Shown: one piece after another, positions 1 through 64,000 of the stretch
How positions within the stretch are numbered: the first letter of the stretch is position 1
Layout: each line of letters starts with the position of its first letter
IMG/VR virus record: IMGVR_UViG_3300042402_001868
Coordinates: 64,001-128,000 of that record
Origin: a virus
Length of the DNA stretch: 64,000 bases
Direction: 5' to 3' (one strand)
Program-made: the position numbers and the translations under genes
The notes under the pieces: model-generated
Told to the model about the DNA's origin: nothing
The model's database searches: none
Seen by the model: only the letters and a program-made list of their open reading frames with translations

Positions 1-1790
1 TTAAAACAAAAATTAATGTGAGCCTTGAGGGTGTGGGCAAGAAAAATGACTACATCAGAGAAGGATCAGACTGGTCCGTATTGGTACGCAACATAGCCCG
101 TCTTAAAGAGGCAGGAATAGAAGTTTTTGTTAATCATGCGTTCAGCAGAACCAGTTTGTTGGCCTTGCCTGAATTGATAGAGTTTTGCACTGCTAACAAT
201 ATATACATTAGTTTTACTCAGTTGACATTACCGACTCATTTGCTGGTGGCTGGTGCGCCAGAATCTGAAAAACAACAATTTTTAACAGCACTAGAAGGCA
301 TGGTAAACCCGCAACATAGAGCATCAGAAATTTTTGTTTACGCAGACATTGTAAAGACAACCAAGTATGATGCAGAAAAAGATGTTGCATTTTGGAAATA
401 CATAGACACCATGGATCAATTACATGATAAAAATTATCAAGAAATCTTCAATGTTAAACCTGATCTGAGCCAACTGTCGGACAAACCGTCAGACCGAACA
501 CCTGAAACATTGTGTTTGGCACCATGGACTCATACTTACTTGAGTCCGCAAACTGAACGCAGAATGTGCTGTGCGTCGAGAGAACCTGCACAGAGCTTTG
601 AACAGTATATTGATACCGCAGCCGGCACAGGCAAATACCTGCCTATCACACTAGAACAACACTGGAATGGCGATCACATGCGTAGTGTACGCACACGCAT
701 GATGGCCGGCGAAACTCTGCCTGAGTGCGAGGTATGCAATAACAAACTATTGAATACTGATGTGTACAGAAGTTATTTTTCGCATCTATTCAAACACAAA
801 ATTGATGAGGTATACAATACAACTGACGAAACTGGTTATACCACAATGAAGCCAGTGAGTTGGGATTATCGTTTCAGCAATCTCTGCAACTTCAAATGCA
901 GAACCTGCGGGGACATGTTGTCAAGTGCCTGGGAAACAGAACAAAAACAAACCAATATGACTGACTGGAGCAAACCCAGAAACAACTGGATGCGTCCCGA
1001 AATAAGAACACAAATATCAGCATTTCAAGACAGTCAAATTGAACAAGAATTTTCAGACGCTGTGGAAGAACACCGTGTGGAGGAAATATACTGGGTAGGC
1101 GGGGAACCCTTGATGTTTGAACAGCACTGGCGCTACATGAAACGCATAGTAGATTTGAGAGACGGACCACGGGTATATGCACGATATAACACAAATCTCA
1201 GCAGGGTAGATTATAAAGGCGTGAATCTTTATCGAGACATTCTTACTCATATCCGTGACTGGCAGATTTGTGCTAGTTTGGATGGTACAGGTGTCACCGG
1301 TGAGTACATACGCACAGGATTAAATTATGAAGAATTCTGTAGAAACTTTGAACAAGGTATTGCTATAAAACAACACAAGAGACAAATGCGACTGGACTTT
1401 ACACTCACACTGCCGGGAATGACAGAAATTTTGGCAATGGAACAGTTGGCAGCATCATATGGGGTGGAGTTATTGGCCAAAGTAATCTTTAGTTTTACTC
1501 CTGATATCATAATGAGTCCATTGGCTCTGCCCAGACCGTTGTTAACGGATTGGATCAACGAATTAATGCCCAAATGCCAAACACAAGTCATGCGTGATAT
1601 GCTGTTGCAATTGCAGTCTAGACCAACGTTTGAAGAACAATGGCCCAGCGAGTATCAAGCAGGATTACGTAAAGGAAAGAATCGTGTGCTACAAATAGAA
1701 CGCATACGAACAGCGCCAACAGATATGGCTACAATATTGAATGCAAGACCTGATGTTAAAGAATGGTGGGACCAAATTGGAACAGATTGA
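1..1790 (+). CDS. Radical SAM protein, 5'-truncated; C-terminal half of one rSAM barrel fused to a complete SPASM/twitch-type rSAM domain
   Basis: Frame is open from position 3 (KTKINVSLEG..NDYIR), so the gene starts upstream of the window. Second domain has CLAPW..CC..CEVC, CNFKCRTC (CxxxCxxC), GGEP, NTN and SLDG. Confidence 0.85.
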   Translation, partial: KTKINVSLEGVGKKNDYIREGSDWSVLVRNIARLKEAGIEVFVNHAFSRTSLLALPELIEFCTANNIYISFTQLTLPTHLLVAGAPESEKQQFLTALEGMVNPQHRASEIFVYADIVKTTKYDAEKDVAFWKYIDTMDQLHDKNYQEIFNVKPDLSQLSDKPSDRTPETLCLAPWTHTYLSPQTERRMCCASREPAQSFEQYIDTAAGTGKYLPITLEQHWNGDHMRSVRTRMMAGETLPECEVCNNKLLNTDVYRSYFSHLFKHKIDEVYNTTDETGYTTMKPVSWDYRFSNLCNFKCRTCGDMLSSAWETEQKQTNMTDWSKPRNNWMRPEIRTQISAFQDSQIEQEFSDAVEEHRVEEIYWVGGEPLMFEQHWRYMKRIVDLRDGPRVYARYNTNLSRVDYKGVNLYRDILTHIRDWQICASLDGTGVTGEYIRTGLNYEEFCRNFEQGIAIKQHKRQMRLDFTLTLPGMTEILAMEQLAASYGVELLAKVIFSFTPDIIMSPLALPRPLLTDWINELMPKCQTQVMRDMLLQLQSRPTFEEQWPSEYQAGLRKGKNRVLQIERIRTAPTDMATILNARPDVKEWWDQIGTD

Positions 1791-2847
1791 AATAACTTTA
1801 AGAAATACACAAACAGGCAAGTTATTGTCGGTGTATGTGGATGTTGAAGACAATAGTCTGAGTCGACGTTGGCTTGGGGCATTAAATCACTTGCTGGAAA
1901 AGAATCTTCATTTAGAAAAGAACTACTGCTGGTTTGGATGGCATGCAGGACCTAGAACAGCAGAATACATATGTGATCAAATTAATCAGTCAATCGCAGC
2001 CATCAATGCAGCCGACATGGGCTATCAAATTACAGATCATTTTGATACCATGAATACCATCACTGCAGGTGCTGTAGGCGATGGCTTGCCTGGTGGCAAG
2101 CTAGTACACCACAAGCTGAATCAACTGCATCGTTACTTTGAAGACCTGCAAGGAGTATCGGGAGCAATGAGTCCATTTTATACTCGTGCAGATGCTGCCA
2201 CTCGCTGGCATATTAGACAATTAAACTTGCTGTGTCACGAATACGAAAGCCTAGTACTGAGCATGCGAAAAGCACAACATGCCCCAGAATGGGTGCGGCC
2301 TAGTCAACTCATGTGTTGGTTAAATGCACCACGTTTTGAACTAGAATCTGAAGATTATGATCTGTTTGGTATAGAAACAATCAATCGCAGTCTAGGCGGT
2401 GTGTATGTGGGTGTGAACAAAGCAGTGGGCAAGCATCATTGGGAAGTGTTTCACGATGAGGGGCGCGATAGTCGCATGGATGAATTAACTACCACAACAC
2501 TACGATCACAAACAGAAGCCGCAGGAGACTTTGATATAGAGTGGGCGCGAGATCCAGGCGCCTATCCCTGGCAGATCAACCAGTTAGCAGAGTTCCGCGA
2601 ATGGTTGGTGGCCAATGGGTTTGATCCTGACAACAAAGCACTCACTATAGGTCACCCCAAGATTGCACAAGTAAACCTGCTCAAGACATTTGGCACAACG
2701 GATGCTGCCACAATCTGGACCATTTTAAATGACTATTTAGATGTGTATAAAATAACAACTAGCCAAGCTAGTGCTATATACAGCTATCACTGGAGCGATG
2801 CAGACTTTGTTGATCGTCAAATACAGTGTATTACACAAGGACCATAA
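1741..2847 (+). CDS. Hypothetical protein (start possibly TTG at 1777)
   Basis: 368-aa ORF coupled to its neighbours; no recognised motif. Confidence 0.7.
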   Translation: MQDLMLKNGGTKLEQIEITLRNTQTGKLLSVYVDVEDNSLSRRWLGALNHLLEKNLHLEKNYCWFGWHAGPRTAEYICDQINQSIAAINAADMGYQITDHFDTMNTITAGAVGDGLPGGKLVHHKLNQLHRYFEDLQGVSGAMSPFYTRADAATRWHIRQLNLLCHEYESLVLSMRKAQHAPEWVRPSQLMCWLNAPRFELESEDYDLFGIETINRSLGGVYVGVNKAVGKHHWEVFHDEGRDSRMDELTTTTLRSQTEAAGDFDIEWARDPGAYPWQINQLAEFREWLVANGFDPDNKALTIGHPKIAQVNLLKTFGTTDAATIWTILNDYLDVYKITTSQASAIYSYHWSDADFVDRQIQCITQGP

Positions 2848-2848
2848 T

Positions 2849-2950
2849 ATGAACTGGCTTAAAAACTTATACAATAGAATTCGATTAGAAATTCGCTATC
2901 GCCGAAAACTAAAAGAACTGCGCAAAAGAGATCCATTTATCTACAAATGA
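2849..2950 (+). CDS. Small basic peptide MNWLKNLYNRIRLEIRYRRKLKELRKRDPFIYK (33 aa)
   Basis: Read directly; fills the intergenic gap exactly and its TGA overlaps the carbamoyltransferase ATG (ATGA). Confidence 0.7.
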   Translation: MNWLKNLYNRIRLEIRYRRKLKELRKRDPFIYK

Positions 2951-4422
2951 AAATACTAGGAATTTCAGCAGGGTTTCACGACGCTGCCGTTACTGTAATT
3001 CATAATGGCGATATTCTTTTTGCTGGACATAGCGAGCGGTATTCAAAGCAAAAGAATGATGCCAACATCTGCTCTGAACTGTTACAGGATGCTGTCAACG
3101 GCACAGTAGATCATGTGGCTTACTATGAGCGTCCGTGGTTGAAACAACTGCGACAATGGTATGCTGGCCAAGGCATTGAGTGGAACAAATTCACTCTAAA
3201 ACAAGTGCTGGAGCAACAGGTGCCCGAAGTAATGCAGGCAGCACCCAGCACAAGCACACACAATCATCATGCTTGCCATGCGGCAGCAGGATTCCAAACA
3301 AGCCCGTATGATCGTGCCACTGTAGTAGTAATAGATGCAGTGGGCGAGTTTGACACAATAACAATTTGGGCGGCAGAATATGATTCTAAAGGCATGGCAA
3401 AGTATCAAAAACTTTGGGCACAACATTATCCACATTCAATTGGACTGTTCTACAGTGCGGCTACTAGCAGTGTTGGCCTACGCCCACTAGACGAAGAATA
3501 CATCTTAATGGGTATGGCCGCTTATGGCAATGCTACGCAAGCGGTTAGCATGCAAAAACTAGTAAAAGACTCAGACAAAATTCAATTCCGTGACAATCTG
3601 CACACGGGCATTGACAGTCGATATCTACAGGATCTTGAAGAATTTGACATTGCTGCCGGGGCACAAGCCATTGCAGAACAATTAATTAACTCAGTCATGC
3701 GCAGAGCACGTGACTTCAACTTCAGTACTAATTTAGTCTACATGGGCGGTGTGGCTCTTAACTGTAGTGCTAATCGTAATTTAGGAAAATACTTTGATAA
3801 CATTTGGATTATGCCTTGCCCCAGCGACGCTGGTTCTAGCCTGGGCGCGGCAGCACTAGCTTACAGGAAACAAATACATTGGACCAATGCCTATCTGGGC
3901 CATGATATCTCTGGTGATTATCCTGTCACTGATGTTATGGACAACCTGTTACGGGATAAAATTGTGGGGGTGGCCAGCGGTCGTGCTGAATTTGGACCCA
4001 GGGCTCTGGGCAATAGATCACTATTGGCAGACCCACGTGGCGCAGACATAAAAGATCGTGTGAATGAAATCAAGCGCAGACAGCAATTCAGACCGTTTGC
4101 ACCTGTGATTCTTGAAGAGCATGTGGATATGTATTTTGACATGCCCCGGGGTTTCTCTGACAGTAGATATATGCAAGTGATTGCTCGCTGTAGGCATCCT
4201 CACATATTTCCTGCCATTGTTCATCGCGACGGAACTAGTCGTGTACAAACAGTTCCCCGAGATGGCTCGGGAATTCGACTGCTACTAGAAGCATGGTACG
4301 CAAAAACAGGCTGTCCTATGTTGCTTAACACAAGTTTAAACATACGTGGAGAACCCATGGTAAATGATCGTGCAGATGCCGACCGATTTGAAGAGTTATA
4401 CAATGTAAAGGTATGTTCATAA
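2947..4422 (+). CDS. Carbamoyltransferase, NodU/CmcH/TobZ family
   Basis: HDAA, ERYS, HHxxH, DAVGE, GGVALNC, GRAEFGPRALGNRS, FRPFAP and NTSLN motifs. Confidence 0.95.
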   Translation: MKILGISAGFHDAAVTVIHNGDILFAGHSERYSKQKNDANICSELLQDAVNGTVDHVAYYERPWLKQLRQWYAGQGIEWNKFTLKQVLEQQVPEVMQAAPSTSTHNHHACHAAAGFQTSPYDRATVVVIDAVGEFDTITIWAAEYDSKGMAKYQKLWAQHYPHSIGLFYSAATSSVGLRPLDEEYILMGMAAYGNATQAVSMQKLVKDSDKIQFRDNLHTGIDSRYLQDLEEFDIAAGAQAIAEQLINSVMRRARDFNFSTNLVYMGGVALNCSANRNLGKYFDNIWIMPCPSDAGSSLGAAALAYRKQIHWTNAYLGHDISGDYPVTDVMDNLLRDKIVGVASGRAEFGPRALGNRSLLADPRGADIKDRVNEIKRRQQFRPFAPVILEEHVDMYFDMPRGFSDSRYMQVIARCRHPHIFPAIVHRDGTSRVQTVPRDGSGIRLLLEAWYAKTGCPMLLNTSLNIRGEPMVNDRADADRFEELYNVKVCS

Positions 4423-4423
4423 T

Positions 4424-5704
4424 ATGGACAATAAAAGAGTTTTCCCGATCAACACCGACACTGGGTGTTTGTTAAAATGGGCATGGTCAACTGTGTTTCT
4501 TCGTCAAGGCACAAGTTCCAGCTGTCATAGAACAGATCAAGCACCAATACCCCCGGGAGATTTTGCAAGTTTTCATAACTTACCTAACAAAGTTGCCGCA
4601 CGTGAATTGATGTTGCAGGGCGGTTGGCCACAAGGCGGATGTCAGTACTGCGAAAAGATTGAAGCAGCCGGGGGCATGAGCGATCGTCAGTATCAACTGC
4701 ATGCTGGACATGATCATGATCGTACTCCTAGAGAACTGTTGCAAGACCCCACGCAAACAGAAGTTGTGCCCACCATACTAGAAGTGTATTTTAACAATAC
4801 CTGTAACATGAGTTGCTTGTACTGCGGTAGTCATTTCAGTTCAAAGTGGGAAGAAGAAAACAAACGGTTTGGCATGTACGAGAACACTCCCAAGACAGTG
4901 GCATTTGGCTGGGACACCAAACAACCAGACCTAGACTATGATAAAATGCTGGCTGATTTCTGGAAATATCTCCACGACAAAGATAGATATCTACACATTA
5001 GACAATATCAAATTGCCGGAGGCGAGCCATTCCATCAGGTAGAACTGGAAGCCAGTATAGACTTTTGGGATAACCATCCCAATCCTGAACTAACATTTAA
5101 TTTTATTACCAATTTAAAAGTCACCCCCAAGAAGTTTCAATCCACTATTGACCGCTTGGGTCGCATGGTAGATCAAGGCAAACTCAAACGTGTACAAATT
5201 AGTTCAAGCCTGGATGCCTGGGGACCGCAACAGGAGTATGTGCGGTGGGGACTAGACTTGGCAGAGTGGCAGGAAAACTTTGAATATTGCCTGGACAAAC
5301 CATTTATTCAACAGTGTATCAATTCAGCAATCAATCCCTTGACTGTGAAGACCATGCCAGAATTGATTCACAGAATGAATGATTGGAATGATCGCTGTTC
5401 ACCCAACAAGCAAATTGCCTACAGCTTTATGACAGTGATGGCACCAAACTGGATGGATCCTGCTATCTTTGGTGCAGGCGTGTTTGAACAAGACTTTGAA
5501 AAAATACTTGCAGCCATGCGGGAAAACACCGACATGGAACGCAGTGCCAAGCATCACATGGAAGGCATTGGGCGACAAATTGCTGCCGCACCACGCAACA
5601 TTGAACTAATCAATGGACTTAAAGATTATGTTACTGAACTTGATCGCCGTAGAGGAACACAATGGCAGGAACTATTTCCCTGGCTTGATCAGGACTGGAA
5701 ATAA
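4424..5704 (+). CDS. Radical SAM protein with N-terminal Cys cluster
   Basis: CNMSCLYC, GGEP, SLD; N-terminal C..SCH..CQYC. Confidence 0.88.
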   Translation: MDNKRVFPINTDTGCLLKWAWSTVFLRQGTSSSCHRTDQAPIPPGDFASFHNLPNKVAARELMLQGGWPQGGCQYCEKIEAAGGMSDRQYQLHAGHDHDRTPRELLQDPTQTEVVPTILEVYFNNTCNMSCLYCGSHFSSKWEEENKRFGMYENTPKTVAFGWDTKQPDLDYDKMLADFWKYLHDKDRYLHIRQYQIAGGEPFHQVELEASIDFWDNHPNPELTFNFITNLKVTPKKFQSTIDRLGRMVDQGKLKRVQISSSLDAWGPQQEYVRWGLDLAEWQENFEYCLDKPFIQQCINSAINPLTVKTMPELIHRMNDWNDRCSPNKQIAYSFMTVMAPNWMDPAIFGAGVFEQDFEKILAAMRENTDMERSAKHHMEGIGRQIAAAPRNIELINGLKDYVTELDRRRGTQWQELFPWLDQDWK

Positions 5705-6975
5705 GGCGCCCACTCGGGTACAACATCTACTAACTTCTTTTTGCTCACAGTGTCTTCGAGTCGAATATGCTCAATGAACTGTGGTAGATAAGCAGGGTCG
5801 TATGGTGTTGATTCTATCACACTGATCACACGATCCACCAGCTGTGTGTAGTAAGTTTCGTATATGGCTGTGTTGTTTGCAAAACGTTCACGACCTGACC
5901 GCAATCTGCTCAATGCAATTTCACGTAGTTCAGGCGGCACAGCACCTTGCCCCAGGTGATCAACTCGGAACACAGGACTGATGTTGATAAAGCTACCAGC
6001 TACATCTTCAGGATTGTGCGGCCCAAACCCGGACTCGTAACACCAGTTGATAAAATCCATTGCACTGAATACATTTATACCAGTTAACACATAGTTAACA
6101 ACTGTGCTGATATATTCATGATCCATTAGTTCCAGTGCATTTGCACTTAGACTGGCCCATTTAGCACCTCTACGTTGATATTCAATCACATCACCCACAC
6201 CATCAACACTGACATTGTAGATAACCTGTTTGAATTTACGGAACTTTTCGTCCAGTGCAGATGCGCTACTACTGGCATTGGTCAACAGTGTGATAAGAAT
6301 ATTTTTGGCTAGATCTTTTTCTATTAGATAATCCATTATTTCATGCACCTGGCTTTGCAGTGCAGTCTCGCCACCAGTGAAGTTGATCAATTGCACTTTG
6401 TCCAGTACTGAATAAAAGTCGGGATCAGCGGCGTTGAGTACAATTTTTTCTTGTTTCTTCATTACCTGTACTTCAAATGTTTGACGCTTGCTAGATGCAC
6501 CACCAGCACACATCACACAAGAATAGTTGCAGTAGTTGCTGGGATAATAGTCTAGAGTAATAATATCGTGAACATTGTAATCGTCGTTGATAATTTGTTT
6601 AACTTCAGACACAATGTCTGACTGCAAAAACTGTGCAAGAAATTTATTATTCTGTTGTCTAGGACTTGATACACCAGACTTTTCGTTATAGCTACAAGAT
6701 CTGCAGTCATAGATGTCGTGAAACTTGTCCTGAACAAAATCTTGTCGCATTTGTTTCCATACCGGTGCATTGCGTGTGTTGTGTATGCTGTTGTTTGTGA
6801 TGTTCCATTTGTTCATGTCGTCAGACATGACAATACTGCAAGGACGCACACTGTTGGGCATGCCTTGTTGAGCAATGGGAATAACATTGTTGGTTTGATA
6901 AAATGCCCCAAAGAATGGATACAAACAGATGTGCTTGCCTAGTTCTTGATATATGTTATCTAAATTGTTCATCAA
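5689..6975 (-). CDS. Radical SAM protein with N-terminal SPASM-like motif
   Basis: CNYSCVMC, GGET, TNA, SVDG; N-terminal CLYPF..PC..CRSC. Confidence 0.88.
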   Translation of the reverse strand: MMNNLDNIYQELGKHICLYPFFGAFYQTNNVIPIAQQGMPNSVRPCSIVMSDDMNKWNITNNSIHNTRNAPVWKQMRQDFVQDKFHDIYDCRSCSYNEKSGVSSPRQQNNKFLAQFLQSDIVSEVKQIINDDYNVHDIITLDYYPSNYCNYSCVMCAGGASSKRQTFEVQVMKKQEKIVLNAADPDFYSVLDKVQLINFTGGETALQSQVHEIMDYLIEKDLAKNILITLLTNASSSASALDEKFRKFKQVIYNVSVDGVGDVIEYQRRGAKWASLSANALELMDHEYISTVVNYVLTGINVFSAMDFINWCYESGFGPHNPEDVAGSFINISPVFRVDHLGQGAVPPELREIALSRLRSGRERFANNTAIYETYYTQLVDRVISVIESTPYDPAYLPQFIEHIRLEDTVSKKKLVDVVPEWAPYFQS

Positions 6976-8027
6976 ATTCTTTCTTTACAAAGAGCAATCA
7001 AGCTAGGGTTGAAATTGATTGTGCTGTCGGGTATGTCTACATGTTGTTTATAAATTGCCACTAGATTATTCACAGTAACGTCATGAAGTTCATGCCCAGC
7101 GTTGCCAATTACATCATGCTCGGTATAGCTACTCCAGGTGCCCCAGTCTTCTAGTCTATTGATCACCCCACGGAACTGGTATCGATAGCACAAGTCTACA
7201 AAATTTTGCATGTCACTGTAGTTGTCTTTTTGCAGTACAAACTTTAACAGTACTTCGGATTTGGTTTGATCGCACAATGCTCGCAAATAATCAAAGTTCT
7301 TGATCAGTTGTGTAAATGTTCCGCCGAGTCTAACTTTCTCGTATACCTCGGCTGAGCCTGCATCTATGCTGATAAAATACTGTGTGATGTTGTTGATAAT
7401 AGGAGAATCGGTTAATTGCTTTTCTAACAACAGCCCGTTTGTAAACAGTCTTATGGTTTGATTTTTCTTGGGTACAAATCTATGTATCAATGGGCGCATG
7501 ATGTGGCTGGCCAATGGGTCACCATTTCCAGACATTACTATGTGTATCGGATGCTCAAACTTTTCCAGCATGTCCACCAGGTGATTGACCTGTGCTAGTT
7601 TACGATCAAAATCGCTGCCACTGCTGAGCATTACAGCAGATGGTCTGCAACTGGGACATCTTAGATTACAACTTTCATCTATGTTGATTGAAAGATAATA
7701 TCCTTGTTGATGCACAGATTTATCCAACACACCACACCGGTCCACAGCACAGTGAGTAAACTCTCCAGAATCTATGTCTTGTTGTAGTAGTTTAGCAGAT
7801 GGACTGGACCATACTTGATTTAAGTTAGTAAAATCGGATATGTTGCCCACTGATATTGGCAGCCAAGCTTCACATGAACACACAAAGCATTCGCCAGTCC
7901 AGTCTACCACAAGTTGTGTCGACGGAGCATTGCAATAATTGTTGATTTTTAATTTTAAATCTTTGTTTCGCAGTATTGATTTGTAACTGTGTTGATTCTG
8001 TATGGGAATAGTAAATTGATAACTCAT
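6972..8027 (-). CDS. Radical SAM protein with N-terminal SPASM-like motif
   Basis: CNLRCPSC, GDP, TNG, SIDA; start placed at the ATGA overlap (8027). Confidence 0.88.
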   Translation of the reverse strand: MSYQFTIPIQNQHSYKSILRNKDLKLKINNYCNAPSTQLVVDWTGECFVCSCEAWLPISVGNISDFTNLNQVWSSPSAKLLQQDIDSGEFTHCAVDRCGVLDKSVHQQGYYLSINIDESCNLRCPSCRPSAVMLSSGSDFDRKLAQVNHLVDMLEKFEHPIHIVMSGNGDPLASHIMRPLIHRFVPKKNQTIRLFTNGLLLEKQLTDSPIINNITQYFISIDAGSAEVYEKVRLGGTFTQLIKNFDYLRALCDQTKSEVLLKFVLQKDNYSDMQNFVDLCYRYQFRGVINRLEDWGTWSSYTEHDVIGNAGHELHDVTVNNLVAIYKQHVDIPDSTINFNPSLIALCKERI

Positions 8028-9043
8028 TTGCATCCTCCGCACATGTTGTTACATGCTACCAGTCTGCCTTCAGCATACGTGGGCTTGTCCCAGGTCCGTT
8101 CCACTTGATCAAACCATTCTAAACATTCAGCCATGGTGTACTCCAATGCACTGTTACGTGATATCAGCGGACGCAGTTGTGTGTTGACCACATTGAGATA
8201 GTTGGCACTACCGTGCCCGTAAGTCTTAGGGTTGAACCCAAGATAGCAACAAGGATACACTTCTCCAATGCTGTTGATGTAAACTGTTTTGGTTTCAATG
8301 GCTTCACAAGAAATAGGAGTTTTAATTGGCTCAGGACATCCTGCAACATCTGCTATTGCATCAGGTCTGGCATAGCGTTCATAAATGGTGTCAAAGTTTG
8401 TGAGATCTGTTGTGCCCATCACAAACACCAGCTTCTTATCTGCATCAAACACAGGTCCCACATTGCGCTTGTGATCAATCAATTCAAACCGTTCAAACCC
8501 TATGTCTATACTGAGTTGTTCAGCTTGAGTTTGCTGATGCCTGTTGTGATCAAAATCAATCATTTTCCAAATAGCATGCCCGCCGGCAGCAATGAAAGTC
8601 TGTGCATTTCGAATCACAGTTGAATACATGGTGTTGCGTCTGTATATGCTGTGAGTATCTTCTAATCCGTCTAGGCAAAAATGCACCACAACGTCTAGTT
8701 TGGCCAGCTGTGTCCAGAACACACGGTCTCTGGCGCCACCGTTGGTGTTTATAGTTATGAGAGCCTGATTGCCAAGATGTTGTTTGAAATATTCAAGTAT
8801 TGGTATGGCGTCAAAGTTCATCACAATATCGCCAAAGTTACCATTTATTGTTATTTTATCAAGATGATTTAAAAACGCAGGAGTGAATATCTTTTGCGCT
8901 TCTGCCAAGGTCATTGAATGTTCTTCGTAGCCATCATTGTGCGGATACCCACACAAGTTACGAGGACACTTGGGGCAGGCAGCATTGCACTCGCTGGATA
9001 TTTCCAGGTGTACTTTCCTAATGTCCTCTACTGCGTACAACAT
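8024..9043 (-). CDS. Radical SAM protein with C-terminal SPASM/twitch domain
   Basis: CNAACPKC, TNG, LDG; C-terminal C..GEVYPCC..CNNMC. Confidence 0.9.
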   Translation of the reverse strand: MLYAVEDIRKVHLEISSECNAACPKCPRNLCGYPHNDGYEEHSMTLAEAQKIFTPAFLNHLDKITINGNFGDIVMNFDAIPILEYFKQHLGNQALITINTNGGARDRVFWTQLAKLDVVVHFCLDGLEDTHSIYRRNTMYSTVIRNAQTFIAAGGHAIWKMIDFDHNRHQQTQAEQLSIDIGFERFELIDHKRNVGPVFDADKKLVFVMGTTDLTNFDTIYERYARPDAIADVAGCPEPIKTPISCEAIETKTVYINSIGEVYPCCYLGFNPKTYGHGSANYLNVVNTQLRPLISRNSALEYTMAECLEWFDQVERTWDKPTYAEGRLVACNNMCGGCK

Positions 9044-9046
9044 ACT

Positions 9047-10072
9047 TTACAAGTACGTTTCCAGGCCGCCACGACGTGTTAGGTCTTGTGTACAACATGA
9101 GATGCCGCCGTCCCAGAAATAGCTGTGACGCAGTTCACTGATGATGGGATTGATACGATGCTTCTTACAATAGTCAAACACTTCTTTGTTGTAGGCACTA
9201 AAGATAACGTTCTCTTCATCCAGTACCAGGCAGTTGACATCAAACACAGTTTCGGCAACAAAGCCAGTCCACTTGTTTAGATACTTGTCCACAAAGTCTG
9301 TGAACTCAGGTGTAGGTGTTTGTCCTTGTACATACCAAGCACCTGGTGATTGCTCGTACTTGAACTTGCCCACTTCCATAGCGGCCCAAATTGAACTATC
9401 CCAGATCTTGCATACGTCCCATCCTGGAAAGTCTTTGCCTAGATCTAAGTTGACATCGTGTTTGGAACTTAGTAGCACACCAGGCTTGAGAATAGCAAAC
9501 ACAGCATCACCGTGTCCGTCTGTGATGGCTTCGTGAATACGATAACCTTCTCCTAGTACATTGTCCACAATCCAACGAGTTTGATCAGGACGCAAGAAAT
9601 CTGAGTTATCAAAGAACACATCTCGCCCCACACGCACAATACAGCTGGCACTTGCACCATTTAAGATACAATCTTCGTCCCATCGTGATTTGTGCGGGTT
9701 AACAACTTGATCGCCAAAGTCAGCACAGATATCATCCAGCTCTTCCATGTTCAGCACACGTAGAAGTTTGTCGCCTAGGGTGATTTGCCAGTCGCGTGGG
9801 GTCAGTGGCGGCAGCGGAGCACCTCCTCCTTCAGTTTGATGCCAGATAAACGAGTCTTTACCAGGCAAGTTAGGGCGACGAACTCGAGCACCGTACTTCT
9901 CAATGGTCTTTTGCAAGCCGTCAAGATCCTCTTCGGTTTCGTGTAGAATCTGTTGCAGTTGGTTACGCACTTGTGGATTGTCAATAAAGTCAAAGTAATC
10001 AGGTGAGTAGGCACGACCCACAATGACCTCTTCAAGAGGTTGCCAGCTGGTATAGGAGTTGATTTTGTTCAT
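9047..10072 (-). CDS. Amidinotransferase (pentein family, GatA/StrB1-like)
   Basis: SWQPLEEVIVG, PRD, GHGD and C-terminal DGGISCCTQDL with the catalytic Cys. Confidence 0.85.
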   Translation of the reverse strand: MNKINSYTSWQPLEEVIVGRAYSPDYFDFIDNPQVRNQLQQILHETEEDLDGLQKTIEKYGARVRRPNLPGKDSFIWHQTEGGGAPLPPLTPRDWQITLGDKLLRVLNMEELDDICADFGDQVVNPHKSRWDEDCILNGASASCIVRVGRDVFFDNSDFLRPDQTRWIVDNVLGEGYRIHEAITDGHGDAVFAILKPGVLLSSKHDVNLDLGKDFPGWDVCKIWDSSIWAAMEVGKFKYEQSPGAWYVQGQTPTPEFTDFVDKYLNKWTGFVAETVFDVNCLVLDEENVIFSAYNKEVFDYCKKHRINPIISELRHSYFWDGGISCCTQDLTRRGGLETYL

Positions 10073-11213
10073 AAAGGTTCTTTAGTAAAGTATTTAATCT
10101 GTCTAGTTTAGTGGATTGAAATAACTGCTGGTTGTGCAGTATGTCATCGCGGCATCGTAAAAATATGCTGTGCGGGTCTTGTTGTATGAGTTCAAGTGTG
10201 TGTTTTATTTTGAGCCAACGCTGAGTGTTGTCAGTTTCTAAATCGTATGTGTTGTCCAATACGCTATCAAATGTTCTGTACCCTAGCTCACGCAAACATT
10301 GCAAACTACCTGCAGGAGCAACTAGCACAAATGGTTGTGCATTCTTTATGGGTTTGAATGTTTTTTCTGTCAAGAACGCACCGCCTGAGCCGTCGGCATC
10401 AAAGTGTGTTTCGATTACAACATTAAAGTATGCATCTGTGTAGTGTTCAGGGACTACTAATGCATGATTGTTGTGCTCATCAACTGTTAAGGTATCGCAG
10501 CGATAAGGACCATTTTGCATGAATACATCAATTGCAACATTGGGCAATTGTTCTATGGGATTGTGTGTAGGATCATCGCCAAGCGGTAGTTCAGTGTTGT
10601 AACTCCACAAACTCTGTGACAGCATGTTGCTCTGTAACAAGTCTGCCATTATGGCTGCTCGCCACCATTTGTGTGTTCTGCTGAGTGCAACAAATGTGTA
10701 TGGTCGGTGTCTGGCATGAAACTCAACAGGTGCTACATCTTGATTCCTGCGCCAGAACAACAGTTCATGATCAGGAAAGTACACAAAGCCTGGGATTGAT
10801 TTGGCTGCGGTATTGCCTGAAACAAATCTATAACAGCTAGTAGATAATCCATGTTGTTGGCACAATGAATCTAGACGTTGTTTGATGTTATGCGGATTGT
10901 CGCCTTCGTGATAGTAAAATATCACTGTGATTAGTCCTTGCTGAATTCTTTGCAGTAATGAATCAGCAACAAGAGCAAAATAATCAATGGCAAAATCAAA
11001 AAAGCCCAAGCCAATCACGTAGTAGCCATTGCCTTCAGTGGTTAAATTATACTGGTACCCATGATCGTCCATGTGTCCAAACAATTCTGCAGGAGTGGTG
11101 TGCGGCCAATGTTGCCCAAACTCTCTCCAGGCCTGTGTGTACGGTCTAGCTTGGTGTTGTGCCAGTGCAGGATATGGACGGCCCTTAATAATTGAATCAG
11201 TTACGAAGTTCAT
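10032..11213 (-). CDS. Putative GT-B glycosyltransferase-like protein (TEK motif)
   Basis: VVIET..FLTEKTFKPI..PF..LRELGYRTF..DNTYD, reminiscent of the GT10 donor-binding motif; function uncertain. Confidence 0.55.
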   Translation of the reverse strand: MNFVTDSIIKGRPYPALAQHQARPYTQAWREFGQHWPHTTPAELFGHMDDHGYQYNLTTEGNGYYVIGLGFFDFAIDYFALVADSLLQRIQQGLITVIFYYHEGDNPHNIKQRLDSLCQQHGLSTSCYRFVSGNTAAKSIPGFVYFPDHELLFWRRNQDVAPVEFHARHRPYTFVALSRTHKWWRAAIMADLLQSNMLSQSLWSYNTELPLGDDPTHNPIEQLPNVAIDVFMQNGPYRCDTLTVDEHNNHALVVPEHYTDAYFNVVIETHFDADGSGGAFLTEKTFKPIKNAQPFVLVAPAGSLQCLRELGYRTFDSVLDNTYDLETDNTQRWLKIKHTLELIQQDPHSIFLRCRDDILHNQQLFQSTKLDRLNTLLKNLYEQNQLLYQLATS

Positions 11214-12318
11214 TCAACATGTTAATCAGTTCAGGCCACAGGATGTTTTCCAACCCAGTGCCATAAAAGTGTTCAAAGTTGTGTTCTACAATGGGCAAGC
11301 AAGCACGATGTATTTGTTGACGTTCTGCTACACTAAGGTTATCTAGATCTTTTAGTAGCCCGGTAATCTTTTCGATCCGCTTGACATCATCTGTTTCCTC
11401 ATCATAACTTTCGTCAAATATGCCATCAAATGTTCGGAATCCGTAACTACGCATGTACTCCAAACTATGTGCAGGTGCTACCAACACAAACGGCATCTCT
11501 AATGCAATTGCCTTGAATGTTTTTTCGGTAATGTGCAACCGTCGACCAAAGTACACAGTCTCTGTGGGAACATACACCAAACTATCCTGCGCTTCTGCAT
11601 AATTGCCTAGCCAACAACTGGTCATGATTTGAGTTTCTTCGCCTGCAAACAATCTAGGCAACTCTGCTGCCAAGAACACTTGCTCTATGTCAGGATATAT
11701 GTTATTATACTTGAGTGCTATTTGTGAAATGTCCACGTGCTCATAAGGACATATTCTAGGAGCCGAAATATAATTATGATCCAATCCATGCCGGAATACA
11801 TTGTACAGAAACAACACCCTGTGATCTCGTTTGCCGGCAACAATTCTGTTTGGACTCATGAATGTGCGGGTGGGTGCTCTATCGGCAGCCCGGGGAATCA
11901 GGAACGTTTTATCGTAGCCACGGAACCAGTCTTTGCAAGCCCATCCATGATAAAAATAGTAATGCGGTTTCCAGCCATATATATCTGTAAGTTTTTTAAC
12001 GTACTCTCCGTGTTCGCTAACAATAACATGTCCATTAACACTTCTGCTACGTGCCTCAGGCGGCTTGCCCCAATACTGAATATCTTCAGTTCTAACTTTG
12101 ACATCGTCAAATAACAATTTGTGCAAATCTAAATGCACAGGCTCTTGATCATGCAAAAAAATAAAATCAGTTTCAGGAATATCATCCCTACCAAAATTAA
12201 ACAATGCTTCGGGATCGCTACGTCCTGGAGGATCACAGAAAAATGTTCTAGTACCGGGGATGTGTTGATCTATCCAGGGCCAAAAAGTGTTGTTGTAAAT
12301 TTCGTCTATTCTAATCAT
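11197..12318 (-). CDS. Putative GT-B glycosyltransferase-like protein (TEK motif), paralog of the adjacent gene
   Basis: TET..ITEKTFKAI..PF..GFRTF..DESYD. Confidence 0.55.
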   Translation of the reverse strand: MIRIDEIYNNTFWPWIDQHIPGTRTFFCDPPGRSDPEALFNFGRDDIPETDFIFLHDQEPVHLDLHKLLFDDVKVRTEDIQYWGKPPEARSRSVNGHVIVSEHGEYVKKLTDIYGWKPHYYFYHGWACKDWFRGYDKTFLIPRAADRAPTRTFMSPNRIVAGKRDHRVLFLYNVFRHGLDHNYISAPRICPYEHVDISQIALKYNNIYPDIEQVFLAAELPRLFAGEETQIMTSCWLGNYAEAQDSLVYVPTETVYFGRRLHITEKTFKAIALEMPFVLVAPAHSLEYMRSYGFRTFDGIFDESYDEETDDVKRIEKITGLLKDLDNLSVAERQQIHRACLPIVEHNFEHFYGTGLENILWPELINMLNELRN

Positions 12319-15300
12319 GTTTGATATTTTTTATTCGGGTAAGAAGCCAGGTTTATTTGCACATGAACGTGCGGCAGATAGTATTGAGCATGCACAAAGT
12401 TTGAGTCGCACAAGGTTCTTTTGGTGGGTGTCATACTTATGTGACTATAGTGACTGGGATTGGTTTTACGAGCCAGTGCCCTGGCAAACACATCAACGTC
12501 ATGCATGGCTAGATCAATATCACATCGATGCAGGTGTTTATCTTGTTCCTAAAAACGGATATGCAGAAACAAATTATCATGCAGAGCGTCAAGTACACAG
12601 ATTGCCTGACATTGATTATTGGCACATACCCAACTGGATTAATCCTGCTAGTATAGATTTTAGGTGGGCACCTAATCCTACCGATCCTCCTTACATATAC
12701 GAGTTTCCTGTAGAATGGGATTGGAATAGAATAGGCGGTCCAGAATACAGAATCCCAGGAGCAACTGACCGCAAGTACATGGATGCATTTGTTACTCGTA
12801 CACAGTCTGACAGAGACATGTGGAAAGTATACGACAATGTAGCTGACACTGATGCAGTGTTTGCCTGGCATCCAAATCCATTTGATCCACCAATGATTTA
12901 TGTGTTTGGCAATCAACATTGGCCAGCAGAAGTGCGGGCCAGTGTAGAATATCATGTACCGGGTGCTACTGTAAAAAAATACATGGACAATATACGCACA
13001 GTACGACTGCCAGACAAGAGTAAATTTACTTGTTTGTATCCTTGTGAGTTTGATTGGTCGTGGGAACCAGATCCAGGAGATCCTCCTTACATATATGTGT
13101 TTGGTAATCAGTGGTGGCCTGCAGAAAAGATGGCCACAGTTGAATATCATGTGCCGGGTGCAATAGAGCGTAAGTTCATGGATCAGCCTGCGACCTTACT
13201 AAGCAACAAAAACAATTGGTCGGTGCCCGATAATGTTGATCCATTAAGTATTGATTATTCATGGGTACCTGATCCTGGAGATCCACCTTATACCTATGTG
13301 TTTGGTAACCAGCACTGGCCTGGAGAAATAATGCCTACTGTGGAATATCATGTTCCAGGCGCAACTGAATGCAAGTACATAGATTATATTCGGGTAACAC
13401 TTACAGAATGCATGGATAACTGGGAAATACTGGAAGAAATTGCACATGATGAATGGGACTGGAGTTGGATACCAAATCCTTTAGATCCTCCTTACATATA
13501 TGTGTTTGGCAACCAATGGAACCCACCAGAATTCAAAGCCAGTGTCAAGTATGTTGCCCCAGGCGCCTCAGAAGTCAAGTACATGGATCGTCGAACACGT
13601 AGACTTCCGACTCCAAAATTGTTCAGACATAATCTAGCTGTGAGCAAGTTTGATTATTCCTGGGAACCAAATCCGTTTGATCCTCCCATGATGTATGTGT
13701 TTGGTAATCAGTGGAACTCAGCTGTACTAGAACCCACAGTGGTGTACAATGCAGGAGGCAACGAAATCAAATATGTAGATGACATCATTGCCACAGTAGC
13801 ACAAGATGTCAGCGCCTGGGAGTTGTTGGATGACATTGAATCATTTGATTACTCATGGAGACCCAATCCTACAGATCCTCCTTACATATACGTGTTTGGT
13901 AATCAATGGCTTACCCCCGAACAGCGTCCTGCACTAAGATACTGTATACCAGACGCAACTGATATCAAGTACATGGATCATCCGCGAGCACAACGTCGTG
14001 GTGATCACACACGCTTTGTTCAACACTATCCAGCATCGTTTAACTGGTCCTGGGAACCTGAACCTGGTAGCCCACCTTATAACTATGTGTTTGGCAATCA
14101 GTATTATTCTGCAGAAGTCATGCCCACGATAGAATATCGCATGAGTGGCGCAACAGAACGCAAGTACATGGATATTCCTGCACAGCTATTACCGCATCAC
14201 AGTAATCATTGGCACACACTTGTGGACTGTGAGTGGGACTATACATGGCGTCCAGAACCAGGATCGCCTCCTTACATTTATGTGTTTGGTAATCAATGGT
14301 GGTCAGCAGAAAAGATGCCTACATTAGAGTACCATATGGCCGGTGCCACTGAACGCAAGTACATAGAAGGCCCATTGGCTACACTACCAATAGACATGGT
14401 TAATTGGAGTATCCCAAAACATATTGATTTGACTGATATGGACTTTAGTTGGGTGCCTGACCCTGGCGAACCTCCTTATATCTATCAGTTTGCTACACAG
14501 CACCAAAAGACCGGCGGCCCACAGTATCGTATGCCTGGTGCAACAGAGTTCAAGTATGTGGACATGATGCGAGCTGAAGTAAAAAAAGAAGCCGCTCCTA
14601 TATTTGAAATTGATCACTTGGATGGTGCCGCAGGACAGATACCTGATGTAGTTAAGCGAGTGCGTTACTTTGACAACTATCGTGATACGCTAATACGCTT
14701 GGCCAAGAGCCTAGTAGGTGAATATGAACATGTATGGGTGTGTAGCAGTATATGTGATTACACTGACTTTGACTTTTCATGGCATCCAGAAACATGGCAA
14801 TCAACAATGTTGCATGTGTTTGCATCAGACAAAGAAAAGTTCGGGGACACATTCTACATGCATGTGCCTACCTTTGCTGAACGTGCTGAGAAAAAAGCCC
14901 TGTTAGAATGGTACAGTGTAAACTATGTGCCACGTCGGAGTGTGCCACGTAGACCCATGCCTGTAATCCATCACGCAGGTGACAGCCATGTAGATGCAGT
15001 TAAAACTACAACATGGGCAGGACCGCTTGCTACATTTACCACAACAGATTCAGCGCCGACTAACACAGTTACCGTTCCGCTATGGCGCAAAGAAACCAAA
15101 ACTATTGTGCCACTAAGTGCTGGAGCAACAAGTGTGATTGTGCCAAGGGTGGCCGTAGCCGACGTCCGTACACAACTATATGACTATGCCTACATAGACA
15201 AAACACACCGGACGGTTAAAGACTATCCCTTGGACATTGTGTTTATTTCAAATGGTGAACCCTACGCTGAATTTAACTTTGAGCATCTAAAGTGGGCAGT

Positions 15301-15928
15301 ACAAATGGAAGGCTTGGATTGCAATCACATTCATCACTCAAAAGGAGTAAACGGTCGTGTGGCAGCATATCAAGCAGCCGCCAGATTAAGCACAACACCT
15401 TGGTTCTTTGCTGTGTTTGCCAAGCTAGAAGTTGATCACAGATTTGATTGGACATGGCAACCTGATCGCATGCAACAACCCAAGCACTATATCTTCCATG
15501 CACACAATCCTGTGAATGGGTTGGTATATGGTCACCAGGCCATGATTGCTTACAACAAGCAAATGACACTGGAGAATACCGGAGGCGGCCTAGACTTTAC
15601 CATGGACCAACCACACGAAGTTGTGCCTATCATATCAGGCACAGCCAACTACACTGAATCTCCTTGGATGGCCTGGCGCACTGCATTCCGTGAAGTGCTA
15701 AAGCTCAAGCACAGCCTGCCCGATGTGGAAAATGAGTACAGACTCAACATGTGGCTCAGCAATGCTGGTGAAGTCAAGAACGCAGAGTGGAGCCAATTTG
15801 GCGCAGAAGATGCTGTAGAGTACTACAACGAAGTGGGTGGGAATTTTGCAGCCTTGAAGAAAAGCTATGAGTGGGAATGGTTGGCTAGTTATGCGTTTAT
15901 GCGACGCAGTCTAGCACCTGATCGCTGA
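12317..15928 (+). CDS. 1203-aa Trp/Pro-rich repeat protein with C-terminal GT-A-like domain
   Basis: Ten ~60-65-aa repeats (DxSWxPxPxxPPYIYVFGNQ..EYxxPGATExKYMD), then DIVFISNGEP..GVNGRVAAYQAAA. Confidence 0.8.
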   Translation: MFDIFYSGKKPGLFAHERAADSIEHAQSLSRTRFFWWVSYLCDYSDWDWFYEPVPWQTHQRHAWLDQYHIDAGVYLVPKNGYAETNYHAERQVHRLPDIDYWHIPNWINPASIDFRWAPNPTDPPYIYEFPVEWDWNRIGGPEYRIPGATDRKYMDAFVTRTQSDRDMWKVYDNVADTDAVFAWHPNPFDPPMIYVFGNQHWPAEVRASVEYHVPGATVKKYMDNIRTVRLPDKSKFTCLYPCEFDWSWEPDPGDPPYIYVFGNQWWPAEKMATVEYHVPGAIERKFMDQPATLLSNKNNWSVPDNVDPLSIDYSWVPDPGDPPYTYVFGNQHWPGEIMPTVEYHVPGATECKYIDYIRVTLTECMDNWEILEEIAHDEWDWSWIPNPLDPPYIYVFGNQWNPPEFKASVKYVAPGASEVKYMDRRTRRLPTPKLFRHNLAVSKFDYSWEPNPFDPPMMYVFGNQWNSAVLEPTVVYNAGGNEIKYVDDIIATVAQDVSAWELLDDIESFDYSWRPNPTDPPYIYVFGNQWLTPEQRPALRYCIPDATDIKYMDHPRAQRRGDHTRFVQHYPASFNWSWEPEPGSPPYNYVFGNQYYSAEVMPTIEYRMSGATERKYMDIPAQLLPHHSNHWHTLVDCEWDYTWRPEPGSPPYIYVFGNQWWSAEKMPTLEYHMAGATERKYIEGPLATLPIDMVNWSIPKHIDLTDMDFSWVPDPGEPPYIYQFATQHQKTGGPQYRMPGATEFKYVDMMRAEVKKEAAPIFEIDHLDGAAGQIPDVVKRVRYFDNYRDTLIRLAKSLVGEYEHVWVCSSICDYTDFDFSWHPETWQSTMLHVFASDKEKFGDTFYMHVPTFAERAEKKALLEWYSVNYVPRRSVPRRPMPVIHHAGDSHVDAVKTTTWAGPLATFTTTDSAPTNTVTVPLWRKETKTIVPLSAGATSVIVPRVAVADVRTQLYDYAYIDKTHRTVKDYPLDIVFISNGEPYAEFNFEHLKWAVQMEGLDCNHIHHSKGVNGRVAAYQAAARLSTTPWFFAVFAKLEVDHRFDWTWQPDRMQQPKHYIFHAHNPVNGLVYGHQAMIAYNKQMTLENTGGGLDFTMDQPHEVVPIISGTANYTESPWMAWRTAFREVLKLKHSLPDVENEYRLNMWLSNAGEVKNAEWSQFGAEDAVEYYNEVGGNFAALKKSYEWEWLASYAFMRRSLAPDR

Positions 15929-17006
15929 TGTATTCAACTTCTAGGTCTGTTAGTTCAGGGTAGATAGGCAGGCTGAGTACACGACGAGCAAGACTAGAAC
16001 TTGCGGCCAACATGTCTGGACCAGGATATGCACGATACAAACTCATTTCGTGTAGAGGATTTGCATAGTGTACTCGTGTGTCAATTTTGCGCAGTGCAAG
16101 ATTATCTCGTAGTGTATCGCGACCATCAACATCTATCACAAACTTATGCACAGCATGATTGTGTGCGTTAGAGTCGTTGATCAAACAGCGTATGTTTGCG
16201 TCTTTGAACCGATCACACCAGTGATCAGAAATCTTTTGTCTACGTGCCTGCCATATATCAATATGTTTTGCTTTGACCAGCATGTGAGCACAGTCTAGTT
16301 CACTCATGCGGCTGTTGGTGCCTGGATTGTGATGGGTGGGTTTGCCATTGTCACGCCAAGCTCTAGCATATTCTGCTAGATCTAAATCGTCTGTTACTAC
16401 AGCACCACCGTTGCCATAACAAGCCAAGTTTTTCATAGGATCAAAACTGATGGCAGCACCACCACGGCCAGTGCGGTAGCCATCTGCGGCCAACCAGTGT
16501 TGTGCGGCATCTTCAATTATGAGTGTTTCACGTTGCACCCAATGATTCCATGCACGAACATTGCCGTGATGGGTAACGGCCGCACCATACAGTCCGACCA
16601 TTACTATGGCTTGATAACTCAAGTTCTCGGGTATTTTGTTGACATCTATTAGGCCATGTATGTCTGTGTCAATAATGTGTATATCCCAGCCTGCACGTAT
16701 AAATGCATTGGCAGTGGCCACGTAGGTCATTGACGGAATCAACACCGTAGGAGGATGCGGCCCCAAGTGGTCCATCATAGCCCAGTAGCTGGCTAGAATT
16801 TCAAGTGCATGTGTGCCTGAGTGACAGGTCACGGCATAACGCACATGATTCTTTCGAGCAAGCCAAGATTCAAACTCAACGGTGTTGTTGCCGTTCATGA
16901 GTTGACCACTACGAAGAACCTCGTCAGTAGCGTCTAATATCTCTGTGCGGAGATTGTTATACTGCTTTTTTAAGCCCGTAAAGGGAATTGTAAGTCCAGT
17001 GTTCAT
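15897..17006 (-). CDS. DegT/DnrJ/EryC1/StrS PLP-dependent sugar aminotransferase
   Basis: SGTHAL, TYVATANA, EDAAQ, SFDPMKNL, GNGG and LSLPIYP. Confidence 0.95.
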   Translation of the reverse strand: MNTGLTIPFTGLKKQYNNLRTEILDATDEVLRSGQLMNGNNTVEFESWLARKNHVRYAVTCHSGTHALEILASYWAMMDHLGPHPPTVLIPSMTYVATANAFIRAGWDIHIIDTDIHGLIDVNKIPENLSYQAIVMVGLYGAAVTHHGNVRAWNHWVQRETLIIEDAAQHWLAADGYRTGRGGAAISFDPMKNLACYGNGGAVVTDDLDLAEYARAWRDNGKPTHHNPGTNSRMSELDCAHMLVKAKHIDIWQARRQKISDHWCDRFKDANIRCLINDSNAHNHAVHKFVIDVDGRDTLRDNLALRKIDTRVHYANPLHEMSLYRAYPGPDMLAASSSLARRVLSLPIYPELTDLEVEYISDQVLDCVA

Positions 17007-17683
17007 AATAAAACACCGTAATTAGATGGCACAATTGATTTTAACACAGTAACGTAAAGTTGATCAATTGCTGTAGTATTGTATACATCAACAATGGACC
17101 AAAATCTATGTTCTTCTTTTAATCCTAATTTTTGTTCTTGTGCAAGACAAAGTTTTAGAATTGAACAAGCATGATTTTGATCAATAGGAATACAATTTAA
17201 CTCATTGGTCTTGGTTAACATATCAATCATGTCACTAGTTGGGTCAGTACCTACAACTTTTTTGTACAATGCAACCATGAAGTCATTATCAAATGTGTCA
17301 GCAAAGTCCATTACAATATCATACAAATTGTAATCTAGCTCTTGATCCCATTCAAAAATTTCTTGTGAAAAATGTGTTAGCTTGGTAAATGTTTCTAAAG
17401 AAAATTCGTCTTGTGTAAAATCTGGAATCTGTAGATAGACATTTTTGCGTAAAAACAACAACGAATGTAAATCAATAGAATCTATTTTAGGTCGCACTCT
17501 TATCTTTGTGCCTACAAAGTTTTTGATATCGTTGACATTTTCTAACTTATGTATTTTAATATACGGCGGCCGTAGACTTGCACCACTATCAAACGCTAAT
17601 TTTGATAATCGATTTGTTAACCAGGCAGCAACAAATCCGCTACGAGCGCCTGGATCAGCGTGAATTAGTAAGTTCTGCCGCAT
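17003..17683 (-). CDS. Hypothetical protein (possible sulfotransferase-like N-terminal loop)
   Basis: AT-rich ORF; PGARSGFV near the N-terminus is only weakly suggestive. Confidence 0.55.
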   Translation of the reverse strand: MRQNLLIHADPGARSGFVAAWLTNRLSKLAFDSGASLRPPYIKIHKLENVNDIKNFVGTKIRVRPKIDSIDLHSLLFLRKNVYLQIPDFTQDEFSLETFTKLTHFSQEIFEWDQELDYNLYDIVMDFADTFDNDFMVALYKKVVGTDPTSDMIDMLTKTNELNCIPIDQNHACSILKLCLAQEQKLGLKEEHRFWSIVDVYNTTAIDQLYVTVLKSIVPSNYGVLL

Positions 17684-17717
17684 TGGTCATTCATCTATTC
17701 TTTGTCAGTCATTACGC

Positions 17718-18689
17718 TTATTCTGAAAGAGTGTATTGCCAGTATGAAGATTCACTTAACCAGTTGAAGTAATTTTGAAATCCTTCTTGTACATCTACTT
17801 TGGGGTCGTAACCTAGAATTGTTCTAGCACGATCAATGTTTAGTGCACCACGTGACGGAAAGTCTGCATCTTTGTCCTTGCACTCAATAGAGCCTTTGCC
17901 CACAATCTTAACAATCATTTCAGCGGCTTCTAACAAGCTCACTGAGTGTGATTTGGTGATATTGTAGGTGCCATTGCGACTCATGATGCGAATAGCAGCC
18001 GCCACAATACCATCGGCAGCATCGTCCACATAGGTAAAGTCTAGCGTCTCCCCTGCCCCATTAACTTTGAGAACGCCTCCTCGCATGGCGCCGAGCATAA
18101 ATTTTGCCACGACTCGGTCTTCCACGTCCAAGGGGCCGTATACAGCACTAGGCCTAATAACAGCGTAATCGAAAGCGCCGCGGCGATGGTAGTCTTTGAC
18201 AATGTCTTCTCCAGTTAATTTCATAATGCCATATTGGCCAATAGGTCGGCAGTCGTAGTCTTCTTCCACTTGATCATCAAAGTCGCCATACACCATTGAA
18301 CTTGAAATGTACACCACACGTTCTACACCGTGCTTTTTGGCACTCTCGCAAACATTGATCAAGCCTTCCATCATCACACGACTGCCCCAGGCAGGATTGG
18401 CATTGACAACTTTCTGTCGTGGAAAACTGGCCATGTGAATAATCACTTCAGGCTTGTGTTTATTTACTAGCCAATCAAAGTTGTCAGCATCTGTAATATC
18501 GATGTGATAGATGTTGTTGCCTGATATCTTTTTTAATCGTTCAGTCATCAAATAGTCAAGTTCCGCTTGTGGGATAATTCCGTAGTTGGTACGAGTGTCT
18601 GTGATGATTACTTCGTGCTCTAGAGCCTCTAATCGTTGCACAACATTGTGTCCAATTAGACCTAGTCCGCCTGTTACTAATATTTTCAT
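17718..18689 (-). CDS. NAD-dependent nucleotide-sugar epimerase/dehydratase
   Basis: MKILVTGGLGLIG, ISSSMVYG, YGIMK (YxxxK), DFTYVDD; start at the ATGA overlap. Confidence 0.93.
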   Translation of the reverse strand: MKILVTGGLGLIGHNVVQRLEALEHEVIITDTRTNYGIIPQAELDYLMTERLKKISGNNIYHIDITDADNFDWLVNKHKPEVIIHMASFPRQKVVNANPAWGSRVMMEGLINVCESAKKHGVERVVYISSSMVYGDFDDQVEEDYDCRPIGQYGIMKLTGEDIVKDYHRRGAFDYAVIRPSAVYGPLDVEDRVVAKFMLGAMRGGVLKVNGAGETLDFTYVDDAADGIVAAAIRIMSRNGTYNITKSHSVSLLEAAEMIVKIVGKGSIECKDKDADFPSRGALNIDRARTILGYDPKVDVQEGFQNYFNWLSESSYWQYTLSE

Positions 18690-19015
18690 TTGTTGCCCCA
18701 TTTCAATGTCCAAAAGATTTGATCCTGTTCGCTTAGTCTTGCCATGATACGATACAAGTGTCCATAACTAGAAATATCTGCTTGACGAGTCCAGTAAGGT
18801 TTCTCTACGGCATGTTCCATAATAAATTTACCAGCATCGCTTTCCTGCCATTTCCATATGGGATCAGCAACAAATAAATCAGGATCTTCAACATCTCCCA
18901 TGCGTATCTGGTGTACACACACATCACGGAATGTTACAGCCCGGTCTCCAACAATTTCAGTCCGTTCGGGTTTCCATTGCTGGTATTCGTCTGGGCGAGT
19001 GCTTGTTATTGCCAT
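18686..19015 (-). CDS. Hypothetical phage protein
   Basis: 109-aa ORF coupled to the epimerase. Confidence 0.65.
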   Translation of the reverse strand: MAITSTRPDEYQQWKPERTEIVGDRAVTFRDVCVHQIRMGDVEDPDLFVADPIWKWQESDAGKFIMEHAVEKPYWTRQADISSYGHLYRIMARLSEQDQIFWTLKWGNK

Positions 19016-19035
19016 GCGCTAGTATAGCATGAGGA

Positions 19036-19707
19036 TTAGTCTTTAGCAACCAAGTCGGCTGCCAGTGGGAAGATTGCTGTGATAGCTTTGGCACATGCCC
19101 TTGCAATCTCTTGGTGTTCTTTTTGTGTGCCGTTAGCACTACGCAATTCAATAAAGTGAATCCATGAGCGCAAGGTACCATTCATGTACAGTCTACTTTC
19201 AATCAGGCCTTCGGGCAACACGGCTCGGGCTTGTTCTTTAGCAATGCCATTTTTGATTGCCCATTCGTATTCACGTTGGGCCGCATAGATCACTCGTTGT
19301 TGCGCACGGAACCATTCGTTTTGTAGCAATACATCATCTGTCTCTACACTGTTTTGTCTATTCTTTGTGTCTTGCAGTCTAGCTTCTCTTGTAACAAAGT
19401 TGAGATCCTTTGTTGGGTCAGCATAGCGTTGAGAGAACTCTTGGAAACTAAAGCTTCTGTGTCTAAGGATTTGTCTTGCAATGTCTCTTGTGGTTGTAAT
19501 TTCCATGCAGGCTGACACCATTTCGAGTGGGCTCCAGTGCTGGTGTTTGACCAAGTATCGGATAAGTTTGTCTGATGTATCTGTGTTGAGCTGATTGGAG
19601 GGATTGCTGACACGGGCGCAATACGCAATGAGTTCCTGCGCATCGCCGATGCCCATATCTGCAAATCTCTCTGTTGGCTGTGAATAGGATAGTAATTGAA
19701 CATCCAT
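19036..19707 (-). CDS. thyX: Flavin-dependent thymidylate synthase
   Basis: HWSPLE, RQILRHRSFSFQEFSQRY, EQARAVLP and TQKEH. Confidence 0.97.
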   Translation of the reverse strand: MDVQLLSYSQPTERFADMGIGDAQELIAYCARVSNPSNQLNTDTSDKLIRYLVKHQHWSPLEMVSACMEITTTRDIARQILRHRSFSFQEFSQRYADPTKDLNFVTREARLQDTKNRQNSVETDDVLLQNEWFRAQQRVIYAAQREYEWAIKNGIAKEQARAVLPEGLIESRLYMNGTLRSWIHFIELRSANGTQKEHQEIARACAKAITAIFPLAADLVAKD

Positions 19708-19712
19708 GTTAT

Positions 19713-20015
19713 TTATAGTCCGTTAAGGAGTTTATCAGTTTCGGGTTGTAAAAGTTTGGCTACTTCGCTGACATCAACAACAAAGTCAATGTCTTTGACT
19801 TCGTCGCCAAATTCAGTTAGTGTACGGGTCAAGACAATTTCTAATTCGTCCATGTCAAGACCTTGTTTTTTAAGTGTAGCCAGATTGATGGTCCGTTGTT
19901 TCTTGCCATGCAATCTAATTACAACTTTTTTAATGCACTCAAGTGGGATTTCAGTCTTGTTTACTTCTTCAATGATGTGTTCCCACTTGGCCAGGAACTC
20001 ATCACTGAACTGCAT
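19713..20015 (-). CDS. Hypothetical phage protein
   Basis: 100-aa ORF in operon context. Confidence 0.7.
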   Translation of the reverse strand: MQFSDEFLAKWEHIIEEVNKTEIPLECIKKVVIRLHGKKQRTINLATLKKQGLDMDELEIVLTRTLTEFGDEVKDIDFVVDVSEVAKLLQPETDKLLNGL

Positions 20016-20736
20016 CAGCTGATACTACCTTGGCCTTGGGAGGACGACCACGACGTGTGGCAGCGGTAGTAGGCTGTGCCTGTTCTTGTACCACTGGCGC
20101 CATGTTGTTTAATTTCACAGCCGGGTACATGCGCTGGGCATCCTTCTTCATTCTGGCAGCTTCGGCAATCATGCCTTTGGCTTCTGATTCCATTCGCTTG
20201 GCCTGCGACAACATGTTCATGGCCAGTGACTTGTCGTCAAGGGCACCATCCACACTTGCAAGCAGTGGTTCGGGTTGTGCATTACGCTCTTGCAGACGTT
20301 TGAATTCTGCTTCAGCTTTGCGCTTCACAGCAGGATCAACCAGTCCGGTACTCTTGTCAATTTCACGCAGGCGATTGATAGCAGCCTCACCTGTTTCCAT
20401 CTCTTTGATGATACGGTTGAGTTCGTCTAGCTTGACATTGCTTTGGGCGTTGGGTGTCACAATAACTTGATTGCTAGGAATCTTCTTAATCATACCCTCG
20501 CGGTGCAAGGCCTCCAGCTGTGGGCGACCATCTGGCAGTACTCCACGATGCAAAGCATCTGCCAAGTTAGTGGCCTGTTGCCCCACTGGGCTTTCCAATG
20601 TCTTCATGATTGAATCATGAATGTGTGTTGGCAAAGTCTCTGGATAAATCACAAGGCACATATGATCCTCGCCAGGTACTTCTCTAAATAAAATTGCAAC
20701 CTTGCGGTCTCCGTGTCTTCCGATGTGTTTAAGCAT
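20002..20736 (-). CDS. Hypothetical protein with coiled coil and C-terminal AT-hook-like RRGRPPK
   Basis: ORF with GGAG RBS; RGRP motif near the C-terminus. Confidence 0.75.
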   Translation of the reverse strand: MLKHIGRHGDRKVAILFREVPGEDHMCLVIYPETLPTHIHDSIMKTLESPVGQQATNLADALHRGVLPDGRPQLEALHREGMIKKIPSNQVIVTPNAQSNVKLDELNRIIKEMETGEAAINRLREIDKSTGLVDPAVKRKAEAEFKRLQERNAQPEPLLASVDGALDDKSLAMNMLSQAKRMESEAKGMIAEAARMKKDAQRMYPAVKLNNMAPVVQEQAQPTTAATRRGRPPKAKVVSADAVQ

Positions 20737-20929
20737 TTGCTTCTCCTTGAGTGTTTGCAGATTGTTCTACTGCCTGAGCCTGAACGGATTCGATAAAGAG
20801 TCCGAGTTTTTCATACAACTCACCAACCTGCTTCATTTCGGATGCTTTGAATGCACCGCGAGTACAAGCCGCGTCAATGATGCTCTTGAGAGAAACCATA
20901 TCAGTGATTGTTAGTTGAGTATTTTCCAT
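20729..20929 (-). CDS. Small hypothetical phage protein
   Basis: 66 aa; TTAAATA just upstream of the ATG. Confidence 0.7.
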   Translation of the reverse strand: MENTQLTITDMVSLKSIIDAACTRGAFKASEMKQVGELYEKLGLFIESVQAQAVEQSANTQGEANA

Positions 20930-20965
20930 ACAAATATTTAACGAGAAAATACTTGATGGTAATTT

Positions 20966-21148
20966 TTATTTGATCCCAAAATGTTCTTTGATCTGATTCA
21001 TTGCATCATCGTATCCGTTTAGATACAGATTATACATGCACTCTCTCACAATCAAATCAGCCAGTTGATCAATTTTATCAACTGCAATCCACTTACCGCT
21101 TACGTCGGTTCCTATTTGGTTTACTAATTCCTGTAGCTTGGGTTCCAT
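20966..21148 (-). CDS. Small hypothetical protein
   Basis: 60-aa ORF in a run of overlapping small genes. Confidence 0.6.
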   Translation of the reverse strand: MEPKLQELVNQIGTDVSGKWIAVDKIDQLADLIVRECMYNLYLNGYDDAMNQIKEHFGIK

Positions 21149-21332
21149 ATTTCTTTTCCAAAACTGGTTTAATATTAATATCGTAAATTTGTTCCATCAC
21201 ACGCCATAATCCCCGGCGTTCTAGTGCGGTCATGCCACGAACCCAAGGCGGGTCTGTGGCTAATTTTGGCACTTCATAATCTTCTCTATACATTACGCAC
21301 ATGGAGTGAATGATCTCTTCAGGAGTTTTCAC
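21093..21332 (-). CDS. Small hypothetical protein
   Basis: 79-aa ORF with GTGA overlap. Confidence 0.55.
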   Translation of the reverse strand: MKTPEEIIHSMCVMYREDYEVPKLATDPPWVRGMTALERRGLWRVMEQIYDINIKPVLEKKYGTQATGISKPNRNRRKR

Positions 21333-21568
21333 TTGTATTCCTTGATATCCTTATGCGTGACCACAACAACATGATGTACCTGGCCGTTGTGCTTGATGGG
21401 TAAATCTAAATGCACAGTGATACGTGGACCTTCGGTGTAATTGATCACAGTATCGTTGCCTACAGTTCCAACAAAGGGGATCTTGTTCCAATGTCCAAAC
21501 ACACGATCACCAATGTACCATATCGGCTGATAGCCAATACGATTAAAGTAATCTGATTGATTGCCCAT
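21329..21568 (-). CDS. Small hypothetical protein
   Basis: 79-aa ORF with TAATG overlap. Confidence 0.65.
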   Translation of the reverse strand: MGNQSDYFNRIGYQPIWYIGDRVFGHWNKIPFVGTVGNDTVINYTEGPRITVHLDLPIKHNGQVHHVVVVTHKDIKEYK

Positions 21569-21747
21569 TACATTTTCATCTTGTGACCTGACAGGAAGAA
21601 ATTAACACCAGCAATAGCAAAATTAATTGCGGCGTTAACATAGTTTCCAACCGCTAGTGAACTCAACCCTGCCATAACGCAGATACCAATAACAAACCAA
21701 GTAATAGCAATTTGGTGTGTGATATACCATGTTCTAAAAGCACTCAT
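21568..21747 (-). CDS. Small membrane protein (59 aa, two hydrophobic segments)
   Basis: Read directly: MSAFRTWYITHQIAITWFVIGICVMAGLSSLAVGNYVNAAINFAIAGVNFFLSGHKMKM; AAGGA RBS. Confidence 0.65.
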   Translation of the reverse strand: MSAFRTWYITHQIAITWFVIGICVMAGLSSLAVGNYVNAAINFAIAGVNFFLSGHKMKM

Positions 21748-21941
21748 GTTAGTTTCCTTTCGTGTACAAGAGTTTCAAACTGTTCAAACAGTTCTTCAAA
21801 CTTATGATGATAAACAGCAGACAATGCCTCAAAATCGGCACTCCCTGCATTCCGCTTGGCCAACAACTTGACGTCATCAACCATGCCCCAGCAACTCATA
21901 ATCTGTTGCTCAAAATCAAAACGGTCTGTCATTGCTTCCAT
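21744..21941 (-). CDS. Small hypothetical protein (probable start 21932, MTDRFD)
   Basis: Small ORF coupled at both ends. Confidence 0.6.
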   Translation of the reverse strand: MEAMTDRFDFEQQIMSCWGMVDDVKLLAKRNAGSADFEALSAVYHHKFEELFEQFETLVHERKLT

Positions 21942-22063
21942 TCCTGTCTGGCCTTAAGGGCCTCTATAAAAATTTTCTTACCTATTTCCCATAGTGGATG
22001 CCAAACGTATCCTACCACTGCACCCAAGGCAAACCAATTTAATGCGTTGAGAAAGTCTTGCAT
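21929..22063 (-). CDS. Small membrane-anchored protein (44 aa)
   Basis: Read directly: MQDFLNALNWFALGAVVGYVWHPLWEIGKKIFIEALKARQEWKQ. Confidence 0.55.
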   Translation of the reverse strand: MQDFLNALNWFALGAVVGYVWHPLWEIGKKIFIEALKARQEWKQ

Positions 22064-22260
22064 TAGGCCATCCTATCTACGTTTTGTCCCGGACGATTCA
22101 TGTACCGGTTCATTTCAATACGCTTCAACTCGTCCTGTTCTCGACGTGCCTTGGTCTGTTGTTGCTCAACCACTGCCTCGTTGTGACGTTGGTCTGCTTT
22201 CTTTACCTCAGTGCGCTGATAGACTTGGTTGTTCCACTCAGCAACCTTATCAACGCCCAC
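22063..22260 (-). CDS. Small hypothetical protein (probable GTG start)
   Basis: C-terminal part of track ORF 22063-22371; GGAG upstream of GTG 22260. Confidence 0.5.
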   Translation of the reverse strand: MGVDKVAEWNNQVYQRTEVKKADQRHNEAVVEQQQTKARREQDELKRIEMNRYMNRPGQNVDRMA

Positions 22261-23542
22261 TTGCCTTCTCCTCGTCATAGTAAGCATATTGACCCCATGG
22301 TGGCTCAATAGTTGTGGTGCCATGCAAGATCCAAACTGTATCTGCATAGTTCTCGTCACCCCAAGATCCAAATGGGTATCCGTCTGTAAACACTACAAGA
22401 CGCTTGGGCTCAATCTCGTTCTCTTTTAAGTAACTGTAGATGGCGTCAAAGTCTGTACCACCACCACCTTTGACCTCGTAGTCGCAAATGTCATCCAAGT
22501 TGTCACTGTCGTATTGTGCAGGGTTATATGCTTCTGTGTCAAAAGTAAACACATGGATCTTGTATGCAGGAAACGAGTCCATGATACCCTGTATCTCGCC
22601 CAGGAAGTCTTTGAGCATGGTCTCACTAATAGAACCTGAAGCGTCCAGTGCCACAGCAATATCAATCATGGGATCCACCTTCATGCCAGGCATGACAGCA
22701 TCCATGTGCCAGCCCTTGCGGCTTGCTCTCATCCAAGTGTAGTCACTCTTAATTGTGCTCTCTAATTGCATACGGAGCAGTTCTCGCCAGTTCATCTGGG
22801 GCTCTGTGAGCTCTTGGATAAGACGCTTGACACCTGCGGGCAAGTTACCTGCGCCATCTACTGTAGCGGCTGCCGCCAACATGGCTTCTTTAATCTCGTC
22901 TTTAATAGCTTGACGCTCTTCTGCCGACAGTTTGGGACGACCTTTGCCTTCTTTCTCGTTGCCACCGTCGCCACCATCTTCATCCTCGTCGCCTTCTCCA
23001 TCCAAGTGCTCGTCAATCATCTGGTCCAACAACTTGCCAATGTCAATTTTCTCTGCCTTCTCGTACAACAGGTCATAGATCTCTTCCGAGCTCATGCCGT
23101 CATACTTGGGATCATGTAAACAAGGCACTGTAGTAATTTTCTCGCCCACACGATGTTTAATTAAATCTGCGTTGACACAATAGTCATTGGCAATGTTAAA
23201 CAACTGGTGGTCTCGCTCACCTCTGCGTCCAAAGTGGTCATACACACAATGTAGCACCTCGTGTCCAAACAAGAATTCGATTTCTTTGGGACGCAACATT
23301 TTAATGAAGCGGCTATTGTAGTAAAAGTTTCTGCCATCTGTTGCGGCAGTTGAGCACCACTCGTCTGCGTTGACCAGTTTCAAACGAGTTGCCAAGTTAC
23401 CAAAGAAACTTGCCTTAAGCAAAAGGCCCACACGAGCAGTGATAAGCATCTCGCGTACTTCTCTGTCAAGTTTGGGATCTGTCTTGCCCAGAAGATTAGC
23501 AAACTTCTTTTTGTCTTCTTTTGTTGCAGTAGTAGATGTCAT
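22250..23542 (-). CDS. DUF2201-type metallopeptidase-like + VWA domain protein (MoxR partner)
   Basis: TAATDG, HEVLH (HExxH), acidic linker, MIDAS DASGS, GGGGTDF and TDG. Confidence 0.9.
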   Translation of the reverse strand: MTSTTATKEDKKKFANLLGKTDPKLDREVREMLITARVGLLLKASFFGNLATRLKLVNADEWCSTAATDGRNFYYNSRFIKMLRPKEIEFLFGHEVLHCVYDHFGRRGERDHQLFNIANDYCVNADLIKHRVGEKITTVPCLHDPKYDGMSSEEIYDLLYEKAEKIDIGKLLDQMIDEHLDGEGDEDEDGGDGGNEKEGKGRPKLSAEERQAIKDEIKEAMLAAAATVDGAGNLPAGVKRLIQELTEPQMNWRELLRMQLESTIKSDYTWMRASRKGWHMDAVMPGMKVDPMIDIAVALDASGSISETMLKDFLGEIQGIMDSFPAYKIHVFTFDTEAYNPAQYDSDNLDDICDYEVKGGGGTDFDAIYSYLKENEIEPKRLVVFTDGYPFGSWGDENYADTVWILHGTTTIEPPWGQYAYYDEEKASGR

Positions 23543-23568
23543 ATATGCCTTTCTAATTTGTATAACGT

Positions 23569-23597
23569 ATTGTAGCAAAGAGCAATTTATTGGTCAA
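23569..23597 (-). promoter_or_regulatory. sigma70-type promoter
   Basis: TTGACC-N17-TACAAT with extended TG. Confidence 0.75.
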
Positions 23598-23658
23598 GTT
23601 AAAGAGGAGGGCAGTGCGACACAGCCCTGTGTTTTTTGAACACCACCCTCCCGATTAA

Positions 23659-24741
23659 TTAAGCGGATGCCTGCAAAATGTACTTACCAAAACGCTGGTG
23701 GAACTCATCAAAGTTCTTGAGCTTAGTGGGCAAGAAGGGCAAGTCGTATGTGGTAAGAGCAATACGAGCACCCATAACTGTCAACTCTGTCTCAAAGTTC
23801 TTCATCATATAGCCCAGGAAGTTGTCTGCCATGTCGTGGAACTCTTTGTCTGCTGTCTTGTTCTCCACAGCGGCCTTGAGCTCATAGCACATGGAGATCA
23901 CCAAACTGTACATGGCACTGACCTCTTTGACATTCAAGTCCTTGACCTTGCCCTTAAGGATGTCTAAAGGATTAGGCATCTTGCTGGCAACCTTGCGGTG
24001 AGCCATAAACTTAACAGCAAGACCTTCGCCTACTGTACCAGCAATTAAGTTGGTCAGGGTGTCGTTGTCGCACTCGTCATCCAAAAGCTCGCTTACAAAA
24101 CTCCATGAGCGCGGTGTAGCAAAGGCACGACTGGCACTCTTAGCATCGAAGTCGTATAAGTCTTGCTTGGCAAAACTCAAATAACCCACAACATCTTTGT
24201 GAATCTTGTTTAGAACAGCCCACTCTTGCCAAGACGCAAAGTCCACTTTCATCTCTTGGTGGATGAAACGATTAGCAAGCGGAGTGGGCATACGATAGGT
24301 AACGCCTTTGTCGCTTTCTCTGTTGCCTGCGGCTACCATAACAACATTGTCTGGCAATTTGTATTTGCCAATACGACGATTCAAAATAAGCTGATAGGCG
24401 GCACTCTGAACACTGGGTGCGGCACTGTTCAACTCGTCTAAGAACAAGACCACAACAGGATACTGGCTGGCCAGTTCGTCATCGGGTAGTTCTACTGGGG
24501 GAGCCCAATCCATCTTGCCCGAGTCCTTGTTATAGAACGGGATGCCACGAATGTCTGTGGGCTCCATCTGACCCAAGCGCAGGTCAATCATGTAGCCACC
24601 AAGATCTCGGGTGATATTCTCCACAAGCTCAGATTTACCGATGCCGGGAGGACCCCACAAGAACAAGGGACGCTGAACTTTAAATGCTTTAAGCAGGGAT
24701 TTACGAGCCTGTACGGCTGTGACGGTGCGGGTATCTGACAT
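23659..24741 (-). CDS. MoxR-like AAA+ ATPase
   Basis: Walker A GPPGIGKS, Walker B LFLDE, AAGN and LANRF. Confidence 0.92.
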   Translation of the reverse strand: MSDTRTVTAVQARKSLLKAFKVQRPLFLWGPPGIGKSELVENITRDLGGYMIDLRLGQMEPTDIRGIPFYNKDSGKMDWAPPVELPDDELASQYPVVVLFLDELNSAAPSVQSAAYQLILNRRIGKYKLPDNVVMVAAGNRESDKGVTYRMPTPLANRFIHQEMKVDFASWQEWAVLNKIHKDVVGYLSFAKQDLYDFDAKSASRAFATPRSWSFVSELLDDECDNDTLTNLIAGTVGEGLAVKFMAHRKVASKMPNPLDILKGKVKDLNVKEVSAMYSLVISMCYELKAAVENKTADKEFHDMADNFLGYMMKNFETELTVMGARIALTTYDLPFLPTKLKNFDEFHQRFGKYILQASA

Positions 24742-24785
24742 GGGCTGTGCCTTTCTAGGGTTGAAATTTAACTAACTAAGCTTCT

Positions 24786-24814
24786 ATTGTAACAAAACAC
24801 GATTTTCGTGTCAA
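24786..24814 (-). promoter_or_regulatory. sigma70-type promoter
   Basis: TTGACA-N17-TACAAT. Confidence 0.75.
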
Positions 24815-24996
24815 CTGTTAACTGTTGCAAAAGGGCTACAGTCTTCTTGATTCTGATTGACAGGATCTTCAGAAGGGTCCGCAACTTCATACACCCAATT
24901 GATGGGCACATCGAGAAGTCGTGCAATAGTAACGGGCAAGTAGCCCTCAACTAACATACCGTCGATTTCCACGGCAAGATTGCTCATAGCACTCAT
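24811..24996 (-). CDS. Small hypothetical protein
   Basis: AAGGAG RBS and its own promoter. Confidence 0.7.
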   Translation of the reverse strand: MSAMSNLAVEIDGMLVEGYLPVTIARLLDVPINWVYEVADPSEDPVNQNQEDCSPFATVNS

Positions 24997-25026
24997 AACT
25001 AACTCCTTTTTAACTACAATACACGT

Positions 25027-25055
25027 ATTATAGCAAAAAGCAATTTAATGGTCAA
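25027..25055 (-). promoter_or_regulatory. sigma70-type promoter
   Basis: TTGACC-N17-TATAAT with extended TG. Confidence 0.8.
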
Positions 25056-26211
25056 CCAGGGAAATATCCTTGGGCAGTTGTGGGGTAAAATCTTTGATGT
25101 AAATGGCTGAACTCATACAGGCCTTGAATCCGTCATGTAGTGTCCAAATGTCAGGATATTTGTTGTGTAGGTATTGCAACCCATGCAGCCAATGGTTATA
25201 AACCGTTGGATTGGTTTTTTCGGCTAGATCTTTAAGTACTGCACTGTCGGGGTTGACAATACTGCTGACGCCGTTATCGGCAATGGTAGTATACCAATGT
25301 TTATTGTATCCAGATGCAGACACTACATCAGCTACTCTACTACGACCAAAACTTTTGTTCCATTCGGCATATAAATCACCACGCTCACGTAGACTACGAT
25401 TGGATTTTTTACCCTGCACTTCATGCACAAAGTCATGGCTACATTCTGGATGACTTTCCAGCCATTTGATAATCATCCATACTTGCTTGATATACAATCT
25501 TGTGGCTTCGGGACACAAATAAAACAAGTGTCTAGGACTATTTAAATGAGCTGTGAGAGCAACGTCGGGCATTTGCGCATACCACTTACCGTTGTGCAAA
25601 CTAACTCTTGGCTTGTCCACTCCATTGATATCGCACCTACCAATGATATGATCTAGTCCTATAAAATCTTTATGGTGTACCGCTGTATTATATCTATAAG
25701 TTTTAGTAAAATTATGATTTTCTCCAGGCCCATGATAGATCCAGTCAGATCCATGCTCTTGATAAAATTTAAATGTGGTGTCTTGATCGTATTCAATATA
25801 CCTAATGTTTAACCAAGGCTGTAGATGATTTTTAATCAGATGAGCCTGTTGTAGCGCAACCTGAGCTTCAATGTTGTCATGAGTTTTGATATAAGGCTTA
25901 TGGAATATTAGTATTTCGTCTAATCGAGTGTTAGTACGTAAAATACTATCCAGGATAGTGTGACTATCGTACCCAGCACTATACCAAAGAGCTAGATATT
26001 GATACTCTTCTCGCAGTATTCTAACACGTTGATCAATAAGATCATAAACTGATTCTTCTGGCTCAGTAGTCCAGTCATGCTGGCGGTGAGCATCGTCTGC
26101 AAAATAAAAATGCACACGACTCAGGTCACCGCCAGCTGCCTCTACTGCCAAAAGTTTGTTGGTAGTTTTATAGTCACCGACTTGATAGTAAAGGTATTGA
26201 CTTGAATTCAT
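25045..26211 (-). CDS. PP-loop (adenine nucleotide alpha-hydrolase-like) protein
   Basis: LWYSAGYDS resembles the SGGxDS PP-loop; substrate unknown. Confidence 0.6.
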   Translation of the reverse strand: MNSSQYLYYQVGDYKTTNKLLAVEAAGGDLSRVHFYFADDAHRQHDWTTEPEESVYDLIDQRVRILREEYQYLALWYSAGYDSHTILDSILRTNTRLDEILIFHKPYIKTHDNIEAQVALQQAHLIKNHLQPWLNIRYIEYDQDTTFKFYQEHGSDWIYHGPGENHNFTKTYRYNTAVHHKDFIGLDHIIGRCDINGVDKPRVSLHNGKWYAQMPDVALTAHLNSPRHLFYLCPEATRLYIKQVWMIIKWLESHPECSHDFVHEVQGKKSNRSLRERGDLYAEWNKSFGRSRVADVVSASGYNKHWYTTIADNGVSSIVNPDSAVLKDLAEKTNPTVYNHWLHGLQYLHNKYPDIWTLHDGFKACMSSAIYIKDFTPQLPKDISLVDH

Positions 26212-27122
26212 AGATCAATTTTTTGCAAACTTGTTCTGAGTTGATCAATGAATTGTGTGTAAGACTGGACATCGTTTCCAATGTTAATTTGGTTTCTTTT
26301 GGTCAGGCTTTCTACCACTGCAGGGTCTTTCAACACGTTAAGAATGTCTTGACGAAGTTGTTTAAGTTCTTCCTGATCTATTTTTGGACTCGCAGCAATC
26401 AGTATTCCGCCACTGACTTGGCCCACGCCTAACTGTTTCCGAACTGACGGAACAGACTGTCCGGCAATTGTCAGTGACTGATCAGTTGTATTTCCTAATA
26501 TACGAAATTTGCCAGCTTTGACGTACTCTTCGACTACAGGAGTGTAAGACATAATTGCTACATTAATGTCGTTGGCCAATAACGCTGTAATAATATCCGT
26601 CGGGCCTTTATATCTAACTGGTTCAACGGCTTTAGCTTCCCAATTGTAGTGTTGAGATAACAGTTGCAAGTTGACTACTTCTACAGAGACAGCATAACCT
26701 ACAAAATTTTTAGTACTGTTTGGCAACGTTTTGATCAGATCGTTCATGTTTTTATACGGTGCATCGGCTCGTATTACCCAGGCCTGCGGAGTCAATCCCA
26801 CAGGGCTAATTGGAATAAAGTCATCGTCCTTGTAAGGTAAGTCTTTTATGGTCTTGGGATTGAAGGCCAGCATGGTAGTAGAAGTCAAAATTAAGCCAGG
26901 TTTGGCTATATTTTTAAAACGTACAACTGCAGGCACATGATTTCCGCCGCCTACACTCTCAACTACCAGTGTATTTCCAGTTTGTTTTTTATAAGCTTCG
27001 GCAATTACTCTTGCAGTAATTTCACTAGACGATCCTGGTGCATTAGGATTGATTAGCACATACTCTTTGGCCGTGGCCACGTTAATAAACATTGCAAAAA
27101 GCAATGAAACAATAAATTTCAT
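26208..27122 (-). CDS. Bug/TctC tripartite tricarboxylate transporter substrate-binding protein
   Basis: Signal peptide, APGSSSEITAR, VVESVGGG, LPYKDDDFIPIS, PYKNMNDLI and VRYKG. Confidence 0.85.
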   Translation of the reverse strand: MKFIVSLLFAMFINVATAKEYVLINPNAPGSSSEITARVIAEAYKKQTGNTLVVESVGGGNHVPAVVRFKNIAKPGLILTSTTMLAFNPKTIKDLPYKDDDFIPISPVGLTPQAWVIRADAPYKNMNDLIKTLPNSTKNFVGYAVSVEVVNLQLLSQHYNWEAKAVEPVRYKGPTDIITALLANDINVAIMSYTPVVEEYVKAGKFRILGNTTDQSLTIAGQSVPSVRKQLGVGQVSGGILIAASPKIDQEELKQLRQDILNVLKDPAVVESLTKRNQINIGNDVQSYTQFIDQLRTSLQKIDL

Positions 27123-27256
27123 AATTTCCTCGATAAGTTTAAAAGTACTAGTAGATGAATTCTACGTACGGAAGGCGTTCTGTAGTATAGTCCACAGTAA
27201 AGACATCTCTATGTCAAGCGTCAAATTGATCCGACGTCGGCCCTTGCCGGCGCTGT
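27123..27256 (-). promoter_or_regulatory. Candidate structured 5' leader RNA of the Bug gene
   Basis: Five consecutive hairpins found by hand pairing (see findings). Confidence 0.45.
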
Positions 27257-27264
27257 AATAATAT

Positions 27265-28344
27265 TTATTTTACAAAACAATCATTTAAAATTTTGTTATG
27301 TACACGTAGTCCTAGAGCATATCGAGGTTGATTGCTAGTATTAACTGCACCATGTGTAAACGTGTCGTTGTTAACAACCATTAACTCATTGCCTGTTGGC
27401 AATATGCCAGCACCAGCAAATTTAATAAAACTACCCTCAGGCCACACTAGTGGAACATATAGTTGCGTACACCCTTTATAATTTACATACTCGGGTTTTG
27501 ATTTATTTGTATCATCAGTATGAGGATAGATAAAATCCCCAGGAGATAATTTTCCTATAAAAACTGACCAGCAGTCAAGGTCCAATAGATCTATTATTGA
27601 TTTAATATGCGGGTAGTTGTCTGCTATTGGCAACCGATTGCCGTACTTGTACAACCATGTGACATTCCAATTTGAATTGAATTTGTCTCCAAACTCTTTC
27701 TGATTGGCTATACGTTGAGTGTAGGATTCTGTTGTGCTACCATCAATGTTTTTTACTACTTCTTGAGCTGCAAGTTCTATCAGTTCATGAGATATACTTT
27801 TTTTATACCACATATATGGTATTTGTTCGGCTGTTGCTGTCTCTTTTGAAATTACTGTGAAATTAAAGTTGTGTAAGAAAAAATCTGTGATAATTTTAGG
27901 AAATTTACTTGAGTCAACAGTCAATCTGTCTGGATAGTAAATCCAATATTTTTCATATAAGTTTGTCCCAAACACACCGTTTGGAAATTTAGATTCTACA
28001 AGCTCAAGCCAATAGCTAACAGGATATCCAAATGGCAGGTGCCAGGTCTGGTTTGCTTCCCATATCACTGCACCTGGCTGAAGTTTTTGATGATCAGAAT
28101 TTTCAATCCATCCCAAATACAACATTTTTCTTAGACTAGATTCGTTCACAAAAACTTGTAAGATTTCTAATCTAATAGAATTGAGACTAGTTATACTCAG
28201 TTTGTGTAAACCAAATTCACTGTTGGTATATATAAAAATTCCAGTGTCGTTGACGTTAAACTCAACTATTTGATTGTCTAGTTTAACACATATATCATTA
28301 GGAGTTATTTTTCCAGATGTTTCAATAAAAATAAATGGTGTCAT
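27265..28344 (-). CDS. Protein with C-terminal Asp/Asn beta-hydroxylase-like 2OG-Fe(II) oxygenase domain
   Basis: LSPGDFIYPHTD..HGAVN..PRY. Confidence 0.65.
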   Translation of the reverse strand: MTPFIFIETSGKITPNDICVKLDNQIVEFNVNDTGIFIYTNSEFGLHKLSITSLNSIRLEILQVFVNESSLRKMLYLGWIENSDHQKLQPGAVIWEANQTWHLPFGYPVSYWLELVESKFPNGVFGTNLYEKYWIYYPDRLTVDSSKFPKIITDFFLHNFNFTVISKETATAEQIPYMWYKKSISHELIELAAQEVVKNIDGSTTESYTQRIANQKEFGDKFNSNWNVTWLYKYGNRLPIADNYPHIKSIIDLLDLDCWSVFIGKLSPGDFIYPHTDDTNKSKPEYVNYKGCTQLYVPLVWPEGSFIKFAGAGILPTGNELMVVNNDTFTHGAVNTSNQPRYALGLRVHNKILNDCFVK

Positions 28345-28369
28345 TGCTTGAACTAACTTTCTGTAATCA

Positions 28370-28377
28370 TATTTATA
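28370..28377 (-). promoter_or_regulatory. T4-type late promoter TATAAATA
   Basis: Exact TATAAATA; also at 19710-19717, 40393-40400 and 50662-50669. Confidence 0.55.
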
Positions 28378-28418
28378 TTATAAAACATATGACTGACATG
28401 TAACAGTCTTGTGAGCTA

Positions 28419-29006
28419 TTACATATCAGGGCCGTTGCCGTTTTTGAAACCTACTGTGCCACCTTCTGCTTGGATGCGTTTGATTACATCTTCAAACAAG
28501 ATGGGGGCAAAATCTGTTTGTTCCACGCAAACACAATGATATCGAGGATCAATTACAGGAATGCCATACTTGCCCACAGGTTCCATCTTCACACGACTAG
28601 CATGCAAGTGACCGTGAATGTTAACTCCAAAACGACCTAATGATTCAGGATGGATCGGGATATGACTCAAAATCATTCCGTTCATCACATGGTATGCTCG
28701 CAACTCACGAAAGTATTCACGATACTCCACATCAGGAAAGATGTCATGGTTGCCACGGATCAACACCTTGTCTCCGTTCAATCGATGCAATGTCTTCAAG
28801 GCCCGGCGGTTGATAACAACATCGCCCAAGTGGTAGACCTTGTCGCTAGGACGCACACGGTCGTTCCATCGCCGAACCATTTCCTCGTCCATCTCATCTG
28901 GATCAGTCCATGGACGCAATTTTACCTCAGGGTCGTCTGGGTGTGTGAAGCGACAGACACCGGCGTGTCCAAAGTGTGTGTCGCTTGTTAAAAATACTGA
29001 TGGCAT
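28419..29006 (-). CDS. Calcineurin-like metallophosphoesterase
   Basis: SDTHFGH, HLGD, GNHD, SH and HGHLH. Confidence 0.92.
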   Translation of the reverse strand: MPSVFLTSDTHFGHAGVCRFTHPDDPEVKLRPWTDPDEMDEEMVRRWNDRVRPSDKVYHLGDVVINRRALKTLHRLNGDKVLIRGNHDIFPDVEYREYFRELRAYHVMNGMILSHIPIHPESLGRFGVNIHGHLHASRVKMEPVGKYGIPVIDPRYHCVCVEQTDFAPILFEDVIKRIQAEGGTVGFKNGNGPDM

Positions 29007-29031
29007 CTTGTGCTCCTTTCCTTAATCAAGT

Positions 29032-29060
29032 ATTATAGCACAACAATCAATATTAGTCAA
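29032..29060 (-). promoter_or_regulatory. sigma70-type promoter
   Basis: TTGACT-N17-TATAAT. Confidence 0.75.
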
Positions 29061-29064
29061 TGTG

Positions 29065-29790
29065 CTATTTTAGTTCCACATCGGTTAAATCAGGAATCAG
29101 TTCGCCTTTTTGCATCTGAGTTTGGTCGCTATAGCTATTTGATGAACGTTTTCCAACATGGATTTGAACAAGGTCTCTGCTTTGAAACTCTGGATACTTG
29201 TTCCAGTAACTGGTAACATGAATTTGATTTGTATCAAACAACACCGCATCACCTGCTTTGTAGGTAAAGATACCCTCTAGCTCAAGCCAATCGCAATAAT
29301 TTCTAGTGAGATCGCGCCAGTCGGCACAATGGTCCAGGTCTTCAATTTCAGATATGTTTGAAATTTTTGGACCTTTTAACTTTTGTTCCATGTATGGCTC
29401 GATATCTTGGCACGAATTAAAAAGCTCTTTGAAAATAATTGCTTTAAACTTTGGTTGGTCATCTAATGCAAAAATTATAGTATAAGTCAGGTCAAATCGA
29501 TCCTTGCCAAACTCGTCCACATGAAGAGAATGGGAAGTGACTTGCCGTTGATAGTTTCCCCAAAAATAGTTCTCGTTAGGAAAATGCGTCTTGACAATTT
29601 TTTCTAAAATAGAGTAGGCTGGCGTATTCTCTTTGATCAGCAATCTACGATCAATGTGATCATGCACACCTATACCTGGATGTACTCCCTCAGGTTTGCC
29701 ATTGACATAGGCATGTTGATGATTGTCAATCCAGTATTTTTTAAATACCTGAATGTCTTCGGGGCTCAGTATATTTTCTAATAGTTTCAT
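29065..29790 (-). CDS. Putative 2OG-Fe(II) oxygenase-like protein
   Basis: HVD..GDAVLFD..IH..R pattern. Confidence 0.55.
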   Translation of the reverse strand: MKLLENILSPEDIQVFKKYWIDNHQHAYVNGKPEGVHPGIGVHDHIDRRLLIKENTPAYSILEKIVKTHFPNENYFWGNYQRQVTSHSLHVDEFGKDRFDLTYTIIFALDDQPKFKAIIFKELFNSCQDIEPYMEQKLKGPKISNISEIEDLDHCADWRDLTRNYCDWLELEGIFTYKAGDAVLFDTNQIHVTSYWNKYPEFQSRDLVQIHVGKRSSNSYSDQTQMQKGELIPDLTDVELK

Positions 29791-30056
29791 AGTTGCAATC
29801 CTTTATTTTTTTTGTTTGTGTTTGCAATTCGATGAAGATAGTCATTTCCGACATGACCCTCTTCAATTTCTAATATAGCGGTAACCATTGCACCATACTT
29901 GGTAACAATCTTTGGGGCATGCCCACGACGCAGTTCTCTTGCTCGTTGCGCGGCAACCAGTACCAAATCATATCTGTTACCTAATGCCTCTACTGCATAT
30001 TCGCTTGTAAGGCCAGCGGTTCTACCACTTACGTCATGTTTAATTTTCATCTTCAT
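29787..30056 (-). CDS. rpoZ: RNA polymerase omega subunit homolog
   Basis: AVEALGNRYDLVLVAAQRAREL..TAILEIEEG matches the omega core. Confidence 0.88.
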   Translation of the reverse strand: MKMKIKHDVSGRTAGLTSEYAVEALGNRYDLVLVAAQRARELRRGHAPKIVTKYGAMVTAILEIEEGHVGNDYLHRIANTNKKNKGLQL

Positions 30057-30351
30057 CTTTCGTTGTCAAACCATTTGAATGTTTATCTGTGACTTGTTCT
30101 AAGTCTTGAAACAAACGCTTTTCTTGCGCTGTGAGTCGATCCTTGTGAGTCTTGCGTGGGTTACCACACAAGTAACAGCCAGGGTTTCCACAATCCATCA
30201 CATGATGTTTGGCAGTACGATGAGGTTGTTTCATCACCTGATCATGAAACCCTAAACCATGTGTTTTGGCAATTTTTACTTGCCTAGCAATCTTGACATC
30301 AGTTTTGTGCCGACGTCGTGAATTCATAAATTTGGCTAATTCGTTACTCAC
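30040..30351 (-). CDS. Hypothetical protein with Cys motif CGNPGCYLC
   Basis: GTG start after GAGG; possible Zn site. Confidence 0.7.
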   Translation of the reverse strand: MSNELAKFMNSRRRHKTDVKIARQVKIAKTHGLGFHDQVMKQPHRTAKHHVMDCGNPGCYLCGNPRKTHKDRLTAQEKRLFQDLEQVTDKHSNGLTTKDEDEN

Positions 30352-30369
30352 ATTGTTCCTCTCTTGACT

Positions 30370-30398
30370 ATTATATAACAATACAACATTGTTGTCAA
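30370..30398 (-). promoter_or_regulatory. sigma70 consensus promoter
   Basis: TTGACA-N17-TATAAT. Confidence 0.8.
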
Positions 30399-31171
30399 CT
30401 TGCTAATGCTCGATCTGTACGTGTCATATCAGCACAGGTATAAGTTTGGTAACTTTGCTTTAGGTGTTCAGGCATGGGAATCTCTTCAATTGGTACTCCA
30501 AACCGTTCTGCAACTTCATAGAAGCTGTGTGTTTTACCTGTGCCTACATTAAACACACCTGACTGTTTGATATTTAAGAAAGCTAAATGTGTGTTGATAA
30601 CTTGGCTCACGGGCACAAAATCTCTGCGGTATTCTCTACTGCCTTCAAACACACGTATGCGTCCTGTTTCCCTGGCTTGTTTTTCAAACTGATGATATGG
30701 ACTAGCCTGCCCACCTTTGTGATCTTCGCCGGAACCATACACATTAAAATACCGAAATCCTTGTATGCGATCACCGTTATGGTCAGCAAACTCTTGACGC
30801 TTGAGAGCATAGCGTTCAAACATGTATTTTGACCAAGCATAAGGTGTTCGCGGATCCACAGGCGAGTCTTCGCGGAACTCTTGGTTTAATCCATACACGC
30901 TAGCACTGCTGGAATACTGAAAGTGTGTGCCAGTGTTCATGCAACGATCCAACAGTCGACAACTGAAGTCATAGTTTTGTCGCATGACTTTGTCTACATC
31001 ACGTTCGGTGGTGCTAGATATGCCACCAATGTGAATACACACATCTCGATCTCTAGTATCTAGATTGTCTTCATCTTCGCCCCAGTCATATGTTCTAACA
31101 TCATGCCCTGCTAGGGCTTTGAGCATGTTGGAACCGATAAAGCCCCTGTGGCCTGTAAGTAAAATTCTCAT
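30395..31171 (-). CDS. hldD: ADP-L-glycero-D-manno-heptose 6-epimerase-like
   Basis: TGHRGFIGSN, SSTTE, YAWSK, RYFNVYG..EDHKG..AS and RDFV. Confidence 0.85.
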   Translation of the reverse strand: MRILLTGHRGFIGSNMLKALAGHDVRTYDWGEDEDNLDTRDRDVCIHIGGISSTTERDVDKVMRQNYDFSCRLLDRCMNTGTHFQYSSSASVYGLNQEFREDSPVDPRTPYAWSKYMFERYALKRQEFADHNGDRIQGFRYFNVYGSGEDHKGGQASPYHQFEKQARETGRIRVFEGSREYRRDFVPVSQVINTHLAFLNIKQSGVFNVGTGKTHSFYEVAERFGVPIEEIPMPEHLKQSYQTYTCADMTRTDRALAS

Positions 31172-31524
31172 TTTTGACTGTCTCCTTTGCCCACACGATA
31201 GTTATCTTCTACTGAATCTGGTGTGCTAACTTCGATGATAGTGCCAGCTTCTATACAAACCAATTGATGTGGCTGCAATGGCCGATTACGCCATGTGGTG
31301 CCCGGTTTAAGTATTGCGTCATGCTGACTAGCATCCGTGGTTTCAATGAATACAACTTGAAACAACCCATCCAACACATACCATGTTTCGTCTTTTTCAG
31401 CATGGAAGTGCATGCTGAATCGAGCACCCTCGTTAAACTTCATAAGTTTGCCACAGTACTTGTCATTGGTAGCCCAGATCAATTCTGAGCCCCACCCTTT
31501 TTCTACAAAGCCTTCTAGTCTCAT
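31168..31524 (-). CDS. Cupin (mannose-6-phosphate isomerase type II-like)
   Basis: KGWGSE, SMHFHAEKDETW, PH and EVST; start at the ATGA overlap. Confidence 0.8.
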   Translation of the reverse strand: MRLEGFVEKGWGSELIWATNDKYCGKLMKFNEGARFSMHFHAEKDETWYVLDGLFQVVFIETTDASQHDAILKPGTTWRNRPLQPHQLVCIEAGTIIEVSTPDSVEDNYRVGKGDSQK

Positions 31525-32279
31525 TTGATTTCCTCTAGTGTAGGAGCATACACACCTATGTGTTGCACAGTAACGGCGCTGGCTCGGATTGCAAATTCTA
31601 TTGCAAGATCCATACTCTGAGATTTTAAATATTCGTAGCACAGGGCCGCAAGAAATGTGTCCCCGGCACCACACACATCTGTCACTGCTATTTCCACAGC
31701 AGGATATGTTCGGTCCTTGTACACAGCACCGTTCCTGCCGTGTGTGACAACAAGATCATCGCATATGGTCTTGGCATCGTTGTATTCTTTATTGTTGATC
31801 TTAACAACACACCCGGCTAGTCTTGCTAGATCAGTTTTCTTTGTATCCACAAATATCGGGCCAGAATATGTTTTGCGTAAATTTTCAATTAACTCGTAAG
31901 TGACATTGCCTTTGTTGTAGTCGCTGATCACAATGGCATTGCATATGGAGAGATCTATACCATCCAATGGGTAAGGCTCGTTGATGTAGTCATTGTCGAT
32001 GCGAACAATCTGTTGCTTACTACGTTCGTCAATCAGTCTTGTTTTTGATCCAGGCTGGCCACTTGCAACAAGTACCTCACATCCAAGTGCCACAAGGTTG
32101 GCTGCTACATTGGCAGCCATGCCGTTGCGACTTTCTTCACGGGTGGGTATAAACACAGGCACAGGTGCTTCGGGACTGATGCGATCAACTACGCCATACT
32201 GGTAGTTGTCCACGCACACATCACCTACTACCAATATCCTGAATGGCTCGGGTGGTTGAGTATGGTTCAATTCTGTCAT
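31521..32279 (-). CDS. Heptose-7-phosphate kinase (RfaE domain I, PfkB family)
   Basis: GDVCVD..RISPEAPVPV, ISDYNKG and DVCGAGDT. Confidence 0.9.
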   Translation of the reverse strand: MTELNHTQPPEPFRILVVGDVCVDNYQYGVVDRISPEAPVPVFIPTREESRNGMAANVAANLVALGCEVLVASGQPGSKTRLIDERSKQQIVRIDNDYINEPYPLDGIDLSICNAIVISDYNKGNVTYELIENLRKTYSGPIFVDTKKTDLARLAGCVVKINNKEYNDAKTICDDLVVTHGRNGAVYKDRTYPAVEIAVTDVCGAGDTFLAALCYEYLKSQSMDLAIEFAIRASAVTVQHIGVYAPTLEEIK

Positions 32280-32616
32280 AAAACACTATTTCTTTACAAT
32301 ACTGATGACCTATAATATGTCGACCTTGATAATCTGATCCTTTGACCATGACAGGGTTGTACAATCTACAGATGTCCTCAAGTTCTTGATCACTGTTAAA
32401 AATCCAAACGCTATCTACACTGCGTAGGCTTTCTAGTATGAGCTTGCGATCATCTTCAGAGTTGATAGGTCTGCCAGAGCCCTTGAGTTCCTTCACACGC
32501 TGGTCGCCATCAATGGCCACAAGCAAAGAATCACCCAGGCTTCGTGCATAATTTAGCAATTGTACATGACCTGGGTGTAAGATGTCAAATGTTCCGTTGA
32601 CAAATATGGTTTTCAT
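32221..32616 (-). CDS. Heptose-1-phosphate adenylyltransferase (RfaE domain II)
   Basis: NGTFDILHPGH, LKGSGRPIN, VKGSDY and STT. Confidence 0.9.
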   Translation of the reverse strand: MKTIFVNGTFDILHPGHVQLLNYARSLGDSLLVAIDGDQRVKELKGSGRPINSEDDRKLILESLRSVDSVWIFNSDQELEDICRLYNPVMVKGSDYQGRHIIGHQYCKEIVFYDRIEPYSTTRAIQDIGSR

Positions 32617-33122
32617 TAACTGTTTAGAACCTTGGCTACACTATTAATTACCGCCGCAATGCGACCAATGTCACGTAATTGCTCTACTGTGTAACCTTCT
32701 TGCTTGAGTGTTTCGTAATGTGCTTTCACACAAAAATGGCACTTGCCCACAATGCTGGCTGCTAACGAGAATGCTTCGAAGTTTGACTTAGTAGTTCCTC
32801 CATGTGATGCGATGGCGTTCATTCGTAACTGTGCTGGCAATCCTTTTAGAGACGGATCTTCGGCCATCTCAACGAATGGATACCATACATTGTTCTGTGC
32901 CATAATGCTTGCGGCTGTCATTGCGCTGTCTGCGTGAACAGGACCATCTGCTAACATAACAGCAAGTACTTTACCGTTACCAGTTGCGGCGAGTGCGGCC
33001 ACAGCACAGCCCATGGCCACATCAGCATCCAATGTACTACGCAAAAGAACTGCGTCAAGATTTAACTTAGTGTCCTTAGCGTAGTCTGGCAACGCTTCTT
33101 TGATAGCGTCGATGAATGCCAT
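32616..33122 (-). CDS. ahpD: Alkyl hydroperoxide reductase D
   Basis: LPDYAKDTKLNL, MAQNNVWY and SIVGKCHFCVKAH. Confidence 0.93.
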   Translation of the reverse strand: MAFIDAIKEALPDYAKDTKLNLDAVLLRSTLDADVAMGCAVAALAATGNGKVLAVMLADGPVHADSAMTAASIMAQNNVWYPFVEMAEDPSLKGLPAQLRMNAIASHGGTTKSNFEAFSLAASIVGKCHFCVKAHYETLKQEGYTVEQLRDIGRIAAVINSVAKVLNS

Positions 33123-33676
33123 TATAGTGTCTCTCCGCCTACTGTACGGTTACAAGCGCAAAGCTCGCCAGTTTGCAATGCGTCAAGAATACGCAATGTT
33201 TCTTCTGGGCTACGACCAACGTTCAAGTTGTTCACAGTAACGTGTTGAATTTCATTGTTTGGATCAATGATAAATGTGGCACGAAGTGCGGCACCTGCTG
33301 GAGCATAGAATACACCAAGTTGTTCGATTAGACTTACACTGCCACGTTCTTCACCTGACTGATGACGAGCAGTGTCAGCAAATTGAATGTGTTTGATCTT
33401 GCTCAAATCTTCGTGACTACGTTGCCATGCCAGTTTGCAAAACTCATTGTCTGTTGAACCTGTTAGCAATACTGCGTCACGGTCAGCAAAGTCTTGGAAC
33501 AACTTGTCATAGGCCACAATTTCTGTGGGGCACACAAATGTAAAGTCCTTGGGATAGTAAACAATTACTTTCCACTTGCCTTCAAATGATTTTTCTGTGA
33601 TGGTAAAGAAATCGTCCTTACCTGGGTTTACGCCTGTTACTGAGAACGGGGTTAATTTATCGCCTACTGTTTTCAT
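33122..33676 (-). CDS. ahpC: 2-Cys peroxiredoxin
   Basis: YPKDFTFVCPTE, RATFIIDP and GRSPEE..ALQTGELC. Confidence 0.96.
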   Translation of the reverse strand: MKTVGDKLTPFSVTGVNPGKDDFFTITEKSFEGKWKVIVYYPKDFTFVCPTEIVAYDKLFQDFADRDAVLLTGSTDNEFCKLAWQRSHEDLSKIKHIQFADTARHQSGEERGSVSLIEQLGVFYAPAGAALRATFIIDPNNEIQHVTVNNLNVGRSPEETLRILDALQTGELCACNRTVGGETL

Positions 33677-33724
33677 ATTTTCTCCTATTAAAAATTAGTA
33701 CATCAGTGTTTGTACTGAGTGTTT

Positions 33725-33810
33725 ATTGTACTAGTATATAGTCTTGTAGTCAAGCGAAAACGTTAAATCTCGCAGAAAATATTTTAATGGTACCAATAGG
33801 AAAAATCAAT
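33725..33810 (-). promoter_or_regulatory. ahpC promoter with candidate OxyR-type site
   Basis: TTGACT-N17-TACAAT (33753-33725); + strand AGAA-N7-TAAT-N7-ATAG-N7-CAAT at 33774-33810. Confidence 0.55.
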
Positions 33811-33812
33811 TG

Positions 33813-33965
33813 TTAACTGGGAATCATTTTGGGAAGGTACGGCACTGCTCTGGGTCCGTAACGTTGTTGCAGAAGAAATCGAGCCGCTTGTGCTGTGTCT
33901 GCACCCACACGGTCTTTGAATTCACGACCGTCGGGTGTGCGTATGGTTGCTTCAAACAGTTTCAT
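33813..33965 (-). CDS. Small hypothetical protein (50 aa)
   Basis: Read directly: MKLFEATIRTPDGREFKDRVGADTAQAARFLLQQRYGPRAVPYLPKMIPS; TTAAATA upstream. Confidence 0.6.
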   Translation of the reverse strand: MKLFEATIRTPDGREFKDRVGADTAQAARFLLQQRYGPRAVPYLPKMIPS

Positions 33966-34477
33966 ACAGTATTTAACAATACTGGAGAATAATATGTGGT
34001 GTCTTCATGTTGATCGCGTTGCATTAGCCATTTGTAGATAGGTGTAGTAAATTCTAAACTGGTCTCTCCTACTGATCCCATATACTCTGATGGCACAACA
34101 ATATCTGGATGTTCAGGATAACAACACTTTCCGTACTCTTCGAGGGCCAATCGAAGATTTAGATTTTCTATCCATGCTCCAGCGATGTGTAGCATGGGAG
34201 ATGCCCAAAGGCCATCTACATCAAATCCCTCAACAATTTTTTCAACTTCAATTTTTAATTTATAATTTCCTGTGTTTTGGTCTAAGAATTCGTGCTCAAT
34301 TTGAACCAGTTGGTCAACTGTATCGTGATACAACACAATATCGTTTAATGTAATCTTGACAACACATGCTTGACTGGATTTTACCCATTCTTTAAAGTCA
34401 ATCATGTGACCGGTATTTAGATGGATGTTTAACTTGGCCTTGTTAACATGATTGATTTTTCCTGGCATACTAAACAT
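33962..34477 (-). CDS. Hypothetical protein
   Basis: 171-aa ORF. Confidence 0.65.
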   Translation of the reverse strand: MFSMPGKINHVNKAKLNIHLNTGHMIDFKEWVKSSQACVVKITLNDIVLYHDTVDQLVQIEHEFLDQNTGNYKLKIEVEKIVEGFDVDGLWASPMLHIAGAWIENLNLRLALEEYGKCCYPEHPDIVVPSEYMGSVGETSLEFTTPIYKWLMQRDQHEDTTYYSPVLLNTV

Positions 34478-35525
34478 AATTTTCTACTTCGCCTTCTCTG
34501 TAGATGTCATTGGTAATACAATGGATACCACCGTCCCAGAAAAATCTATGACGAAAAGGGGTAACAATTGGTTCAATATGCTGTTGTTTAAAAAACTCAA
34601 ACATATCCTTATTGTAGTTATTGACTAATACTGTGTGCTCGTTAATTTGTAACATGTTAACATCAAACACAGTTTCGGCAACAAAGCCTAACCAGTGCCC
34701 AAGCCAGGTCTCGACAAAATTGTTAAATTCACTGTTGTCTTGGCTATCCGGAATCCACCAACGACCTTTGTTGCTGTGTTTGAGCTGCCTCCATGCAGGT
34801 ATTGCATTCCAGCTTTGATTCTCAATGTATTTCACTTGCCATCCTGGCAATGTGTCAGTGTAGTTGTTGTGATGATATGTGCTCACAACAACCCCTGGTT
34901 TGACCAAACTAAACACCGCATCATTATGCCCACCAATGAACACTGGCACAATCGTATGATTTGGAAACTGTTGTTTAAAATACTGGTATAGCCACGGATC
35001 TTCCCTGCAGTCAAGTATAATGCAATCACCAACCACTGTGGCCATTGGCGCATCGAACTCTGTTGGGGAAATTATAAGACTGTCGGGAGCCAGCTGATCA
35101 ACCAATGGCTTGAACCATTTAGAATCAGTATTGGTTAACATGAGATTGCTGCCAACAATAAGTTGACAATCTCTAGGCTGCATTGGCGGTTTTGGAATCA
35201 ATGTATAACTGCCCGAAGATTGGTACGTTAACCTTCCTGAGTTTGGATCAATAAAATCCATAATGGTTAGTGTAGTATCAATGACAGGACGCTGAACATG
35301 TACCCCTAACTTACTCAACGTATCGACAAGATTGGAATAATCTTCTTCTGTTTCTCGTGCAATCTTTTGCAGGCTGTCTCTGACCTTGCTGTTTTTTACT
35401 GGTTCGTAAAACTCGGGCAAATAACTAGATCCGACCCAGGTATGCTTCAAGTCATGCCAAGGCGCATTGAATTTAACCTGGCGAGTTGAATAAGTAGTCA
35501 AGGCTGTTTCCATGTGCTTTATCAA
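34470..35525 (-). CDS. Second amidinotransferase (pentein family)
   Basis: PRD, GHND, GFVAETVFDVN shared with 9047-10072, and WDGGIHCIT. Confidence 0.85.
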   Translation of the reverse strand: MIKHMETALTTYSTRQVKFNAPWHDLKHTWVGSSYLPEFYEPVKNSKVRDSLQKIARETEEDYSNLVDTLSKLGVHVQRPVIDTTLTIMDFIDPNSGRLTYQSSGSYTLIPKPPMQPRDCQLIVGSNLMLTNTDSKWFKPLVDQLAPDSLIISPTEFDAPMATVVGDCIILDCREDPWLYQYFKQQFPNHTIVPVFIGGHNDAVFSLVKPGVVVSTYHHNNYTDTLPGWQVKYIENQSWNAIPAWRQLKHSNKGRWWIPDSQDNSEFNNFVETWLGHWLGFVAETVFDVNMLQINEHTVLVNNYNKDMFEFFKQQHIEPIVTPFRHRFFWDGGIHCITNDIYREGEVENYV

Positions 35526-36630
35526 ATTCTAATCGACTTAAGAATGGCAAATTTTTTGTGCGTATCACAGTGCTGTCGCTTAATTTAAATATCCACCTGT
35601 TATCAAGTAGCCGAACCTTCTTGGCGGTATATGTTGCAAACTGCCCGCTGTTCTGTTTTCCTACGTTGGTATAGTAGTTTTCATTCTGATCAAATTGATA
35701 GATATATTCTTTAAGAAACTGCTTGTACCCTAAGTATCCGCGACCGGCATCAAGTATTAGATCATTGTTATAGTATATGTAGTTTTCAAATTCATCACAC
35801 TCAAAAAATCCACTCACACACTGTTGTGTATAGGATGATTGATTCATAAGGAAAGAATTATCGCCGATTGCATATATCTGGCTTTTTGCCAAACTGTAAT
35901 AACACCATCTAGCTTCTAGAAGCGTATTAATTGTACGACCTGACAGAGCAAAATATTTTTCTGAAAAATCAATAAATTTTTGATCTTGATTAACTTTGTA
36001 AAAATAATCCTTCCAGGGCTGGTACAGTGCATCTATCCCAATCTTGGTAACAAAGCTCTCGTCAAGGCTTGCAGTAAATTCATCCCCGCCATGACCGGTA
36101 ACAAAGTGTCCGTCAAAATGAGTTTGCAAATATACATCTCCGCTGATGTTTAGCAATTCAACCTGCGGATATTGTTTTTGTAGCAGTTCAAAGAACTCTT
36201 GATTTTCGTAGACACTATGTGGAGAATATAAAATTCTCAACCGATTAAAATTAGGAGTATGCCTTAAGAATGCAATAACAAGACTAGTGCTATCGTGCCC
36301 ACCGCTCCAGCACAAATTTAACAATTGATCAAGTTGTAAATAGTGGTCAACACGATTCTTCATAACTTGTTCAAAGGATAAACATGTGACTGGAATTTTC
36401 CAAGGTCTTTGTACTTCAAATTTAAACGGACTTGTTACAGTCTGTGTGCGATCAACAATGTCACCAAACGGAGAATTAGAAAATATTGCGTTGATATCTA
36501 ATAGATAATTGTAATCATTGAATCCATTGATTTTATGTAAGAGGCCCACTGGAGAATACGCGATATTTCGCCATTCTAAAATTTTTCCAATGTACTCAGA
36601 ATTTATTGCTGACAGTAGAGGTAATGACAT
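35473..36630 (-). CDS. PP-loop (asparagine-synthetase-like) protein
   Basis: WSGGHDST and VTGHGGDE. Confidence 0.65.
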   Translation of the reverse strand: MSLPLLSAINSEYIGKILEWRNIAYSPVGLLHKINGFNDYNYLLDINAIFSNSPFGDIVDRTQTVTSPFKFEVQRPWKIPVTCLSFEQVMKNRVDHYLQLDQLLNLCWSGGHDSTSLVIAFLRHTPNFNRLRILYSPHSVYENQEFFELLQKQYPQVELLNISGDVYLQTHFDGHFVTGHGGDEFTASLDESFVTKIGIDALYQPWKDYFYKVNQDQKFIDFSEKYFALSGRTINTLLEARWCYYSLAKSQIYAIGDNSFLMNQSSYTQQCVSGFFECDEFENYIYYNNDLILDAGRGYLGYKQFLKEYIYQFDQNENYYTNVGKQNSGQFATYTAKKVRLLDNRWIFKLSDSTVIRTKNLPFLSRLEFDKAHGNSLDYLFNSPG

Positions 36631-36905
36631 TAAGAATCACGGTCAGTGACGCACATGATTTCTCTAAGCAGTTGAAGACTGCAATTAAAATCAGTTACGT
36701 CGGTTGTTTCAAATGATCGTATTTTTGATAAAAGTTGTGATTCAAGCTGTGAAAGTTGAGATAACATGCGTAGCCTTCTTTTGACAATCATAGGGTCTGT
36801 TGCATAGTCCACTAATTCAGACAGCAATTTATTCCTGTGATCATTGGCTAGCTCAATAAGTTTTTTTGTTGTTTTTATTTTATAGTAGTTGACATGCTCA
36901 GTCAT
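36630..36905 (-). CDS. Hypothetical protein
   Basis: TAATG-coupled ORF. Confidence 0.6.
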   Translation of the reverse strand: MTEHVNYYKIKTTKKLIELANDHRNKLLSELVDYATDPMIVKRRLRMLSQLSQLESQLLSKIRSFETTDVTDFNCSLQLLREIMCVTDRDS

Positions 36906-37138
36906 TAGACAGGATCAACACTTGCACTTGAGCAACCAATATTTAGAGTGAAATCAATCCACTCTTCGGCATTTGCTAATTCTGGCCATGAACGTATACA
37001 TACCTGGCGGGTTCCTTCGTCAGTTTCAGTTAAAGTTGTTTCAATTCCTCTAGCTGCCAGTTCATCAAGTTTTTCATGACATAAAGTTGACTGCTCTGGT
37101 GTTATCGGTGGTTGCCAAATTACGGTTGTATAACGCAT
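36905..37138 (-). CDS. Hypothetical protein
   Basis: AGGAG RBS; CATAAATA upstream. Confidence 0.7.
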   Translation of the reverse strand: MRYTTVIWQPPITPEQSTLCHEKLDELAARGIETTLTETDEGTRQVCIRSWPELANAEEWIDFTLNIGCSSASVDPV

Positions 37139-37190
37139 TATAAGTTCTCCTAATATTGTTATTTATGATAATATGCTTTTAGCATCTATA

Positions 37191-37661
37191 TTATGCTGCT
37201 TTTAGGCTTTTAAATCTGTCGGCAGCATAACTAGCCGCAAACGCATTAGGTTTGACAAAAGGCATGACATTGCAAGTGCCTTTGATATAGCCGATAGCTT
37301 GTGAAATAACACAGCTAGATCCATGCATCTCGTCGGGGCTGATATCCAAATGAACTTCAACATTGCGACCTTCCAGCACCTCGGCTAGTTTAAGATACAG
37401 TTCACTGACTTTGTATACTTCGGTCATGAGTCGCATGGCAGGCTTGGATTCTTTTTGATCATACACACGTTCGCGATGCACCTCACCAAACAGTTTACAT
37501 CCATTGTTACCGTTGATGTGTATCACAATGGCCAACACATAGTCAGCATGCCATACATTGTCGATTCTGATTCGTTCACTGTCGCAGCCAAGATAGATTT
37601 TGGTATCAGGTCCCTGGGCTTCAATAAACTGCTTGACCTTGTTTAGATCCAGTTTTTTCAT
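37191..37661 (-). CDS. RNase H-like YkuK/DUF458 family protein
   Basis: IYLGCDS, RLMTEV, EVHLDI and KPNAFAASYAAD. Confidence 0.8.
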   Translation of the reverse strand: MKKLDLNKVKQFIEAQGPDTKIYLGCDSERIRIDNVWHADYVLAIVIHINGNNGCKLFGEVHRERVYDQKESKPAMRLMTEVYKVSELYLKLAEVLEGRNVEVHLDISPDEMHGSSCVISQAIGYIKGTCNVMPFVKPNAFAASYAADRFKSLKAA

Positions 37662-37716
37662 ACGTTACTTTCTATGGGTATTTATTGAAGCTAAGATTAC
37701 AGTTGTGTTAAAAAAA

Positions 37717-37897
37717 TGCAAACAAACCGGTTTCGCTAGGGCGTGTGGCTGTCGAACACGATTGGGCTCAATGAGCCGTCGTATAAGTTTGAACCGGCAA
37801 CAGTTATGGGCCTCTCACCCACACACCTGATCCGCTAGATGTACATCACTGCACAGAGCCAGCCGGGGGATTGCCCCTACACGTTTTTTTGTTTGCA
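37717..37897 (-). ncRNA. Unknown structured RNA candidate A (~180 nt)
   Basis: 10-bp terminal stem, nested internal stems, GNRA loops and a following U-tract. Confidence 0.5.
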
Positions 37898-37901
37898 AAA
37901 T

Positions 37902-37986
37902 TGGTGCCCAGGGTCGGACTCGAACCGACACATATTTCTACGCCAGAACCTAAATCTGGTGCGTCTACCAATTTCGCCACCTGGGC
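37902..37986 (-). tRNA. tRNA-Leu(UAG)
   Basis: Cloverleaf; CCAGA-TTTAGGT-TCTGG; long variable arm; CCA encoded. Confidence 0.95.
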
Positions 37987-38030
37987 TTAACTACTATAAT
38001 AACATACAACGTCTATAGTGTCAATCAATT

Positions 38031-38106
38031 TGGTACCAGGAGACGGAATTGAACCGCCCACGCACAGATTTTCAGTCTGTCGCTCTACCAACTGAGCTAT
38101 CCTGGT
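38031..38106 (-). tRNA. tRNA-Phe(GAA)
   Basis: ACAGA-CTGAAAA-TCTGT; CCA. Confidence 0.95.
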
Positions 38107-38108
38107 AT

Positions 38109-38200
38109 TGGCGGAAGACGGAGGAGTCGAACCCCATCCCTGTTAAGAGAACCTGGTTTTCAAGGCCAGTCGCGGGACCAACCCCACTGCATCATCTTCC
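38109..38200 (-). tRNA. tRNA-Ser(UGA), atypical 8/4 fold
   Basis: Loop CTTGAAA; 8-bp acceptor, 4-bp T stem, long variable arm; GCCA end. Confidence 0.85.
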
Positions 38201-38206
38201 TAATTG

Positions 38207-38280
38207 TGGTCTCGGTAGCAGGAATCGAACCTACGCTCGAACGTCCCAAACGTTCAGTGATACCATTTCACCATACCGAG
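38207..38280 (-). tRNA. tRNA-Pro(UGG)
   Basis: GAACG-TTTGGGA-CGTTC; CCA. Confidence 0.93.
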
Positions 38281-38288
38281 CTTGTGTG

Positions 38289-38363
38289 TGGTACCTGGAC
38301 ACGGTTTCGAACCGCGGACCCTCTCCGTGTAAAGGAGACGCTCTACCCCTGAGCTATCCAGGC
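38289..38363 (-). tRNA. tRNA-Val(UAC)
   Basis: TCTCC-TTTACAC-GGAGA; CCA. Confidence 0.95.
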
Positions 38364-38370
38364 AATAATG

Positions 38371-39540
38371 TTATAAATCAAATCCAAATACTGAACTAAA
38401 ATTTTGTGAGCGAGCCTGATCTAAATCAATAGTGTACTCTTTAAATGTCTGCCAACTTTGTTCTTCTGGTGCGTTAGTTTCTAAAATATGTTTAACACTA
38501 ACCAATTGCGAATGCACAGTTGCTACATCATGTTGATCTAGACCAACTGATTTAAGTATGGGTAATGATTTATCAATAGAGTCTATTGCTTGTTTACGAG
38601 CAACGCCGCTGAGAACCGACGGATGTAGCATGCCTTCGACCACAATCATGTCTAAACTGGTCTGATACTTTTTTCTGTAATCACATACAAATGCAATCAC
38701 CTTGTTGACGTCCAGTATGTTATACGCACTGAGGGCTATATTTGTGTTAATGCCGATCCGATTGTTATCAAGTCTCATACGACCGTAAAATTCTAAATTT
38801 TCTAACATGCGCGGCCAGTTGGTGCCATCTCGAGTGTACTCGGCCACTGCATCCACCCCATCTATGCTGAGGGTGAGTTGTACATATTTAAATTGCGAAA
38901 AGCACTCGACTATTCTTGGATTTATAGTGCTGACATTTGTAGTGACTTGTAATGTAATATCCTTGCCATGCCCTTGTTCGACAATAGCGTTGGTAATTTT
39001 CAACATGCCCGGGATAATCATTGGTTCGCCACCGGTGAAGTTGATCCATTTGAGATCAGGAATTAGTTCTACAATGTCATCAATGAATTCTTCGTCATTA
39101 GACCTGTGTCCAAGATCTGAATCAATGTGCCATTTTTTAAGTGCAGGATTGTCATGTACTTCTCGATCAATCAAACTACTCCAATTGGGCTTGCAAATCC
39201 TGCATCGAAAATTGCACAAATTACTCAGTCTGACTTCGATTGCCTGTGGACGACTTGGTGTATCGATATCTCGAGAAAACTCAATTCCGTTCAGTTCATG
39301 AGAACGAAGAAAAATTTGCCTAAGGCTTTTTCCACCTTGTTCTTCGGTAGTTTTACATCGTTGACAACTTTCTGTTAGATTGCCTGATAATAATCCTTGC
39401 TTGACAATTTTCACATGCTCGCTTGCTAGAAATTGTTTAGGACTAGACATCTTAACCGGAGCATGTCCACAGCAAACACTTTGTTCGTCGTAGCAAAAGA
39501 ATCCTCCATGCCACGGAGATGAGCAGTAGAATTCACTCAT
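38371..39540 (-). CDS. Radical SAM protein with N-terminal SPASM-like motif
   Basis: CSSPW..CC..CQRC; CNFRCRIC, GGEP, TTN and SIDG. Confidence 0.9.
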   Translation of the reverse strand: MSEFYCSSPWHGGFFCYDEQSVCCGHAPVKMSSPKQFLASEHVKIVKQGLLSGNLTESCQRCKTTEEQGGKSLRQIFLRSHELNGIEFSRDIDTPSRPQAIEVRLSNLCNFRCRICKPNWSSLIDREVHDNPALKKWHIDSDLGHRSNDEEFIDDIVELIPDLKWINFTGGEPMIIPGMLKITNAIVEQGHGKDITLQVTTNVSTINPRIVECFSQFKYVQLTLSIDGVDAVAEYTRDGTNWPRMLENLEFYGRMRLDNNRIGINTNIALSAYNILDVNKVIAFVCDYRKKYQTSLDMIVVEGMLHPSVLSGVARKQAIDSIDKSLPILKSVGLDQHDVATVHSQLVSVKHILETNAPEEQSWQTFKEYTIDLDQARSQNFSSVFGFDL

Positions 39541-39553
39541 TAGACTGCACCAA

Positions 39554-39627
39554 TGGAGCGGGGTAGGGGAATCGAACCCCTCGCTTTAGCTTGGAAGGCT
39601 AAGGTATTACCACTATACGAACCCCGC
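39554..39627 (-). tRNA. tRNA-Gly(UCC)
   Basis: TTAGC-CTTCCAA-GCTAA; TCCA end. Confidence 0.95.
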
Positions 39628-39628
39628 A

Positions 39629-40387
39629 TTATTCTGATTCCTTGCCAATGTTATCAGCATGATATTTTGGATCAACCTTTTTGGCAATAAAATTTGCAAA
39701 GCTCTTGTGAGCTGACAAAAAATAATGTCCTGACTTGGTATTGTTAAATCCACGATCCACAGCCCAGTTACAAAACTCAGTTTGTCCCAGTGGTCGATAC
39801 ACCGAATCAGGAAAATCATATTCTTGTACTGCACCAAAACTGTCCAGGTTGATAACAGGAATATTTTTTTGTGCTGCCATGGTATTCAATGCCAGTATAT
39901 TTTTTAACTTGTTCATACGACCCCACCAGCGATCAGCATGATGAGTAATCCATTGTTTTTGATATGCAACTATATCGTTATGGTTGTCAACAGGTTCTCC
40001 TGTAGCTTGGCCTTCTAGCATTATTTTGTCTGGAATAACTTTTGAAAAATTGATTTTACCACCAGCAAGGCCAATCCATTCACCTTCTTCGTAGTCCCAG
40101 ATTTCGGTACGTTCGCCACCAGTCCAGCAAGCAATCACAACATCGGGCTTTACTCGTTCTTTGTAAGGATTACAATAAGTTTCAAATATCCTAAATATTG
40201 CATCGTTTGATCCGCCGGGGATGGCATGATTCATTGGATGGTATCCTAGTAATTGGGCCAGTTGAACTGGATAACTCATAAAGTATCCGTAATGTTCTTT
40301 GCCATAATTTAGTAAATCCACATCTGGCTCTGTATTCATTTCTGAACCAGCGGCGTGACTGCATCCAAGTATAAGTGCTTTTTTCAT
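39629..40387 (-). CDS. SGNH/GDSL-like protein
   Basis: GCSH, GGSN, WT..R and C-terminal GH..AH. Confidence 0.65.
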   Translation of the reverse strand: MKKALILGCSHAAGSEMNTEPDVDLLNYGKEHYGYFMSYPVQLAQLLGYHPMNHAIPGGSNDAIFRIFETYCNPYKERVKPDVVIACWTGGERTEIWDYEEGEWIGLAGGKINFSKVIPDKIMLEGQATGEPVDNHNDIVAYQKQWITHHADRWWGRMNKLKNILALNTMAAQKNIPVINLDSFGAVQEYDFPDSVYRPLGQTEFCNWAVDRGFNNTKSGHYFLSAHKSFANFIAKKVDPKYHADNIGKESE

Positions 40388-40426
40388 AGAAATATTTATA
40401 GACTAATATTATACATTAGTAAAAAC

Positions 40427-40503
40427 TGGCCGGTCCTGAGAGATTCGAACTCCCAACTTCCAGTTTCGAAGACTGGCACTCTATCCAATTGAGTTAAAGA
40501 CCG
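40427..40503 (-). tRNA. tRNA-Arg(UCG)
   Basis: CCAGT-CTTCGAA-ACTGG; CCA. Confidence 0.95.
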
Positions 40504-40508
40504 ATATG

Positions 40509-40585
40509 TGGCAGGAGATATAGGATTCGAACCTATGCATGTCGGAATCAAAATCCGATGCCTTGACCAACTTGGCGAATCTCCA
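40509..40585 (-). tRNA. tRNA-Gln(UUG)
   Basis: TCGGA-TTTTGAT-TCCGA; GCCA. Confidence 0.95.
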
Positions 40586-40596
40586 ACAAAACTATC

Positions 40597-40671
40597 TGGT
40601 GGATGAGAGTAGAGTCGAACTACCACCGGACTCCGTATGAAGGAGGCGCACTACCATTATGCTACTCATCC
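40597..40671 (-). tRNA. tRNA-Met(CAU), probably elongator
   Basis: Loop TTCATAC; paired G1:C72; CCA. Confidence 0.85.
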
Positions 40672-40689
40672 TGGAATTTTCTAACAAGG

Positions 40690-41412
40690 CTATTGTGTTA
40701 TTGTAGAATTTTTTAACAAATATATTTTATTTTTATATATTTTATTTTTTACCTTTTGCCATTGGGAATCGTTGTCTAAGTTAACTGGATTGTGACGGTG
40801 GTCAATTTGCCGGTCGTCGACACAGTCAGTGTTAGTCAGTACATTAATATTTTTAAATTCACCAAGTGCTTCGTATCCTAACGGACGTTCTTTAACACAG
40901 ACACTCCATGCCGACCCTAATACGTAAACATTTTTTATGTGAGTATTTTGTGACAGATAATATGTTAATTCCCAGCCCCACTCTATGGCAATTTGAAATT
41001 TGTCATGGTTACTGTAATTTAAAATCAACGGATCGATTGTACGATGGACAAAAATTACACTACCATTAATGATAAAACCTAAGGGTTCACTTTGCTTGAC
41101 TTGTAAGAATAGCCGGTGTACCTGAACTAAATCTCTGATTATTCTGGTTGAATTGTTCTTAATAAAATCATTGTAATTTTTATACCATATATTAGATGCT
41201 GATATTTTTTCTGAGTTACAATCGTATGCGGCTAAGACAACTGTTTTAATATTTTGATTGTTGTCTAAAAATGATATTATTCGTTTATATAATTGGTCAA
41301 TTGTAGATTTACAATCTTCGGGTGACCAAGGATCTATTATTATAGCTAGACTAGGCTGCTCTAGGATCTTGCCACTAATTTCAGTTTTAACTTTATGAAT
41401 TGTATTATACAT
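40690..41412 (-). CDS. Hypothetical protein, possible cysteine-hydrolase (isochorismatase-like) fold
   Basis: AIIIDPW..VYVLGSAWSVCV; start moved downstream of tRNA-His. Confidence 0.55.
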   Translation of the reverse strand: MYNTIHKVKTEISGKILEQPSLAIIIDPWSPEDCKSTIDQLYKRIISFLDNNQNIKTVVLAAYDCNSEKISASNIWYKNYNDFIKNNSTRIIRDLVQVHRLFLQVKQSEPLGFIINGSVIFVHRTIDPLILNYSNHDKFQIAIEWGWELTYYLSQNTHIKNVYVLGSAWSVCVKERPLGYEALGEFKNINVLTNTDCVDDRQIDHRHNPVNLDNDSQWQKVKNKIYKNKIYLLKNSTITQ

Positions 41413-41449
41413 GATAAAATTACTTATCTGAGTTTGAGACTTAAAACCA

Positions 41450-41526
41450 TGGGGTGCATGATGGGATTCGAACCCACGTATATCGGAATCACAATCCGAG
41501 GTCTTAACCACTTGACGACAAGCACC
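41450..41526 (-). tRNA. tRNA-His(GUG)
   Basis: TCGGA-TTGTGAT-TCCGA; encoded G-1 and C73. Confidence 0.95.
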
Positions 41527-41560
41527 ATATAGAAACACACTGTGTCAATGTGTTTTTATA

Positions 41561-41636
41561 TGGTAGGACGTATTGGATTCGAACCAATGACCAATAGATT
41601 AAAAGTCTACTGCTCTACCAACTGAGCTAACGTCCC
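41561..41636 (-). tRNA. tRNA-Lys(UUU)
   Basis: GTAGA-CTTTTAA-TCTAT; CCA. Confidence 0.95.
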
Positions 41637-41688
41637 ACAAATCTTCCCACTCTTATCACTGTCCATTTGGACTCTCCTTTTAAAAACT

Positions 41689-41765
41689 TGGTAGCTTCAC
41701 TGTGACTCGAACACAGGACCCCCGCGTTATCAACACGGTGCTCTAACCAACTGAGCTATGAAGCT
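41689..41765 (-). tRNA. tRNA-Ile(GAU)
   Basis: CCGTG-TTGATAA-CGCGG; CCA. Confidence 0.95.
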
Positions 41766-41769
41766 GAAA

Positions 41770-41845
41770 TGGTGCCCCCACCATGATTCGAACACGGGAC
41801 CTACTGATTACAAATCAGTTGCTCTACCAGCTGAGCTATAAGGGC
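41770..41845 (-). tRNA. tRNA-Thr(UGU)
   Basis: ACTGA-TTTGTAA-TCAGT; CCA. Confidence 0.95.
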
Positions 41846-41850
41846 TTGTT

Positions 41851-41926
41851 TGGCTCCCCAACGTGGGCTCGAACCACGGACCAACAGATTAACAGTCTGC
41901 TACTCTACCGACTGAGCTATTGGGGA
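41851..41926 (-). tRNA. tRNA-Asn(GUU)
   Basis: GCAGA-CTGTTAA-TCTGT; GCCA. Confidence 0.95.
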
Positions 41927-41937
41927 ATTGATTGATA

Positions 41938-42026
41938 TGGCCGAGAGCCTGGGAGTCGAACCCAGTGACCGTTATACACAGTCTACAGATTAGCAATCTG
42001 CTGCATTACCGTCCTGCCCGCTCTCG
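41938..42026 (-). tRNA. tRNA-Ser(GCU)
   Basis: GCAGA-TTGCTAA-TCTGT; long variable arm; GCCA. Confidence 0.93.
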
Positions 42027-42033
42027 ACATGCT

Positions 42034-42062
42034 ATTATATAGCAGACACATCTCTGTGTCAA
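42034..42062 (-). promoter_or_regulatory. sigma70 consensus promoter for the Ser-Asn-Thr-Ile-Lys-His tRNA block
   Basis: TTGACA-N17-TATAAT, 7 nt upstream of tRNA-Ser(GCU). Confidence 0.85.
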
Positions 42063-42071
42063 CTTAATTCA

Positions 42072-42614
42072 TTACACCAATGGGATGTTTAACTCTTTTA
42101 GTTTGTTAAGATAGTGTACTTGACCTTGACTGACAGTTGTACGCCAGTCATTTAATGAATCACTATTTGCACCATCACTTACAAACTTATAACACAAAAA
42201 CTCTATGTTATGTTTCTTACATACCTTAGCAATGGCATATGCTTCCATATCTACTACATCAGCAGGTATCAATAGATTACTATCAGTAACAAAGTTATCA
42301 CCTGTGCTACACGTTAATCCATTACCTGTGTCAATGATGATTTCATCTTCAAATGGTGTTTGACCTGGTAGACTACCTAACTCACAGCACATCATATCAC
42401 GTTGTACAAACTTTGACACTTGGTGAAATCCTGACTTAACAGTAACTCCACCTGCAGTACCAAAGTTTATAACACGTTTGGGATTGTACTTTGCAATACA
42501 TTCTGCCGCTGTCATTGCGGCATTGACCTTGCCTACGCCAGTGTAAAACACCTTCATACTATAACTCATGTCAGGTGCTTCATCTTTAAGTGCAATTAAA
42601 ATTAGATCGTTCAT
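42072..42614 (-). CDS. MTA/SAH nucleosidase-like (PNP_UDP_1 family)
   Basis: TGVGKVNAA, INFGTAGG, TGDNF, VDMEAYA and KFVSD. Confidence 0.88.
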   Translation of the reverse strand: MNDLILIALKDEAPDMSYSMKVFYTGVGKVNAAMTAAECIAKYNPKRVINFGTAGGVTVKSGFHQVSKFVQRDMMCCELGSLPGQTPFEDEIIIDTGNGLTCSTGDNFVTDSNLLIPADVVDMEAYAIAKVCKKHNIEFLCYKFVSDGANSDSLNDWRTTVSQGQVHYLNKLKELNIPLV

Positions 42615-42637
42615 TCAGTTGTTTCCGTAACATTATT

Positions 42638-42712
42638 TGGTGGACCGTCCCGGGATCGAACCGGGGATTGAAGCTTGCAAAGCTACTGTGTTCCCATCTA
42701 TACCAACAGCCC
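42638..42712 (-). tRNA. tRNA-Ala(UGC)
   Basis: Loop TTTGCAA; G3:U70 identity pair; ACCA. Confidence 0.93.
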
Positions 42713-42717
42713 ATGAC

Positions 42718-42791
42718 TGGCGTACCCACTAGGACTTGAACCTAGACTGACGGTTTTGGAGACCGCGATGCTGCCATTACACTATGGATAC
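42718..42791 (-). tRNA. tRNA-Trp(CCA)
   Basis: GCGGT-CTCCAAA-ACCGT; GCCA. Confidence 0.95.
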
Positions 42792-42974
42792 TCAACACAC
42801 TCTTTAGAATGTGTGTATCAAAGCACTCTAAAATACTTAGGCTGCCTGTTCTTAAAGAATGCTTTAATACGCTGTAATTTTTCATCTCACACAAGAGACT
42901 CTATCCTACAGGCCGCCCGTTTGTTTATTTTTTAAAGTGCTTTAACAGGACCTCGTTTCCTTGAGCACTAAATG

Positions 42975-43003
42975 AAAAACCCTGGAGTGTTTAGTTCCAG
43001 GGT
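42975..43003 (-). terminator. Intrinsic terminator (candidate attenuator) upstream of tRNA-Trp
   Basis: CCCTGGA-ACTAAACAC-TCCAGGG followed by TTTTT. Confidence 0.75.
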
Positions 43004-43028
43004 CCTTTGGGTAGAATACAATTGTACT

Positions 43029-43142
43029 TTACACAGACCCTGAGTCTCCTGGAATGCTATTCACGCGACCGTTCGCATGTGACCAGGCTGATACCTGGGT
43101 AAACATGGATTTTGTTTGCAGTGAATAGTTATGTTTTTTCAT
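43029..43142 (-). CDS. Candidate attenuator leader peptide MKKHNYSLQTKSMFTQVSAWSHANGRVNSIPGDSGSV (37 aa)
   Basis: Lies between a consensus promoter and the terminator; single Trp codon at 43085-43083. Confidence 0.55.
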   Translation of the reverse strand: MKKHNYSLQTKSMFTQVSAWSHANGRVNSIPGDSGSV

Positions 43143-43152
43143 ATTAGTCTCT

Positions 43153-43181
43153 ATTATAGTTTATTTATGATTGTGTGTCAA
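43153..43181 (-). promoter_or_regulatory. sigma70 consensus promoter
   Basis: TTGACA-N17-TATAAT, 10 nt upstream of the leader ATG. Confidence 0.85.
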
Positions 43182-43197
43182 CCACAAATGGTAAAAT

Positions 43198-43272
43198 TGG
43201 TTGCGGGGGAAGGACTCGAACCTCCGTCTTTCGGGTTATGAGCCCGATAGTCTACCACTGACGTACCCCGCG
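43198..43272 (-). tRNA. Initiator tRNA-fMet(CAU)
   Basis: C1xA72 mismatch; GGG/CCC anticodon stem; loop CTCATAA. Confidence 0.95.
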
Positions 43273-43282
43273 GTAATACTTA

Positions 43283-43468
43283 TTTGATAACAATACTGCT
43301 GTGTGTTTAAAGGTTCCTGCTGTATTTCTACACCAGCATCCTTCCAACAGCATGTATGACTGTGACTAGCAGTCTGCCGCAACTTTCGTCCGCTCAGCGG
43401 CCATTGGATTTATAGTTCCCCAGCAGTTGGGCTCTCAGTCAAAGAATTTTTGACACATTGTTATCAAA
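43283..43468 (-). ncRNA. Unknown structured RNA candidate B (~186 nt)
   Basis: 12-bp perfect terminal stem enclosing about five hairpins. Confidence 0.5.
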
Positions 43469-44654
43469 CAGCACTAGGTTTGAACACAGCGTCGTAGTCA
43501 GTGCCACGCATGCTGTCAAGCAGTTTAACATATTGTCGGTAATCATCATAGAGCTTTTGGTCAAACACAGTGGTTTTTCCTAGCCCTGTAATTATATTGT
43601 ATAACTCTTCTCCCCATAGATTATATGGATATATCTGTCCAAGACGAACCGACTCCGGCCTCCGCAACCAATCTACAGTTTCTATCCAGTCTACAAGACG
43701 TTTTAAGTCTTGAGGAGGTGCTGATTCCATGGTCAAACAAGGTGTACCAGACACCGTGGTTATTCTTAAATCTACTTCACGACTTTTAGCATAATCTACC
43801 AACGCCGGTAAACTGTACACACTTGCGTGTTGCAAGGTGTGATTGATGTTTCTCACTGCCCCTGGTAATGCCTCTTGAAGGAGAATCATATTTGCAGAAA
43901 TTTCCTCCCAGCGGCTAGGGTATCTTAGATAATCATTCATAGCCCCCACACCTTCGAGGCTCACGCTGATCCATACATTTGTAAATAATTTTAACTTGTC
44001 CACGAGAACCGGCGGTACACGAGTGAGATTGGTATTAAATTGCAATCTCACATCGGTGTTATTACTGGCAATCAAAATATCTAATATTTTCCAAGTGCTT
44101 GGCAGTGGAAAGGGTTCGCCGCCGCTGATGTCAATACTCACAGCATCCTTGAGTTTTTCAGTTAAAAATTCAATGTATGCAGGATTTTCCCACCACTTGT
44201 CTGGTTGTGGGTGCTGGTGTATCATATTGATGCGATCAAATGCCTCAGGGTTTTGGCCACGTTCCTGATGCCATGCACTGCTGGCATAAGTGCCGCACAT
44301 GATGCATCTTAAATTGCAGTGATTACCCAGGCGTATTTCAAAGTTGTAGATGGGATTATCTACACTCGGAGTAGTGTGAGTTTCTGGATGCAATTCGTTG
44401 GCTCTTTGTCTCAACGAAGTATATCCAAGATCTTCTTCTCGGAAACATTTTACGCATCCAACATGGCGAATTCCTTGATCAAAATCTTTAAGAATTGCAG
44501 TGCGTACATTGTCATTGTACCCTTGATATTGATCCCATCGGTATTCAAGAGACTGGTCACCTTCGGGGTACCATTGACAGCAAGGTGTTAAAACACCTTG
44601 CCATGTTATTCCCAATCCATGATTAACCATGGAGCATGTTATTTTTTCAGCCAT
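43464..44654 (-). CDS. Radical SAM protein with N-terminal SPASM-like motif
   Basis: C..G..TPCC..CVKC; CNLRCIMC, GGEP, NTN and SLEG. Confidence 0.9.
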   Translation of the reverse strand: MAEKITCSMVNHGLGITWQGVLTPCCQWYPEGDQSLEYRWDQYQGYNDNVRTAILKDFDQGIRHVGCVKCFREEDLGYTSLRQRANELHPETHTTPSVDNPIYNFEIRLGNHCNLRCIMCGTYASSAWHQERGQNPEAFDRINMIHQHPQPDKWWENPAYIEFLTEKLKDAVSIDISGGEPFPLPSTWKILDILIASNNTDVRLQFNTNLTRVPPVLVDKLKLFTNVWISVSLEGVGAMNDYLRYPSRWEEISANMILLQEALPGAVRNINHTLQHASVYSLPALVDYAKSREVDLRITTVSGTPCLTMESAPPQDLKRLVDWIETVDWLRRPESVRLGQIYPYNLWGEELYNIITGLGKTTVFDQKLYDDYRQYVKLLDSMRGTDYDAVFKPSAV

Positions 44655-44659
44655 AGGTA

Positions 44660-45862
44660 TTACTTATTTAGAAAAGCCTGGTCAAATGTTATTTTTCGAA
44701 CGGAGTCTATTGATTGAGTAAACTCAAAAAACTTAGATCGGGTGTTTTCATTGAACGCATACTGATCTGTAAGAACTGCTTTTATATAATCTATTGCAGA
44801 ATTCAGATGTGTGATATAGATTGGGGGATCTTGTCCTTTCACAATCTTGGTCAATATAGCATTATCAGCAACGAATGTTTCAATCTGTTGTAATAACTCA
44901 TTGACCTGTGCAGGCGTGAGAGTGTTTATTTCAAGGTAATCGTGCCATGTTACTGTTTGCACTCGTAGAATATACGCATGGTCAACACAATATTGCAGTA
45001 CTGGAATCATTGTGTAATAACTGTAATGTTGTAAAATGTACCCAATATTAAAAAAACTCATATTGGGTAGAGTGTTTAACTTTTGAATATTTGTATTGAT
45101 GTTTCCCCACTTACTGCCATATCTCACATAGTCATTATGGTCTCCAATTCCTTCGACACTGACCATAACATCTATTTGTTTAAATTTTGATAACAGTTCG
45201 TAAACATTATCTTTGAGAAGAGTTGCGTTGGTCACAATGTTAAGATACACCGCCGGAGACAATTGCTCTAAAAAAGTAATTGCTTCTGGGGTAAACAACG
45301 GCTCTCCGCCAATTAATCTTACGTATCTTAGATTTGAAATCAAGGAAGGAGTTAGGTTTTTAAAATCTTGTGATTCGTACCAAAGAAACTTACTATCAAC
45401 AGTTGGGTATTTAAAATTATGTAAAATTGAAAAATTTTGTTTAATTTCAGTATTCCAACTGGAACTACTGTATGGTCCGCACATGTTGCAACGAAGATTG
45501 CAAGTGTTTCCAAACGCAATAGACAGGTGTTCAAGTTGATCAACTACGGCTGTATCAAATTGATCAAGATTGCCTCCAAAATGTTTGTTATATAACTGCC
45601 TTTCGCTAAACGTGTTTTTAGTAGCAGTCTCTTCAACTTCCCAACAGCGATGGCATCCCGAATGTTTAACCCCGGCTAGTAATTCTTGTCTGACAGAGTC
45701 TAATTTAGAAATCTTCCATGTTTTAAAATTTTTAATATGATGAGATTGTTTGTCTGGTGCCGAGACAGCACTTTCATCGTAGGCACAACATGGTGTAAGT
45801 TGCCCAGCATTTCCAATGCTCATGCCAACCCAGGGCATTATGCAAAATGTATCTTTATTCAT
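44660..45862 (-). CDS. Radical SAM protein with N-terminal SPASM-like motif
   Basis: CIMPW..G..TPCC..CHRC; CNLRCNMC, GGEP; start moved out of tRNA-Cys. Confidence 0.9.
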   Translation of the reverse strand: MNKDTFCIMPWVGMSIGNAGQLTPCCAYDESAVSAPDKQSHHIKNFKTWKISKLDSVRQELLAGVKHSGCHRCWEVEETATKNTFSERQLYNKHFGGNLDQFDTAVVDQLEHLSIAFGNTCNLRCNMCGPYSSSSWNTEIKQNFSILHNFKYPTVDSKFLWYESQDFKNLTPSLISNLRYVRLIGGEPLFTPEAITFLEQLSPAVYLNIVTNATLLKDNVYELLSKFKQIDVMVSVEGIGDHNDYVRYGSKWGNINTNIQKLNTLPNMSFFNIGYILQHYSYYTMIPVLQYCVDHAYILRVQTVTWHDYLEINTLTPAQVNELLQQIETFVADNAILTKIVKGQDPPIYITHLNSAIDYIKAVLTDQYAFNENTRSKFFEFTQSIDSVRKITFDQAFLNK

Positions 45863-45878
45863 ACTGATATTTAACCTT

Positions 45879-45956
45879 TGGAACACAGGGTGAGATTTGA
45901 ACTCACGATTTTACGGATTTGCAATCCGTTGCATTTGACCACTCTGCCACCTGTGC
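45879..45956 (-). tRNA. tRNA-Cys(GCA)
   Basis: ACGGA-TTGCAAA-TCCGT; U73. Confidence 0.95.
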
Positions 45957-45960
45957 ATAT

Positions 45961-46116
45961 TTTTATAGTCAAGCACCGAGAGATGCCGATTTGTCAACAA
46001 TGTAGCTAGCACTGACAAGCGAATGGCAGTTATGTCAGGACCTGTTCCTCGCACAGTTAGGCCCGAATAGTGACAGCGTCCCGTCACGATACCTTTATCG
46101 ATGCTTGACTATAAAA
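45961..46116 (-). ncRNA. Unknown structured RNA candidate C (156 nt)
   Basis: 19-bp terminal stem with one G-U pair. Confidence 0.5.
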
Positions 46117-46117
46117 A

Positions 46118-46200
46118 CATATTGAAACACACTAACTACCTTGGCATGTACTAAGGTTCAATGAACCGCTACGACCCTATCTTTAATGTGCTTCAATATG
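46118..46200 (-). ncRNA. Unknown structured RNA candidate D (83 nt)
   Basis: 17-bp terminal stem with G-U pairs. Confidence 0.4.
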
Positions 46201-46397
46201 CTCTGCATCCCCCGGCGGTAATTATAGTACAGGAAGATATGACGCTATCATACCCCCTATAAGTACCTTCCACCCGCTTCCCGACAGGGACCGTTCTCGC
46301 ATTGCTAGCGGCCTTTGGGTTTAAAGACTACCACCCGTAGTTGTCACACTACTTCTCATCCTGCGGGTCACAGTATCCGGAGACACCCGGAACGTTC
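46201..46397 (-). ncRNA. Unknown structured RNA candidate E (~197 nt)
   Basis: GC-rich, multiple hairpins and a long-range ACCCGC/GCGGGT match; starts right after tRNA-Tyr CCA. Confidence 0.5.
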
Positions 46398-46482
46398 TGG
46401 TGGAGATGATAGGGATCGAACCTATCGTGACCGAAGTCGGAGGAGTTACAGTCCCCTGCCACACCATTGCGGCGGCATCTCC
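46398..46482 (-). tRNA. tRNA-Tyr(GUA)
   Basis: Loop CTGTAAC; variable arm; ACCA. Confidence 0.92.
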
Positions 46483-46487
46483 ATGTA

Positions 46488-46562
46488 TGGTACTCGATAG
46501 CGGAGTCGAACCGCTCTTGCCTGGATGAAAACCAGATGTCCTAACCGATAGACGAATCGAGC
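46488..46562 (-). tRNA. tRNA-Glu(UUC)
   Basis: TCTGG-TTTTCAT-CCAGG; CCA. Confidence 0.95.
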
Positions 46563-46570
46563 AAATAAGG

Positions 46571-46635
46571 GAGAGCCACGGTTGCAGGACCTAGTGCTTC
46601 GTTACCAAAGGAAGTATCCAGGCGATGTGGCTCTC
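46571..46635 (-). ncRNA. Unknown small structured RNA candidate F (65 nt)
   Basis: GAGAGCCAC/GTGGCTCTC stem with an inner CCTGG/CTAGG stem. Confidence 0.4.
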
Positions 46636-46641
46636 AAAACT

Positions 46642-46716
46642 TGGCGGTCTGTGGGAGAATCGAACTCCCGTAAGTGGATAGACAATCCACAGTAATAACC
46701 TCTATACGAACAGACC
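46642..46716 (-). tRNA. tRNA-Asp(GUC)
   Basis: GTGGA-TTGTCTA-TCCAC; GCCA; unusual U37. Confidence 0.92.
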
Positions 46717-46724
46717 AAAATCTA

Positions 46725-46939
46725 CTATATTAAAAAATACTAAAGGAACCATTGTGCATCTATGTCTACCTATACAACCGTCTTGTATAGGCCTGCACGG
46801 TCATTACTGCCTACATGCTCCGCCGCTTTTCTGGACATTTCTGCCCGGTTTCATAGACCTAGATTGAGCGTGGGCGGCCCCACTGTCCTCGCCTTAGATC
46901 CCTAACGGTGTAGGTAACCTTTAATACATTTTAATATAG
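46725..46939 (-). ncRNA. Unknown structured RNA candidate G (215 nt)
   Basis: ~20-bp terminal stem; GGGCA-GAAA-TGTCC and CCTATACAA/TTGTATAGG hairpins. Confidence 0.5.
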
Positions 46940-46973
46940 CAACCCTTGCGGGCTACTACAAGAAAAACTTAAC

Positions 46974-47006
46974 TTTTTAAAGAACATCTAGTTAATTTCT
47001 AACTAG
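46974..47006 (-). promoter_or_regulatory. boxB-like hairpin plus boxA antitermination signal
   Basis: CTAGTTA-GAAAT-TAACTAG followed by TGTTCTTTAAAAA. Confidence 0.6.
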
Positions 47007-47011
47007 TCTCT

Positions 47012-47040
47012 AGTATAGCACAATGTCAATATCTAGTCAA
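47012..47040 (-). promoter_or_regulatory. sigma70 promoter (proximal) of the tRNA array
   Basis: TTGACT-N17-TATACT with extended TG. Confidence 0.75.
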
Positions 47041-47109
47041 CTTGTTTTTGCAAGTCCCTTCACTTTAGAAGGATTCTGTTAAGAACACCTTGTTTCTTAA
47101 CTTGTTTCT

Positions 47110-47138
47110 ATTGTAGCAAATTGCGAATATTGCGTCAA
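47110..47138 (-). promoter_or_regulatory. sigma70 promoter (distal) of the tRNA array
   Basis: TTGACG-N17-TACAAT with extended TG. Confidence 0.75.
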
Positions 47139-47146
47139 CCTCCAAT

Positions 47147-47172
47147 AAAAAACCCGCTTAGTGCGGGTTTTT
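47147..47172. terminator. Bidirectional intrinsic terminator
   Basis: AAAAAACCCGC-TTAGT-GCGGGTTTTT. Confidence 0.85.
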
Positions 47173-47198
47173 ATAAATGTAATACTTTTGTTTACATT

Positions 47199-48098
47199 TT
47201 ATGCAACAAACGGAGTGTACTCAATTCCTGTTGTTGCTAACCCTACTAATCCAATTGTGGTTTCAAAAGCTGCCAACTCACTTGCGGCTACTAAAACATC
47301 TGCTTGGCTCAAATTGCTACTAGTCATCCAAGCTGTGTAATCGGTAACCTGGGTCAATGTAGCATCTGTACCAAATACGTTTTTGTAAACATGCTTGATA
47401 AATGTTTCATTACTGACACCACCAGCATCTGTTTTGTAAGTGTCTGTGGCCAATAATGCTGTTGCTAGTTCTTTGTTGGTCCATCCTGAATCAGCAAGGT
47501 GTATACCAATGCCTTTGTATGCGTTGGTTACGTCAGCTGTGCCAAGTGCGGCTGCCAACAATGCGTATACATCGCCGGCACGGCCTGCGGCATCATAAGC
47601 AACGGCCTTGTCAGTGAACACCACACGCTCATGGTCAGCAAGATTGAATTCCATGTTAGAAACTAGAGTACTTGCCAAGGTAACCTTAGCGGCAGTTTTA
47701 GTTGTGGTGAACTCTGTGCTTGCACCGCCCATGGTGTAAGTGTCAACACCTGCGGTACCAGTGACATCTACAACAACGTCAACGGTGCCATCACCTGCAC
47801 GACCTGTACCCACTACGCCGAATGTGGCAACTTTACCTAGTGTGCCAACAGTGGCCACTGTAACGATCAAGTTGTTGGCTACCGTGCCGCCTAATGCTGT
47901 TCCAGCAAGAGTGATTGTATCACCTGCTACATAGCCGCGACCTGCACTTGCGGCAAGGCTGTCTAATACAACGGAATATACGCCGTTGGTTTTTGTAACA
48001 TCAAATGCGGCCTCAACTCCTGCACCACCTGTTAATCCAGTGATGTTTTGATAGGTAGCGTTTACTGCTTTGTCTTTGATTGTAATTGTTGTTGTCAT
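47199..48098 (-). CDS. Thr/Ala/Gly-rich surface-protein-like ORF with DUF4214-like C-terminus
   Basis: GYVAGDTITLAGTALGG beta motif; ERVVFTDKAVAYD..VYALL.AA..SNETFIKHVYKNVFG..LVAASE. Confidence 0.7.
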   Translation of the reverse strand: MTTTITIKDKAVNATYQNITGLTGGAGVEAAFDVTKTNGVYSVVLDSLAASAGRGYVAGDTITLAGTALGGTVANNLIVTVATVGTLGKVATFGVVGTGRAGDGTVDVVVDVTGTAGVDTYTMGGASTEFTTTKTAAKVTLASTLVSNMEFNLADHERVVFTDKAVAYDAAGRAGDVYALLAAALGTADVTNAYKGIGIHLADSGWTNKELATALLATDTYKTDAGGVSNETFIKHVYKNVFGTDATLTQVTDYTAWMTSSNLSQADVLVAASELAAFETTIGLVGLATTGIEYTPFVA

Positions 48099-48127
48099 TA
48101 TTTTTCCTTGTAAAATGAATATCAACT

Positions 48128-48156
48128 AGTATATAGCGTTTATACTAATAAGTCAA
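48128..48156 (-). promoter_or_regulatory. sigma70-type promoter
   Basis: TTGACT-N17-TATACT. Confidence 0.7.
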
Positions 48157-48157
48157 A

Positions 48158-48186
48158 GAAAAAGGGCACAAAAATGCCCTTTTTTT
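48158..48186. terminator. Intrinsic terminator after tmRNA
   Basis: AAAAAGGGCA-CAAAAA-TGCCCTTTTTTT. Confidence 0.85.
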
Positions 48187-48506
48187 GGTGGTTTCTGTTA
48201 CGAGGTATTTCCTACCCTAGGCTGAGTTCAGGCAGCCAAAGCGAACTGTTCGTCGTTTGCATTTACGTGTTTTGCTTCTCCGACCGGGAGACCCCTGTCC
48301 TAACGGCTTCTACATTGCCGGACTGTCCATTTCCGTACTCTTGACCCAATCGATATCTATGTCAGGCCCATCAAAAACACACTAGAACTAAGATTTTCGC
48401 AGTCAAGTTTTAGAGTACTCGTACTACGCCAATGTGCTTATGGTGGACCTGCCGGGAACTGCCCCCGGGTCTTGAATCCTTTTCTGTCTACTTCATACAG
48501 TCTTAA
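48186..48506 (-). ncRNA. ssrA: Two-piece (circularly permuted) tmRNA, tag ANDEQFALAA
   Basis: T-arm CCGGG-GGCAGTT-CCCGG and AGGTCC-ACCA (ends 48441) precede the GGGCCTGAC coding piece (starts 48369); tag ORF 48260-48228. Outer ends approximate. Confidence 0.92.
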
Positions 48507-48580
48507 CTTGTATTTAAACATATCTTCGAATTATTGTCAACCTCTAATCACAGCATAATTACATACAGCAAGGACAACAT

Positions 48581-49288
48581 ATGATTTATTTTGATGGTGA
48601 TAGTCACACATACGGGGAAGAATTAGAAAACCCTGCGCAGGAAAGTTTTCCAAAAATCTTGTCAGAAAAACTAGGACATGAATTTGTAAACTTAGCCGAA
48701 TCTGGATGTGCCAATGATGAAATCATGAGAAGGGTACATCGTTACCTGGCACAGTGCAAAGAAAAAAATCAATACCCAGACATGATAATCATTGGTTGGA
48801 CTGAAGTTGACCGCGAAACATGGTTCCTTAACGGTGTGGGAAAATCTGTTGAAACATACAAATTAACCGCAACAGATGCACATAAACTGAACCCTGAGAG
48901 GCTTGCTAAATTTAGAAAAAATGTCAAATACAACGGTATGTATATTGCTGCCATGACACACTATTGGTACAATCAAGTTTTTAATTTACATTGTGAACTT
49001 GAACTGTTAAAAATTCCGCACTTGTTTTTTCATGGCTGTCCAAATTGGTTAAAAAAGTGGAATGACATCCGTAGTTGGAATATTGTAAAAATGGACAATA
49101 TCACCACATATCCGTGGAATAATACTTTTATAAATCAGACAGATCCTGATTTTAGCATGTTTCAATGGACCACTGCTCGTGGACATCCACACACCAAATA
49201 TGATCACGTTGGACCTCTAGCACATGTTGAATGGGCCGAGTTGTTGTACAACCACATACAACAGCATGCTCTGCTAGATCAATTGTGA
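48581..49288 (+). CDS. SGNH/GDSL-like protein
   Basis: GDSHTYG, NLAESGCAND, GWT..R and DHVG..AH. Confidence 0.7.
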   Translation: MIYFDGDSHTYGEELENPAQESFPKILSEKLGHEFVNLAESGCANDEIMRRVHRYLAQCKEKNQYPDMIIIGWTEVDRETWFLNGVGKSVETYKLTATDAHKLNPERLAKFRKNVKYNGMYIAAMTHYWYNQVFNLHCELELLKIPHLFFHGCPNWLKKWNDIRSWNIVKMDNITTYPWNNTFINQTDPDFSMFQWTTARGHPHTKYDHVGPLAHVEWAELLYNHIQQHALLDQL

Positions 49289-49809
49289 CTGTCATTGTCC
49301 CATTCTTTTGGAATCCAGCCTAGTCGAAATAGGTCTGCTCGTATTTCGTCAGTAACTGTGCCCTCTGGCACATGTCCTAGGTTCACCCATTGTTCATCGG
49401 GTTCACCTTGTATTCCTGAACAATACCAATCAATATAGTCACCTTGTTCGCGCATGTCTGCCACAATGCCTCCTGCATGGCGCCAACTGGCACTCCACCG
49501 CTGATCCCGGATCAATGGCCATACTTTGTTCTTTACAAACTGCATGTTGCACATGGCCGCATACAAGTTTTGAGCATAAGAGGCATTGCTTTTAACTTTG
49601 TCACAGATCCACTTGGTGCTACGCAGGTCGTATTCCATGTTGTCTTTTTGCCATTCAGGATCTACTATATTAGCTTCAGCTTGTTCTTTAGCTGTTTTCC
49701 ACATGTTAATATAAATTTCTGGAACTTCTTTGCCATCTTGTTTGGCTCGCTCTTTTGCACTCTCAAGTTGGAAGGTATGGCGCTCGGGACTGCTGTTTAC
49801 TTTGGTCAT
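49279..49809 (-). CDS. Hypothetical phage protein
   Basis: 176-aa ORF. Confidence 0.75.
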   Translation of the reverse strand: MTKVNSSPERHTFQLESAKERAKQDGKEVPEIYINMWKTAKEQAEANIVDPEWQKDNMEYDLRSTKWICDKVKSNASYAQNLYAAMCNMQFVKNKVWPLIRDQRWSASWRHAGGIVADMREQGDYIDWYCSGIQGEPDEQWVNLGHVPEGTVTDEIRADLFRLGWIPKEWDNDSHN

Positions 49810-49819
49810 GATATAAAAA

Positions 49820-49906
49820 TGGTACGAGTGACCGGAATTGAACCGGTACGCCTTTTAAAGCGAGAGATTTTAAGTCTCTTGTGTCTACCTATTTCACCAC
49901 ACTCGC
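49820..49906 (-). tRNA. tRNA-Leu(UAA)
   Basis: AGAGA-CTTAAAA-TCTCT; variable arm; ACCA. Confidence 0.95.
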
Positions 49907-49913
49907 TTGTGCA

Positions 49914-50075
49914 TTAACCGCCCCTGCCAGTGACCTTTTTAACAGGTTTGCCCACAGGCTGTGGCGCTGTTGCTTTCTTAACTGACTTGGAACCTTTAGC
50001 AGGTTTTGCATCAGGATGTTGTGCGGCATGCTTTTTTTCCAATGCCGCTTTTACTGCTGTGATATATGAAGCCAT
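49914..50075 (-). CDS. Small Lys/Ala/Pro-rich basic protein (53 aa)
   Basis: Read directly: MASYITAVKAALEKKHAAQHPDAKPAKGSKSVKKATAPQPVGKPVKKVTGRGG; AGGAG RBS. Confidence 0.7.
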   Translation of the reverse strand: MASYITAVKAALEKKHAAQHPDAKPAKGSKSVKKATAPQPVGKPVKKVTGRGG

Positions 50076-50109
50076 ACTGTTCTCCTAGTGTCTGTTATTT
50101 AACAGGGCA

Positions 50110-50184
50110 TGGTCCGGCCACTAGGAATCGAACCTAGATTGACGGCTTAGAAGGCCGCTGTATTATCCATTATACTATGGCCAG
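50110..50184 (-). tRNA. tRNA-Arg(UCU)
   Basis: GCGGC-CTTCTAA-GCCGT; CCA. Confidence 0.95.
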
Positions 50185-50189
50185 ACAAT

Positions 50190-50549
50190 TTAATCCCAAT
50201 GCATCCGGTTGTTCATCTGATAGAAAAAATCTTTTTCTAACTCATACATATCTGATGGACTCAATCTAAAGTGTTGACTATTACCCAGTCTTGATACTGA
50301 AAATCTAACATAGCTAGCAGGTTCGCAGTTGGGTCGCGGTGCATGATGTTTGTTAATTACCAACCAGTTGTGTCCGTTAACTTCGGCATTGAATCCTGTT
50401 TCTTTGTTCCAGTTGGCCAGCATGTCGGCCATCTGATCTGTGGTCATGTGATACCCTTGAGCATAGGTGTCGCTAACTCTTATAGAGAGGTCAACCCGCT
50501 TTTGCTCTTTGAACACATATAGTTTTAAAGTTTTGGTAAAGTTTAACAT
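50190..50549 (-). CDS. Hypothetical protein
   Basis: 119-aa ORF between two tRNAs. Confidence 0.65.
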   Translation of the reverse strand: MLNFTKTLKLYVFKEQKRVDLSIRVSDTYAQGYHMTTDQMADMLANWNKETGFNAEVNGHNWLVINKHHAPRPNCEPASYVRFSVSRLGNSQHFRLSPSDMYELEKDFFYQMNNRMHWD

Positions 50550-50560
50550 TTAGAATTAAT

Positions 50561-50637
50561 TGGTGCGCCCACAAGGACTTGAACCTTGGACCAAAGGATT
50601 ATGAGTCCTCTGCTCTGACCAACTGAGCTATAGGCGC
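50561..50637 (-). tRNA. tRNA(CAU), probably Ile2 (lysidine-type)
   Basis: GA-CTCATAA-TC anticodon arm as in bacterial Ile2; third CAU tRNA in the window. Confidence 0.85.
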
Positions 50638-50645
50638 ATTGTTTT

Positions 50646-50674
50646 ATTGTACAAGGAAAACTATTTATAGTCAA
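50646..50674 (-). promoter_or_regulatory. sigma70 promoter with embedded TATAAATA
   Basis: TTGACT-N17-TACAAT. Confidence 0.7.
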
Positions 50675-50796
50675 CCCATTTGACGGATCTCTACCACCTG
50701 ATACCGACTATAAGGATAGCGTTCCTGCAACCATTCCAGCAGGCCTTCTTCCCAGGGAAGCACCACAGTCTCGGCGGAGTTTACAATCACCTTCAT
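50671..50796 (-). CDS. Small hypothetical protein (41 aa)
   Basis: MKVIVNSAETVVLPWEEGLLEWLQERYPYSRYQVVEIRQMG; ATGA-coupled. Confidence 0.55.
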   Translation of the reverse strand: MKVIVNSAETVVLPWEEGLLEWLQERYPYSRYQVVEIRQMG

Positions 50797-50915
50797 AACA
50801 GGGACTTGATGTAGGCAATCACAGCCCGAGCTTCTGTGAAGTCTGTGATCTCGGGTGCAAGGGCCTCGTATCTGTAAGAGGTCCAGGCCAGTCGGCTAAA
50901 GTCTGCTCGTTTCAT
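50793..50915 (-). CDS. Small hypothetical protein (40 aa)
   Basis: MKRADFSRLAWTSYRYEALAPEITDFTEARAVIAYIKSLL; ATGA-coupled at both ends. Confidence 0.55.
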   Translation of the reverse strand: MKRADFSRLAWTSYRYEALAPEITDFTEARAVIAYIKSLL

Positions 50916-51232
50916 GCTGTTATCCAATCAGTGTTATCTTTTATTTCAATGTTTTCTGCACCGTCGTATTCTCCAATCCGAAACTCAGTGCCCTCGGGCA
51001 ACCAGGCCACAGCCAAGTCTTTCATGCCACCTGTGTAGAGACCTGGATACTTGAGTGTGACATAAGTTTCCATCTCAGCCCACTGCTCAGTTTCCACAAA
51101 CGTCACAATGGCCGGATCAAACACAAGTTCTGGCACTTCCTTGTTCCAAGTCGACCAGCCTGCACCGAACCCTGGCGAGTATAGCACAGCCACTTTGCCG
51201 TTGTCAACCAACTTAGTAATATTCTTTGTCAT
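50912..51232 (-). CDS. Hypothetical phage protein
   Basis: VAVLYSPGFGAGWSTW..EYDGAE. Confidence 0.75.
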   Translation of the reverse strand: MTKNITKLVDNGKVAVLYSPGFGAGWSTWNKEVPELVFDPAIVTFVETEQWAEMETYVTLKYPGLYTGGMKDLAVAWLPEGTEFRIGEYDGAENIEIKDNTDWITA

Positions 51233-51617
51233 AGTCAGCGTCCGTTTCAATATCCACATGCCCAAACCTGAGTAGGCCTAGGCTTACCTTTCTAACTTCA
51301 AATGGTTGTGCAAATTCTACAATGGCTCCCAGACTTTCAATGTCATCGTAAGTGGGGTCGCGTATGTCTTCAACTTGGATACAACCAATAGATCCCGAGT
51401 CCACCATGTGTTCGGTACCAATGTTGCTGTTGTATGTGCCGTCACCCCAGGCTGTGCCAAAGCTGGCAAAACGACGACCGTCTTTTAATGTAAACTCACC
51501 TTCAACACCACGACCTTCGTGCCGAGGTGGAAAGAACATAGCACATGCCTCATCCCATTCTGGGTGCATGACATAGCACAAGTCACCAATGTAATATCGT
51601 CCTGCTGGCATGGTCAT
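51213..51617 (-). CDS. Hypothetical phage protein
   Basis: AGGAG RBS; GRYYIGDLCYV..TAWGDG..VDSGSIG. Confidence 0.75.
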   Translation of the reverse strand: MTMPAGRYYIGDLCYVMHPEWDEACAMFFPPRHEGRGVEGEFTLKDGRRFASFGTAWGDGTYNSNIGTEHMVDSGSIGCIQVEDIRDPTYDDIESLGAIVEFAQPFEVRKVSLGLLRFGHVDIETDADYDKEYY

Positions 51618-51618
51618 T

Positions 51619-51849
51619 TTACCACTCCTTTTTGTCGCCGGTGGCTTCGTTGTTGCGATAGCCTGCGGTGTATGCCACAATCTCTGCCGGTGTCATTTGC
51701 GCCATATCAATTCTAGGACTGCGGTGAGTGTCTCTCACAAAGTAATGCGGCATATAGTCACGACCGTAATAGCTGTCAGCAACTCCACGATCGTAAGGGC
51801 CGCCGTGACGTTGATCGTAATAACCAGATTGTGTGTGTTCTGCTAACAT
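51619..51849 (-). CDS. Hypothetical phage protein
   Basis: AAGGAG RBS before MLAEHTQ. Confidence 0.7.
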   Translation of the reverse strand: MLAEHTQSGYYDQRHGGPYDRGVADSYYGRDYMPHYFVRDTHRSPRIDMAQMTPAEIVAYTAGYRNNEATGDKKEW

Positions 51850-51859
51850 AGTTTTCTCC

Positions 51860-52234
51860 TTAAGCCGCTTTGCGGAAGTATTGATAGGGCAAGCCCAGAA
51901 TCCAGGCCAGGTAATCGTTGTCGCCGTTAGTCTCTTCGGCTTCGTGAATCCAACGCATGGCCATTTCCGAGTCTTTAGCACCGGTACTGATCAATTCAGC
52001 AACACGGCGTTCAAACAACTCAACCGCCTTGGACTCTGCCGCCTTACGGGCAGTCTCTTCACGGTCAATAGCTTGACCCAAGATCACAAACTCTTCCTGA
52101 AACTGCTCAAGAGTCCAGCTAGAGGTGTCAACACCACGTGGACGGAAGCCATATGCATCCTTGTGCATATCCCAGTAAGTGGCCTGGGCTTGTTCCAATT
52201 CTGTCATGTCTTCCCAAGATGTAAATTCTGTCAT
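51860..52234 (-). CDS. Hypothetical early protein
   Basis: TAAGGAG RBS within the repeated cassette. Confidence 0.75.
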   Translation of the reverse strand: MTEFTSWEDMTELEQAQATYWDMHKDAYGFRPRGVDTSSWTLEQFQEEFVILGQAIDREETARKAAESKAVELFERRVAELISTGAKDSEMAMRWIHEAEETNGDNDYLAWILGLPYQYFRKAA

Positions 52235-52238
52235 TTGT

Positions 52239-52298
52239 GGCTCCTTATTTCTTACTATGTTCATATTATAGCAAATCGGCAATTATTGGTCAACCAAA
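52239..52298 (-). repeat. 60-bp promoter+RBS cassette, copy 1
   Basis: Identical to 52523-52582; contains TTGACC-N17-TATAAT and TAAGGAG. Confidence 0.92.
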
Positions 52299-52299
52299 T

Positions 52300-52518
52300 T
52301 TAAATTGCTTGGGAGTACCAACCTTCACGCTCAATCTTGCGATTGGCACGGAGAATTGTATTACGGGCTTTATCAACACCAGGTGTTGAACTTGATGCAT
52401 AGATGCTACCGTTGGCTTGAAGAAACGCAACCGCATTGTGCTTGGCCTGATAGGTTTTCAGTGCCACTGCAGGGATCAACATTGTTCGACCGTTTACAGG
52501 GGTAAAAGTAACTTTCAT
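52300..52518 (-). CDS. Hypothetical early protein
   Basis: Flanked by the two 60-bp repeats. Confidence 0.7.
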   Translation of the reverse strand: MKVTFTPVNGRTMLIPAVALKTYQAKHNAVAFLQANGSIYASSSTPGVDKARNTILRANRKIEREGWYSQAI

Positions 52519-52522
52519 TTCG

Positions 52523-52582
52523 GGCTCCTTATTTCTTACTATGTTCATATTATAGCAAATCGGCAATTATTGGTCAACCAAA
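52523..52582 (-). repeat. 60-bp promoter+RBS cassette, copy 2
   Basis: Identical to 52239-52298. Confidence 0.92.
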
Positions 52583-52596
52583 ATGCAGTGTTGTAA

Positions 52597-52935
52597 TTAA
52601 ACAACACCACGCACATCTGTGTTCAAATTGGGTTTGTGCTCACGGATCAATTCACGCTCTAATTTGTGAGCGTCGGTTTTGCCACGCACAACATCCACAA
52701 CCACCAAGTTAAATGTGTCAACACCACGCTCACGCATGCACTCATATAGTGCCCAGGATTTGTCTTCTGAACGTGAGCGATATACGTGTTTGTTAAAACG
52801 CACTTGAGCACTCTTGTTAACAGTGCTTTCAGTCTTGGCAGTAACACCAATGTAGAAGTCGGCACCGCTTTGCAACATATAAATGATATGTGTACGATCG
52901 GTGCGCTTTTTACGTGATTGCTTTTTAAGTTCCAT
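52597..52935 (-). CDS. GIY-YIG nuclease-family protein
   Basis: IIY..FYIG..RF..H..ERELI..PNLN. Confidence 0.8.
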   Translation of the reverse strand: MELKKQSRKKRTDRTHIIYMLQSGADFYIGVTAKTESTVNKSAQVRFNKHVYRSRSEDKSWALYECMRERGVDTFNLVVVDVVRGKTDAHKLERELIREHKPNLNTDVRGVV

Positions 52936-52941
52936 ACAAGT

Positions 52942-52970
52942 ATTATAGCAAATCGGGCATTTCTGGTCAA
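52942..52970 (-). promoter_or_regulatory. sigma70 promoter, 6 nt before the ATG (leaderless geometry)
   Basis: TTGACC-N17-TATAAT-acttgt-ATG. Confidence 0.8.
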
Positions 52971-53006
52971 CTAAAATCCACATGTTGTACAAAAACAACA
53001 TGCTGA

Positions 53007-53069
53007 ATTATAGTGGATTATAGTTAATTATAGTGGGATTATCGATAATATTATCGGGGATTATCGATT
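53007..53069. repeat. Six ATTAT(A/C)G units at 10-12-bp spacing
   Basis: Units start at 53007, 53017, 53027, 53038, 53050 and 53060. Confidence 0.75.
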
Positions 53070-53265
53070 AGGGTACTTTATATGGGCCTGCATATACGGT
53101 ATAATTACCAGATTCGGGGATGGGTTCATTATAGATTTTCATGAATAGTAATGCCTCTCCACGAAATTTAAAATATACTTCATCAATTATGTTACTACTT
53201 GTTTGATTATCAGTATGCTCTACTAGATTAACCCGCCATAATCCGGAAAAGTTTATGTCAGTCAT
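53068..53265 (-). CDS. Small hypothetical protein
   Basis: ATGA-coupled. Confidence 0.6.
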   Translation of the reverse strand: MTDINFSGLWRVNLVEHTDNQTSSNIIDEVYFKFRGEALLFMKIYNEPIPESGNYTVYAGPYKVP

Positions 53266-53627
53266 CCACGTGCAATGCCTTTAATGAACTTGTCAATATC
53301 CCCATATAATGAATACATTGTAGCTTCTTTACTACCAAATAATAATAACTTTGGTTTCTTGCCAAGAAAAATATAATATGGACAGGTGAGTTTTCTGTCC
53401 AGAGTTAATAACCTTCCTGGTATTGCAGGCATACTAGGTGGCACATCAAACTCATAATGCTCAATTTTTAACGAATCAAAAACAAAAAAGCCTTCGGCGG
53501 TTAACCGTAGGCCTGCATCTTTGTCGGGATTCTTCCACCACTCTTGCATGGCTTCGTCAAGTGTGAGTGCTATATCACTGCGAAGTTGTTCAATCAACTG
53601 CTGAGTTAATGCGATCTTATTGAGCAT
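53262..53627 (-). CDS. Hypothetical phage protein
   Basis: GLRLT..G..LDRK..PYY. Confidence 0.7.
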   Translation of the reverse strand: MLNKIALTQQLIEQLRSDIALTLDEAMQEWWKNPDKDAGLRLTAEGFFVFDSLKIEHYEFDVPPSMPAIPGRLLTLDRKLTCPYYIFLGKKPKLLLFGSKEATMYSLYGDIDKFIKGIARG

Positions 53628-53916
53628 TGGGGAACACACGAGCCCCCTGAGTCAACAGCACCACACTGAACTTGTCAGTTTTAAACTGCGTGTTGAGTTT
53701 GCGAGCCAAGTTAATGGCATGTCCAGGATTGGAGAAACTGACCTTCTTGTACTTTGGGCCAGGATACTGTGTGAGCATGTTTGATGTTTTGAGGTTAATG
53801 GGAGTGTTATCGTAGAAAACTGCCCATACTCCTTCCGACGCTAGCACTTGCTCAGTCTTGTAAGATTGTTTGTTTGTGTGCTCGATTAGCACACTGGGTT
53901 TTGGTCTACTCATCAT
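53617..53916 (-). CDS. Hypothetical phage protein
   Basis: AGGAG RBS; GTAAATA upstream. Confidence 0.75.
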   Translation of the reverse strand: MMSRPKPSVLIEHTNKQSYKTEQVLASEGVWAVFYDNTPINLKTSNMLTQYPGPKYKKVSFSNPGHAINLARKLNTQFKTDKFSVVLLTQGARVFPNAQ

Positions 53917-53954
53917 TAAACTCCTAGTACTATTTACCTAGAAAACTGAGTAGT

Positions 53955-54158
53955 TTAAAATGTGCCACCGGTGATTTCCACCTGAATTTTTTCATCAGTT
54001 TTACCATTTGGTTGTCGTAGTTGTTCTAGCACCAACAACAATTTGGTAATATCTGCGTGTAGATCTTTGGCATCTTTGAGCGGCATAGTAAAATCTTTTT
54101 GCCCCCTAGACTCATGTGCTTTGATACTGTCAACAAATCGATTAATGTGCAAGCTCAT
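53955..54158 (-). CDS. Small hypothetical phage protein
   Basis: ATGA-coupled. Confidence 0.7.
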   Translation of the reverse strand: MSLHINRFVDSIKAHESRGQKDFTMPLKDAKDLHADITKLLLVLEQLRQPNGKTDEKIQVEITGGTF

Positions 54159-54625
54159 ATAGTTGCTTGGGTAGACATGTTGGTATGTTGAACACTTGCT
54201 TCATCTTTAGAGTGGAACGGACCTTGATACTTATAGCGTTCAAGTACAATGAGTTTAGGGTTATGAATAGGTTTCCAGTTGCGATGTTGCTTGACCATGT
54301 ACCATCCGGCTGCAAACCACGATTTGCTTTTGTTATTTTTAGTAAACAAGGGTAGCTTGTGTTTCACATCCCAGATGGGGTTGTATGTTCTGCATCCAGT
54401 ACTATAGCCATGTACTAGGTCTGCCGCAGGCTTGGTTACTTTTTCAGCTGGCTCAAATTCCACATTCTCACGTTTACGCAACATGGGAATGGTCTTGTAT
54501 AATCCAACCTTGTTCTCAATTGTGATTTGATATCCATCGTTAACTGCCTGGATGTTACCAATCTTTTGGTCATCTTTTTTCAAGATCCAATATTCGTTAT
54601 CAACTACTGGTTTGGCGTGTATCAT
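54155..54625 (-). CDS. Hypothetical phage protein
   Basis: AAGGAG RBS; 156 aa. Confidence 0.75.
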   Translation of the reverse strand: MIHAKPVVDNEYWILKKDDQKIGNIQAVNDGYQITIENKVGLYKTIPMLRKRENVEFEPAEKVTKPAADLVHGYSTGCRTYNPIWDVKHKLPLFTKNNKSKSWFAAGWYMVKQHRNWKPIHNPKLIVLERYKYQGPFHSKDEASVQHTNMSTQATI

Positions 54626-55619
54626 TTAATACTCCTTTGTATGTTTCATTGAGCCAACGACTGATTGTATCAGCTTGGTCACTCAGCTTGGTCAGCTCGT
54701 ACCTGCCACAAAACTTCATGAAGTGTGCGCCTACCATGCCCACATCTTTGTGACTAAGTTGTTCACGGATTGCGGCATCTACAGTTGCCTTGACCGCATC
54801 CGGTTGTGCGTTGAGATCGATCAATGTACAGTTACGTTCATAGTCGTCTAACACTCTGTGCTCTTCGCCGTTATGGTCGGTCCAGCGTTGAAGCATCATG
54901 TTGTTCCAAGAATATCCTCGCTTGTCTCTGTCGGCAAAGGCCTCACGGAGACCAACTTTATTCTTTGTCCCTTTTTCACGTACTCCCGGATAAGCAGAGA
55001 AGACATTGTCGGAGGTGTCGCCACGCATGCACTTCTCAAATAGTAGCCAGGCCGGATCCGGGATGGTTTTTGGTTGTTTAGTTTTTTTATCTGTAACAGG
55101 CTTACCCTTGGCATCAAATATACCCTCCAGTGTGATCAGTTCGTCTGTGATACCATTGTATTGTGTGACATTGGGAGCAACCAGTTGCACAAAGTCTGTG
55201 TCTGAACTAACTACCACATGATCGTCTTGGGGGTGTAATGAAATCCAACGTGCAATAATGTCATCTGCTTCGGCTGTTGCGCAACGAATAACACTGCAAT
55301 TGGTTCTGTCTGACAAGTATTTAGTCAGATTGTCATAAGTTTCCCAAAACAGCTTGTCTTCTTCTGCTTCGTCTTCGGTCATCTTACCACGTGCCACAGC
55401 ACGGTTTTTCTTATAGGGCTCATAGTAGTCCTTGCGCCAGCTACGACCTTCCAGTGCGAAGATAACGTGATCTGCTTGAAAACGCTTGGCTACCTTGTTG
55501 GCAGCCATCATTGTGACGTGTAATGCAAACCCCAGTTTAGTCCAAGTATCACTGGCTCTGTGGGCACCGTGACGTGCTCGGAAAAACATGTTGGCTGTGT
55601 CAATAAGTAGGTATTTCAT
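54600..55619 (-). CDS. T4 RNase H-like 5'-3' exonuclease (FEN/PIN fold)
   Basis: LLIDTAN, WRK..YK.NR, EADDIIA, SSDTDFVQL and GDTSDNV. Confidence 0.92.
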   Translation of the reverse strand: MKYLLIDTANMFFRARHGAHRASDTWTKLGFALHVTMMAANKVAKRFQADHVIFALEGRSWRKDYYEPYKKNRAVARGKMTEDEAEEDKLFWETYDNLTKYLSDRTNCSVIRCATAEADDIIARWISLHPQDDHVVVSSDTDFVQLVAPNVTQYNGITDELITLEGIFDAKGKPVTDKKTKQPKTIPDPAWLLFEKCMRGDTSDNVFSAYPGVREKGTKNKVGLREAFADRDKRGYSWNNMMLQRWTDHNGEEHRVLDDYERNCTLIDLNAQPDAVKATVDAAIREQLSHKDVGMVGAHFMKFCGRYELTKLSDQADTISRWLNETYKGVLNDTRQTSS

Positions 55620-56328
55620 TTGGACTCAATAGTTGGTTGCGTTTAATGTATTGTAACACATATTCCGCCCAATAGCAATGGGCATCTGGCCCAAAATGCC
55701 AACTATCCGGATTGACCGTTTTGAATCCGTTACTTCTCAAAACCGAATTGTAGGTCATTTCGGCGGCATACGGGTGCATGTAGCTAGAGCCCCAGGGCTT
55801 TTGGTCTGCAATTCCATCAAAATGGTTGTTGCCGTTAAACATCACGTGCCGTATTTCCTGTGCCTCTAGCTCTCGGTGAAATTCCCAAATTTCATTGTGG
55901 GCACGTTGTCTACATTTTTTCCAATCAACATCAACAACAAATTGTTTGTAGCGTTGTTGTAAAGCTTCTGGAATATCATCAATTCCCGATGCATTAACTT
56001 GAAAGTCGTGACCTTTATACCACCACTCTTCTCGTTCCCAGGTAGTCCATTGGATGACCATAAAACAATCTTTTACTGCATCAGGGTTAGATTTGATCCA
56101 CTCACGTGTGGTACGTATGATGCGTGTGTTTGAACACCCTGCTTGGGCATCCAAGTACAGCACAGCATTTAACCAGTTGGCTAATTCACATCCAAAACTT
56201 GCACGTTCGTTGTCAGGATGCGGTTGTCGTCCTAGACCATAAAACAATCCGTCATCCTGTGCCCAGGCGTGTGGATTTACTGCTTCGGCCGCAGCAGCGT
56301 GACTATCGCCGTTGACATACAAAATCAT
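55600..56328 (-). CDS. SGNH/GDSL-like protein
   Basis: NGDSH, GCSN, QWT..R and WHFG..AH. Confidence 0.65.
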   Translation of the reverse strand: MILYVNGDSHAAAAEAVNPHAWAQDDGLFYGLGRQPHPDNERASFGCELANWLNAVLYLDAQAGCSNTRIIRTTREWIKSNPDAVKDCFMVIQWTTWEREEWWYKGHDFQVNASGIDDIPEALQQRYKQFVVDVDWKKCRQRAHNEIWEFHRELEAQEIRHVMFNGNNHFDGIADQKPWGSSYMHPYAAEMTYNSVLRSNGFKTVNPDSWHFGPDAHCYWAEYVLQYIKRNQLLSPNEIPTY

Positions 56329-56801
56329 TCTTGTTTGAGTGCTTTGATTTTTTCTGCTTCTGCAACTCGCTTGCGCAAACTGCTAGAACTAAACGAATGA
56401 TCACGTCTATTAAATATCACCTGTATACCGCGACCAGCACCCTCATTACGTCCGGTAAAGTTCTTGTCCTCATACTCTGTGCCTAAAATGCGCACATCCA
56501 ATGGAAGTATTAACAACAGGTCAATCAAGTCTTGTTCAGTTTGATAAACTACAACTTCATCAACATAACGACAAGCCGCAAGTTGAATTTGTCGTTCTAC
56601 TATGCTTTGAATAGGATGATTTTTAGTATCAGGCCTATCAATAGTTGGATCAGTTTGTAATCCGCATATTAGATAATCACAATGATTCCTTGCTTCACTT
56701 AACATAGCCACATGACCTGCGTGTAGCATATCAAATGTGCTGAAGGTAATGCCAATCTTTTTACCTTGTAGTTTTAATTCTTTAATGTGATTGAAAATCA
56801 T
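56325..56801 (-). CDS. Cytidylyltransferase (TagD-like)
   Basis: FDMLHAGH, ER..L..CRYVDEV and SSSSLR. Confidence 0.88.
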   Translation of the reverse strand: MIFNHIKELKLQGKKIGITFSTFDMLHAGHVAMLSEARNHCDYLICGLQTDPTIDRPDTKNHPIQSIVERQIQLAACRYVDEVVVYQTEQDLIDLLLILPLDVRILGTEYEDKNFTGRNEGAGRGIQVIFNRRDHSFSSSSLRKRVAEAEKIKALKQE

Positions 56802-57199
56802 GATACTTCACTCCTGCCATTGCCAATATCTTTACTCTGTACCCAGATACCCGAGTTCTTGATTGCTTGTTCTTGTTCCCATGTTTCCATCACAACATGT
56901 CTGCATACATTCTGGAACCATTGATCCACAATGTCAGCATCAACCTTGCCTTGATAGCCTGCCTTGATTAGTCTAGCAACAAAGATTTCGTTCCAGTCAA
57001 GTTCGAATGCACCTTGATGCAAATTGTCAAGATCTACGTCCATTCCTAACACAGCCACATAAGGCTCACCTGCTTCGGTAGCAATTTGCTTGGCAGTTTT
57101 TTCAGGAACCTTGGCCTTGGGCACAGACACCTTGGGTGCTACCTCTATAGGCTTCTCTACCTTCTTGGGTTTTAAAAATCTATCAAATATTCCCATCAT
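56798..57199 (-). CDS. Hypothetical phage protein
   Basis: ATEAGEPYV..FELDWN..WF; start at the ATGA overlap. Confidence 0.75.
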   Translation of the reverse strand: MMGIFDRFLKPKKVEKPIEVAPKVSVPKAKVPEKTAKQIATEAGEPYVAVLGMDVDLDNLHQGAFELDWNEIFVARLIKAGYQGKVDADIVDQWFQNVCRHVVMETWEQEQAIKNSGIWVQSKDIGNGRSEVS

Positions 57200-58050
57200 T
57201 TGCCCCAGCCATTGCCCCAAAGATCAACGTGCAACCTTGGAGTATAATAATAACCACGTGCTAATGCCCAGTCTGCAACGTTCACACGATTCTCTGCGTA
57301 TGGTGCAACAACACCACCTTGTGGCATCACATACACCACGCCTGTAAATCCTGCCGCACGATACGCAGTCACAGCACGATCCACTTCTTCAAAGTGTACT
57401 TCACTGTCAATCACAAACTTAAGATACACTGTGCCTACCTCTTGATATTCTGCCACAACCTCAGGCTTGATGGCCTCGTCCCATACTTCACCGCTGGCAC
57501 TCAGTTTAGGGCTCACGCTAAATGTAAGTTCATTGTGTCCAGCCAGCCACTCGTTGAGATATGTTTTAAATTTAGACTGTAGTTTTTGAGTGCCATTGGT
57601 TTCAAAGGTGACATTCTTGATACCACGCATGTGATCATGATCAAACAAGTCTTGATATGTGCGTTGCCAACCCAACAACGGCTCGCCACCTGTGATCACA
57701 AGATGTGTGTCATTGCCTGTGCGATTGGTCCACTTGCGATCCGGGATCAAGTCTAGCATCTTGTCTACCAATGCATCAATCTCGTATGTGGGACTGAGTT
57801 CTTTAAAGTCTGGGTGCCAACTGGCATAGCTGTCACACCCAGTGTTCACTAGTGGTAGTTCCTCAAATGTTTTGTACAAGTGTACAGACTTAGCAACTTC
57901 GTCTGCTTCGGTTGACTTCTCTCCAGGCTTGCAACCAAATCCAGCACAAGTAAAGTTGCAACCAAATGTTCTTAAGAACACTGACGGAACGCCAATAAAT
58001 CGTCCTTCGCCTTGTGCGGAATAAAATAGTTCTGATACTTTGAGTTTCAT
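57196..58050 (-). CDS. queE: 7-carboxy-7-deazaguanine synthase (radical SAM)
   Basis: ELFYSAQGEG..GVPSVFLRTFGCNFTC..GCDS, TGGEP, ETNGT, SPKL and RLH. Confidence 0.92.
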   Translation of the reverse strand: MKLKVSELFYSAQGEGRFIGVPSVFLRTFGCNFTCAGFGCKPGEKSTEADEVAKSVHLYKTFEELPLVNTGCDSYASWHPDFKELSPTYEIDALVDKMLDLIPDRKWTNRTGNDTHLVITGGEPLLGWQRTYQDLFDHDHMRGIKNVTFETNGTQKLQSKFKTYLNEWLAGHNELTFSVSPKLSASGEVWDEAIKPEVVAEYQEVGTVYLKFVIDSEVHFEEVDRAVTAYRAAGFTGVVYVMPQGGVVAPYAENRVNVADWALARGYYYTPRLHVDLWGNGWGK

Positions 58051-58051
58051 A

Positions 58052-58783
58052 TTATAATCTCGTAATCTCTGGTCGTTTTAAAAATTTGTGTATGATGTTG
58101 GGATCTTCTGTCTCTTCTACTACTTTAACACGAATATCTGTGTTTGTCACCCAACCTGGCAAAACCCAATCCAGATAGGCCAAGTGCTCCACTGGTGTAG
58201 GGTGCGGATCTTTTAATCCGGTGCCCCAGTTGTGCAACTTCCAACCATTGTTTCTATCTTCGGCAAGTACAGTTTCATAGTAACTGGGTTTGATAGTATT
58301 TAGAACAGAGCTATATAACTCTTGAATATCGGGCTCACTCATAGAATGATTAGGATCGTATTGATCAGGGTACACCAATGGGCACATGCTTAAGAATTCA
58401 AATTTTACTCCGGGGATGTTTTGCAAAAAAGACTGGGTAGATTTAATACATGCCAAGTCTCGAATCAAACTACCACGCTCAGTTACATATTTTCGAACAT
58501 AAGCATCGTCATAGAATTTACAAGTGGTAATGTTTCCATGAGTTTGCCATCCTGTGGTATAACGATCTTCTCGCATGATGTTGGTCCAACACACTATGAC
58601 TGTGTCACCTGGACCAAACTTATGACGTTGATCTGCTTCCATGACGGAATTGAAGATAAACTGATTGCCCCCGCCACTTTGTCCCCAATTTTGATATTCG
58701 TCGTAGTGTACTGCCAAGATGTCAGCCCAGGTGCTCCATCTATAGTGGGTGAAACTACAACCAAATGCAAATAGTCTACTCAA
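58052..58783 (-). CDS. SGNH/GDSL-like protein
   Basis: FGCSFT, SGGGN, WT..RED and DPHP..H. Confidence 0.65.
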   Translation of the reverse strand: MSRLFAFGCSFTHYRWSTWADILAVHYDEYQNWGQSGGGNQFIFNSVMEADQRHKFGPGDTVIVCWTNIMREDRYTTGWQTHGNITTCKFYDDAYVRKYVTERGSLIRDLACIKSTQSFLQNIPGVKFEFLSMCPLVYPDQYDPNHSMSEPDIQELYSSVLNTIKPSYYETVLAEDRNNGWKLHNWGTGLKDPHPTPVEHLAYLDWVLPGWVTNTDIRVKVVEETEDPNIIHKFLKRPEITRL

Positions 58784-59565
58784 ACTTTGCGAGCCTTAAC
58801 TAACAAATGCCAACCTAGATATTCACGTACTGCCTGGCGATGTGAATCTGTCATGGCTTCAAACCAAGGTTCTAGTTCGTAACGTCCTGCTTTGTATGCA
58901 TCTACGTTGTACATGAAACAATGATCTTGACGCAGACGTTCAACATACCAACCATTGTCACTGTTCATCATCTGATGAATTTCATCCTTGGAGAATGCTT
59001 GTGCATATGGACAACCTGCTTGTGCTTCAAATTGATCAAGACCTTTCTGGATCATGGCATACTTCCAGGAGTTCTTGGCATATACCATGTAGCGGAATTC
59101 ACCACCATGCTTGACTACCTCATGTACATTGTCAATAATTTTGTTAATGCCCGGAAAGTGATGTATCACACCATAACTGTACACAAGATCAAACTCACCT
59201 AACGTAGCCAATGCGTAAGCATCAGTTGCATCTACATTGTAAAACTCACCTTCGAGGCCTAGTGTTTCAAAACGTTGTTTGCTCAATGCGATACTTTGAT
59301 CGCTTAGGTCAATGCCCACATACTCTGCACCGTGCTTGGCAAACTCCTCGGCATCAGATCCAATACCGCAACCAATTTCCAACACACGTTTACCAGCCCA
59401 CAGGTGGAATCCTGCAAACTCAGCAATGTGTGGCTCCACACGATAGCGTCGCTCGCTTACTTCTCGGAAGAAAGCAGGCGTGCCAACATCGCTGGTACCG
59501 TGTTTGATATTACACGGTTGTGTGTTCCAATAACGTTTGATACGTTCTTCAAGGCTTTGCGACAT
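58780..59565 (-). CDS. Class I SAM-dependent methyltransferase
   Basis: VLEIGCGIG, GIDLS and FDLVYSYGVIHH. Confidence 0.92.
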   Translation of the reverse strand: MSQSLEERIKRYWNTQPCNIKHGTSDVGTPAFFREVSERRYRVEPHIAEFAGFHLWAGKRVLEIGCGIGSDAEEFAKHGAEYVGIDLSDQSIALSKQRFETLGLEGEFYNVDATDAYALATLGEFDLVYSYGVIHHFPGINKIIDNVHEVVKHGGEFRYMVYAKNSWKYAMIQKGLDQFEAQAGCPYAQAFSKDEIHQMMNSDNGWYVERLRQDHCFMYNVDAYKAGRYELEPWFEAMTDSHRQAVREYLGWHLLVKARKV

Positions 59566-60409
59566 CTTTTGTTTCCTGAAAGTGTGTGTGCGGATTCTTA
59601 AACTGCACCATTTGTTTGTTTACATCGTTCTTGGCCAGTTTCTCCCACGGGTCTTGAGTGCCGTTGAATATGTTGGCAAAGAAGCTCATGTCATGCCCAC
59701 GTTCGTTTTGCAAGTAGGTGGCAATCTTGGCACAGTCATTATGGCGTAATGCCATTTGTTGTACACTATGAAAGTCTCTTGAATCTTTGGGATTGCCTTC
59801 TAACATGGGACGATTCTGGAATGTTTCATCGTTGTTGTTGCCGGTAAGATCATGACGATCGTGCAACACATCTACTTCGATACGTTCCCAAATATCCAAC
59901 ATGTATGCCTGTTGGCTTAGCCATGCATCACTAATTTGATGCGGGCTCAGATAGCCCAACAAGTCTAACCACTTGCGAGGAACAATGGGAAAGATACTGT
60001 ATGGATGATCATGATGCGTGTGGAATGCAAGTAGTTTAAACTCACCCTCGTGCTTCATGATTTCTTTGTCCCAATCTTGGGTTTCCATCACAGCATCATC
60101 ATTCCAAAATACCAACCAACGTGCGTCGCTATTACGTGCAAGCTCATTAACATATTCATTGAGTCGAATGTATCCCAACGGAGCAAAACTCATAGCAGTA
60201 TAGTTAATCTCTTGTGCATCTAGCCAAGGTTGCAACTCTTCTTCAAAGTGCTTGGTGCCAATCTCATCGTCATTGTCAAATCCAAACATAAGTTGAACTC
60301 GACTGGCATCCGATGCCAGTTCAATCACGCTTTTTACACTGCGTTCTAGCGAGTCGGATCGCCCACGAGTGGGCAACAAGATTGCAATATCAAATTCTGG
60401 TGTGCTCAT
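59549..60409 (-). CDS. GT2-like (GT-A) glycosyltransferase
   Basis: ILLPTRGR, DNDD, WNDD and SDAW. Confidence 0.8.
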   Translation of the reverse strand: MSTPEFDIAILLPTRGRSDSLERSVKSVIELASDASRVQLMFGFDNDDEIGTKHFEEELQPWLDAQEINYTAMSFAPLGYIRLNEYVNELARNSDARWLVFWNDDAVMETQDWDKEIMKHEGEFKLLAFHTHHDHPYSIFPIVPRKWLDLLGYLSPHQISDAWLSQQAYMLDIWERIEVDVLHDRHDLTGNNNDETFQNRPMLEGNPKDSRDFHSVQQMALRHNDCAKIATYLQNERGHDMSFFANIFNGTQDPWEKLAKNDVNKQMVQFKNPHTHFQETKDVAKP

Positions 60410-60960
60410 GCAAATAAGTCCTCATTCCATTCTCTATGGCCTTCTCTAAAAGCCATGTTTGCTTGTGTTTCACGTACTTCCACTCGGTAGCACCACAGGC
60501 GTTGTGCTTCACCCTCGCCCCAAAAGTCTGGAATGTAAACACCGTTCACATACTTGTACAGCATGTCAGCAAGTGATTCACATCCTACTCTGGGCAAGAT
60601 TGTGAGTTTGGCCAGTTTGCGACGTTCCATCTCTTTATAGAACTCGAGTTCTGGATCGTCGGCACTGACCAAGGTTGTGTGATCAAACTGATCTTCTAAA
60701 ATCTTTTTAAGTTCTTTAAGACCGCCATAGTCAGCGGCCCAGTTGCGAACATCAAGGTCGTTGGTACCAAAGTAAAACTTCATACTAAACGAGTAACCAT
60801 GATTCAAGTTACAATGACTATCGGCTCTCCACTGTCGGTAGGCACACGGAAATGCGTCAATGTACTCTTTGGTACTGGTAAATTTGTATTGTACAGGCCC
60901 GCGATACGGAAGATTTTGCTCCATGTGATTAATTAGATCCTGAGTTGATGATATTGCCAT
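60406..60960 (-). CDS. queD: 6-carboxytetrahydropterin synthase
   Basis: HC..NHGY, DYGGLK..FDH, GCE and EVRET. Confidence 0.88.
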   Translation of the reverse strand: MAISSTQDLINHMEQNLPYRGPVQYKFTSTKEYIDAFPCAYRQWRADSHCNLNHGYSFSMKFYFGTNDLDVRNWAADYGGLKELKKILEDQFDHTTLVSADDPELEFYKEMERRKLAKLTILPRVGCESLADMLYKYVNGVYIPDFWGEGEAQRLWCYRVEVRETQANMAFREGHREWNEDLFA

Positions 60961-60965
60961 TATTA

Positions 60966-61035
60966 TTCTCCTATGTTAAATTTTAGCATAGGCTTGCAGA
61001 ATTTATATAGCGGGATGAATGCTCTAAAGGCCGCT
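60966..61035 (-). promoter_or_regulatory. Candidate riboswitch-like leader of queD
   Basis: AGCGG/CCGCT stem with an A-rich tail, then a CCTATG/CATAGG hairpin overlapping the AGGAG SD. Confidence 0.45.
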
Positions 61036-61046
61036 GAGATCATTAC

Positions 61047-61448
61047 TTATGCTGGTTTGGTGTAACCACTGGCTTTATAATTAGCTTGTCCGTGTATAAC
61101 GCCTCGAACACCGCCAATGGGATTGGAGCAGTCACCTACCTTGCGTGGAATCAAATGCACATGCGGATACATCACAGTCTGGCCTGCGGCCTCGCCGCAG
61201 TTGACGCCTACATTGTAGGCTTCCCATTCGCCAGTTACTACTTTTTCATATCCAAAACGGAAAGCATATTTCATTGCTTCTTCAATGATCACATTCTTGT
61301 TCCAACGTGGCACAAATAGCAAGTGTCCTATTGTAACTGGGTAAGCATCACGGAATACTGCCACATGATAGTCTGAGTGTTCTGTGGCCTCATCTGACCA
61401 TGGTGCGGCACCTGCGGCCGCTGCCTCTTCTAATGTTTCGTATCTCAT
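61047..61448 (-). CDS. HIT family nucleotide hydrolase
   Basis: DAYPV..GH.L.VP, N.G.AAGQTV.YPHVHLIPR. Confidence 0.9.
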   Translation of the reverse strand: MRYETLEEAAAAGAAPWSDEATEHSDYHVAVFRDAYPVTIGHLLFVPRWNKNVIIEEAMKYAFRFGYEKVVTGEWEAYNVGVNCGEAAGQTVMYPHVHLIPRKVGDCSNPIGGVRGVIHGQANYKASGYTKPA

Positions 61449-61494
61449 AGTTTAATTAATTAAGTAATGTTGTGAATAGGAATAGAAGCAACTC

Positions 61495-62163
61495 TTAAAG
61501 ATTGCTAACAAACGATTGTATGTTATTTGCTATTTCTTTTGCAAATAATTGATTGCCTTTTTTGTTAGGATGCACTCCTCGCCAGACACCTAACAGTTCC
61601 AATTGTGTCCACACTCTAAGAGTATCAGCGGTTTTATTGATCATATCTTTGTTGGGACGAGAATTTTTAAATTCGTACATGGCATACCGATGCGCAACCT
61701 CAGCTCCCCATCCGTGCTCAAGATCAATACCAACCTGACTGGTTAAAAATTTCTGCCAACTTGGATGGATCACAGTAATATTGTTATAGTGGTCACAATC
61801 AACTATATCACTATGGCCGCCAATAAGTCCAACCGGACAATTTAGCCGATTAATCATGTCAAGCGTATCAGAATTGATGTTATTTCTTAGATCCCAAAAA
61901 TTAGGAGATTCTATCAACTCCTTTTTGTTTTCGTGCAGTACATCTAGAATAGGTTCGCAGTAGACCCACAGTATGGCATCAAACGAAGATTTATAACTGT
62001 TTATGCAATCTAGACACTGCATGTTGCTCCAGCCACGTTGTGATAAATTTACTGCATCAAGATTAAGTTCCTGCAACAAGTTAGTGTAGTTAGATTCGGA
62101 CCCCTCAACCGTGTCATAACTTCTAAACGCCCAGCTCGGGCCAATGTACAAAATATTCTTCAT
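61495..62163 (-). CDS. SGNH/GDSL-like protein
   Basis: IGPSW, NLSQRGWSN and VHPN..G. Confidence 0.55.
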   Translation of the reverse strand: MKNILYIGPSWAFRSYDTVEGSESNYTNLLQELNLDAVNLSQRGWSNMQCLDCINSYKSSFDAILWVYCEPILDVLHENKKELIESPNFWDLRNNINSDTLDMINRLNCPVGLIGGHSDIVDCDHYNNITVIHPSWQKFLTSQVGIDLEHGWGAEVAHRYAMYEFKNSRPNKDMINKTADTLRVWTQLELLGVWRGVHPNKKGNQLFAKEIANNIQSFVSNL

Positions 62164-62173
62164 TTAAATTAGA

Positions 62174-62989
62174 TTACCTTGGGGCAAACTCCTGTTGTAA
62201 TTTAATGTTGTCAAAGAACTCTTTCTTCACTGACGGATCAGTCTTAAATGCACCTTTTAACACAGTAGTCTGTGTCAACGAACTATGTGCCATAATACCT
62301 CGATTCTCACAGCAACCGTGAGTGGCCTGAATGTACACTGCTACGTTTTCGGAGTCAGTAGCCTTACTAATCTCACGGGCAATGTCGTTACAAAGTTCCT
62401 CCTGGAGAGTTCCTCGACGGGCACACCATTGAGCGATTCGAGTATACTTACTAAGACCAATAAGAGTATTAGCGGCAATAATGCCAATATAAGCAACGCC
62501 AGCCACAGGTTGGTGATGATGACTACACATAGACCGCAACTCACTACGTACAACAAGCATACCCTCATAGCGATCCGCCGAATCATTTGGGAACGCTGTG
62601 GCGTCAGGTCCTGGTTCATATCTGCCTTCCATAATTTCGTTAAAGTACATCTTGGCCAGTCGCCGTGCTGTGCCATGCGAGTTTGGATCGTTCTCACGAT
62701 CAATTAACAATCGATCAAGCACTAGTTCAAATGCTTCTGTGGCTTCGTCGATCAGTTGCTCTTTGTTATGGTCGTTAACATATTCACTAATGTTATCGCC
62801 TGCCCAGAATCTTTTGCCGTCACGTTGCATTTTTGCGCGAAGATAGTTTCCAAGATACTTTTCTTCTTCATAGCCCTTGTCGCTCATGTTCTCGCTGGCT
62901 TTTTCAATTGCGCTTTGATGAGCGTGGGGGATAAATTTGTTTTTTGAGTCCGAATGGATAATTGTGTCAGGTATAAAGTTTTTTGTCAA
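62174..62989 (-). CDS. folE: GTP cyclohydrolase I
   Basis: TARRLAKMY, SMCSHH, GLSKY.R, LQEEL and HGCCENRG. Confidence 0.96.
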   Translation of the reverse strand: MTKNFIPDTIIHSDSKNKFIPHAHQSAIEKASENMSDKGYEEEKYLGNYLRAKMQRDGKRFWAGDNISEYVNDHNKEQLIDEATEAFELVLDRLLIDRENDPNSHGTARRLAKMYFNEIMEGRYEPGPDATAFPNDSADRYEGMLVVRSELRSMCSHHHQPVAGVAYIGIIAANTLIGLSKYTRIAQWCARRGTLQEELCNDIAREISKATDSENVAVYIQATHGCCENRGIMAHSSLTQTTVLKGAFKTDPSVKKEFFDNIKLQQEFAPR

Positions 62990-63028
62990 TTTGTTTCTCC
63001 GAGTTAATGACGTGGATGTCTTTGTGCT

Positions 63029-63057
63029 ATTGTAATGTATTTAGATCGAGATGTCAA
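63029..63057 (-). promoter_or_regulatory. sigma70-type promoter upstream of folE
   Basis: TTGACA-N17-TACAAT. Confidence 0.7.
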
Positions 63058-63650
63058 GGTATAATTTTAATTTTACGTAGATCTGGATAATCTACTGGGA
63101 TTGGCTTTGGCCGATTTGTCTTGACGCCTTCTAGTAATGCAAGTCCTTGTTGAGCTTCTTCTATAGTGGGTTTATAGTGATACCCAACTCGGAATACTTG
63201 TTGTGATTCCCAGGGCTCGATGGTTAAATCTCTGCCGTCGTAACGCTGAGCCAACATGGTATCGTATGCTTCAACATCGTCTAACAAGATAGCACCACCA
63301 CGACCAATGTGTAAGGGCTTGCCATGTCCAAAACTCAAGCAGGTCAGTGTGTCTGGACGATACATATCTTGTTCGAGTCTGCGAGCACTGTCCCAAATAC
63401 GTGTTTCGAGTATGGGATATTCTCCGACCCAACGTTGCCAGGCATGATCAAGATATTCATATTCAATGCCCAACTTGTGCATAGTCATTGGTATGCTCAA
63501 GTATGTGTAAGGTTGCATCTTACAATGTTTAACTTGCTCGTATCGCAAACACATCTCAATGGCATGCGTACAACAATCGGTCATGATTGCATATGGCGCA
63601 CCGGTAAACTCTGCTAGAGCTTGTTCAAACTGCAGGATCTTGTCAAACAT
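63054..63650 (-). CDS. Short DegT/StrS-family PLP protein (198 aa)
   Basis: FE..LA.F.G..YA, TYLS, DSA and LSFGHGKPL..GRGGAIL. Confidence 0.8.
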   Translation of the reverse strand: MFDKILQFEQALAEFTGAPYAIMTDCCTHAIEMCLRYEQVKHCKMQPYTYLSIPMTMHKLGIEYEYLDHAWQRWVGEYPILETRIWDSARRLEQDMYRPDTLTCLSFGHGKPLHIGRGGAILLDDVEAYDTMLAQRYDGRDLTIEPWESQQVFRVGYHYKPTIEEAQQGLALLEGVKTNRPKPIPVDYPDLRKIKIIP

Positions 63651-64000
63651 TGTACCAGTTCCATGCGTGTTGGATTGTATCAGTAAGAGTGTACCTTTTC
63701 CACTCTCCAGCTACTTCGGTAAATTTACCTGGTTCGGCGGTCAGCACTGGAGGATCACCCGCACGAGCAGGACCAGTTACGACGTTGACAGTTTTACTGG
63801 TAACAGCTTCTGCGGCTGTGATAATCTCTCGGTTGCTAACACCAGTGTTGCTGCCAAGATTGTAAACACCTGATGGAATTTTGTTATCAAGTGCCAGCAC
63901 ATGCGCACAAGCAATATCTTCCACGTGGACGTAATCTCGAATGCACGTGCCATCTCTAGTTGGATAGTCTATACCATTGAGTGTAAACTCTTGATCATTC
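63643..64000 (-). CDS. galE: UDP-glucose 4-epimerase, C-terminal part (gene starts beyond the window)
   Basis: GIDYPTRDGTCIRDYVHVEDIACAH, YNLGS and RAGDPPVL.A. Confidence 0.9.
   Translation of the reverse strand, partial: NDQEFTLNGIDYPTRDGTCIRDYVHVEDIACAHVLALDNKIPSGVYNLGSNTGVSNREIITAAEAVTSKTVNVVTGPARAGDPPVLTAEPGKFTEVAGEWKRYTLTDTIQHAWNWYNV

Follow-up and report, generated by a model that had tools for sequence, protein, structure and literature searches.

The tRNA island described here supplies one tRNA per decoding box, and we read it, with a probability of roughly 60%, as a general tRNA supply which supplements the whole host pool, or takes its place, during infection. We prefer this reading because there is one tRNA per box and none elsewhere in the 156-kb record, because the core is kept in 18 related records and sits, one CAU tRNA excepted, in a single island in the seven 95-100% complete relatives, because anticodons persist despite gene replacement, because sigma-70 promoter matches lie upstream of tRNA blocks accompanied by a tmRNA, and because XacN1 and the huge phages provide precedent (PMC5852040, PMC7162821). 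Selection on the anticodon repertoire, that is, on completeness and not on the number 25, would best fit the sequences. The record studied is a variant without any optional extra isoacceptor, consisting of the 25-species core kept by this phage group. Full-coverage phage islands and the (8/4) tRNA-Ser have both been published already.

The window, a stretch of 64,000 nucleotides, belongs to IMGVR_UViG_3300042402_001868 (G000), a 155,922-bp linear fragment placed by CheckV at 45% completeness; a claim about the whole genome is therefore not directly readable from this record, whose source is a T4-like, uncultured freshwater (lake) phage of roughly 340 kb. The window has 25 tRNA genes, every one on the minus strand, in 37902-50637. 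By default, ARAGORN finds 24 on the minus strand of this interval, with the anticodons listed in the initial annotation; the 25th, tRNA-Ser(UGA) at 38109-38200, is seen by ARAGORN only at a relaxed threshold (-ps), and Rfam RF00005 recovers the remaining 24 and misses this one. The inventory given in that annotation is thus confirmed with ARAGORN and Rfam. Eight U34 tRNAs serve the four-codon boxes (UAG, UGA, UGG, UAC, UCC, UCG, UGU, UGC), eight G34 tRNAs the NNY boxes (GAA, GUG, GUU, GUC, GUA, GCA, GCU, GAU) and five U34 tRNAs the NNR boxes (UUG, UUU, UUC, UAA, UCU), with CCA (Trp) and three CAU tRNAs (initiator, elongator Met and Ile2) completing the set. As it had also stated, all encode a CCA 3' end (25/25; for tRNA-Ser(UGA) under an 8-bp acceptor fold). 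No tRNA lies outside the island in the 156 kb of G000. The genes, 5' to 3' along the minus strand, are as follows.

50561..50637, minus: tRNA-Ile2(CAU), presumed lysidine-modified, the island's first gene (ARAGORN, loop and stem features, E. coli matches)
50110..50184, minus: tRNA-Arg(UCU) (ARAGORN, Rfam)
49820..49906, minus: tRNA-Leu(UAA) (ARAGORN, Rfam)
48184..48562, minus: permuted (two-piece type) tmRNA (Rfam RF04321, RF01849; ARAGORN)
46642..46716, minus: tRNA-Asp(GUC) (ARAGORN, Rfam)
46488..46562, minus: tRNA-Glu(UUC) (ARAGORN, Rfam)
46398..46482, minus: tRNA-Tyr(GUA), class II, long variable arm (ARAGORN; RF00005 33.3 bits)
45879..45956, minus: tRNA-Cys(GCA) (ARAGORN, Rfam)
43198..43272, minus: initiator tRNA-fMet(CAU) (C1xA72 mismatch, G29-31/C39-41 pairs)
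42718..42791, minus: tRNA-Trp(CCA) (ARAGORN, Rfam)
42638..42712, minus: tRNA-Ala(UGC) (ARAGORN, Rfam)
41938..42026, minus: tRNA-Ser(GCU) (ARAGORN; RF00005 43 bits)
41851..41926, minus: tRNA-Asn(GUU) (ARAGORN, Rfam)
41770..41845, minus: tRNA-Thr(UGU) (ARAGORN, Rfam)
41689..41765, minus: tRNA-Ile(GAU) (ARAGORN, Rfam)
41561..41636, minus: tRNA-Lys(UUU) (ARAGORN, Rfam)
41450..41526, minus: tRNA-His(GUG), encoded G-1 (base 41526), discriminator C73 (ARAGORN; upstream base g)
40597..40671, minus: elongator tRNA-Met(CAU) (UUCAUAC loop, U4-A69)
40509..40585, minus: tRNA-Gln(UUG) (ARAGORN, Rfam)
40427..40503, minus: tRNA-Arg(UCG), an uncommon U34 reader of CGN codons, found here in place of ACG (ARAGORN, Rfam)
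39554..39627, minus: tRNA-Gly(UCC), C32 in the anticodon loop (ARAGORN)
38289..38363, minus: tRNA-Val(UAC) (ARAGORN, Rfam)
38207..38280, minus: tRNA-Pro(UGG) (ARAGORN, Rfam)
38109..38200, minus: non-canonical (8/4) tRNA-Ser(UGA) (ARAGORN -ps, covariation)
38031..38106, minus: tRNA-Phe(GAA), missing from the closest relative, G007 (ARAGORN)
37902..37986, minus: tRNA-Leu(UAG), the island's last gene (ARAGORN, Rfam)

No anticodon in the set is duplicated. The three CAU genes belong to three separate classes, each conserved in relatives. The initiator class at 43198-43272 has the C1xA72 mismatch and three G-C pairs adjoining the anticodon loop. The gene at 50561-50637 is of the Ile2 class, with a CUCAUAA loop, A38, C4-G69 and C5-G68, and its top full-length E. 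coli matches are annotated by PGAP as "tRNA-Ile"; the one inspected has the anticodon CAT. The gene at 40597-40671, with its UUCAUAC loop and U4-A69, falls in the elongator class, which we take to be Met rather than Ile2 partly from general knowledge of identity elements.

The comparison set comprised 18 related phage records, 7 of them 95-100% complete. The core of 23 anticodons, with CAU three times, is almost always present: of 450 core slots, no more than about 6 lack their gene (~98-99% filled), so the relatives are not random subsets. Totals per relative run from 25 to 45 tRNAs, every full island reaching at least 25. The absence of redundancy claimed in the initial annotation therefore stands within the G000 record and not across its relatives, and "exactly minimal" does not describe a conserved state: only 1 of the 18 records has exactly the core without extras, the usual additions being Gly-GCC (15/18), Arg-ACG (13/18) and Thr-GGU (11/18). 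Each of the seven 95-100% complete relatives has its tRNAs gathered in a single island, the exception being one CAU tRNA in G002. Given the collinear G007, the six other relatives and the 156 kb of G000 itself, the G000 tRNAs are probably confined to one island as well. G007 is the nearest relative, collinear with G000 and 95% complete, and has no tRNA-Phe anywhere; it differs from G000 by precise single-gene presence or absence, Phe being absent and Thr-GGU extra. Exact minimality is thus a snapshot, and completeness is favoured but not obligatory.

That 25 species suffice under superwobbling agrees with the plastid minimum, initiator included, deduced from knock-outs (Alkatib et al. 2012, PMC3499367). 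The phage set shares its count and its logic of one U34 tRNA per four-codon box. However, actual plastids have about 30 tRNAs, with U34 unmodified where superwobble works (PMC3499367), and the CGN reader is ACG in plastids and UCG in G000. The set would read 61/61 sense codons with superwobble, 53/61 with cmo5U-type reading and 45/61 with Crick wobble, and the phage codons left unread would amount to 8.7% under cmo5U-type reading and 21.6% under ordinary wobble. Four-box NNY codons make up 21.6% of phage codons, and full self-sufficiency would depend on a putative U34 superwobble for this share of the phage's own codons. The Gly-GCC, Arg-ACG and Thr-GGU extras in most relatives suggest that U34 tRNAs are poor NNY readers in those boxes.

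It could be argued that the island only compensates for codon usage, in a phage of lower GC than its host, with the tRNAs serving A/U-ending codons and AT-rich amino acids for which the pool of the host would be ill suited, and completeness arising as a by-product. GC3 is 38.5%, with A-ending codons preferred; the boxes of Ser, Thr, Ala, Pro and Leu favour NNA, and AUA accounts for 24% of Ile codons and AGA for 87% of AGR codons. Wherever a choice of anticodon exists the tRNA has U34 (13/13), and the XacN1 tRNAs match codons commoner in phage than in host (PMC5852040). The initial annotation had dismissed codon-bias tuning, but tuning may still contribute, since these preferences fit U34 tRNAs. 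Yet 11 of the 25 (eight G34, Trp, Met and fMet) are sole decoders of their box in any bacterium; with no alternative isoacceptor there is nothing to tune, and they change supply and not codon choice, so that tuning alone is insufficient. Moreover, UCC and UCG are carried instead of GCC and ACG although GGY makes up 66% of Gly codons and CGY 72% of CGN codons, and nearly every relative has the full core, even through gene replacement. We therefore consider compensation as the only explanation unlikely.

This replacement is evident from the comparison of G000 with G007, where slot identities are bimodal: 95-100% in 10 slots, several tRNAs being 100% identical, against 61-73% in the slots of Asp, Pro, Val, Glu, Ala and Gln. 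The Asp, Glu, Val, Pro and Asn genes of G000 are 97-100% identical to G002 genes, the flanking DNA is 77-86% identical except for two short segments, and gene order is scrambled among relatives. Slots retain their anticodon even after the gene is swapped for one only 61-73% identical. Such same-anticodon alleles between close relatives are what diversifying pressure on the bodies and loops of the tRNAs would give if the island carried nuclease-insensitive copies of every tRNA open to attack by anticodon nucleases or other tRNA-cleaving defences (PrrC, RloC, PARIS, retron effectors and the like). A model in which phage tRNAs replace depleted or cleaved host tRNAs has been published for T5-like phages (van den Berg et al. 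2023, PMC10264068), and the island resembles T4/T5-type clusters in its short spacers and lytic myovirus-type genome (PMC10264068). Lys(UUU), Tyr and fMet, which are known targets, are among the tRNAs that it covers, and anticodon-loop classes differ (UUUAGGU vs CUUAGAA in Leu-UAG, UUUGGGA vs CUUGGAA in Pro). On the other hand, the Lys(UUU) loop is an ordinary CUUUUAA, the RNA repair gene Rnl1 was not found in a search run without a positive control, and recombination among co-occurring phages would yield the allele diversity equally well, which makes counter-defence a distinctly improbable account. A largely neutral mobile array, gained and lost by recombination among lake phages with the exact 25 as a chance state, would accommodate the single-gene differences from G007, the mosaic alleles, the scrambled order, the rarity of the exact core and the sharing of the (8/4) Ser gene by records 124, 190, 222 and 332-360 kb long (95-100% complete by CheckV), but is very improbable, as random subsets would be expected in place of a nearly filled core and full islands never below 25, and as tRNAs 100% identical within surroundings of mostly ~80% point to purifying selection or recent sweeps.

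The tRNA genes are arranged as blocks with short spacers, and the following matches to host-type sigma-70 promoters were found.

50646..50674, minus: sigma-70-like, 10/12, ending 9 nt before tRNA-Ile2
43153..43181, minus: perfect sigma-70 match, 12/12, TTGACA-17-TATAAT, upstream of the Trp-Ala block
42034..42062, minus: perfect sigma-70 match, 12/12, ending 8 nt before tRNA-Ser(GCU)
37996..38024, minus: sigma-70-like, 11/12, extended TG, ending 10 nt before tRNA-Leu(UAG)

A tmRNA at about 48184-48562, absent from the initial annotation, lies inside the island interval (108.1 bits with RF04321 and 74.6 bits with RF01849; ARAGORN label tmRNAp*). Its tag peptide is ANDEQFALAA, a terminator-like hairpin follows at 48184-48159, and many relatives have a tmRNA too. 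One tRNA per decoding box and the tmRNA, in blocks behind strong promoters, would most likely be transcribed early by host RNA polymerase, trimmed to the encoded CCA most likely by host RNase P and 3' exonucleases, and modified and charged by host enzymes; translation of the A/U-rich phage genes may thereby be freed from what the host cell still provides. Two RNA libraries gave short contigs only, mostly <99% identical and possibly DNA carry-over. TilS, the CCA-adding enzyme, SmpB and Rnl1 (the last searched without a positive control) were not found in G000 and four 95-100% complete relatives; the TilS-type search found a PP-loop protein in relative G001. The island tRNAs would thus depend on host enzymes, and the self-sufficient pool proposed initially is formally complete, at 61/61 codons under superwobble, but not independent of the host.

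T4 carries 8 tRNAs, T5 about two dozen; gaps and duplicates occur, and neither cluster is known to have been described as an exact minimal decoding set. A closer precedent is the Xanthomonas jumbo phage XacN1, with 26 canonical tRNAs per array copy covering all 20 amino acids, which its authors read as less dependence on the host (Yoshikawa et al. 2018, PMC5852040). Both have a clustered array with this coverage in a large myovirus-type phage. Unlike the XacN1 array, which is duplicated in 66-kb terminal repeats and comes with suppressor tRNAs and phage tRNA-processing genes (PMC5852040), the G000 island is single-copy and internal, its set matches the superwobble minimum exactly, a tmRNA forms part of it, and the searches for tRNA-processing genes were negative. 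Huge phages, with up to 67 tRNAs and with tmRNAs, have been proposed to redirect host translation (Al-Shayeb et al. 2020, PMC7162821), and they too are large, uncultured and rich in tRNAs. However, they often add aminoacyl-tRNA synthetases, SmpB, tRNA-modification enzymes and tRNA ligases (PMC7162821), whereas the four families searched here gave only the G001 PP-loop protein.

The tRNA-Ser(UGA) does not conform to the canonical fold. It has an 8-bp acceptor stem, a 4-bp T-stem, a 5-6-bp D-stem interrupted by a bulged A and capped by a 6-nt loop, a 5-bp variable arm, G73 and CCA, and on the Rfam tRNA-Sec model it scores 36.9 bits, under the family cut-off of 47. An (8/4) tRNA-Ser of the allo-tRNA group was reported in bacteriophage tRNA gene clusters (Mukai et al. 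2017, PMC5389517), and the two share the 12-bp acceptor branch split 8/4, the long variable arm, G73, a Ser anticodon and a Sec-like long D-stem. The reported tRNA was described beside an (8/4) tRNA-His in alphaproteobacterial phages (PMC5389517), whereas the tRNA-His of G000 is canonical; the bulged A and 6-nt loop of the D-arm and an invariant C31.A39 mismatch also set the G000 tRNA-Ser apart. Compensatory changes among 19 variants at pairs 5-84, 6-83, 8-81, 15-28, 16-27, 33-47 and 34-46 show that it is a real tRNA, and a 25-mer from it is present in 73 viral contigs.

The cluster at 37902-50637 is a phage tRNA gene island, with 25 tRNAs inside 12.7 kb of an IMG/VR virus record. Default ARAGORN called 24 tRNA genes in the window, all of them in this interval and on the minus strand, and a whole-record scan at relaxed threshold added a tRNA-Ser(UGA) at about 38109-38200. 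RF00005 likewise found 24 tRNAs across the whole 155,922-bp record, with zero beyond the island. Each of the eight four-codon boxes has a single U34 tRNA (UAG, UGA, UGG, UAC, UCC, UCG, UGU and UGC), and neither ARAGORN nor RF00005 detected a G34, C34 or A34 partner for these boxes in the 156-kb record. The NNY boxes have eight G34 tRNAs and the NNR boxes five U34 tRNAs, and Trp(CCA) and three CAU tRNAs complete the set. All island tRNA genes encode CCA at the 3' end, and no anticodon is duplicated, the CAU tRNAs of the window and its relatives sorting into three conserved classes. The anticodon list of the initial annotation, read from the bare sequence, agrees exactly with the ARAGORN calls, Ser(UGA) being recovered at the relaxed threshold.

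The three CAU tRNA genes of the window
43198-43272, minus strand: initiator tRNA(CAU), with a C1xA72 mismatch and three G-C pairs adjoining the anticodon loop
50561-50637, minus strand: Ile2(CAU), with a CUCAUAA loop, A38, C4-G69 and C5-G68
40597-40671, minus strand: elongator Met(CAU) (presumed), with a UUCAUAC loop and U4-A69

The best full-length E. coli genome matches of the gene at 50561-50637 are PGAP-annotated as tRNA-Ile, and the one inspected carries a CAT anticodon, which identifies the gene as Ile2. The gene at 40597-40671 we take to be the elongator, by the features of bacterial and plastid elongator tRNA-Met; blastn of this tRNA against GenBank phages gave no match. Megablast of the island against the same phages matched single tRNAs only (84-100% identity) and found no close cultured relative.

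The 25th tRNA, Ser(UGA), was detected neither by default ARAGORN nor by Rfam RF00005. Alignment to the tRNA-Sec model, at 36.9 bits, gives it long acceptor and D stems and a T stem of 4 bp. The relaxed ARAGORN fold misplaces the acceptor stem, and single-sequence MFE folding yields no cloverleaf (z = -0.48); what settled the fold was covariation. In IMG/VR, 73 contigs contain a 25-mer taken from its variable and T arms, and 70 of them supplied the 19 sequence variants that were compared (loci L079-L151 of these contigs). Compensatory changes are found at pairs 5-84, 6-83 and 8-81 of the acceptor stem and at 33-47 and 34-46 of the anticodon stem, and the D stem of 5-6 bp shows them at 15-28 and 16-27. 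Decisive for an 8-bp acceptor stem is the eighth pair, 8-81, which covaries from G-C to A-U in several variants, and the cmscan alignment agrees with covariation on the 8-bp acceptor and 4-bp T stems. In a 7/5 fold, the alternative 49-65 pair would be U.C or U.U. The D arm has a bulged A and a 6-nt loop, in contrast to the tetraloop expected of a Sec-like arm, the variable arm with its 5-bp stem and the G73 discriminator are predicted SerRS-identity features, and the anticodon, UGA, is a serine one. Covariation that includes the eighth pair shows Ser(UGA) to be a real (8/4) tRNA-Ser. At the bottom of its anticodon stem, a C31.A39 mismatch is invariant in all 19 variants while neighboring pairs covary, and the mismatch itself seems to be under selection. 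The (8/4) tRNA-Ser class was described by Mukai et al., who noted it in bacteriophage tRNA clusters (PMC5389517). Their examples, from alphaproteobacterial phages, differ from the window in tRNA-His, which here is of the canonical type (G-1 encoded, C73). This phage group would provide a large, covariation-backed natural sample of functional (8/4) tRNA-Ser genes.

The record of the window is linear and rated 45% complete by CheckV. Relatives were gathered in two ways, by an anchor on the PNP-like gene within the island and by a pattern search for the (8/4) Ser. Those that are 95-100% complete measure 124, 190, 222, 332, 347, 352 and 360 kb and have islands homologous to that of the window. Each complete relative has all its RF00005 matches in one island, except for a single CAU tRNA of G002 and, in G001, the tRNA-like domain of a tmRNA. 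The 332-kb relative G007 (95% complete) is collinear with the window and matches it at 95-100% identity in about ten tRNA slots. With this collinearity, and with the tRNAs of complete relatives confined to the island in all but one case, further tRNAs in the missing part of the window's genome are unlikely.

Anticodon sets were tabulated for 18 records, with BLAST checks. The core of 23 anticodons (CAU three times) is near-universal, at most about 6 of 450 slots being empty, and the totals per record run from 25 to 45.

tRNA sets of selected records among the 18
G000 (record of the window): 25 tRNAs; core only, the sole such record
G007: 25 tRNAs; core without Phe(GAA), plus Thr(GGU), both precise single-gene presence/absence differences
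G014: 26 tRNAs; Arg(ACG) replaces Arg(UCG), plus Gly(GCC)
G009: 26 tRNAs; Ile(UAU) replaces the third CAU tRNA (two left unclassed), plus Gly(GCC)
G001: 35 tRNAs; core and many extras
G006: 35 tRNAs; core and many extras
G005: 45 tRNAs; CAU twice rather than three times, plus many extras

The commonest extras are Gly-GCC (15/18), Arg-ACG (13/18) and Thr-GGU (11/18), followed by Val-GAC and Lys-CUU (8/18 each) and Ile-UAU and Leu-CAA (7/18 each). Random subsets in relatives, which the initial annotation had named as the outcome that would speak against its reading, were not what the tabulation gave: with the core near-universal and the totals at 25-45, the relatives carry supersets. Its further claim of an exactly minimal set free of redundancy does not hold as a conserved state, the window being the only core-only record. 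The minimal set is a conserved floor and exact minimality one state among many. G007, the closest of the near-complete relatives, differs by single genes (locus L154 9894-10114 against window 37902-38200). tRNA-Phe is found nowhere in the G007 genome, an extra Thr(GGU) lies between Thr(UGU) and Ile(GAU), and these single-tRNA indels are precise, the adjacent tRNAs being 100% identical.

tRNA-Ile(UAU) is rare in bacteria. It was called in G009 (L155), G010 (L156), G006, G008, G012, G013 and G016, and such a UAU decoder would make host lysidine synthetase unnecessary. ARAGORN also called an ACU-anticodon tRNA (Ser, A34) in G002 (L033, about 8980-9070) and G008 (L158), and other odd relaxed-threshold calls in relatives (AAA, 'gg') occur; each of them could be either a false positive or another non-canonical tRNA.

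The reason why phages carry tRNAs is debated. According to the main proposals they compensate for codon usage, replace host tRNAs that have been degraded, or allow escape from defenses that cleave tRNAs. For this island we favor, at a probability of roughly 60%, a general tRNA supply for a large phage with A/U-rich codon usage, in which completeness would be selected and expression would start from host-type promoters. The minus strand has two perfect TTGACA-17-TATAAT matches (43181-43153 and 42062-42034), one of 11/12 (38024-37996) and one of 10/12 (50674-50646), all identified by consensus match. Each of the four precedes a block of tRNA genes; the distance to the first gene is 8-10 nt in three cases and larger for the one at 43181-43153. 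Two metatranscriptome runs gave short contigs over tRNA-rich bins, mostly below 99% identical and possibly DNA carry-over, and are not decisive on transcription.

Codon usage was taken from 129 ORFs called in the window's record, which is 90% coding. GC3 is 38.5%, NNA is preferred in the Ser, Thr, Ala, Pro and Leu boxes, AUA makes up 24% of Ile codons and AGA 87% of AGR codons, while GGY accounts for 66% of Gly codons and CGY for 72% of CGN codons. Pure codon compensation would account for the U34 bias of the set, yet it leaves unexplained both eleven tRNAs that are sole decoders and the choice of UCC and UCG, and we consider it improbable as the whole explanation. What the set could decode by itself depends on the wobble rules assumed.

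Decoding capacity of the 25-tRNA set under three wobble regimes
Crick wobble: 45/61 sense codons; 21.6% of phage codon usage unread
cmo5U-type reading: 53/61 sense codons; 8.7% of phage codon usage unread
Superwobble: 61/61 sense codons; 0% of phage codon usage unread

That 25 species are the theoretical minimum under superwobble, as the initial annotation had stated, is confirmed by Alkatib et al. (PMC3499367). The Gly(UCC) tRNA has C32, which is permissive for superwobble; C32 is necessary, not sufficient (PMC10853795). As a marker of superwobble, C32 was tried and set aside: it is present in 3/3 records without Gly-GCC, and U32 occurs only with GCC (4/14), an association without significance (expected by chance at about 0.4). 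In the Gly, Arg and Thr boxes, G34 or A34 partners are added by most relatives, a sign that U34 tRNAs probably read NNY codons poorly there. The window's record and four relatives of 95-100% completeness were searched for accessory enzymes. No CCA-adding enzyme was found, and a TilS-type PP-loop protein was found in just one of the five genomes, G001, which encodes a 198-aa PP-loop ATPase (G001:C1:202238-202723; PF01171, 122 bits) of the family that includes TilS. SmpB (PF01668) was absent from the same five genomes, as was T4 Rnl1, the latter a weak negative from a search without positive control. Since these accessory enzymes were not found in the window's record, the self-sufficiency that had been proposed could refer to the tRNA molecules alone, which would cover all 61 codons under superwobble.

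A bolder reading, which we hold to be doubtful, is that the group is selected for an organelle-like, fully host-independent decoding set whose U34 tRNAs evade or tolerate host wobble modification and superwobble, with replacement of tRNA bodies as the trace of an arms race. If so, the rare Arg-UCG and Gly-UCC with C32 would be among the superwobbling tRNAs, a bare 25-gene island would be enough for the 61 sense codons once the host tRNA pool is lost, and slot-by-slot body swaps with the anticodon kept would reflect an arms race with host tRNA-cleaving defenses.

Such swaps are evident from the comparison with G007, where the DNA flanking the tRNAs is 77-86% identical except in two short segments and slot identity is bimodal. 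Tyr, Thr, Ile, Ser(UGA) and Leu(UAG) are at 100% and Lys, His, Arg(UCG), Gly and Arg(UCU) at 95-99%, while Asp, Pro, Val, Glu, Ala and Gln are at just 61-73%. The Asp, Glu, Val, Pro and Asn genes of the window are 97-100% identical to those of G002. Bimodal identities and G002-like genes together indicate slot-by-slot replacement by distant alleles with the anticodon kept. In our view no other observation argues as strongly for selection on the repertoire itself. A specific counter-defense role would fit the allele diversity and the anticodon-loop differences, and appears unlikely. Neutral turnover agrees with single genes being gained and lost but fails to explain the core floor, and is very improbable. 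General supply with selected completeness is the reading that we retain.

Near-identical (8/4) Ser genes (96-98%) are common to G009, G010, G014 and the phages of about 350 kb, and Arg-UCG (90-96%) and Cys (90%) of G009 and G010 are similarly close to those of the window. G009, G010 and G014 are 222, 190 and 124 kb and rated complete by CheckV. Different lineages of lake phages seem to exchange tRNA genes or entire segments of the island.

Phage islands covering all 20 amino acids (XacN1; PMC5852040), huge-phage translation gene sets (PMC7162821) and (8/4) tRNA-Ser in phage clusters are already known. In the literature covered, which was incomplete, no paper was found in which the tRNA set of a phage is described as the minimum for superwobble, and a conserved core equal to the theoretical minimum is a neat, testable property of the group. 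The group forms an unusually clean natural experiment on tRNA carriage: numerous relatives that occur together have in common a repertoire never smaller than the theoretical minimum of 25 species, individual genes are exchanged or gained from one to another, a single genome is reduced to the core, and a near-identical relative is without one member of it (Phe). Three questions can be tested on these contrasts, namely whether completeness is selected, which four-codon boxes truly tolerate a single U34 tRNA in bacterial cytoplasm, and whether defense drives tRNA-body diversity.

Island DNA occurs in many lake-water metagenomes from different studies. Exact metagenome contigs end at tRNA genes, and some contigs skip the inserted protein genes and join the DNA on either side, as in the G007 arrangement.

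Protein genes between the tRNA blocks and a few kb from the island
38371-39540, minus strand: radical-SAM paralogue
42072-42614, minus strand: PNP_UDP_1 (nucleosidase/phosphorylase-like) gene
43464-44654, minus strand: radical-SAM paralogue
44660-45886, minus strand: radical-SAM paralogue
57196-58050, minus strand: QueE-like radical-SAM gene
58780-59565, minus strand: methyltransferase gene (weak tRNA-methyltransferase match)
62174-62989, minus strand: GTP cyclohydrolase gene

G007 is without most of the inserts (Gly and Val are 6 nt apart, against 1190 nt in the window), and an insert-free form occurs in lake metagenome contigs, with 38365 joined to 39554. A nucleosidase could clear 5'-deoxyadenosine for the radical-SAM enzymes. 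The last three genes look like a 7-deazaguanine (preQ0/queuosine-type) pathway, which in phages is usually DNA-modifying.

In the middle of the island lies a permuted tmRNA (48184-48562, minus strand; RF04321 at 108.1 bits against a gathering cut-off of 47, over the full model, positions 1-213), followed on its 3' side by a terminator-like hairpin. Its tag reading frame is ANDEQFALAA (ARAGORN whole-record scan, relaxed threshold). Because PF01668 is absent from the window's record and the four relatives, the tmRNA would have to rely on host SmpB. The exact tag is found in one-piece tmRNAs of Rhodocyclaceae, Limnobacter and Pasteurellaceae, and together with G-1/C73 in tRNA-His it suggests that the host is of a beta- or gammaproteobacterial kind. 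Relatives have the tags ANDSQFALAA, ANDEMFALAA and ANDELFALAA, some of their tmRNAs lying beyond the island. A tmRNA with the same tag as the window and 76% identity over 191 nt is present in L039 (NZ_JBBAKG010000090.1), a 23-kb contig of a 'Haliscomenobacter sp.' MAG. Its GC is 44%, that of most other bacterial contigs with this tag 50-71% and of the Pasteurellaceae ones 33-41%; L039 is probably a phage contig mis-binned into a bacterial MAG and would otherwise be a hint to the host.

Follow-up and report, generated by a model that had tools for sequence, protein, structure and literature searches.

Can a phage adjust the transcription of its own tRNA genes to the speed of translation? The common view of phage tRNA genes is that they are constitutive and either help with codon usage or serve as spares against host defences that cleave tRNAs; to our knowledge, how phages set their tRNA levels is hardly known. 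The question is raised by the window analysed here, a stretch of 64,000 nucleotides belonging to a 156-kb IMG/VR virus record of a lake jumbo phage, in which a promoter, a short open reading frame (ORF) and a terminator precede the first genes of a tRNA array. We consider it moderately probable, from comparison with related sequences, that this module, of which the record carries one copy, is a ribosome-mediated (leader-peptide) transcription attenuator heading a phage tRNA array. A sequence-only reading of the window had proposed a ribosome-sensing attenuator of a narrower kind, with trpL-like four-segment logic, Trp (or one of four TCA Ser codons) as the sensed codon, and only tRNA-Trp and tRNA-Ala as targets.

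Organization of the locus

The promoter, the 37-aa ORF with its single TGG, the terminator, the two tRNA genes and the promoter of the next tRNA block, all described in that reading, are present on the minus strand together with several further elements:

43181-43153, minus strand: sigma-70 promoter (-35 TTGACA 43181-43176, 17 nt, -10 TATAAT 43158-43153; 12/12 match to consensus)
43142-43029, minus strand: leader ORF, 37 codons plus stop, without Shine-Dalgarno sequence
43128-43121 / 43064-43057, minus strand: predicted long-range helix enclosing the small Trp-codon hairpin
43098-43083, minus strand: predicted small hairpin CCAGG-loop-CCUGG, whose 3' arm contains the Trp codon
43088-43053, minus strand: candidate sensor window of 12 codons, AWSHANGRVNSI, containing the Trp codon (43085-43083)
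43043-43035, minus strand: putative antiterminator 5' strand, UCAGGGUCU, ending 3 nt before the stop codon and pairing with 43005-42997
43005-42975, minus strand: intrinsic terminator (5' arm 43005-42996, loop 42995-42987, 3' arm 42986-42980, T run 42979-42975)
42971-42793, minus strand: structured RNA, here called element B, a spacer of ~180 nt between terminator and tRNA-Trp
42791-42718, minus strand: tRNA-Trp (CCA), the first gene that would be gated
42712-42638, minus strand: tRNA-Ala (UGC), next after tRNA-Trp
42614-42072, minus strand: 180-aa gene resembling MTA/SAH nucleosidase, between tRNA-Ala and tRNA-Ser
42062-42034, minus strand: promoter of the following tRNA block (12/12 sigma-70 match)

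The leader promoter and the one at 42062-42034 are the only two 12/12 consensus sigma-70 sites in the 13.5-kb tRNA region. The leader ATG lies 10 nt past the -10 box, predicting a 5' UTR of ~0-4 nt (maybe ~3 rather than 0), and besides its single TGG (43085-43083) the ORF contains four TCA codons. The terminator combines a 7-bp G+C-rich stem (stem plus T5 run spanning 43002-42975) with a 9-nt loop and reaches -14.3 kcal/mol when folded alone; a consensus terminator scan with a loop limit of 8 nt missed it for that reason. Its 5' arm doubles as the 3' strand of the putative antiterminator. Rfam searches for Trp_leader (RF00513) and T-box gave no hit at E <= 1 in 42792-43181, and none in the relatives. 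At 47144-47215, a weak Trp_leader hit corresponds to a plain terminator.

Relative to two family members (L033 and L034) in which the module heads a single uninterrupted tRNA block, the nucleosidase gene and the new 12/12 promoter behind it represent an insertion after tRNA-Ala. In the window, the switch would therefore now directly gate element B, tRNA-Trp, tRNA-Ala and the nucleosidase gene.

A family of modules in lake phages

We scanned viral contigs with the terminator pattern alone, ignoring any ORF, and recovered 35 stretches representing 26 non-identical upstream contexts, in all of which (26/26) a short ORF runs from a promoter-proximal ATG to a stop just ahead of the terminator. A second scan, in which the three bases before the stem were relaxed and promoter and ORF were then required, extended the family to at least 41 non-identical members (22 clusters at 70% identity) in lake-phage contigs. 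Members were gathered by exact terminator patterns, so that the conservation of the terminator appears inflated; moreover, the same stem is also present downstream of unrelated structural genes in many lake-phage contigs and its near-invariance is therefore not specific to the switch. The relatives are lake or freshwater phage contigs, reaching about 350 kb in length and with shuffled gene order around the module. Some of these contigs carry GOLLD RNA and a permuted tmRNA.

In all 41 members, a strong sigma-70 promoter is followed by an ATG 6-10 nt after the -10 box, mostly 6-7 nt, with no Shine-Dalgarno sequence before it; this arrangement of promoter and ATG is shared with the window by 39 relatives. 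Given this spacing, the leader transcript should start at the AUG or within a few bases of it, that is, the mRNA is predicted to be leaderless or nearly so. When 185,579 bacterial and archaeal species genomes were searched with the exact terminator pattern, 18 of the 19 hits were unrelated terminators and the sole family member lay on a 2-kb contig in the bin of a Flavobacteriales MAG, which we do not take as evidence for the host. With a single member among so many cellular genomes, the module looks phage-borne. DNA and protein searches of public phage records retrieved distant relatives only, none informative on the leader; one 156-kb phage among these records has the nucleosidase gene, in another gene context.

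Mutually exclusive antiterminator and terminator

The leader of the window folds better than shuffled sequences (z = -4.6; 0/200 shuffles as good) and, as the earlier reading had predicted, its minimum-energy fold pairs TCAGGGTCT (43043-43035) with the terminator 5' arm. This arrangement is general. When the nascent RNAs were folded member by member from the AUG to the terminator 5' arm, the CCC of that arm paired with the 3' end of the ORF in 40/41 folds. Antiterminator complementarity exceeds that of shuffles (log10 p summing to -36.9 across 24 lineages), and an anchored pair count, used as the basis for covariation in place of a covariance model, identifies a 7-bp core in 44 distinct contexts, each position being paired in 40-44 of the 44. 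At position +3 the pairs are C-G (35), U-A (5), U.G (2) and G-C (1), and at position +4 C-G (22), U-A (11), U.G (5) and G-C (2). Compensatory changes affect three positions, all outside the terminator stem, and pairing collapses in a control where the partner was slid by one or two bases. Variants include GGGUCC/GGACCC, GGGUCU/AGACCC, GGGUUC/GAACCC and GGGUG/CACCC. According to the codon listings, GGGUC is preserved as a motif even though it falls in two different reading frames, and the constraint therefore acts at the RNA level. The terminator stem itself has two compensatory pairs in one member (L017), so the stem covariation that had been suggested as a check is found in both helices. Since antiterminator and terminator share the CCC, they are mutually exclusive.

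The position of the frame relative to this structure is also constant. The leader stop always falls within the antiterminator loop, with the frame extending through the antiterminator 5' strand; this strand ends at points ranging from 22 nt before the start of the stop codon to 6 nt past it.

Pairing farther upstream follows another pattern than that of trpL. The sequence-only reading had paired CCTGG, which contains the Trp codon, with a downstream TTCCAGG as segments 1 and 2; in the fold of the window, CCTGG instead pairs upstream with CCAGG at 43098-43094 (summed probability about 3.0 of 3), and in 36/40 members the UGG of the Trp codon finds its partner 8-14 nt upstream. The long-range helix around this hairpin differs in sequence across members and keeps its complementarity, as judged by eye from the folds. 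No conserved pairing that sequesters the antiterminator strand was found in the member folds and, since nothing conserved does so, untranslated RNA is predicted to fold antiterminated by default and to read through. The switch logic is best read as having two states: a ribosome is on the antiterminator strand or it is not. Thus, the idea of a ribosome-sensing attenuator gains from the conserved ORF and the covarying antiterminator and terminator of at least 41 relatives, and loses its four-segment trpL logic.

Genes and transcripts downstream of the module

Throughout the family the module heads a tRNA array, in some loci with a small protein gene and a structured RNA coming first. The first tRNA is Trp, or Ala followed by Trp, in about half of the loci, and tRNA-Trp is among the first two genes behind the module in 12 of about 24. 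The others begin with tRNAs for Tyr, Cys, Lys, Phe, Leu, Arg or Asp, so that the supposed restriction of control to tRNA-Trp and tRNA-Ala does not hold in the relatives. Most relatives of the nucleosidase gene have tRNA-Trp located elsewhere. In some relatives of the module, a small ORF with a Shine-Dalgarno sequence lies between terminator and array; its comparison with protein families gave sub-threshold matches only.

Element B directly precedes the first tRNA in nearly all relatives. Compensatory changes support 21 of its 42 predicted pairs (10 relatives), and its comparison with Rfam yielded no family match. No sigma-70 promoter was found within it, and it would be co-transcribed only on read-through. 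In about 20 of the 26 loci, no strong sigma-70 promoter separates the terminator from the first tRNA. A further promoter follows the terminator in at least two, and up to five, of the 26, so read-through is not the only route to transcription of the array.

Metatranscriptome contigs from lakes include some, from two studies, that end at 42974-42976, at the T run, and others that bridge the terminator, among them one fragment with adapters at both ends spanning 42894-43024; those over the leader reach upstream only to 43130. Such contigs cannot establish starts, ends or levels and may include DNA carry-over, gaps in their coverage have no meaning, and their fit to a mixture of terminated and read-through RNA is a weak hint.

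Leader codons and the downstream tRNAs

Which codons might the leader report on? A sensor window of 12 codons, beginning 15 codons and ending 4 codons before the antiterminator strand, was set ahead of the test, and its content was compared with the tRNAs encoded downstream:

Sensor-window amino acids among the first tRNA block: observed 0.487, permuted pairings 0.372, p = 2e-5
Sensor-window codons, strict wobble: observed 0.404, permuted 0.314, p = 2e-5
Sensor-window amino acids, Trp codon removed: observed 0.488, permuted 0.384, p = 2e-5
Rest of the ORF, amino acids: observed 0.371, permuted 0.366, p = 0.40
First six or fewer tRNAs covered by the sensor window: observed 0.744, permuted 0.556, p = 1e-5
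Same coverage by the 12 codons just upstream of the sensor window: observed 0.421, permuted 0.426, p = 0.56

With one representative for each of 11 deep lineages the median p is 0.001, and over the whole ORF the match to the tRNA block is a small effect (0.409 vs 0.374). With arrays permuted within clades the match is not significant (p = 0.07), and most of it comes from differences between clades. The conserved Trp is missing from two leaders. One (L161) lacks Trp altogether and precedes an array for Tyr, Glu, Phe and Leu in which no tRNA-Trp occurs over 6 kb; its sensor window is rich in Tyr, Glu, Phe and Leu residues. The other (L063) precedes an array for Arg, Leu and Leu, at a locus that ends after 707 nt. 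Conversely, two leaders with a Trp (L039 and L122) have no tRNA-Trp within 3-6 kb downstream, and Trp may therefore have a role beyond reporting the supply of tRNA-Trp. We conclude from these sequence patterns that several codons are probably sensed, Trp being the commonest among them.

The Trp codon, whose conservation in relatives had been proposed as a check, is kept in 40/41 leaders and is the sole near-invariant residue. Together with the frequent placing of tRNA-Trp near the head of the array and the presence of all the listed complementarities in the window, this agrees with the original proposal of a Trp-specific 1:2/2:3/3:4 attenuator serving tRNA-Trp and tRNA-Ala only. We nevertheless regard this version as unlikely, given that in 36/40 members UGG has an upstream partner in place of the proposed segment 2, that no conserved pairing sequesters the antiterminator strand, that the module heads arrays starting with seven other tRNAs, that the leader has a single Trp codon with no tandem run, and that the match between codons and tRNAs survives removal of Trp, so that Trp is not the only candidate for a sensed codon.

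A conserved Trp could also act through the nascent peptide, since it is a key residue in known arrest peptides: as in TnaC or SecM, it would stall the ribosome on a small molecule or factor, and the stall site would select terminator or antiterminator. The retention of Trp in the leaders without downstream tRNA-Trp, and the Ser that often follows it, are compatible with arrest of this kind. We find it improbable all the same, since Trp lies anywhere between 12 and 32 residues from the stop codon and between about 36 and 76 nt from the antiterminator strand, and since the peptide is barely conserved besides Trp and matches no Pfam or PHROG family.

An open frame encoding a poorly conserved peptide

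The leader frame, 32-57 codons long, is open in every family member, and in all of them its first in-frame stop falls 24-34 nt before the terminator stem. In shuffled sequences, the first stop falls in the observed range of 15-40 nt in ~5% of cases per lineage. Substitutions between close pairs are spread over codon positions 1, 2 and 3 as 35:35:42, with 25 synonymous and 57 non-synonymous changes. In the same genome pairs, the neighbouring radical-SAM gene has 20:18:98 (80 synonymous vs 36 non-synonymous) and the nucleosidase gene 14:7:42 (36:12). A multiple alignment of the leader peptides identifies as conserved only the start Met, the Trp (usually followed by Ser) and one Gly, and searches of the peptide against Pfam and PHROGs found no family match. 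An open frame with substitutions unbiased over codon positions argues for selection on openness and not on the encoded protein, a pattern typical of a regulatory leader and contrary to that of a functional small protein. The frame is presumably translated.

This bears on whether the unit might be a stand-alone gene for a small protein, with its own promoter and a leaky terminator, where the upstream pairing would stabilise the 3' end of the mRNA. It does have its own promoter and terminator, a further promoter follows right after it at some loci, and RNA contigs covering just the leader unit exist. A gene of this sort is quite unlikely in view of the lack of the third-codon-position bias found in the neighbouring genes, of an antiterminator that overlaps the terminator arm, excludes the terminator and covaries, of the retention of GGGUC in two reading frames, and of the constant position of the unit at the head of a tRNA array.

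The opposite simplification would dispense with translation. If the module were an RNA-only switch or a small RNA, its 5' domain would bind a ligand or an uncharged tRNA (UGG against the 3' CCA, in a T-box-like manner) and the frame would be incidental; the long-range helix that stays complementary despite sequence change, the invariant UGG and the terminated ~170-nt RNA among the metatranscriptome contigs could be accommodated in this way. We regard this reading as very unlikely, since in every lineage the frame begins at an AUG close to the promoter and stays open up to a stop within the antiterminator loop; the model also leaves unexplained the codon-to-tRNA match limited to one sensor window; moreover, the UGG is predicted to be base-paired and not exposed, and Rfam, T-box included, gave no match. 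Finally, a mobile promoter/terminator cassette spread by recombination, like the T4-type promoter-stem-loop units, and sensing nothing would suit the occurrence of the stem after unrelated genes in many lake-phage contigs and the shuffled gene order between relatives, and is extremely improbable as it explains neither the open frame, nor the stop placement, the antiterminator covariation or the codon-to-tRNA match.

A proposed ribosome-controlled switch for tRNA supply

We therefore retain the leader-peptide attenuator as the preferred reading, which could work as follows. Transcription would start at the AUG of the Shine-Dalgarno-less frame or a few bases before it. As the RNA emerges, its last codons, UCAGGGUCU (43043-43035), would pair with the terminator 5' arm (43005-42997) to form the antiterminator by default. 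A fast ribosome would arrive at the stop codon inside the antiterminator loop and cover or unwind the 5' strand; with this strand blocked, the terminator hairpin would form and transcription would end at about 42975. A lagging ribosome would leave the antiterminator intact and the polymerase would read into element B, tRNA-Trp and tRNA-Ala, the ancestral target of read-through presumably being the whole tRNA block. The lag would most likely occur within the 12 codons upstream of the antiterminator, including the near-invariant Trp codon. Slow reading of leader codons would thus probably lead to more tRNA transcription, the sensed signal would be decoding lag at codons of the downstream tRNAs, and decoding capacity would thereby feed back negatively on tRNA supply.

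A broader proposal, to which we give about even chances, is that jumbo phages use a leaderless multi-codon frame to sense, codon by codon, which of the downstream tRNAs are limiting and to open the terminator in response; such a loop could detect tRNA cleavage by host defences and would evolve by rewriting ~12 codons as the array changes. If such an attenuator is indeed conserved in front of the tRNA genes, a phage would measure translation speed and adjust its tRNA supply by feedback. The consensus sigma-70 promoter makes the switch directly testable in E. coli reporters, for which the family offers natural variants with differing control codons before differing tRNA sets.

Comparison with known attenuation systems

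The earlier remark that no described attenuator of phage tRNA genes is known agrees with our full-text literature search, which found no paper describing one. Several known systems share parts of the proposed mechanism. T-box riboswitches also choose between terminator and antiterminator according to tRNA status and have a conserved UGG element; however, T-box leaders are untranslated, bind tRNA directly and carry a specifier loop and a T-box sequence, neither of which is found here, whereas an open frame is conserved in the phage module. The TnaC leader of the tryptophanase operon resembles it in having a short leader peptide with one critical Trp and in controlling downstream termination. 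In contrast with TnaC, which depends on Rho and on a fixed Trp-Asp-Pro spacing to the stop, the phage leaders have an intrinsic terminator and variable spacing.

In mycobacteria, leaderless polycysteine short ORFs are described as cysteine-responsive attenuators (10.1101/834739). As far as that description goes, they share with the phage leaders a leaderless short ORF placed first in a polycistronic transcript and the setting of downstream expression by translation speed, and they differ in belonging to bacterial operons of protein genes and in using runs of one codon type (10.1101/834739). The phage module has instead a covarying intrinsic terminator and antiterminator, mixed codons and phage tRNA genes downstream.

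The greatest similarity is with the attenuators of amino-acid operons (E. coli trpL, hisL, pheL and leuL, as well as ilvGMEDA and thr). They have in common with the module a short upstream frame, presumably translated here as well, a terminator 5' arm that can pair with an upstream strand instead, a stop codon placed so that a finishing ribosome blocks the antiterminator, and control codons related to the product. The closest are the multivalent ilvGMEDA and thr leaders, in which several kinds of codons are used, as here. Unlike all these attenuators, the module is encoded by phages and its targets are tRNAs and a structured RNA, not biosynthetic enzymes; it has no conserved 1:2 anti-antiterminator, and read-through is its predicted default; its frame lacks a Shine-Dalgarno sequence and is predicted to start at or near the 5' end of the transcript, with one Trp codon and not a tandem run. 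The phage leaders would thus represent the textbook mechanism of amino-acid operons applied to a new class of targets, in a stripped-down, two-state leaderless form.

A structured RNA between the putative attenuator and tRNA-Trp

The leader module (minus-strand promoter, 37-codon leader ORF and terminator) is separated from the tRNA genes that it precedes by a structured RNA, hereafter element B:

42793-42971, minus strand: element B, downstream of the terminator and upstream of tRNA-Trp

Two motifs of element B are conserved: AACGAG, in the loop of one hairpin, and GGGCGG. Its long helix carries an insert at the apex that varies, and a 3' hairpin adjoins the tRNA. Comparison of ten relatives revealed compensatory changes at 21 of its 42 predicted pairs, and a search of Rfam returned no match to it. 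In the related locus L017, element B is placed ahead of tRNA-Cys. At seven related loci (L017, L036, L042, L051, L059, L061, and L068), a conserved ORF of 51-60 aa with a Shine-Dalgarno sequence lies just past the terminator, between the putative attenuator and element B; its family matches were all sub-threshold, the top one being phrog_20536, a family of unknown function.

Gene order around the tRNA array

Two protein-coding genes near the array were compared with those of other phages:

42072-42614, minus strand: MTA/SAH nucleosidase-like gene
43464-44654, minus strand: gene for a 396-aa protein, just upstream of tRNA-Met

Relative to the related loci L033 and L034, the nucleosidase-like gene is an insertion between tRNA-Ala and tRNA-Ser; in most of the relatives compared (L003-L019), tRNA-Trp instead directly follows this gene, and the gene order of these arrays is heavily shuffled among relatives. 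The 396-aa protein, which by eye looks like a candidate radical-SAM enzyme, is almost without relatives among deposited phages (best identity 23%, to two Vibrio jumbo phages).

tRNA genes and their promoters

38113-38200, minus strand: tRNA gene overlooked by ARAGORN (Rfam: tRNA-Sec-like, 36.9 bits)
42062-42026, minus strand: strong promoter ahead of tRNA-Ser
38024-37986, minus strand: strong promoter ahead of tRNA-Leu
50674-50637, minus strand: strong promoter ahead of tRNA-Met

Because the overlooked gene, inspected by eye, has a long variable arm and the anticodon UGA, it is probably a tRNA-Ser(UGA), which would read the four TCA codons of the leader. The three strong promoters are spaced only 7-9 nt from the first base of their tRNAs, so that these transcripts should start at or beside the mature 5' end, leaving RNase P with next to no 5' leader to cleave off.

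Recurrence of the terminator stem

The terminator stem CCCTGGA/TCCAGGG, with A-rich loops, recurs in many contigs of lake phages, where it comes after the 3' ends of unrelated genes that are probably structural (L071, L074, L077, L080, L091, and many others), often with a TTGGC..TAAATA motif downstream that might be a phage-specific promoter.

Other structured RNAs and a candidate

46720-46940, minus strand: G+C-rich intergenic stretch, tandem promoters upstream and tRNA-Asp downstream
48157-48554, minus strand: phage-encoded permuted (two-piece) tmRNA
L056:3393-3857: GOLLD RNA in a related locus

The intergenic stretch looks like another candidate structured RNA. In Rfam the tmRNA scores 108 bits against the model tmRNA_permuted and 81 bits against beta_tmRNA, slightly below the latter's threshold, and the relative L035 also carries a permuted tmRNA. 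The GOLLD RNA (213 bits) lies ~400 nt upstream of L056's own leader module.
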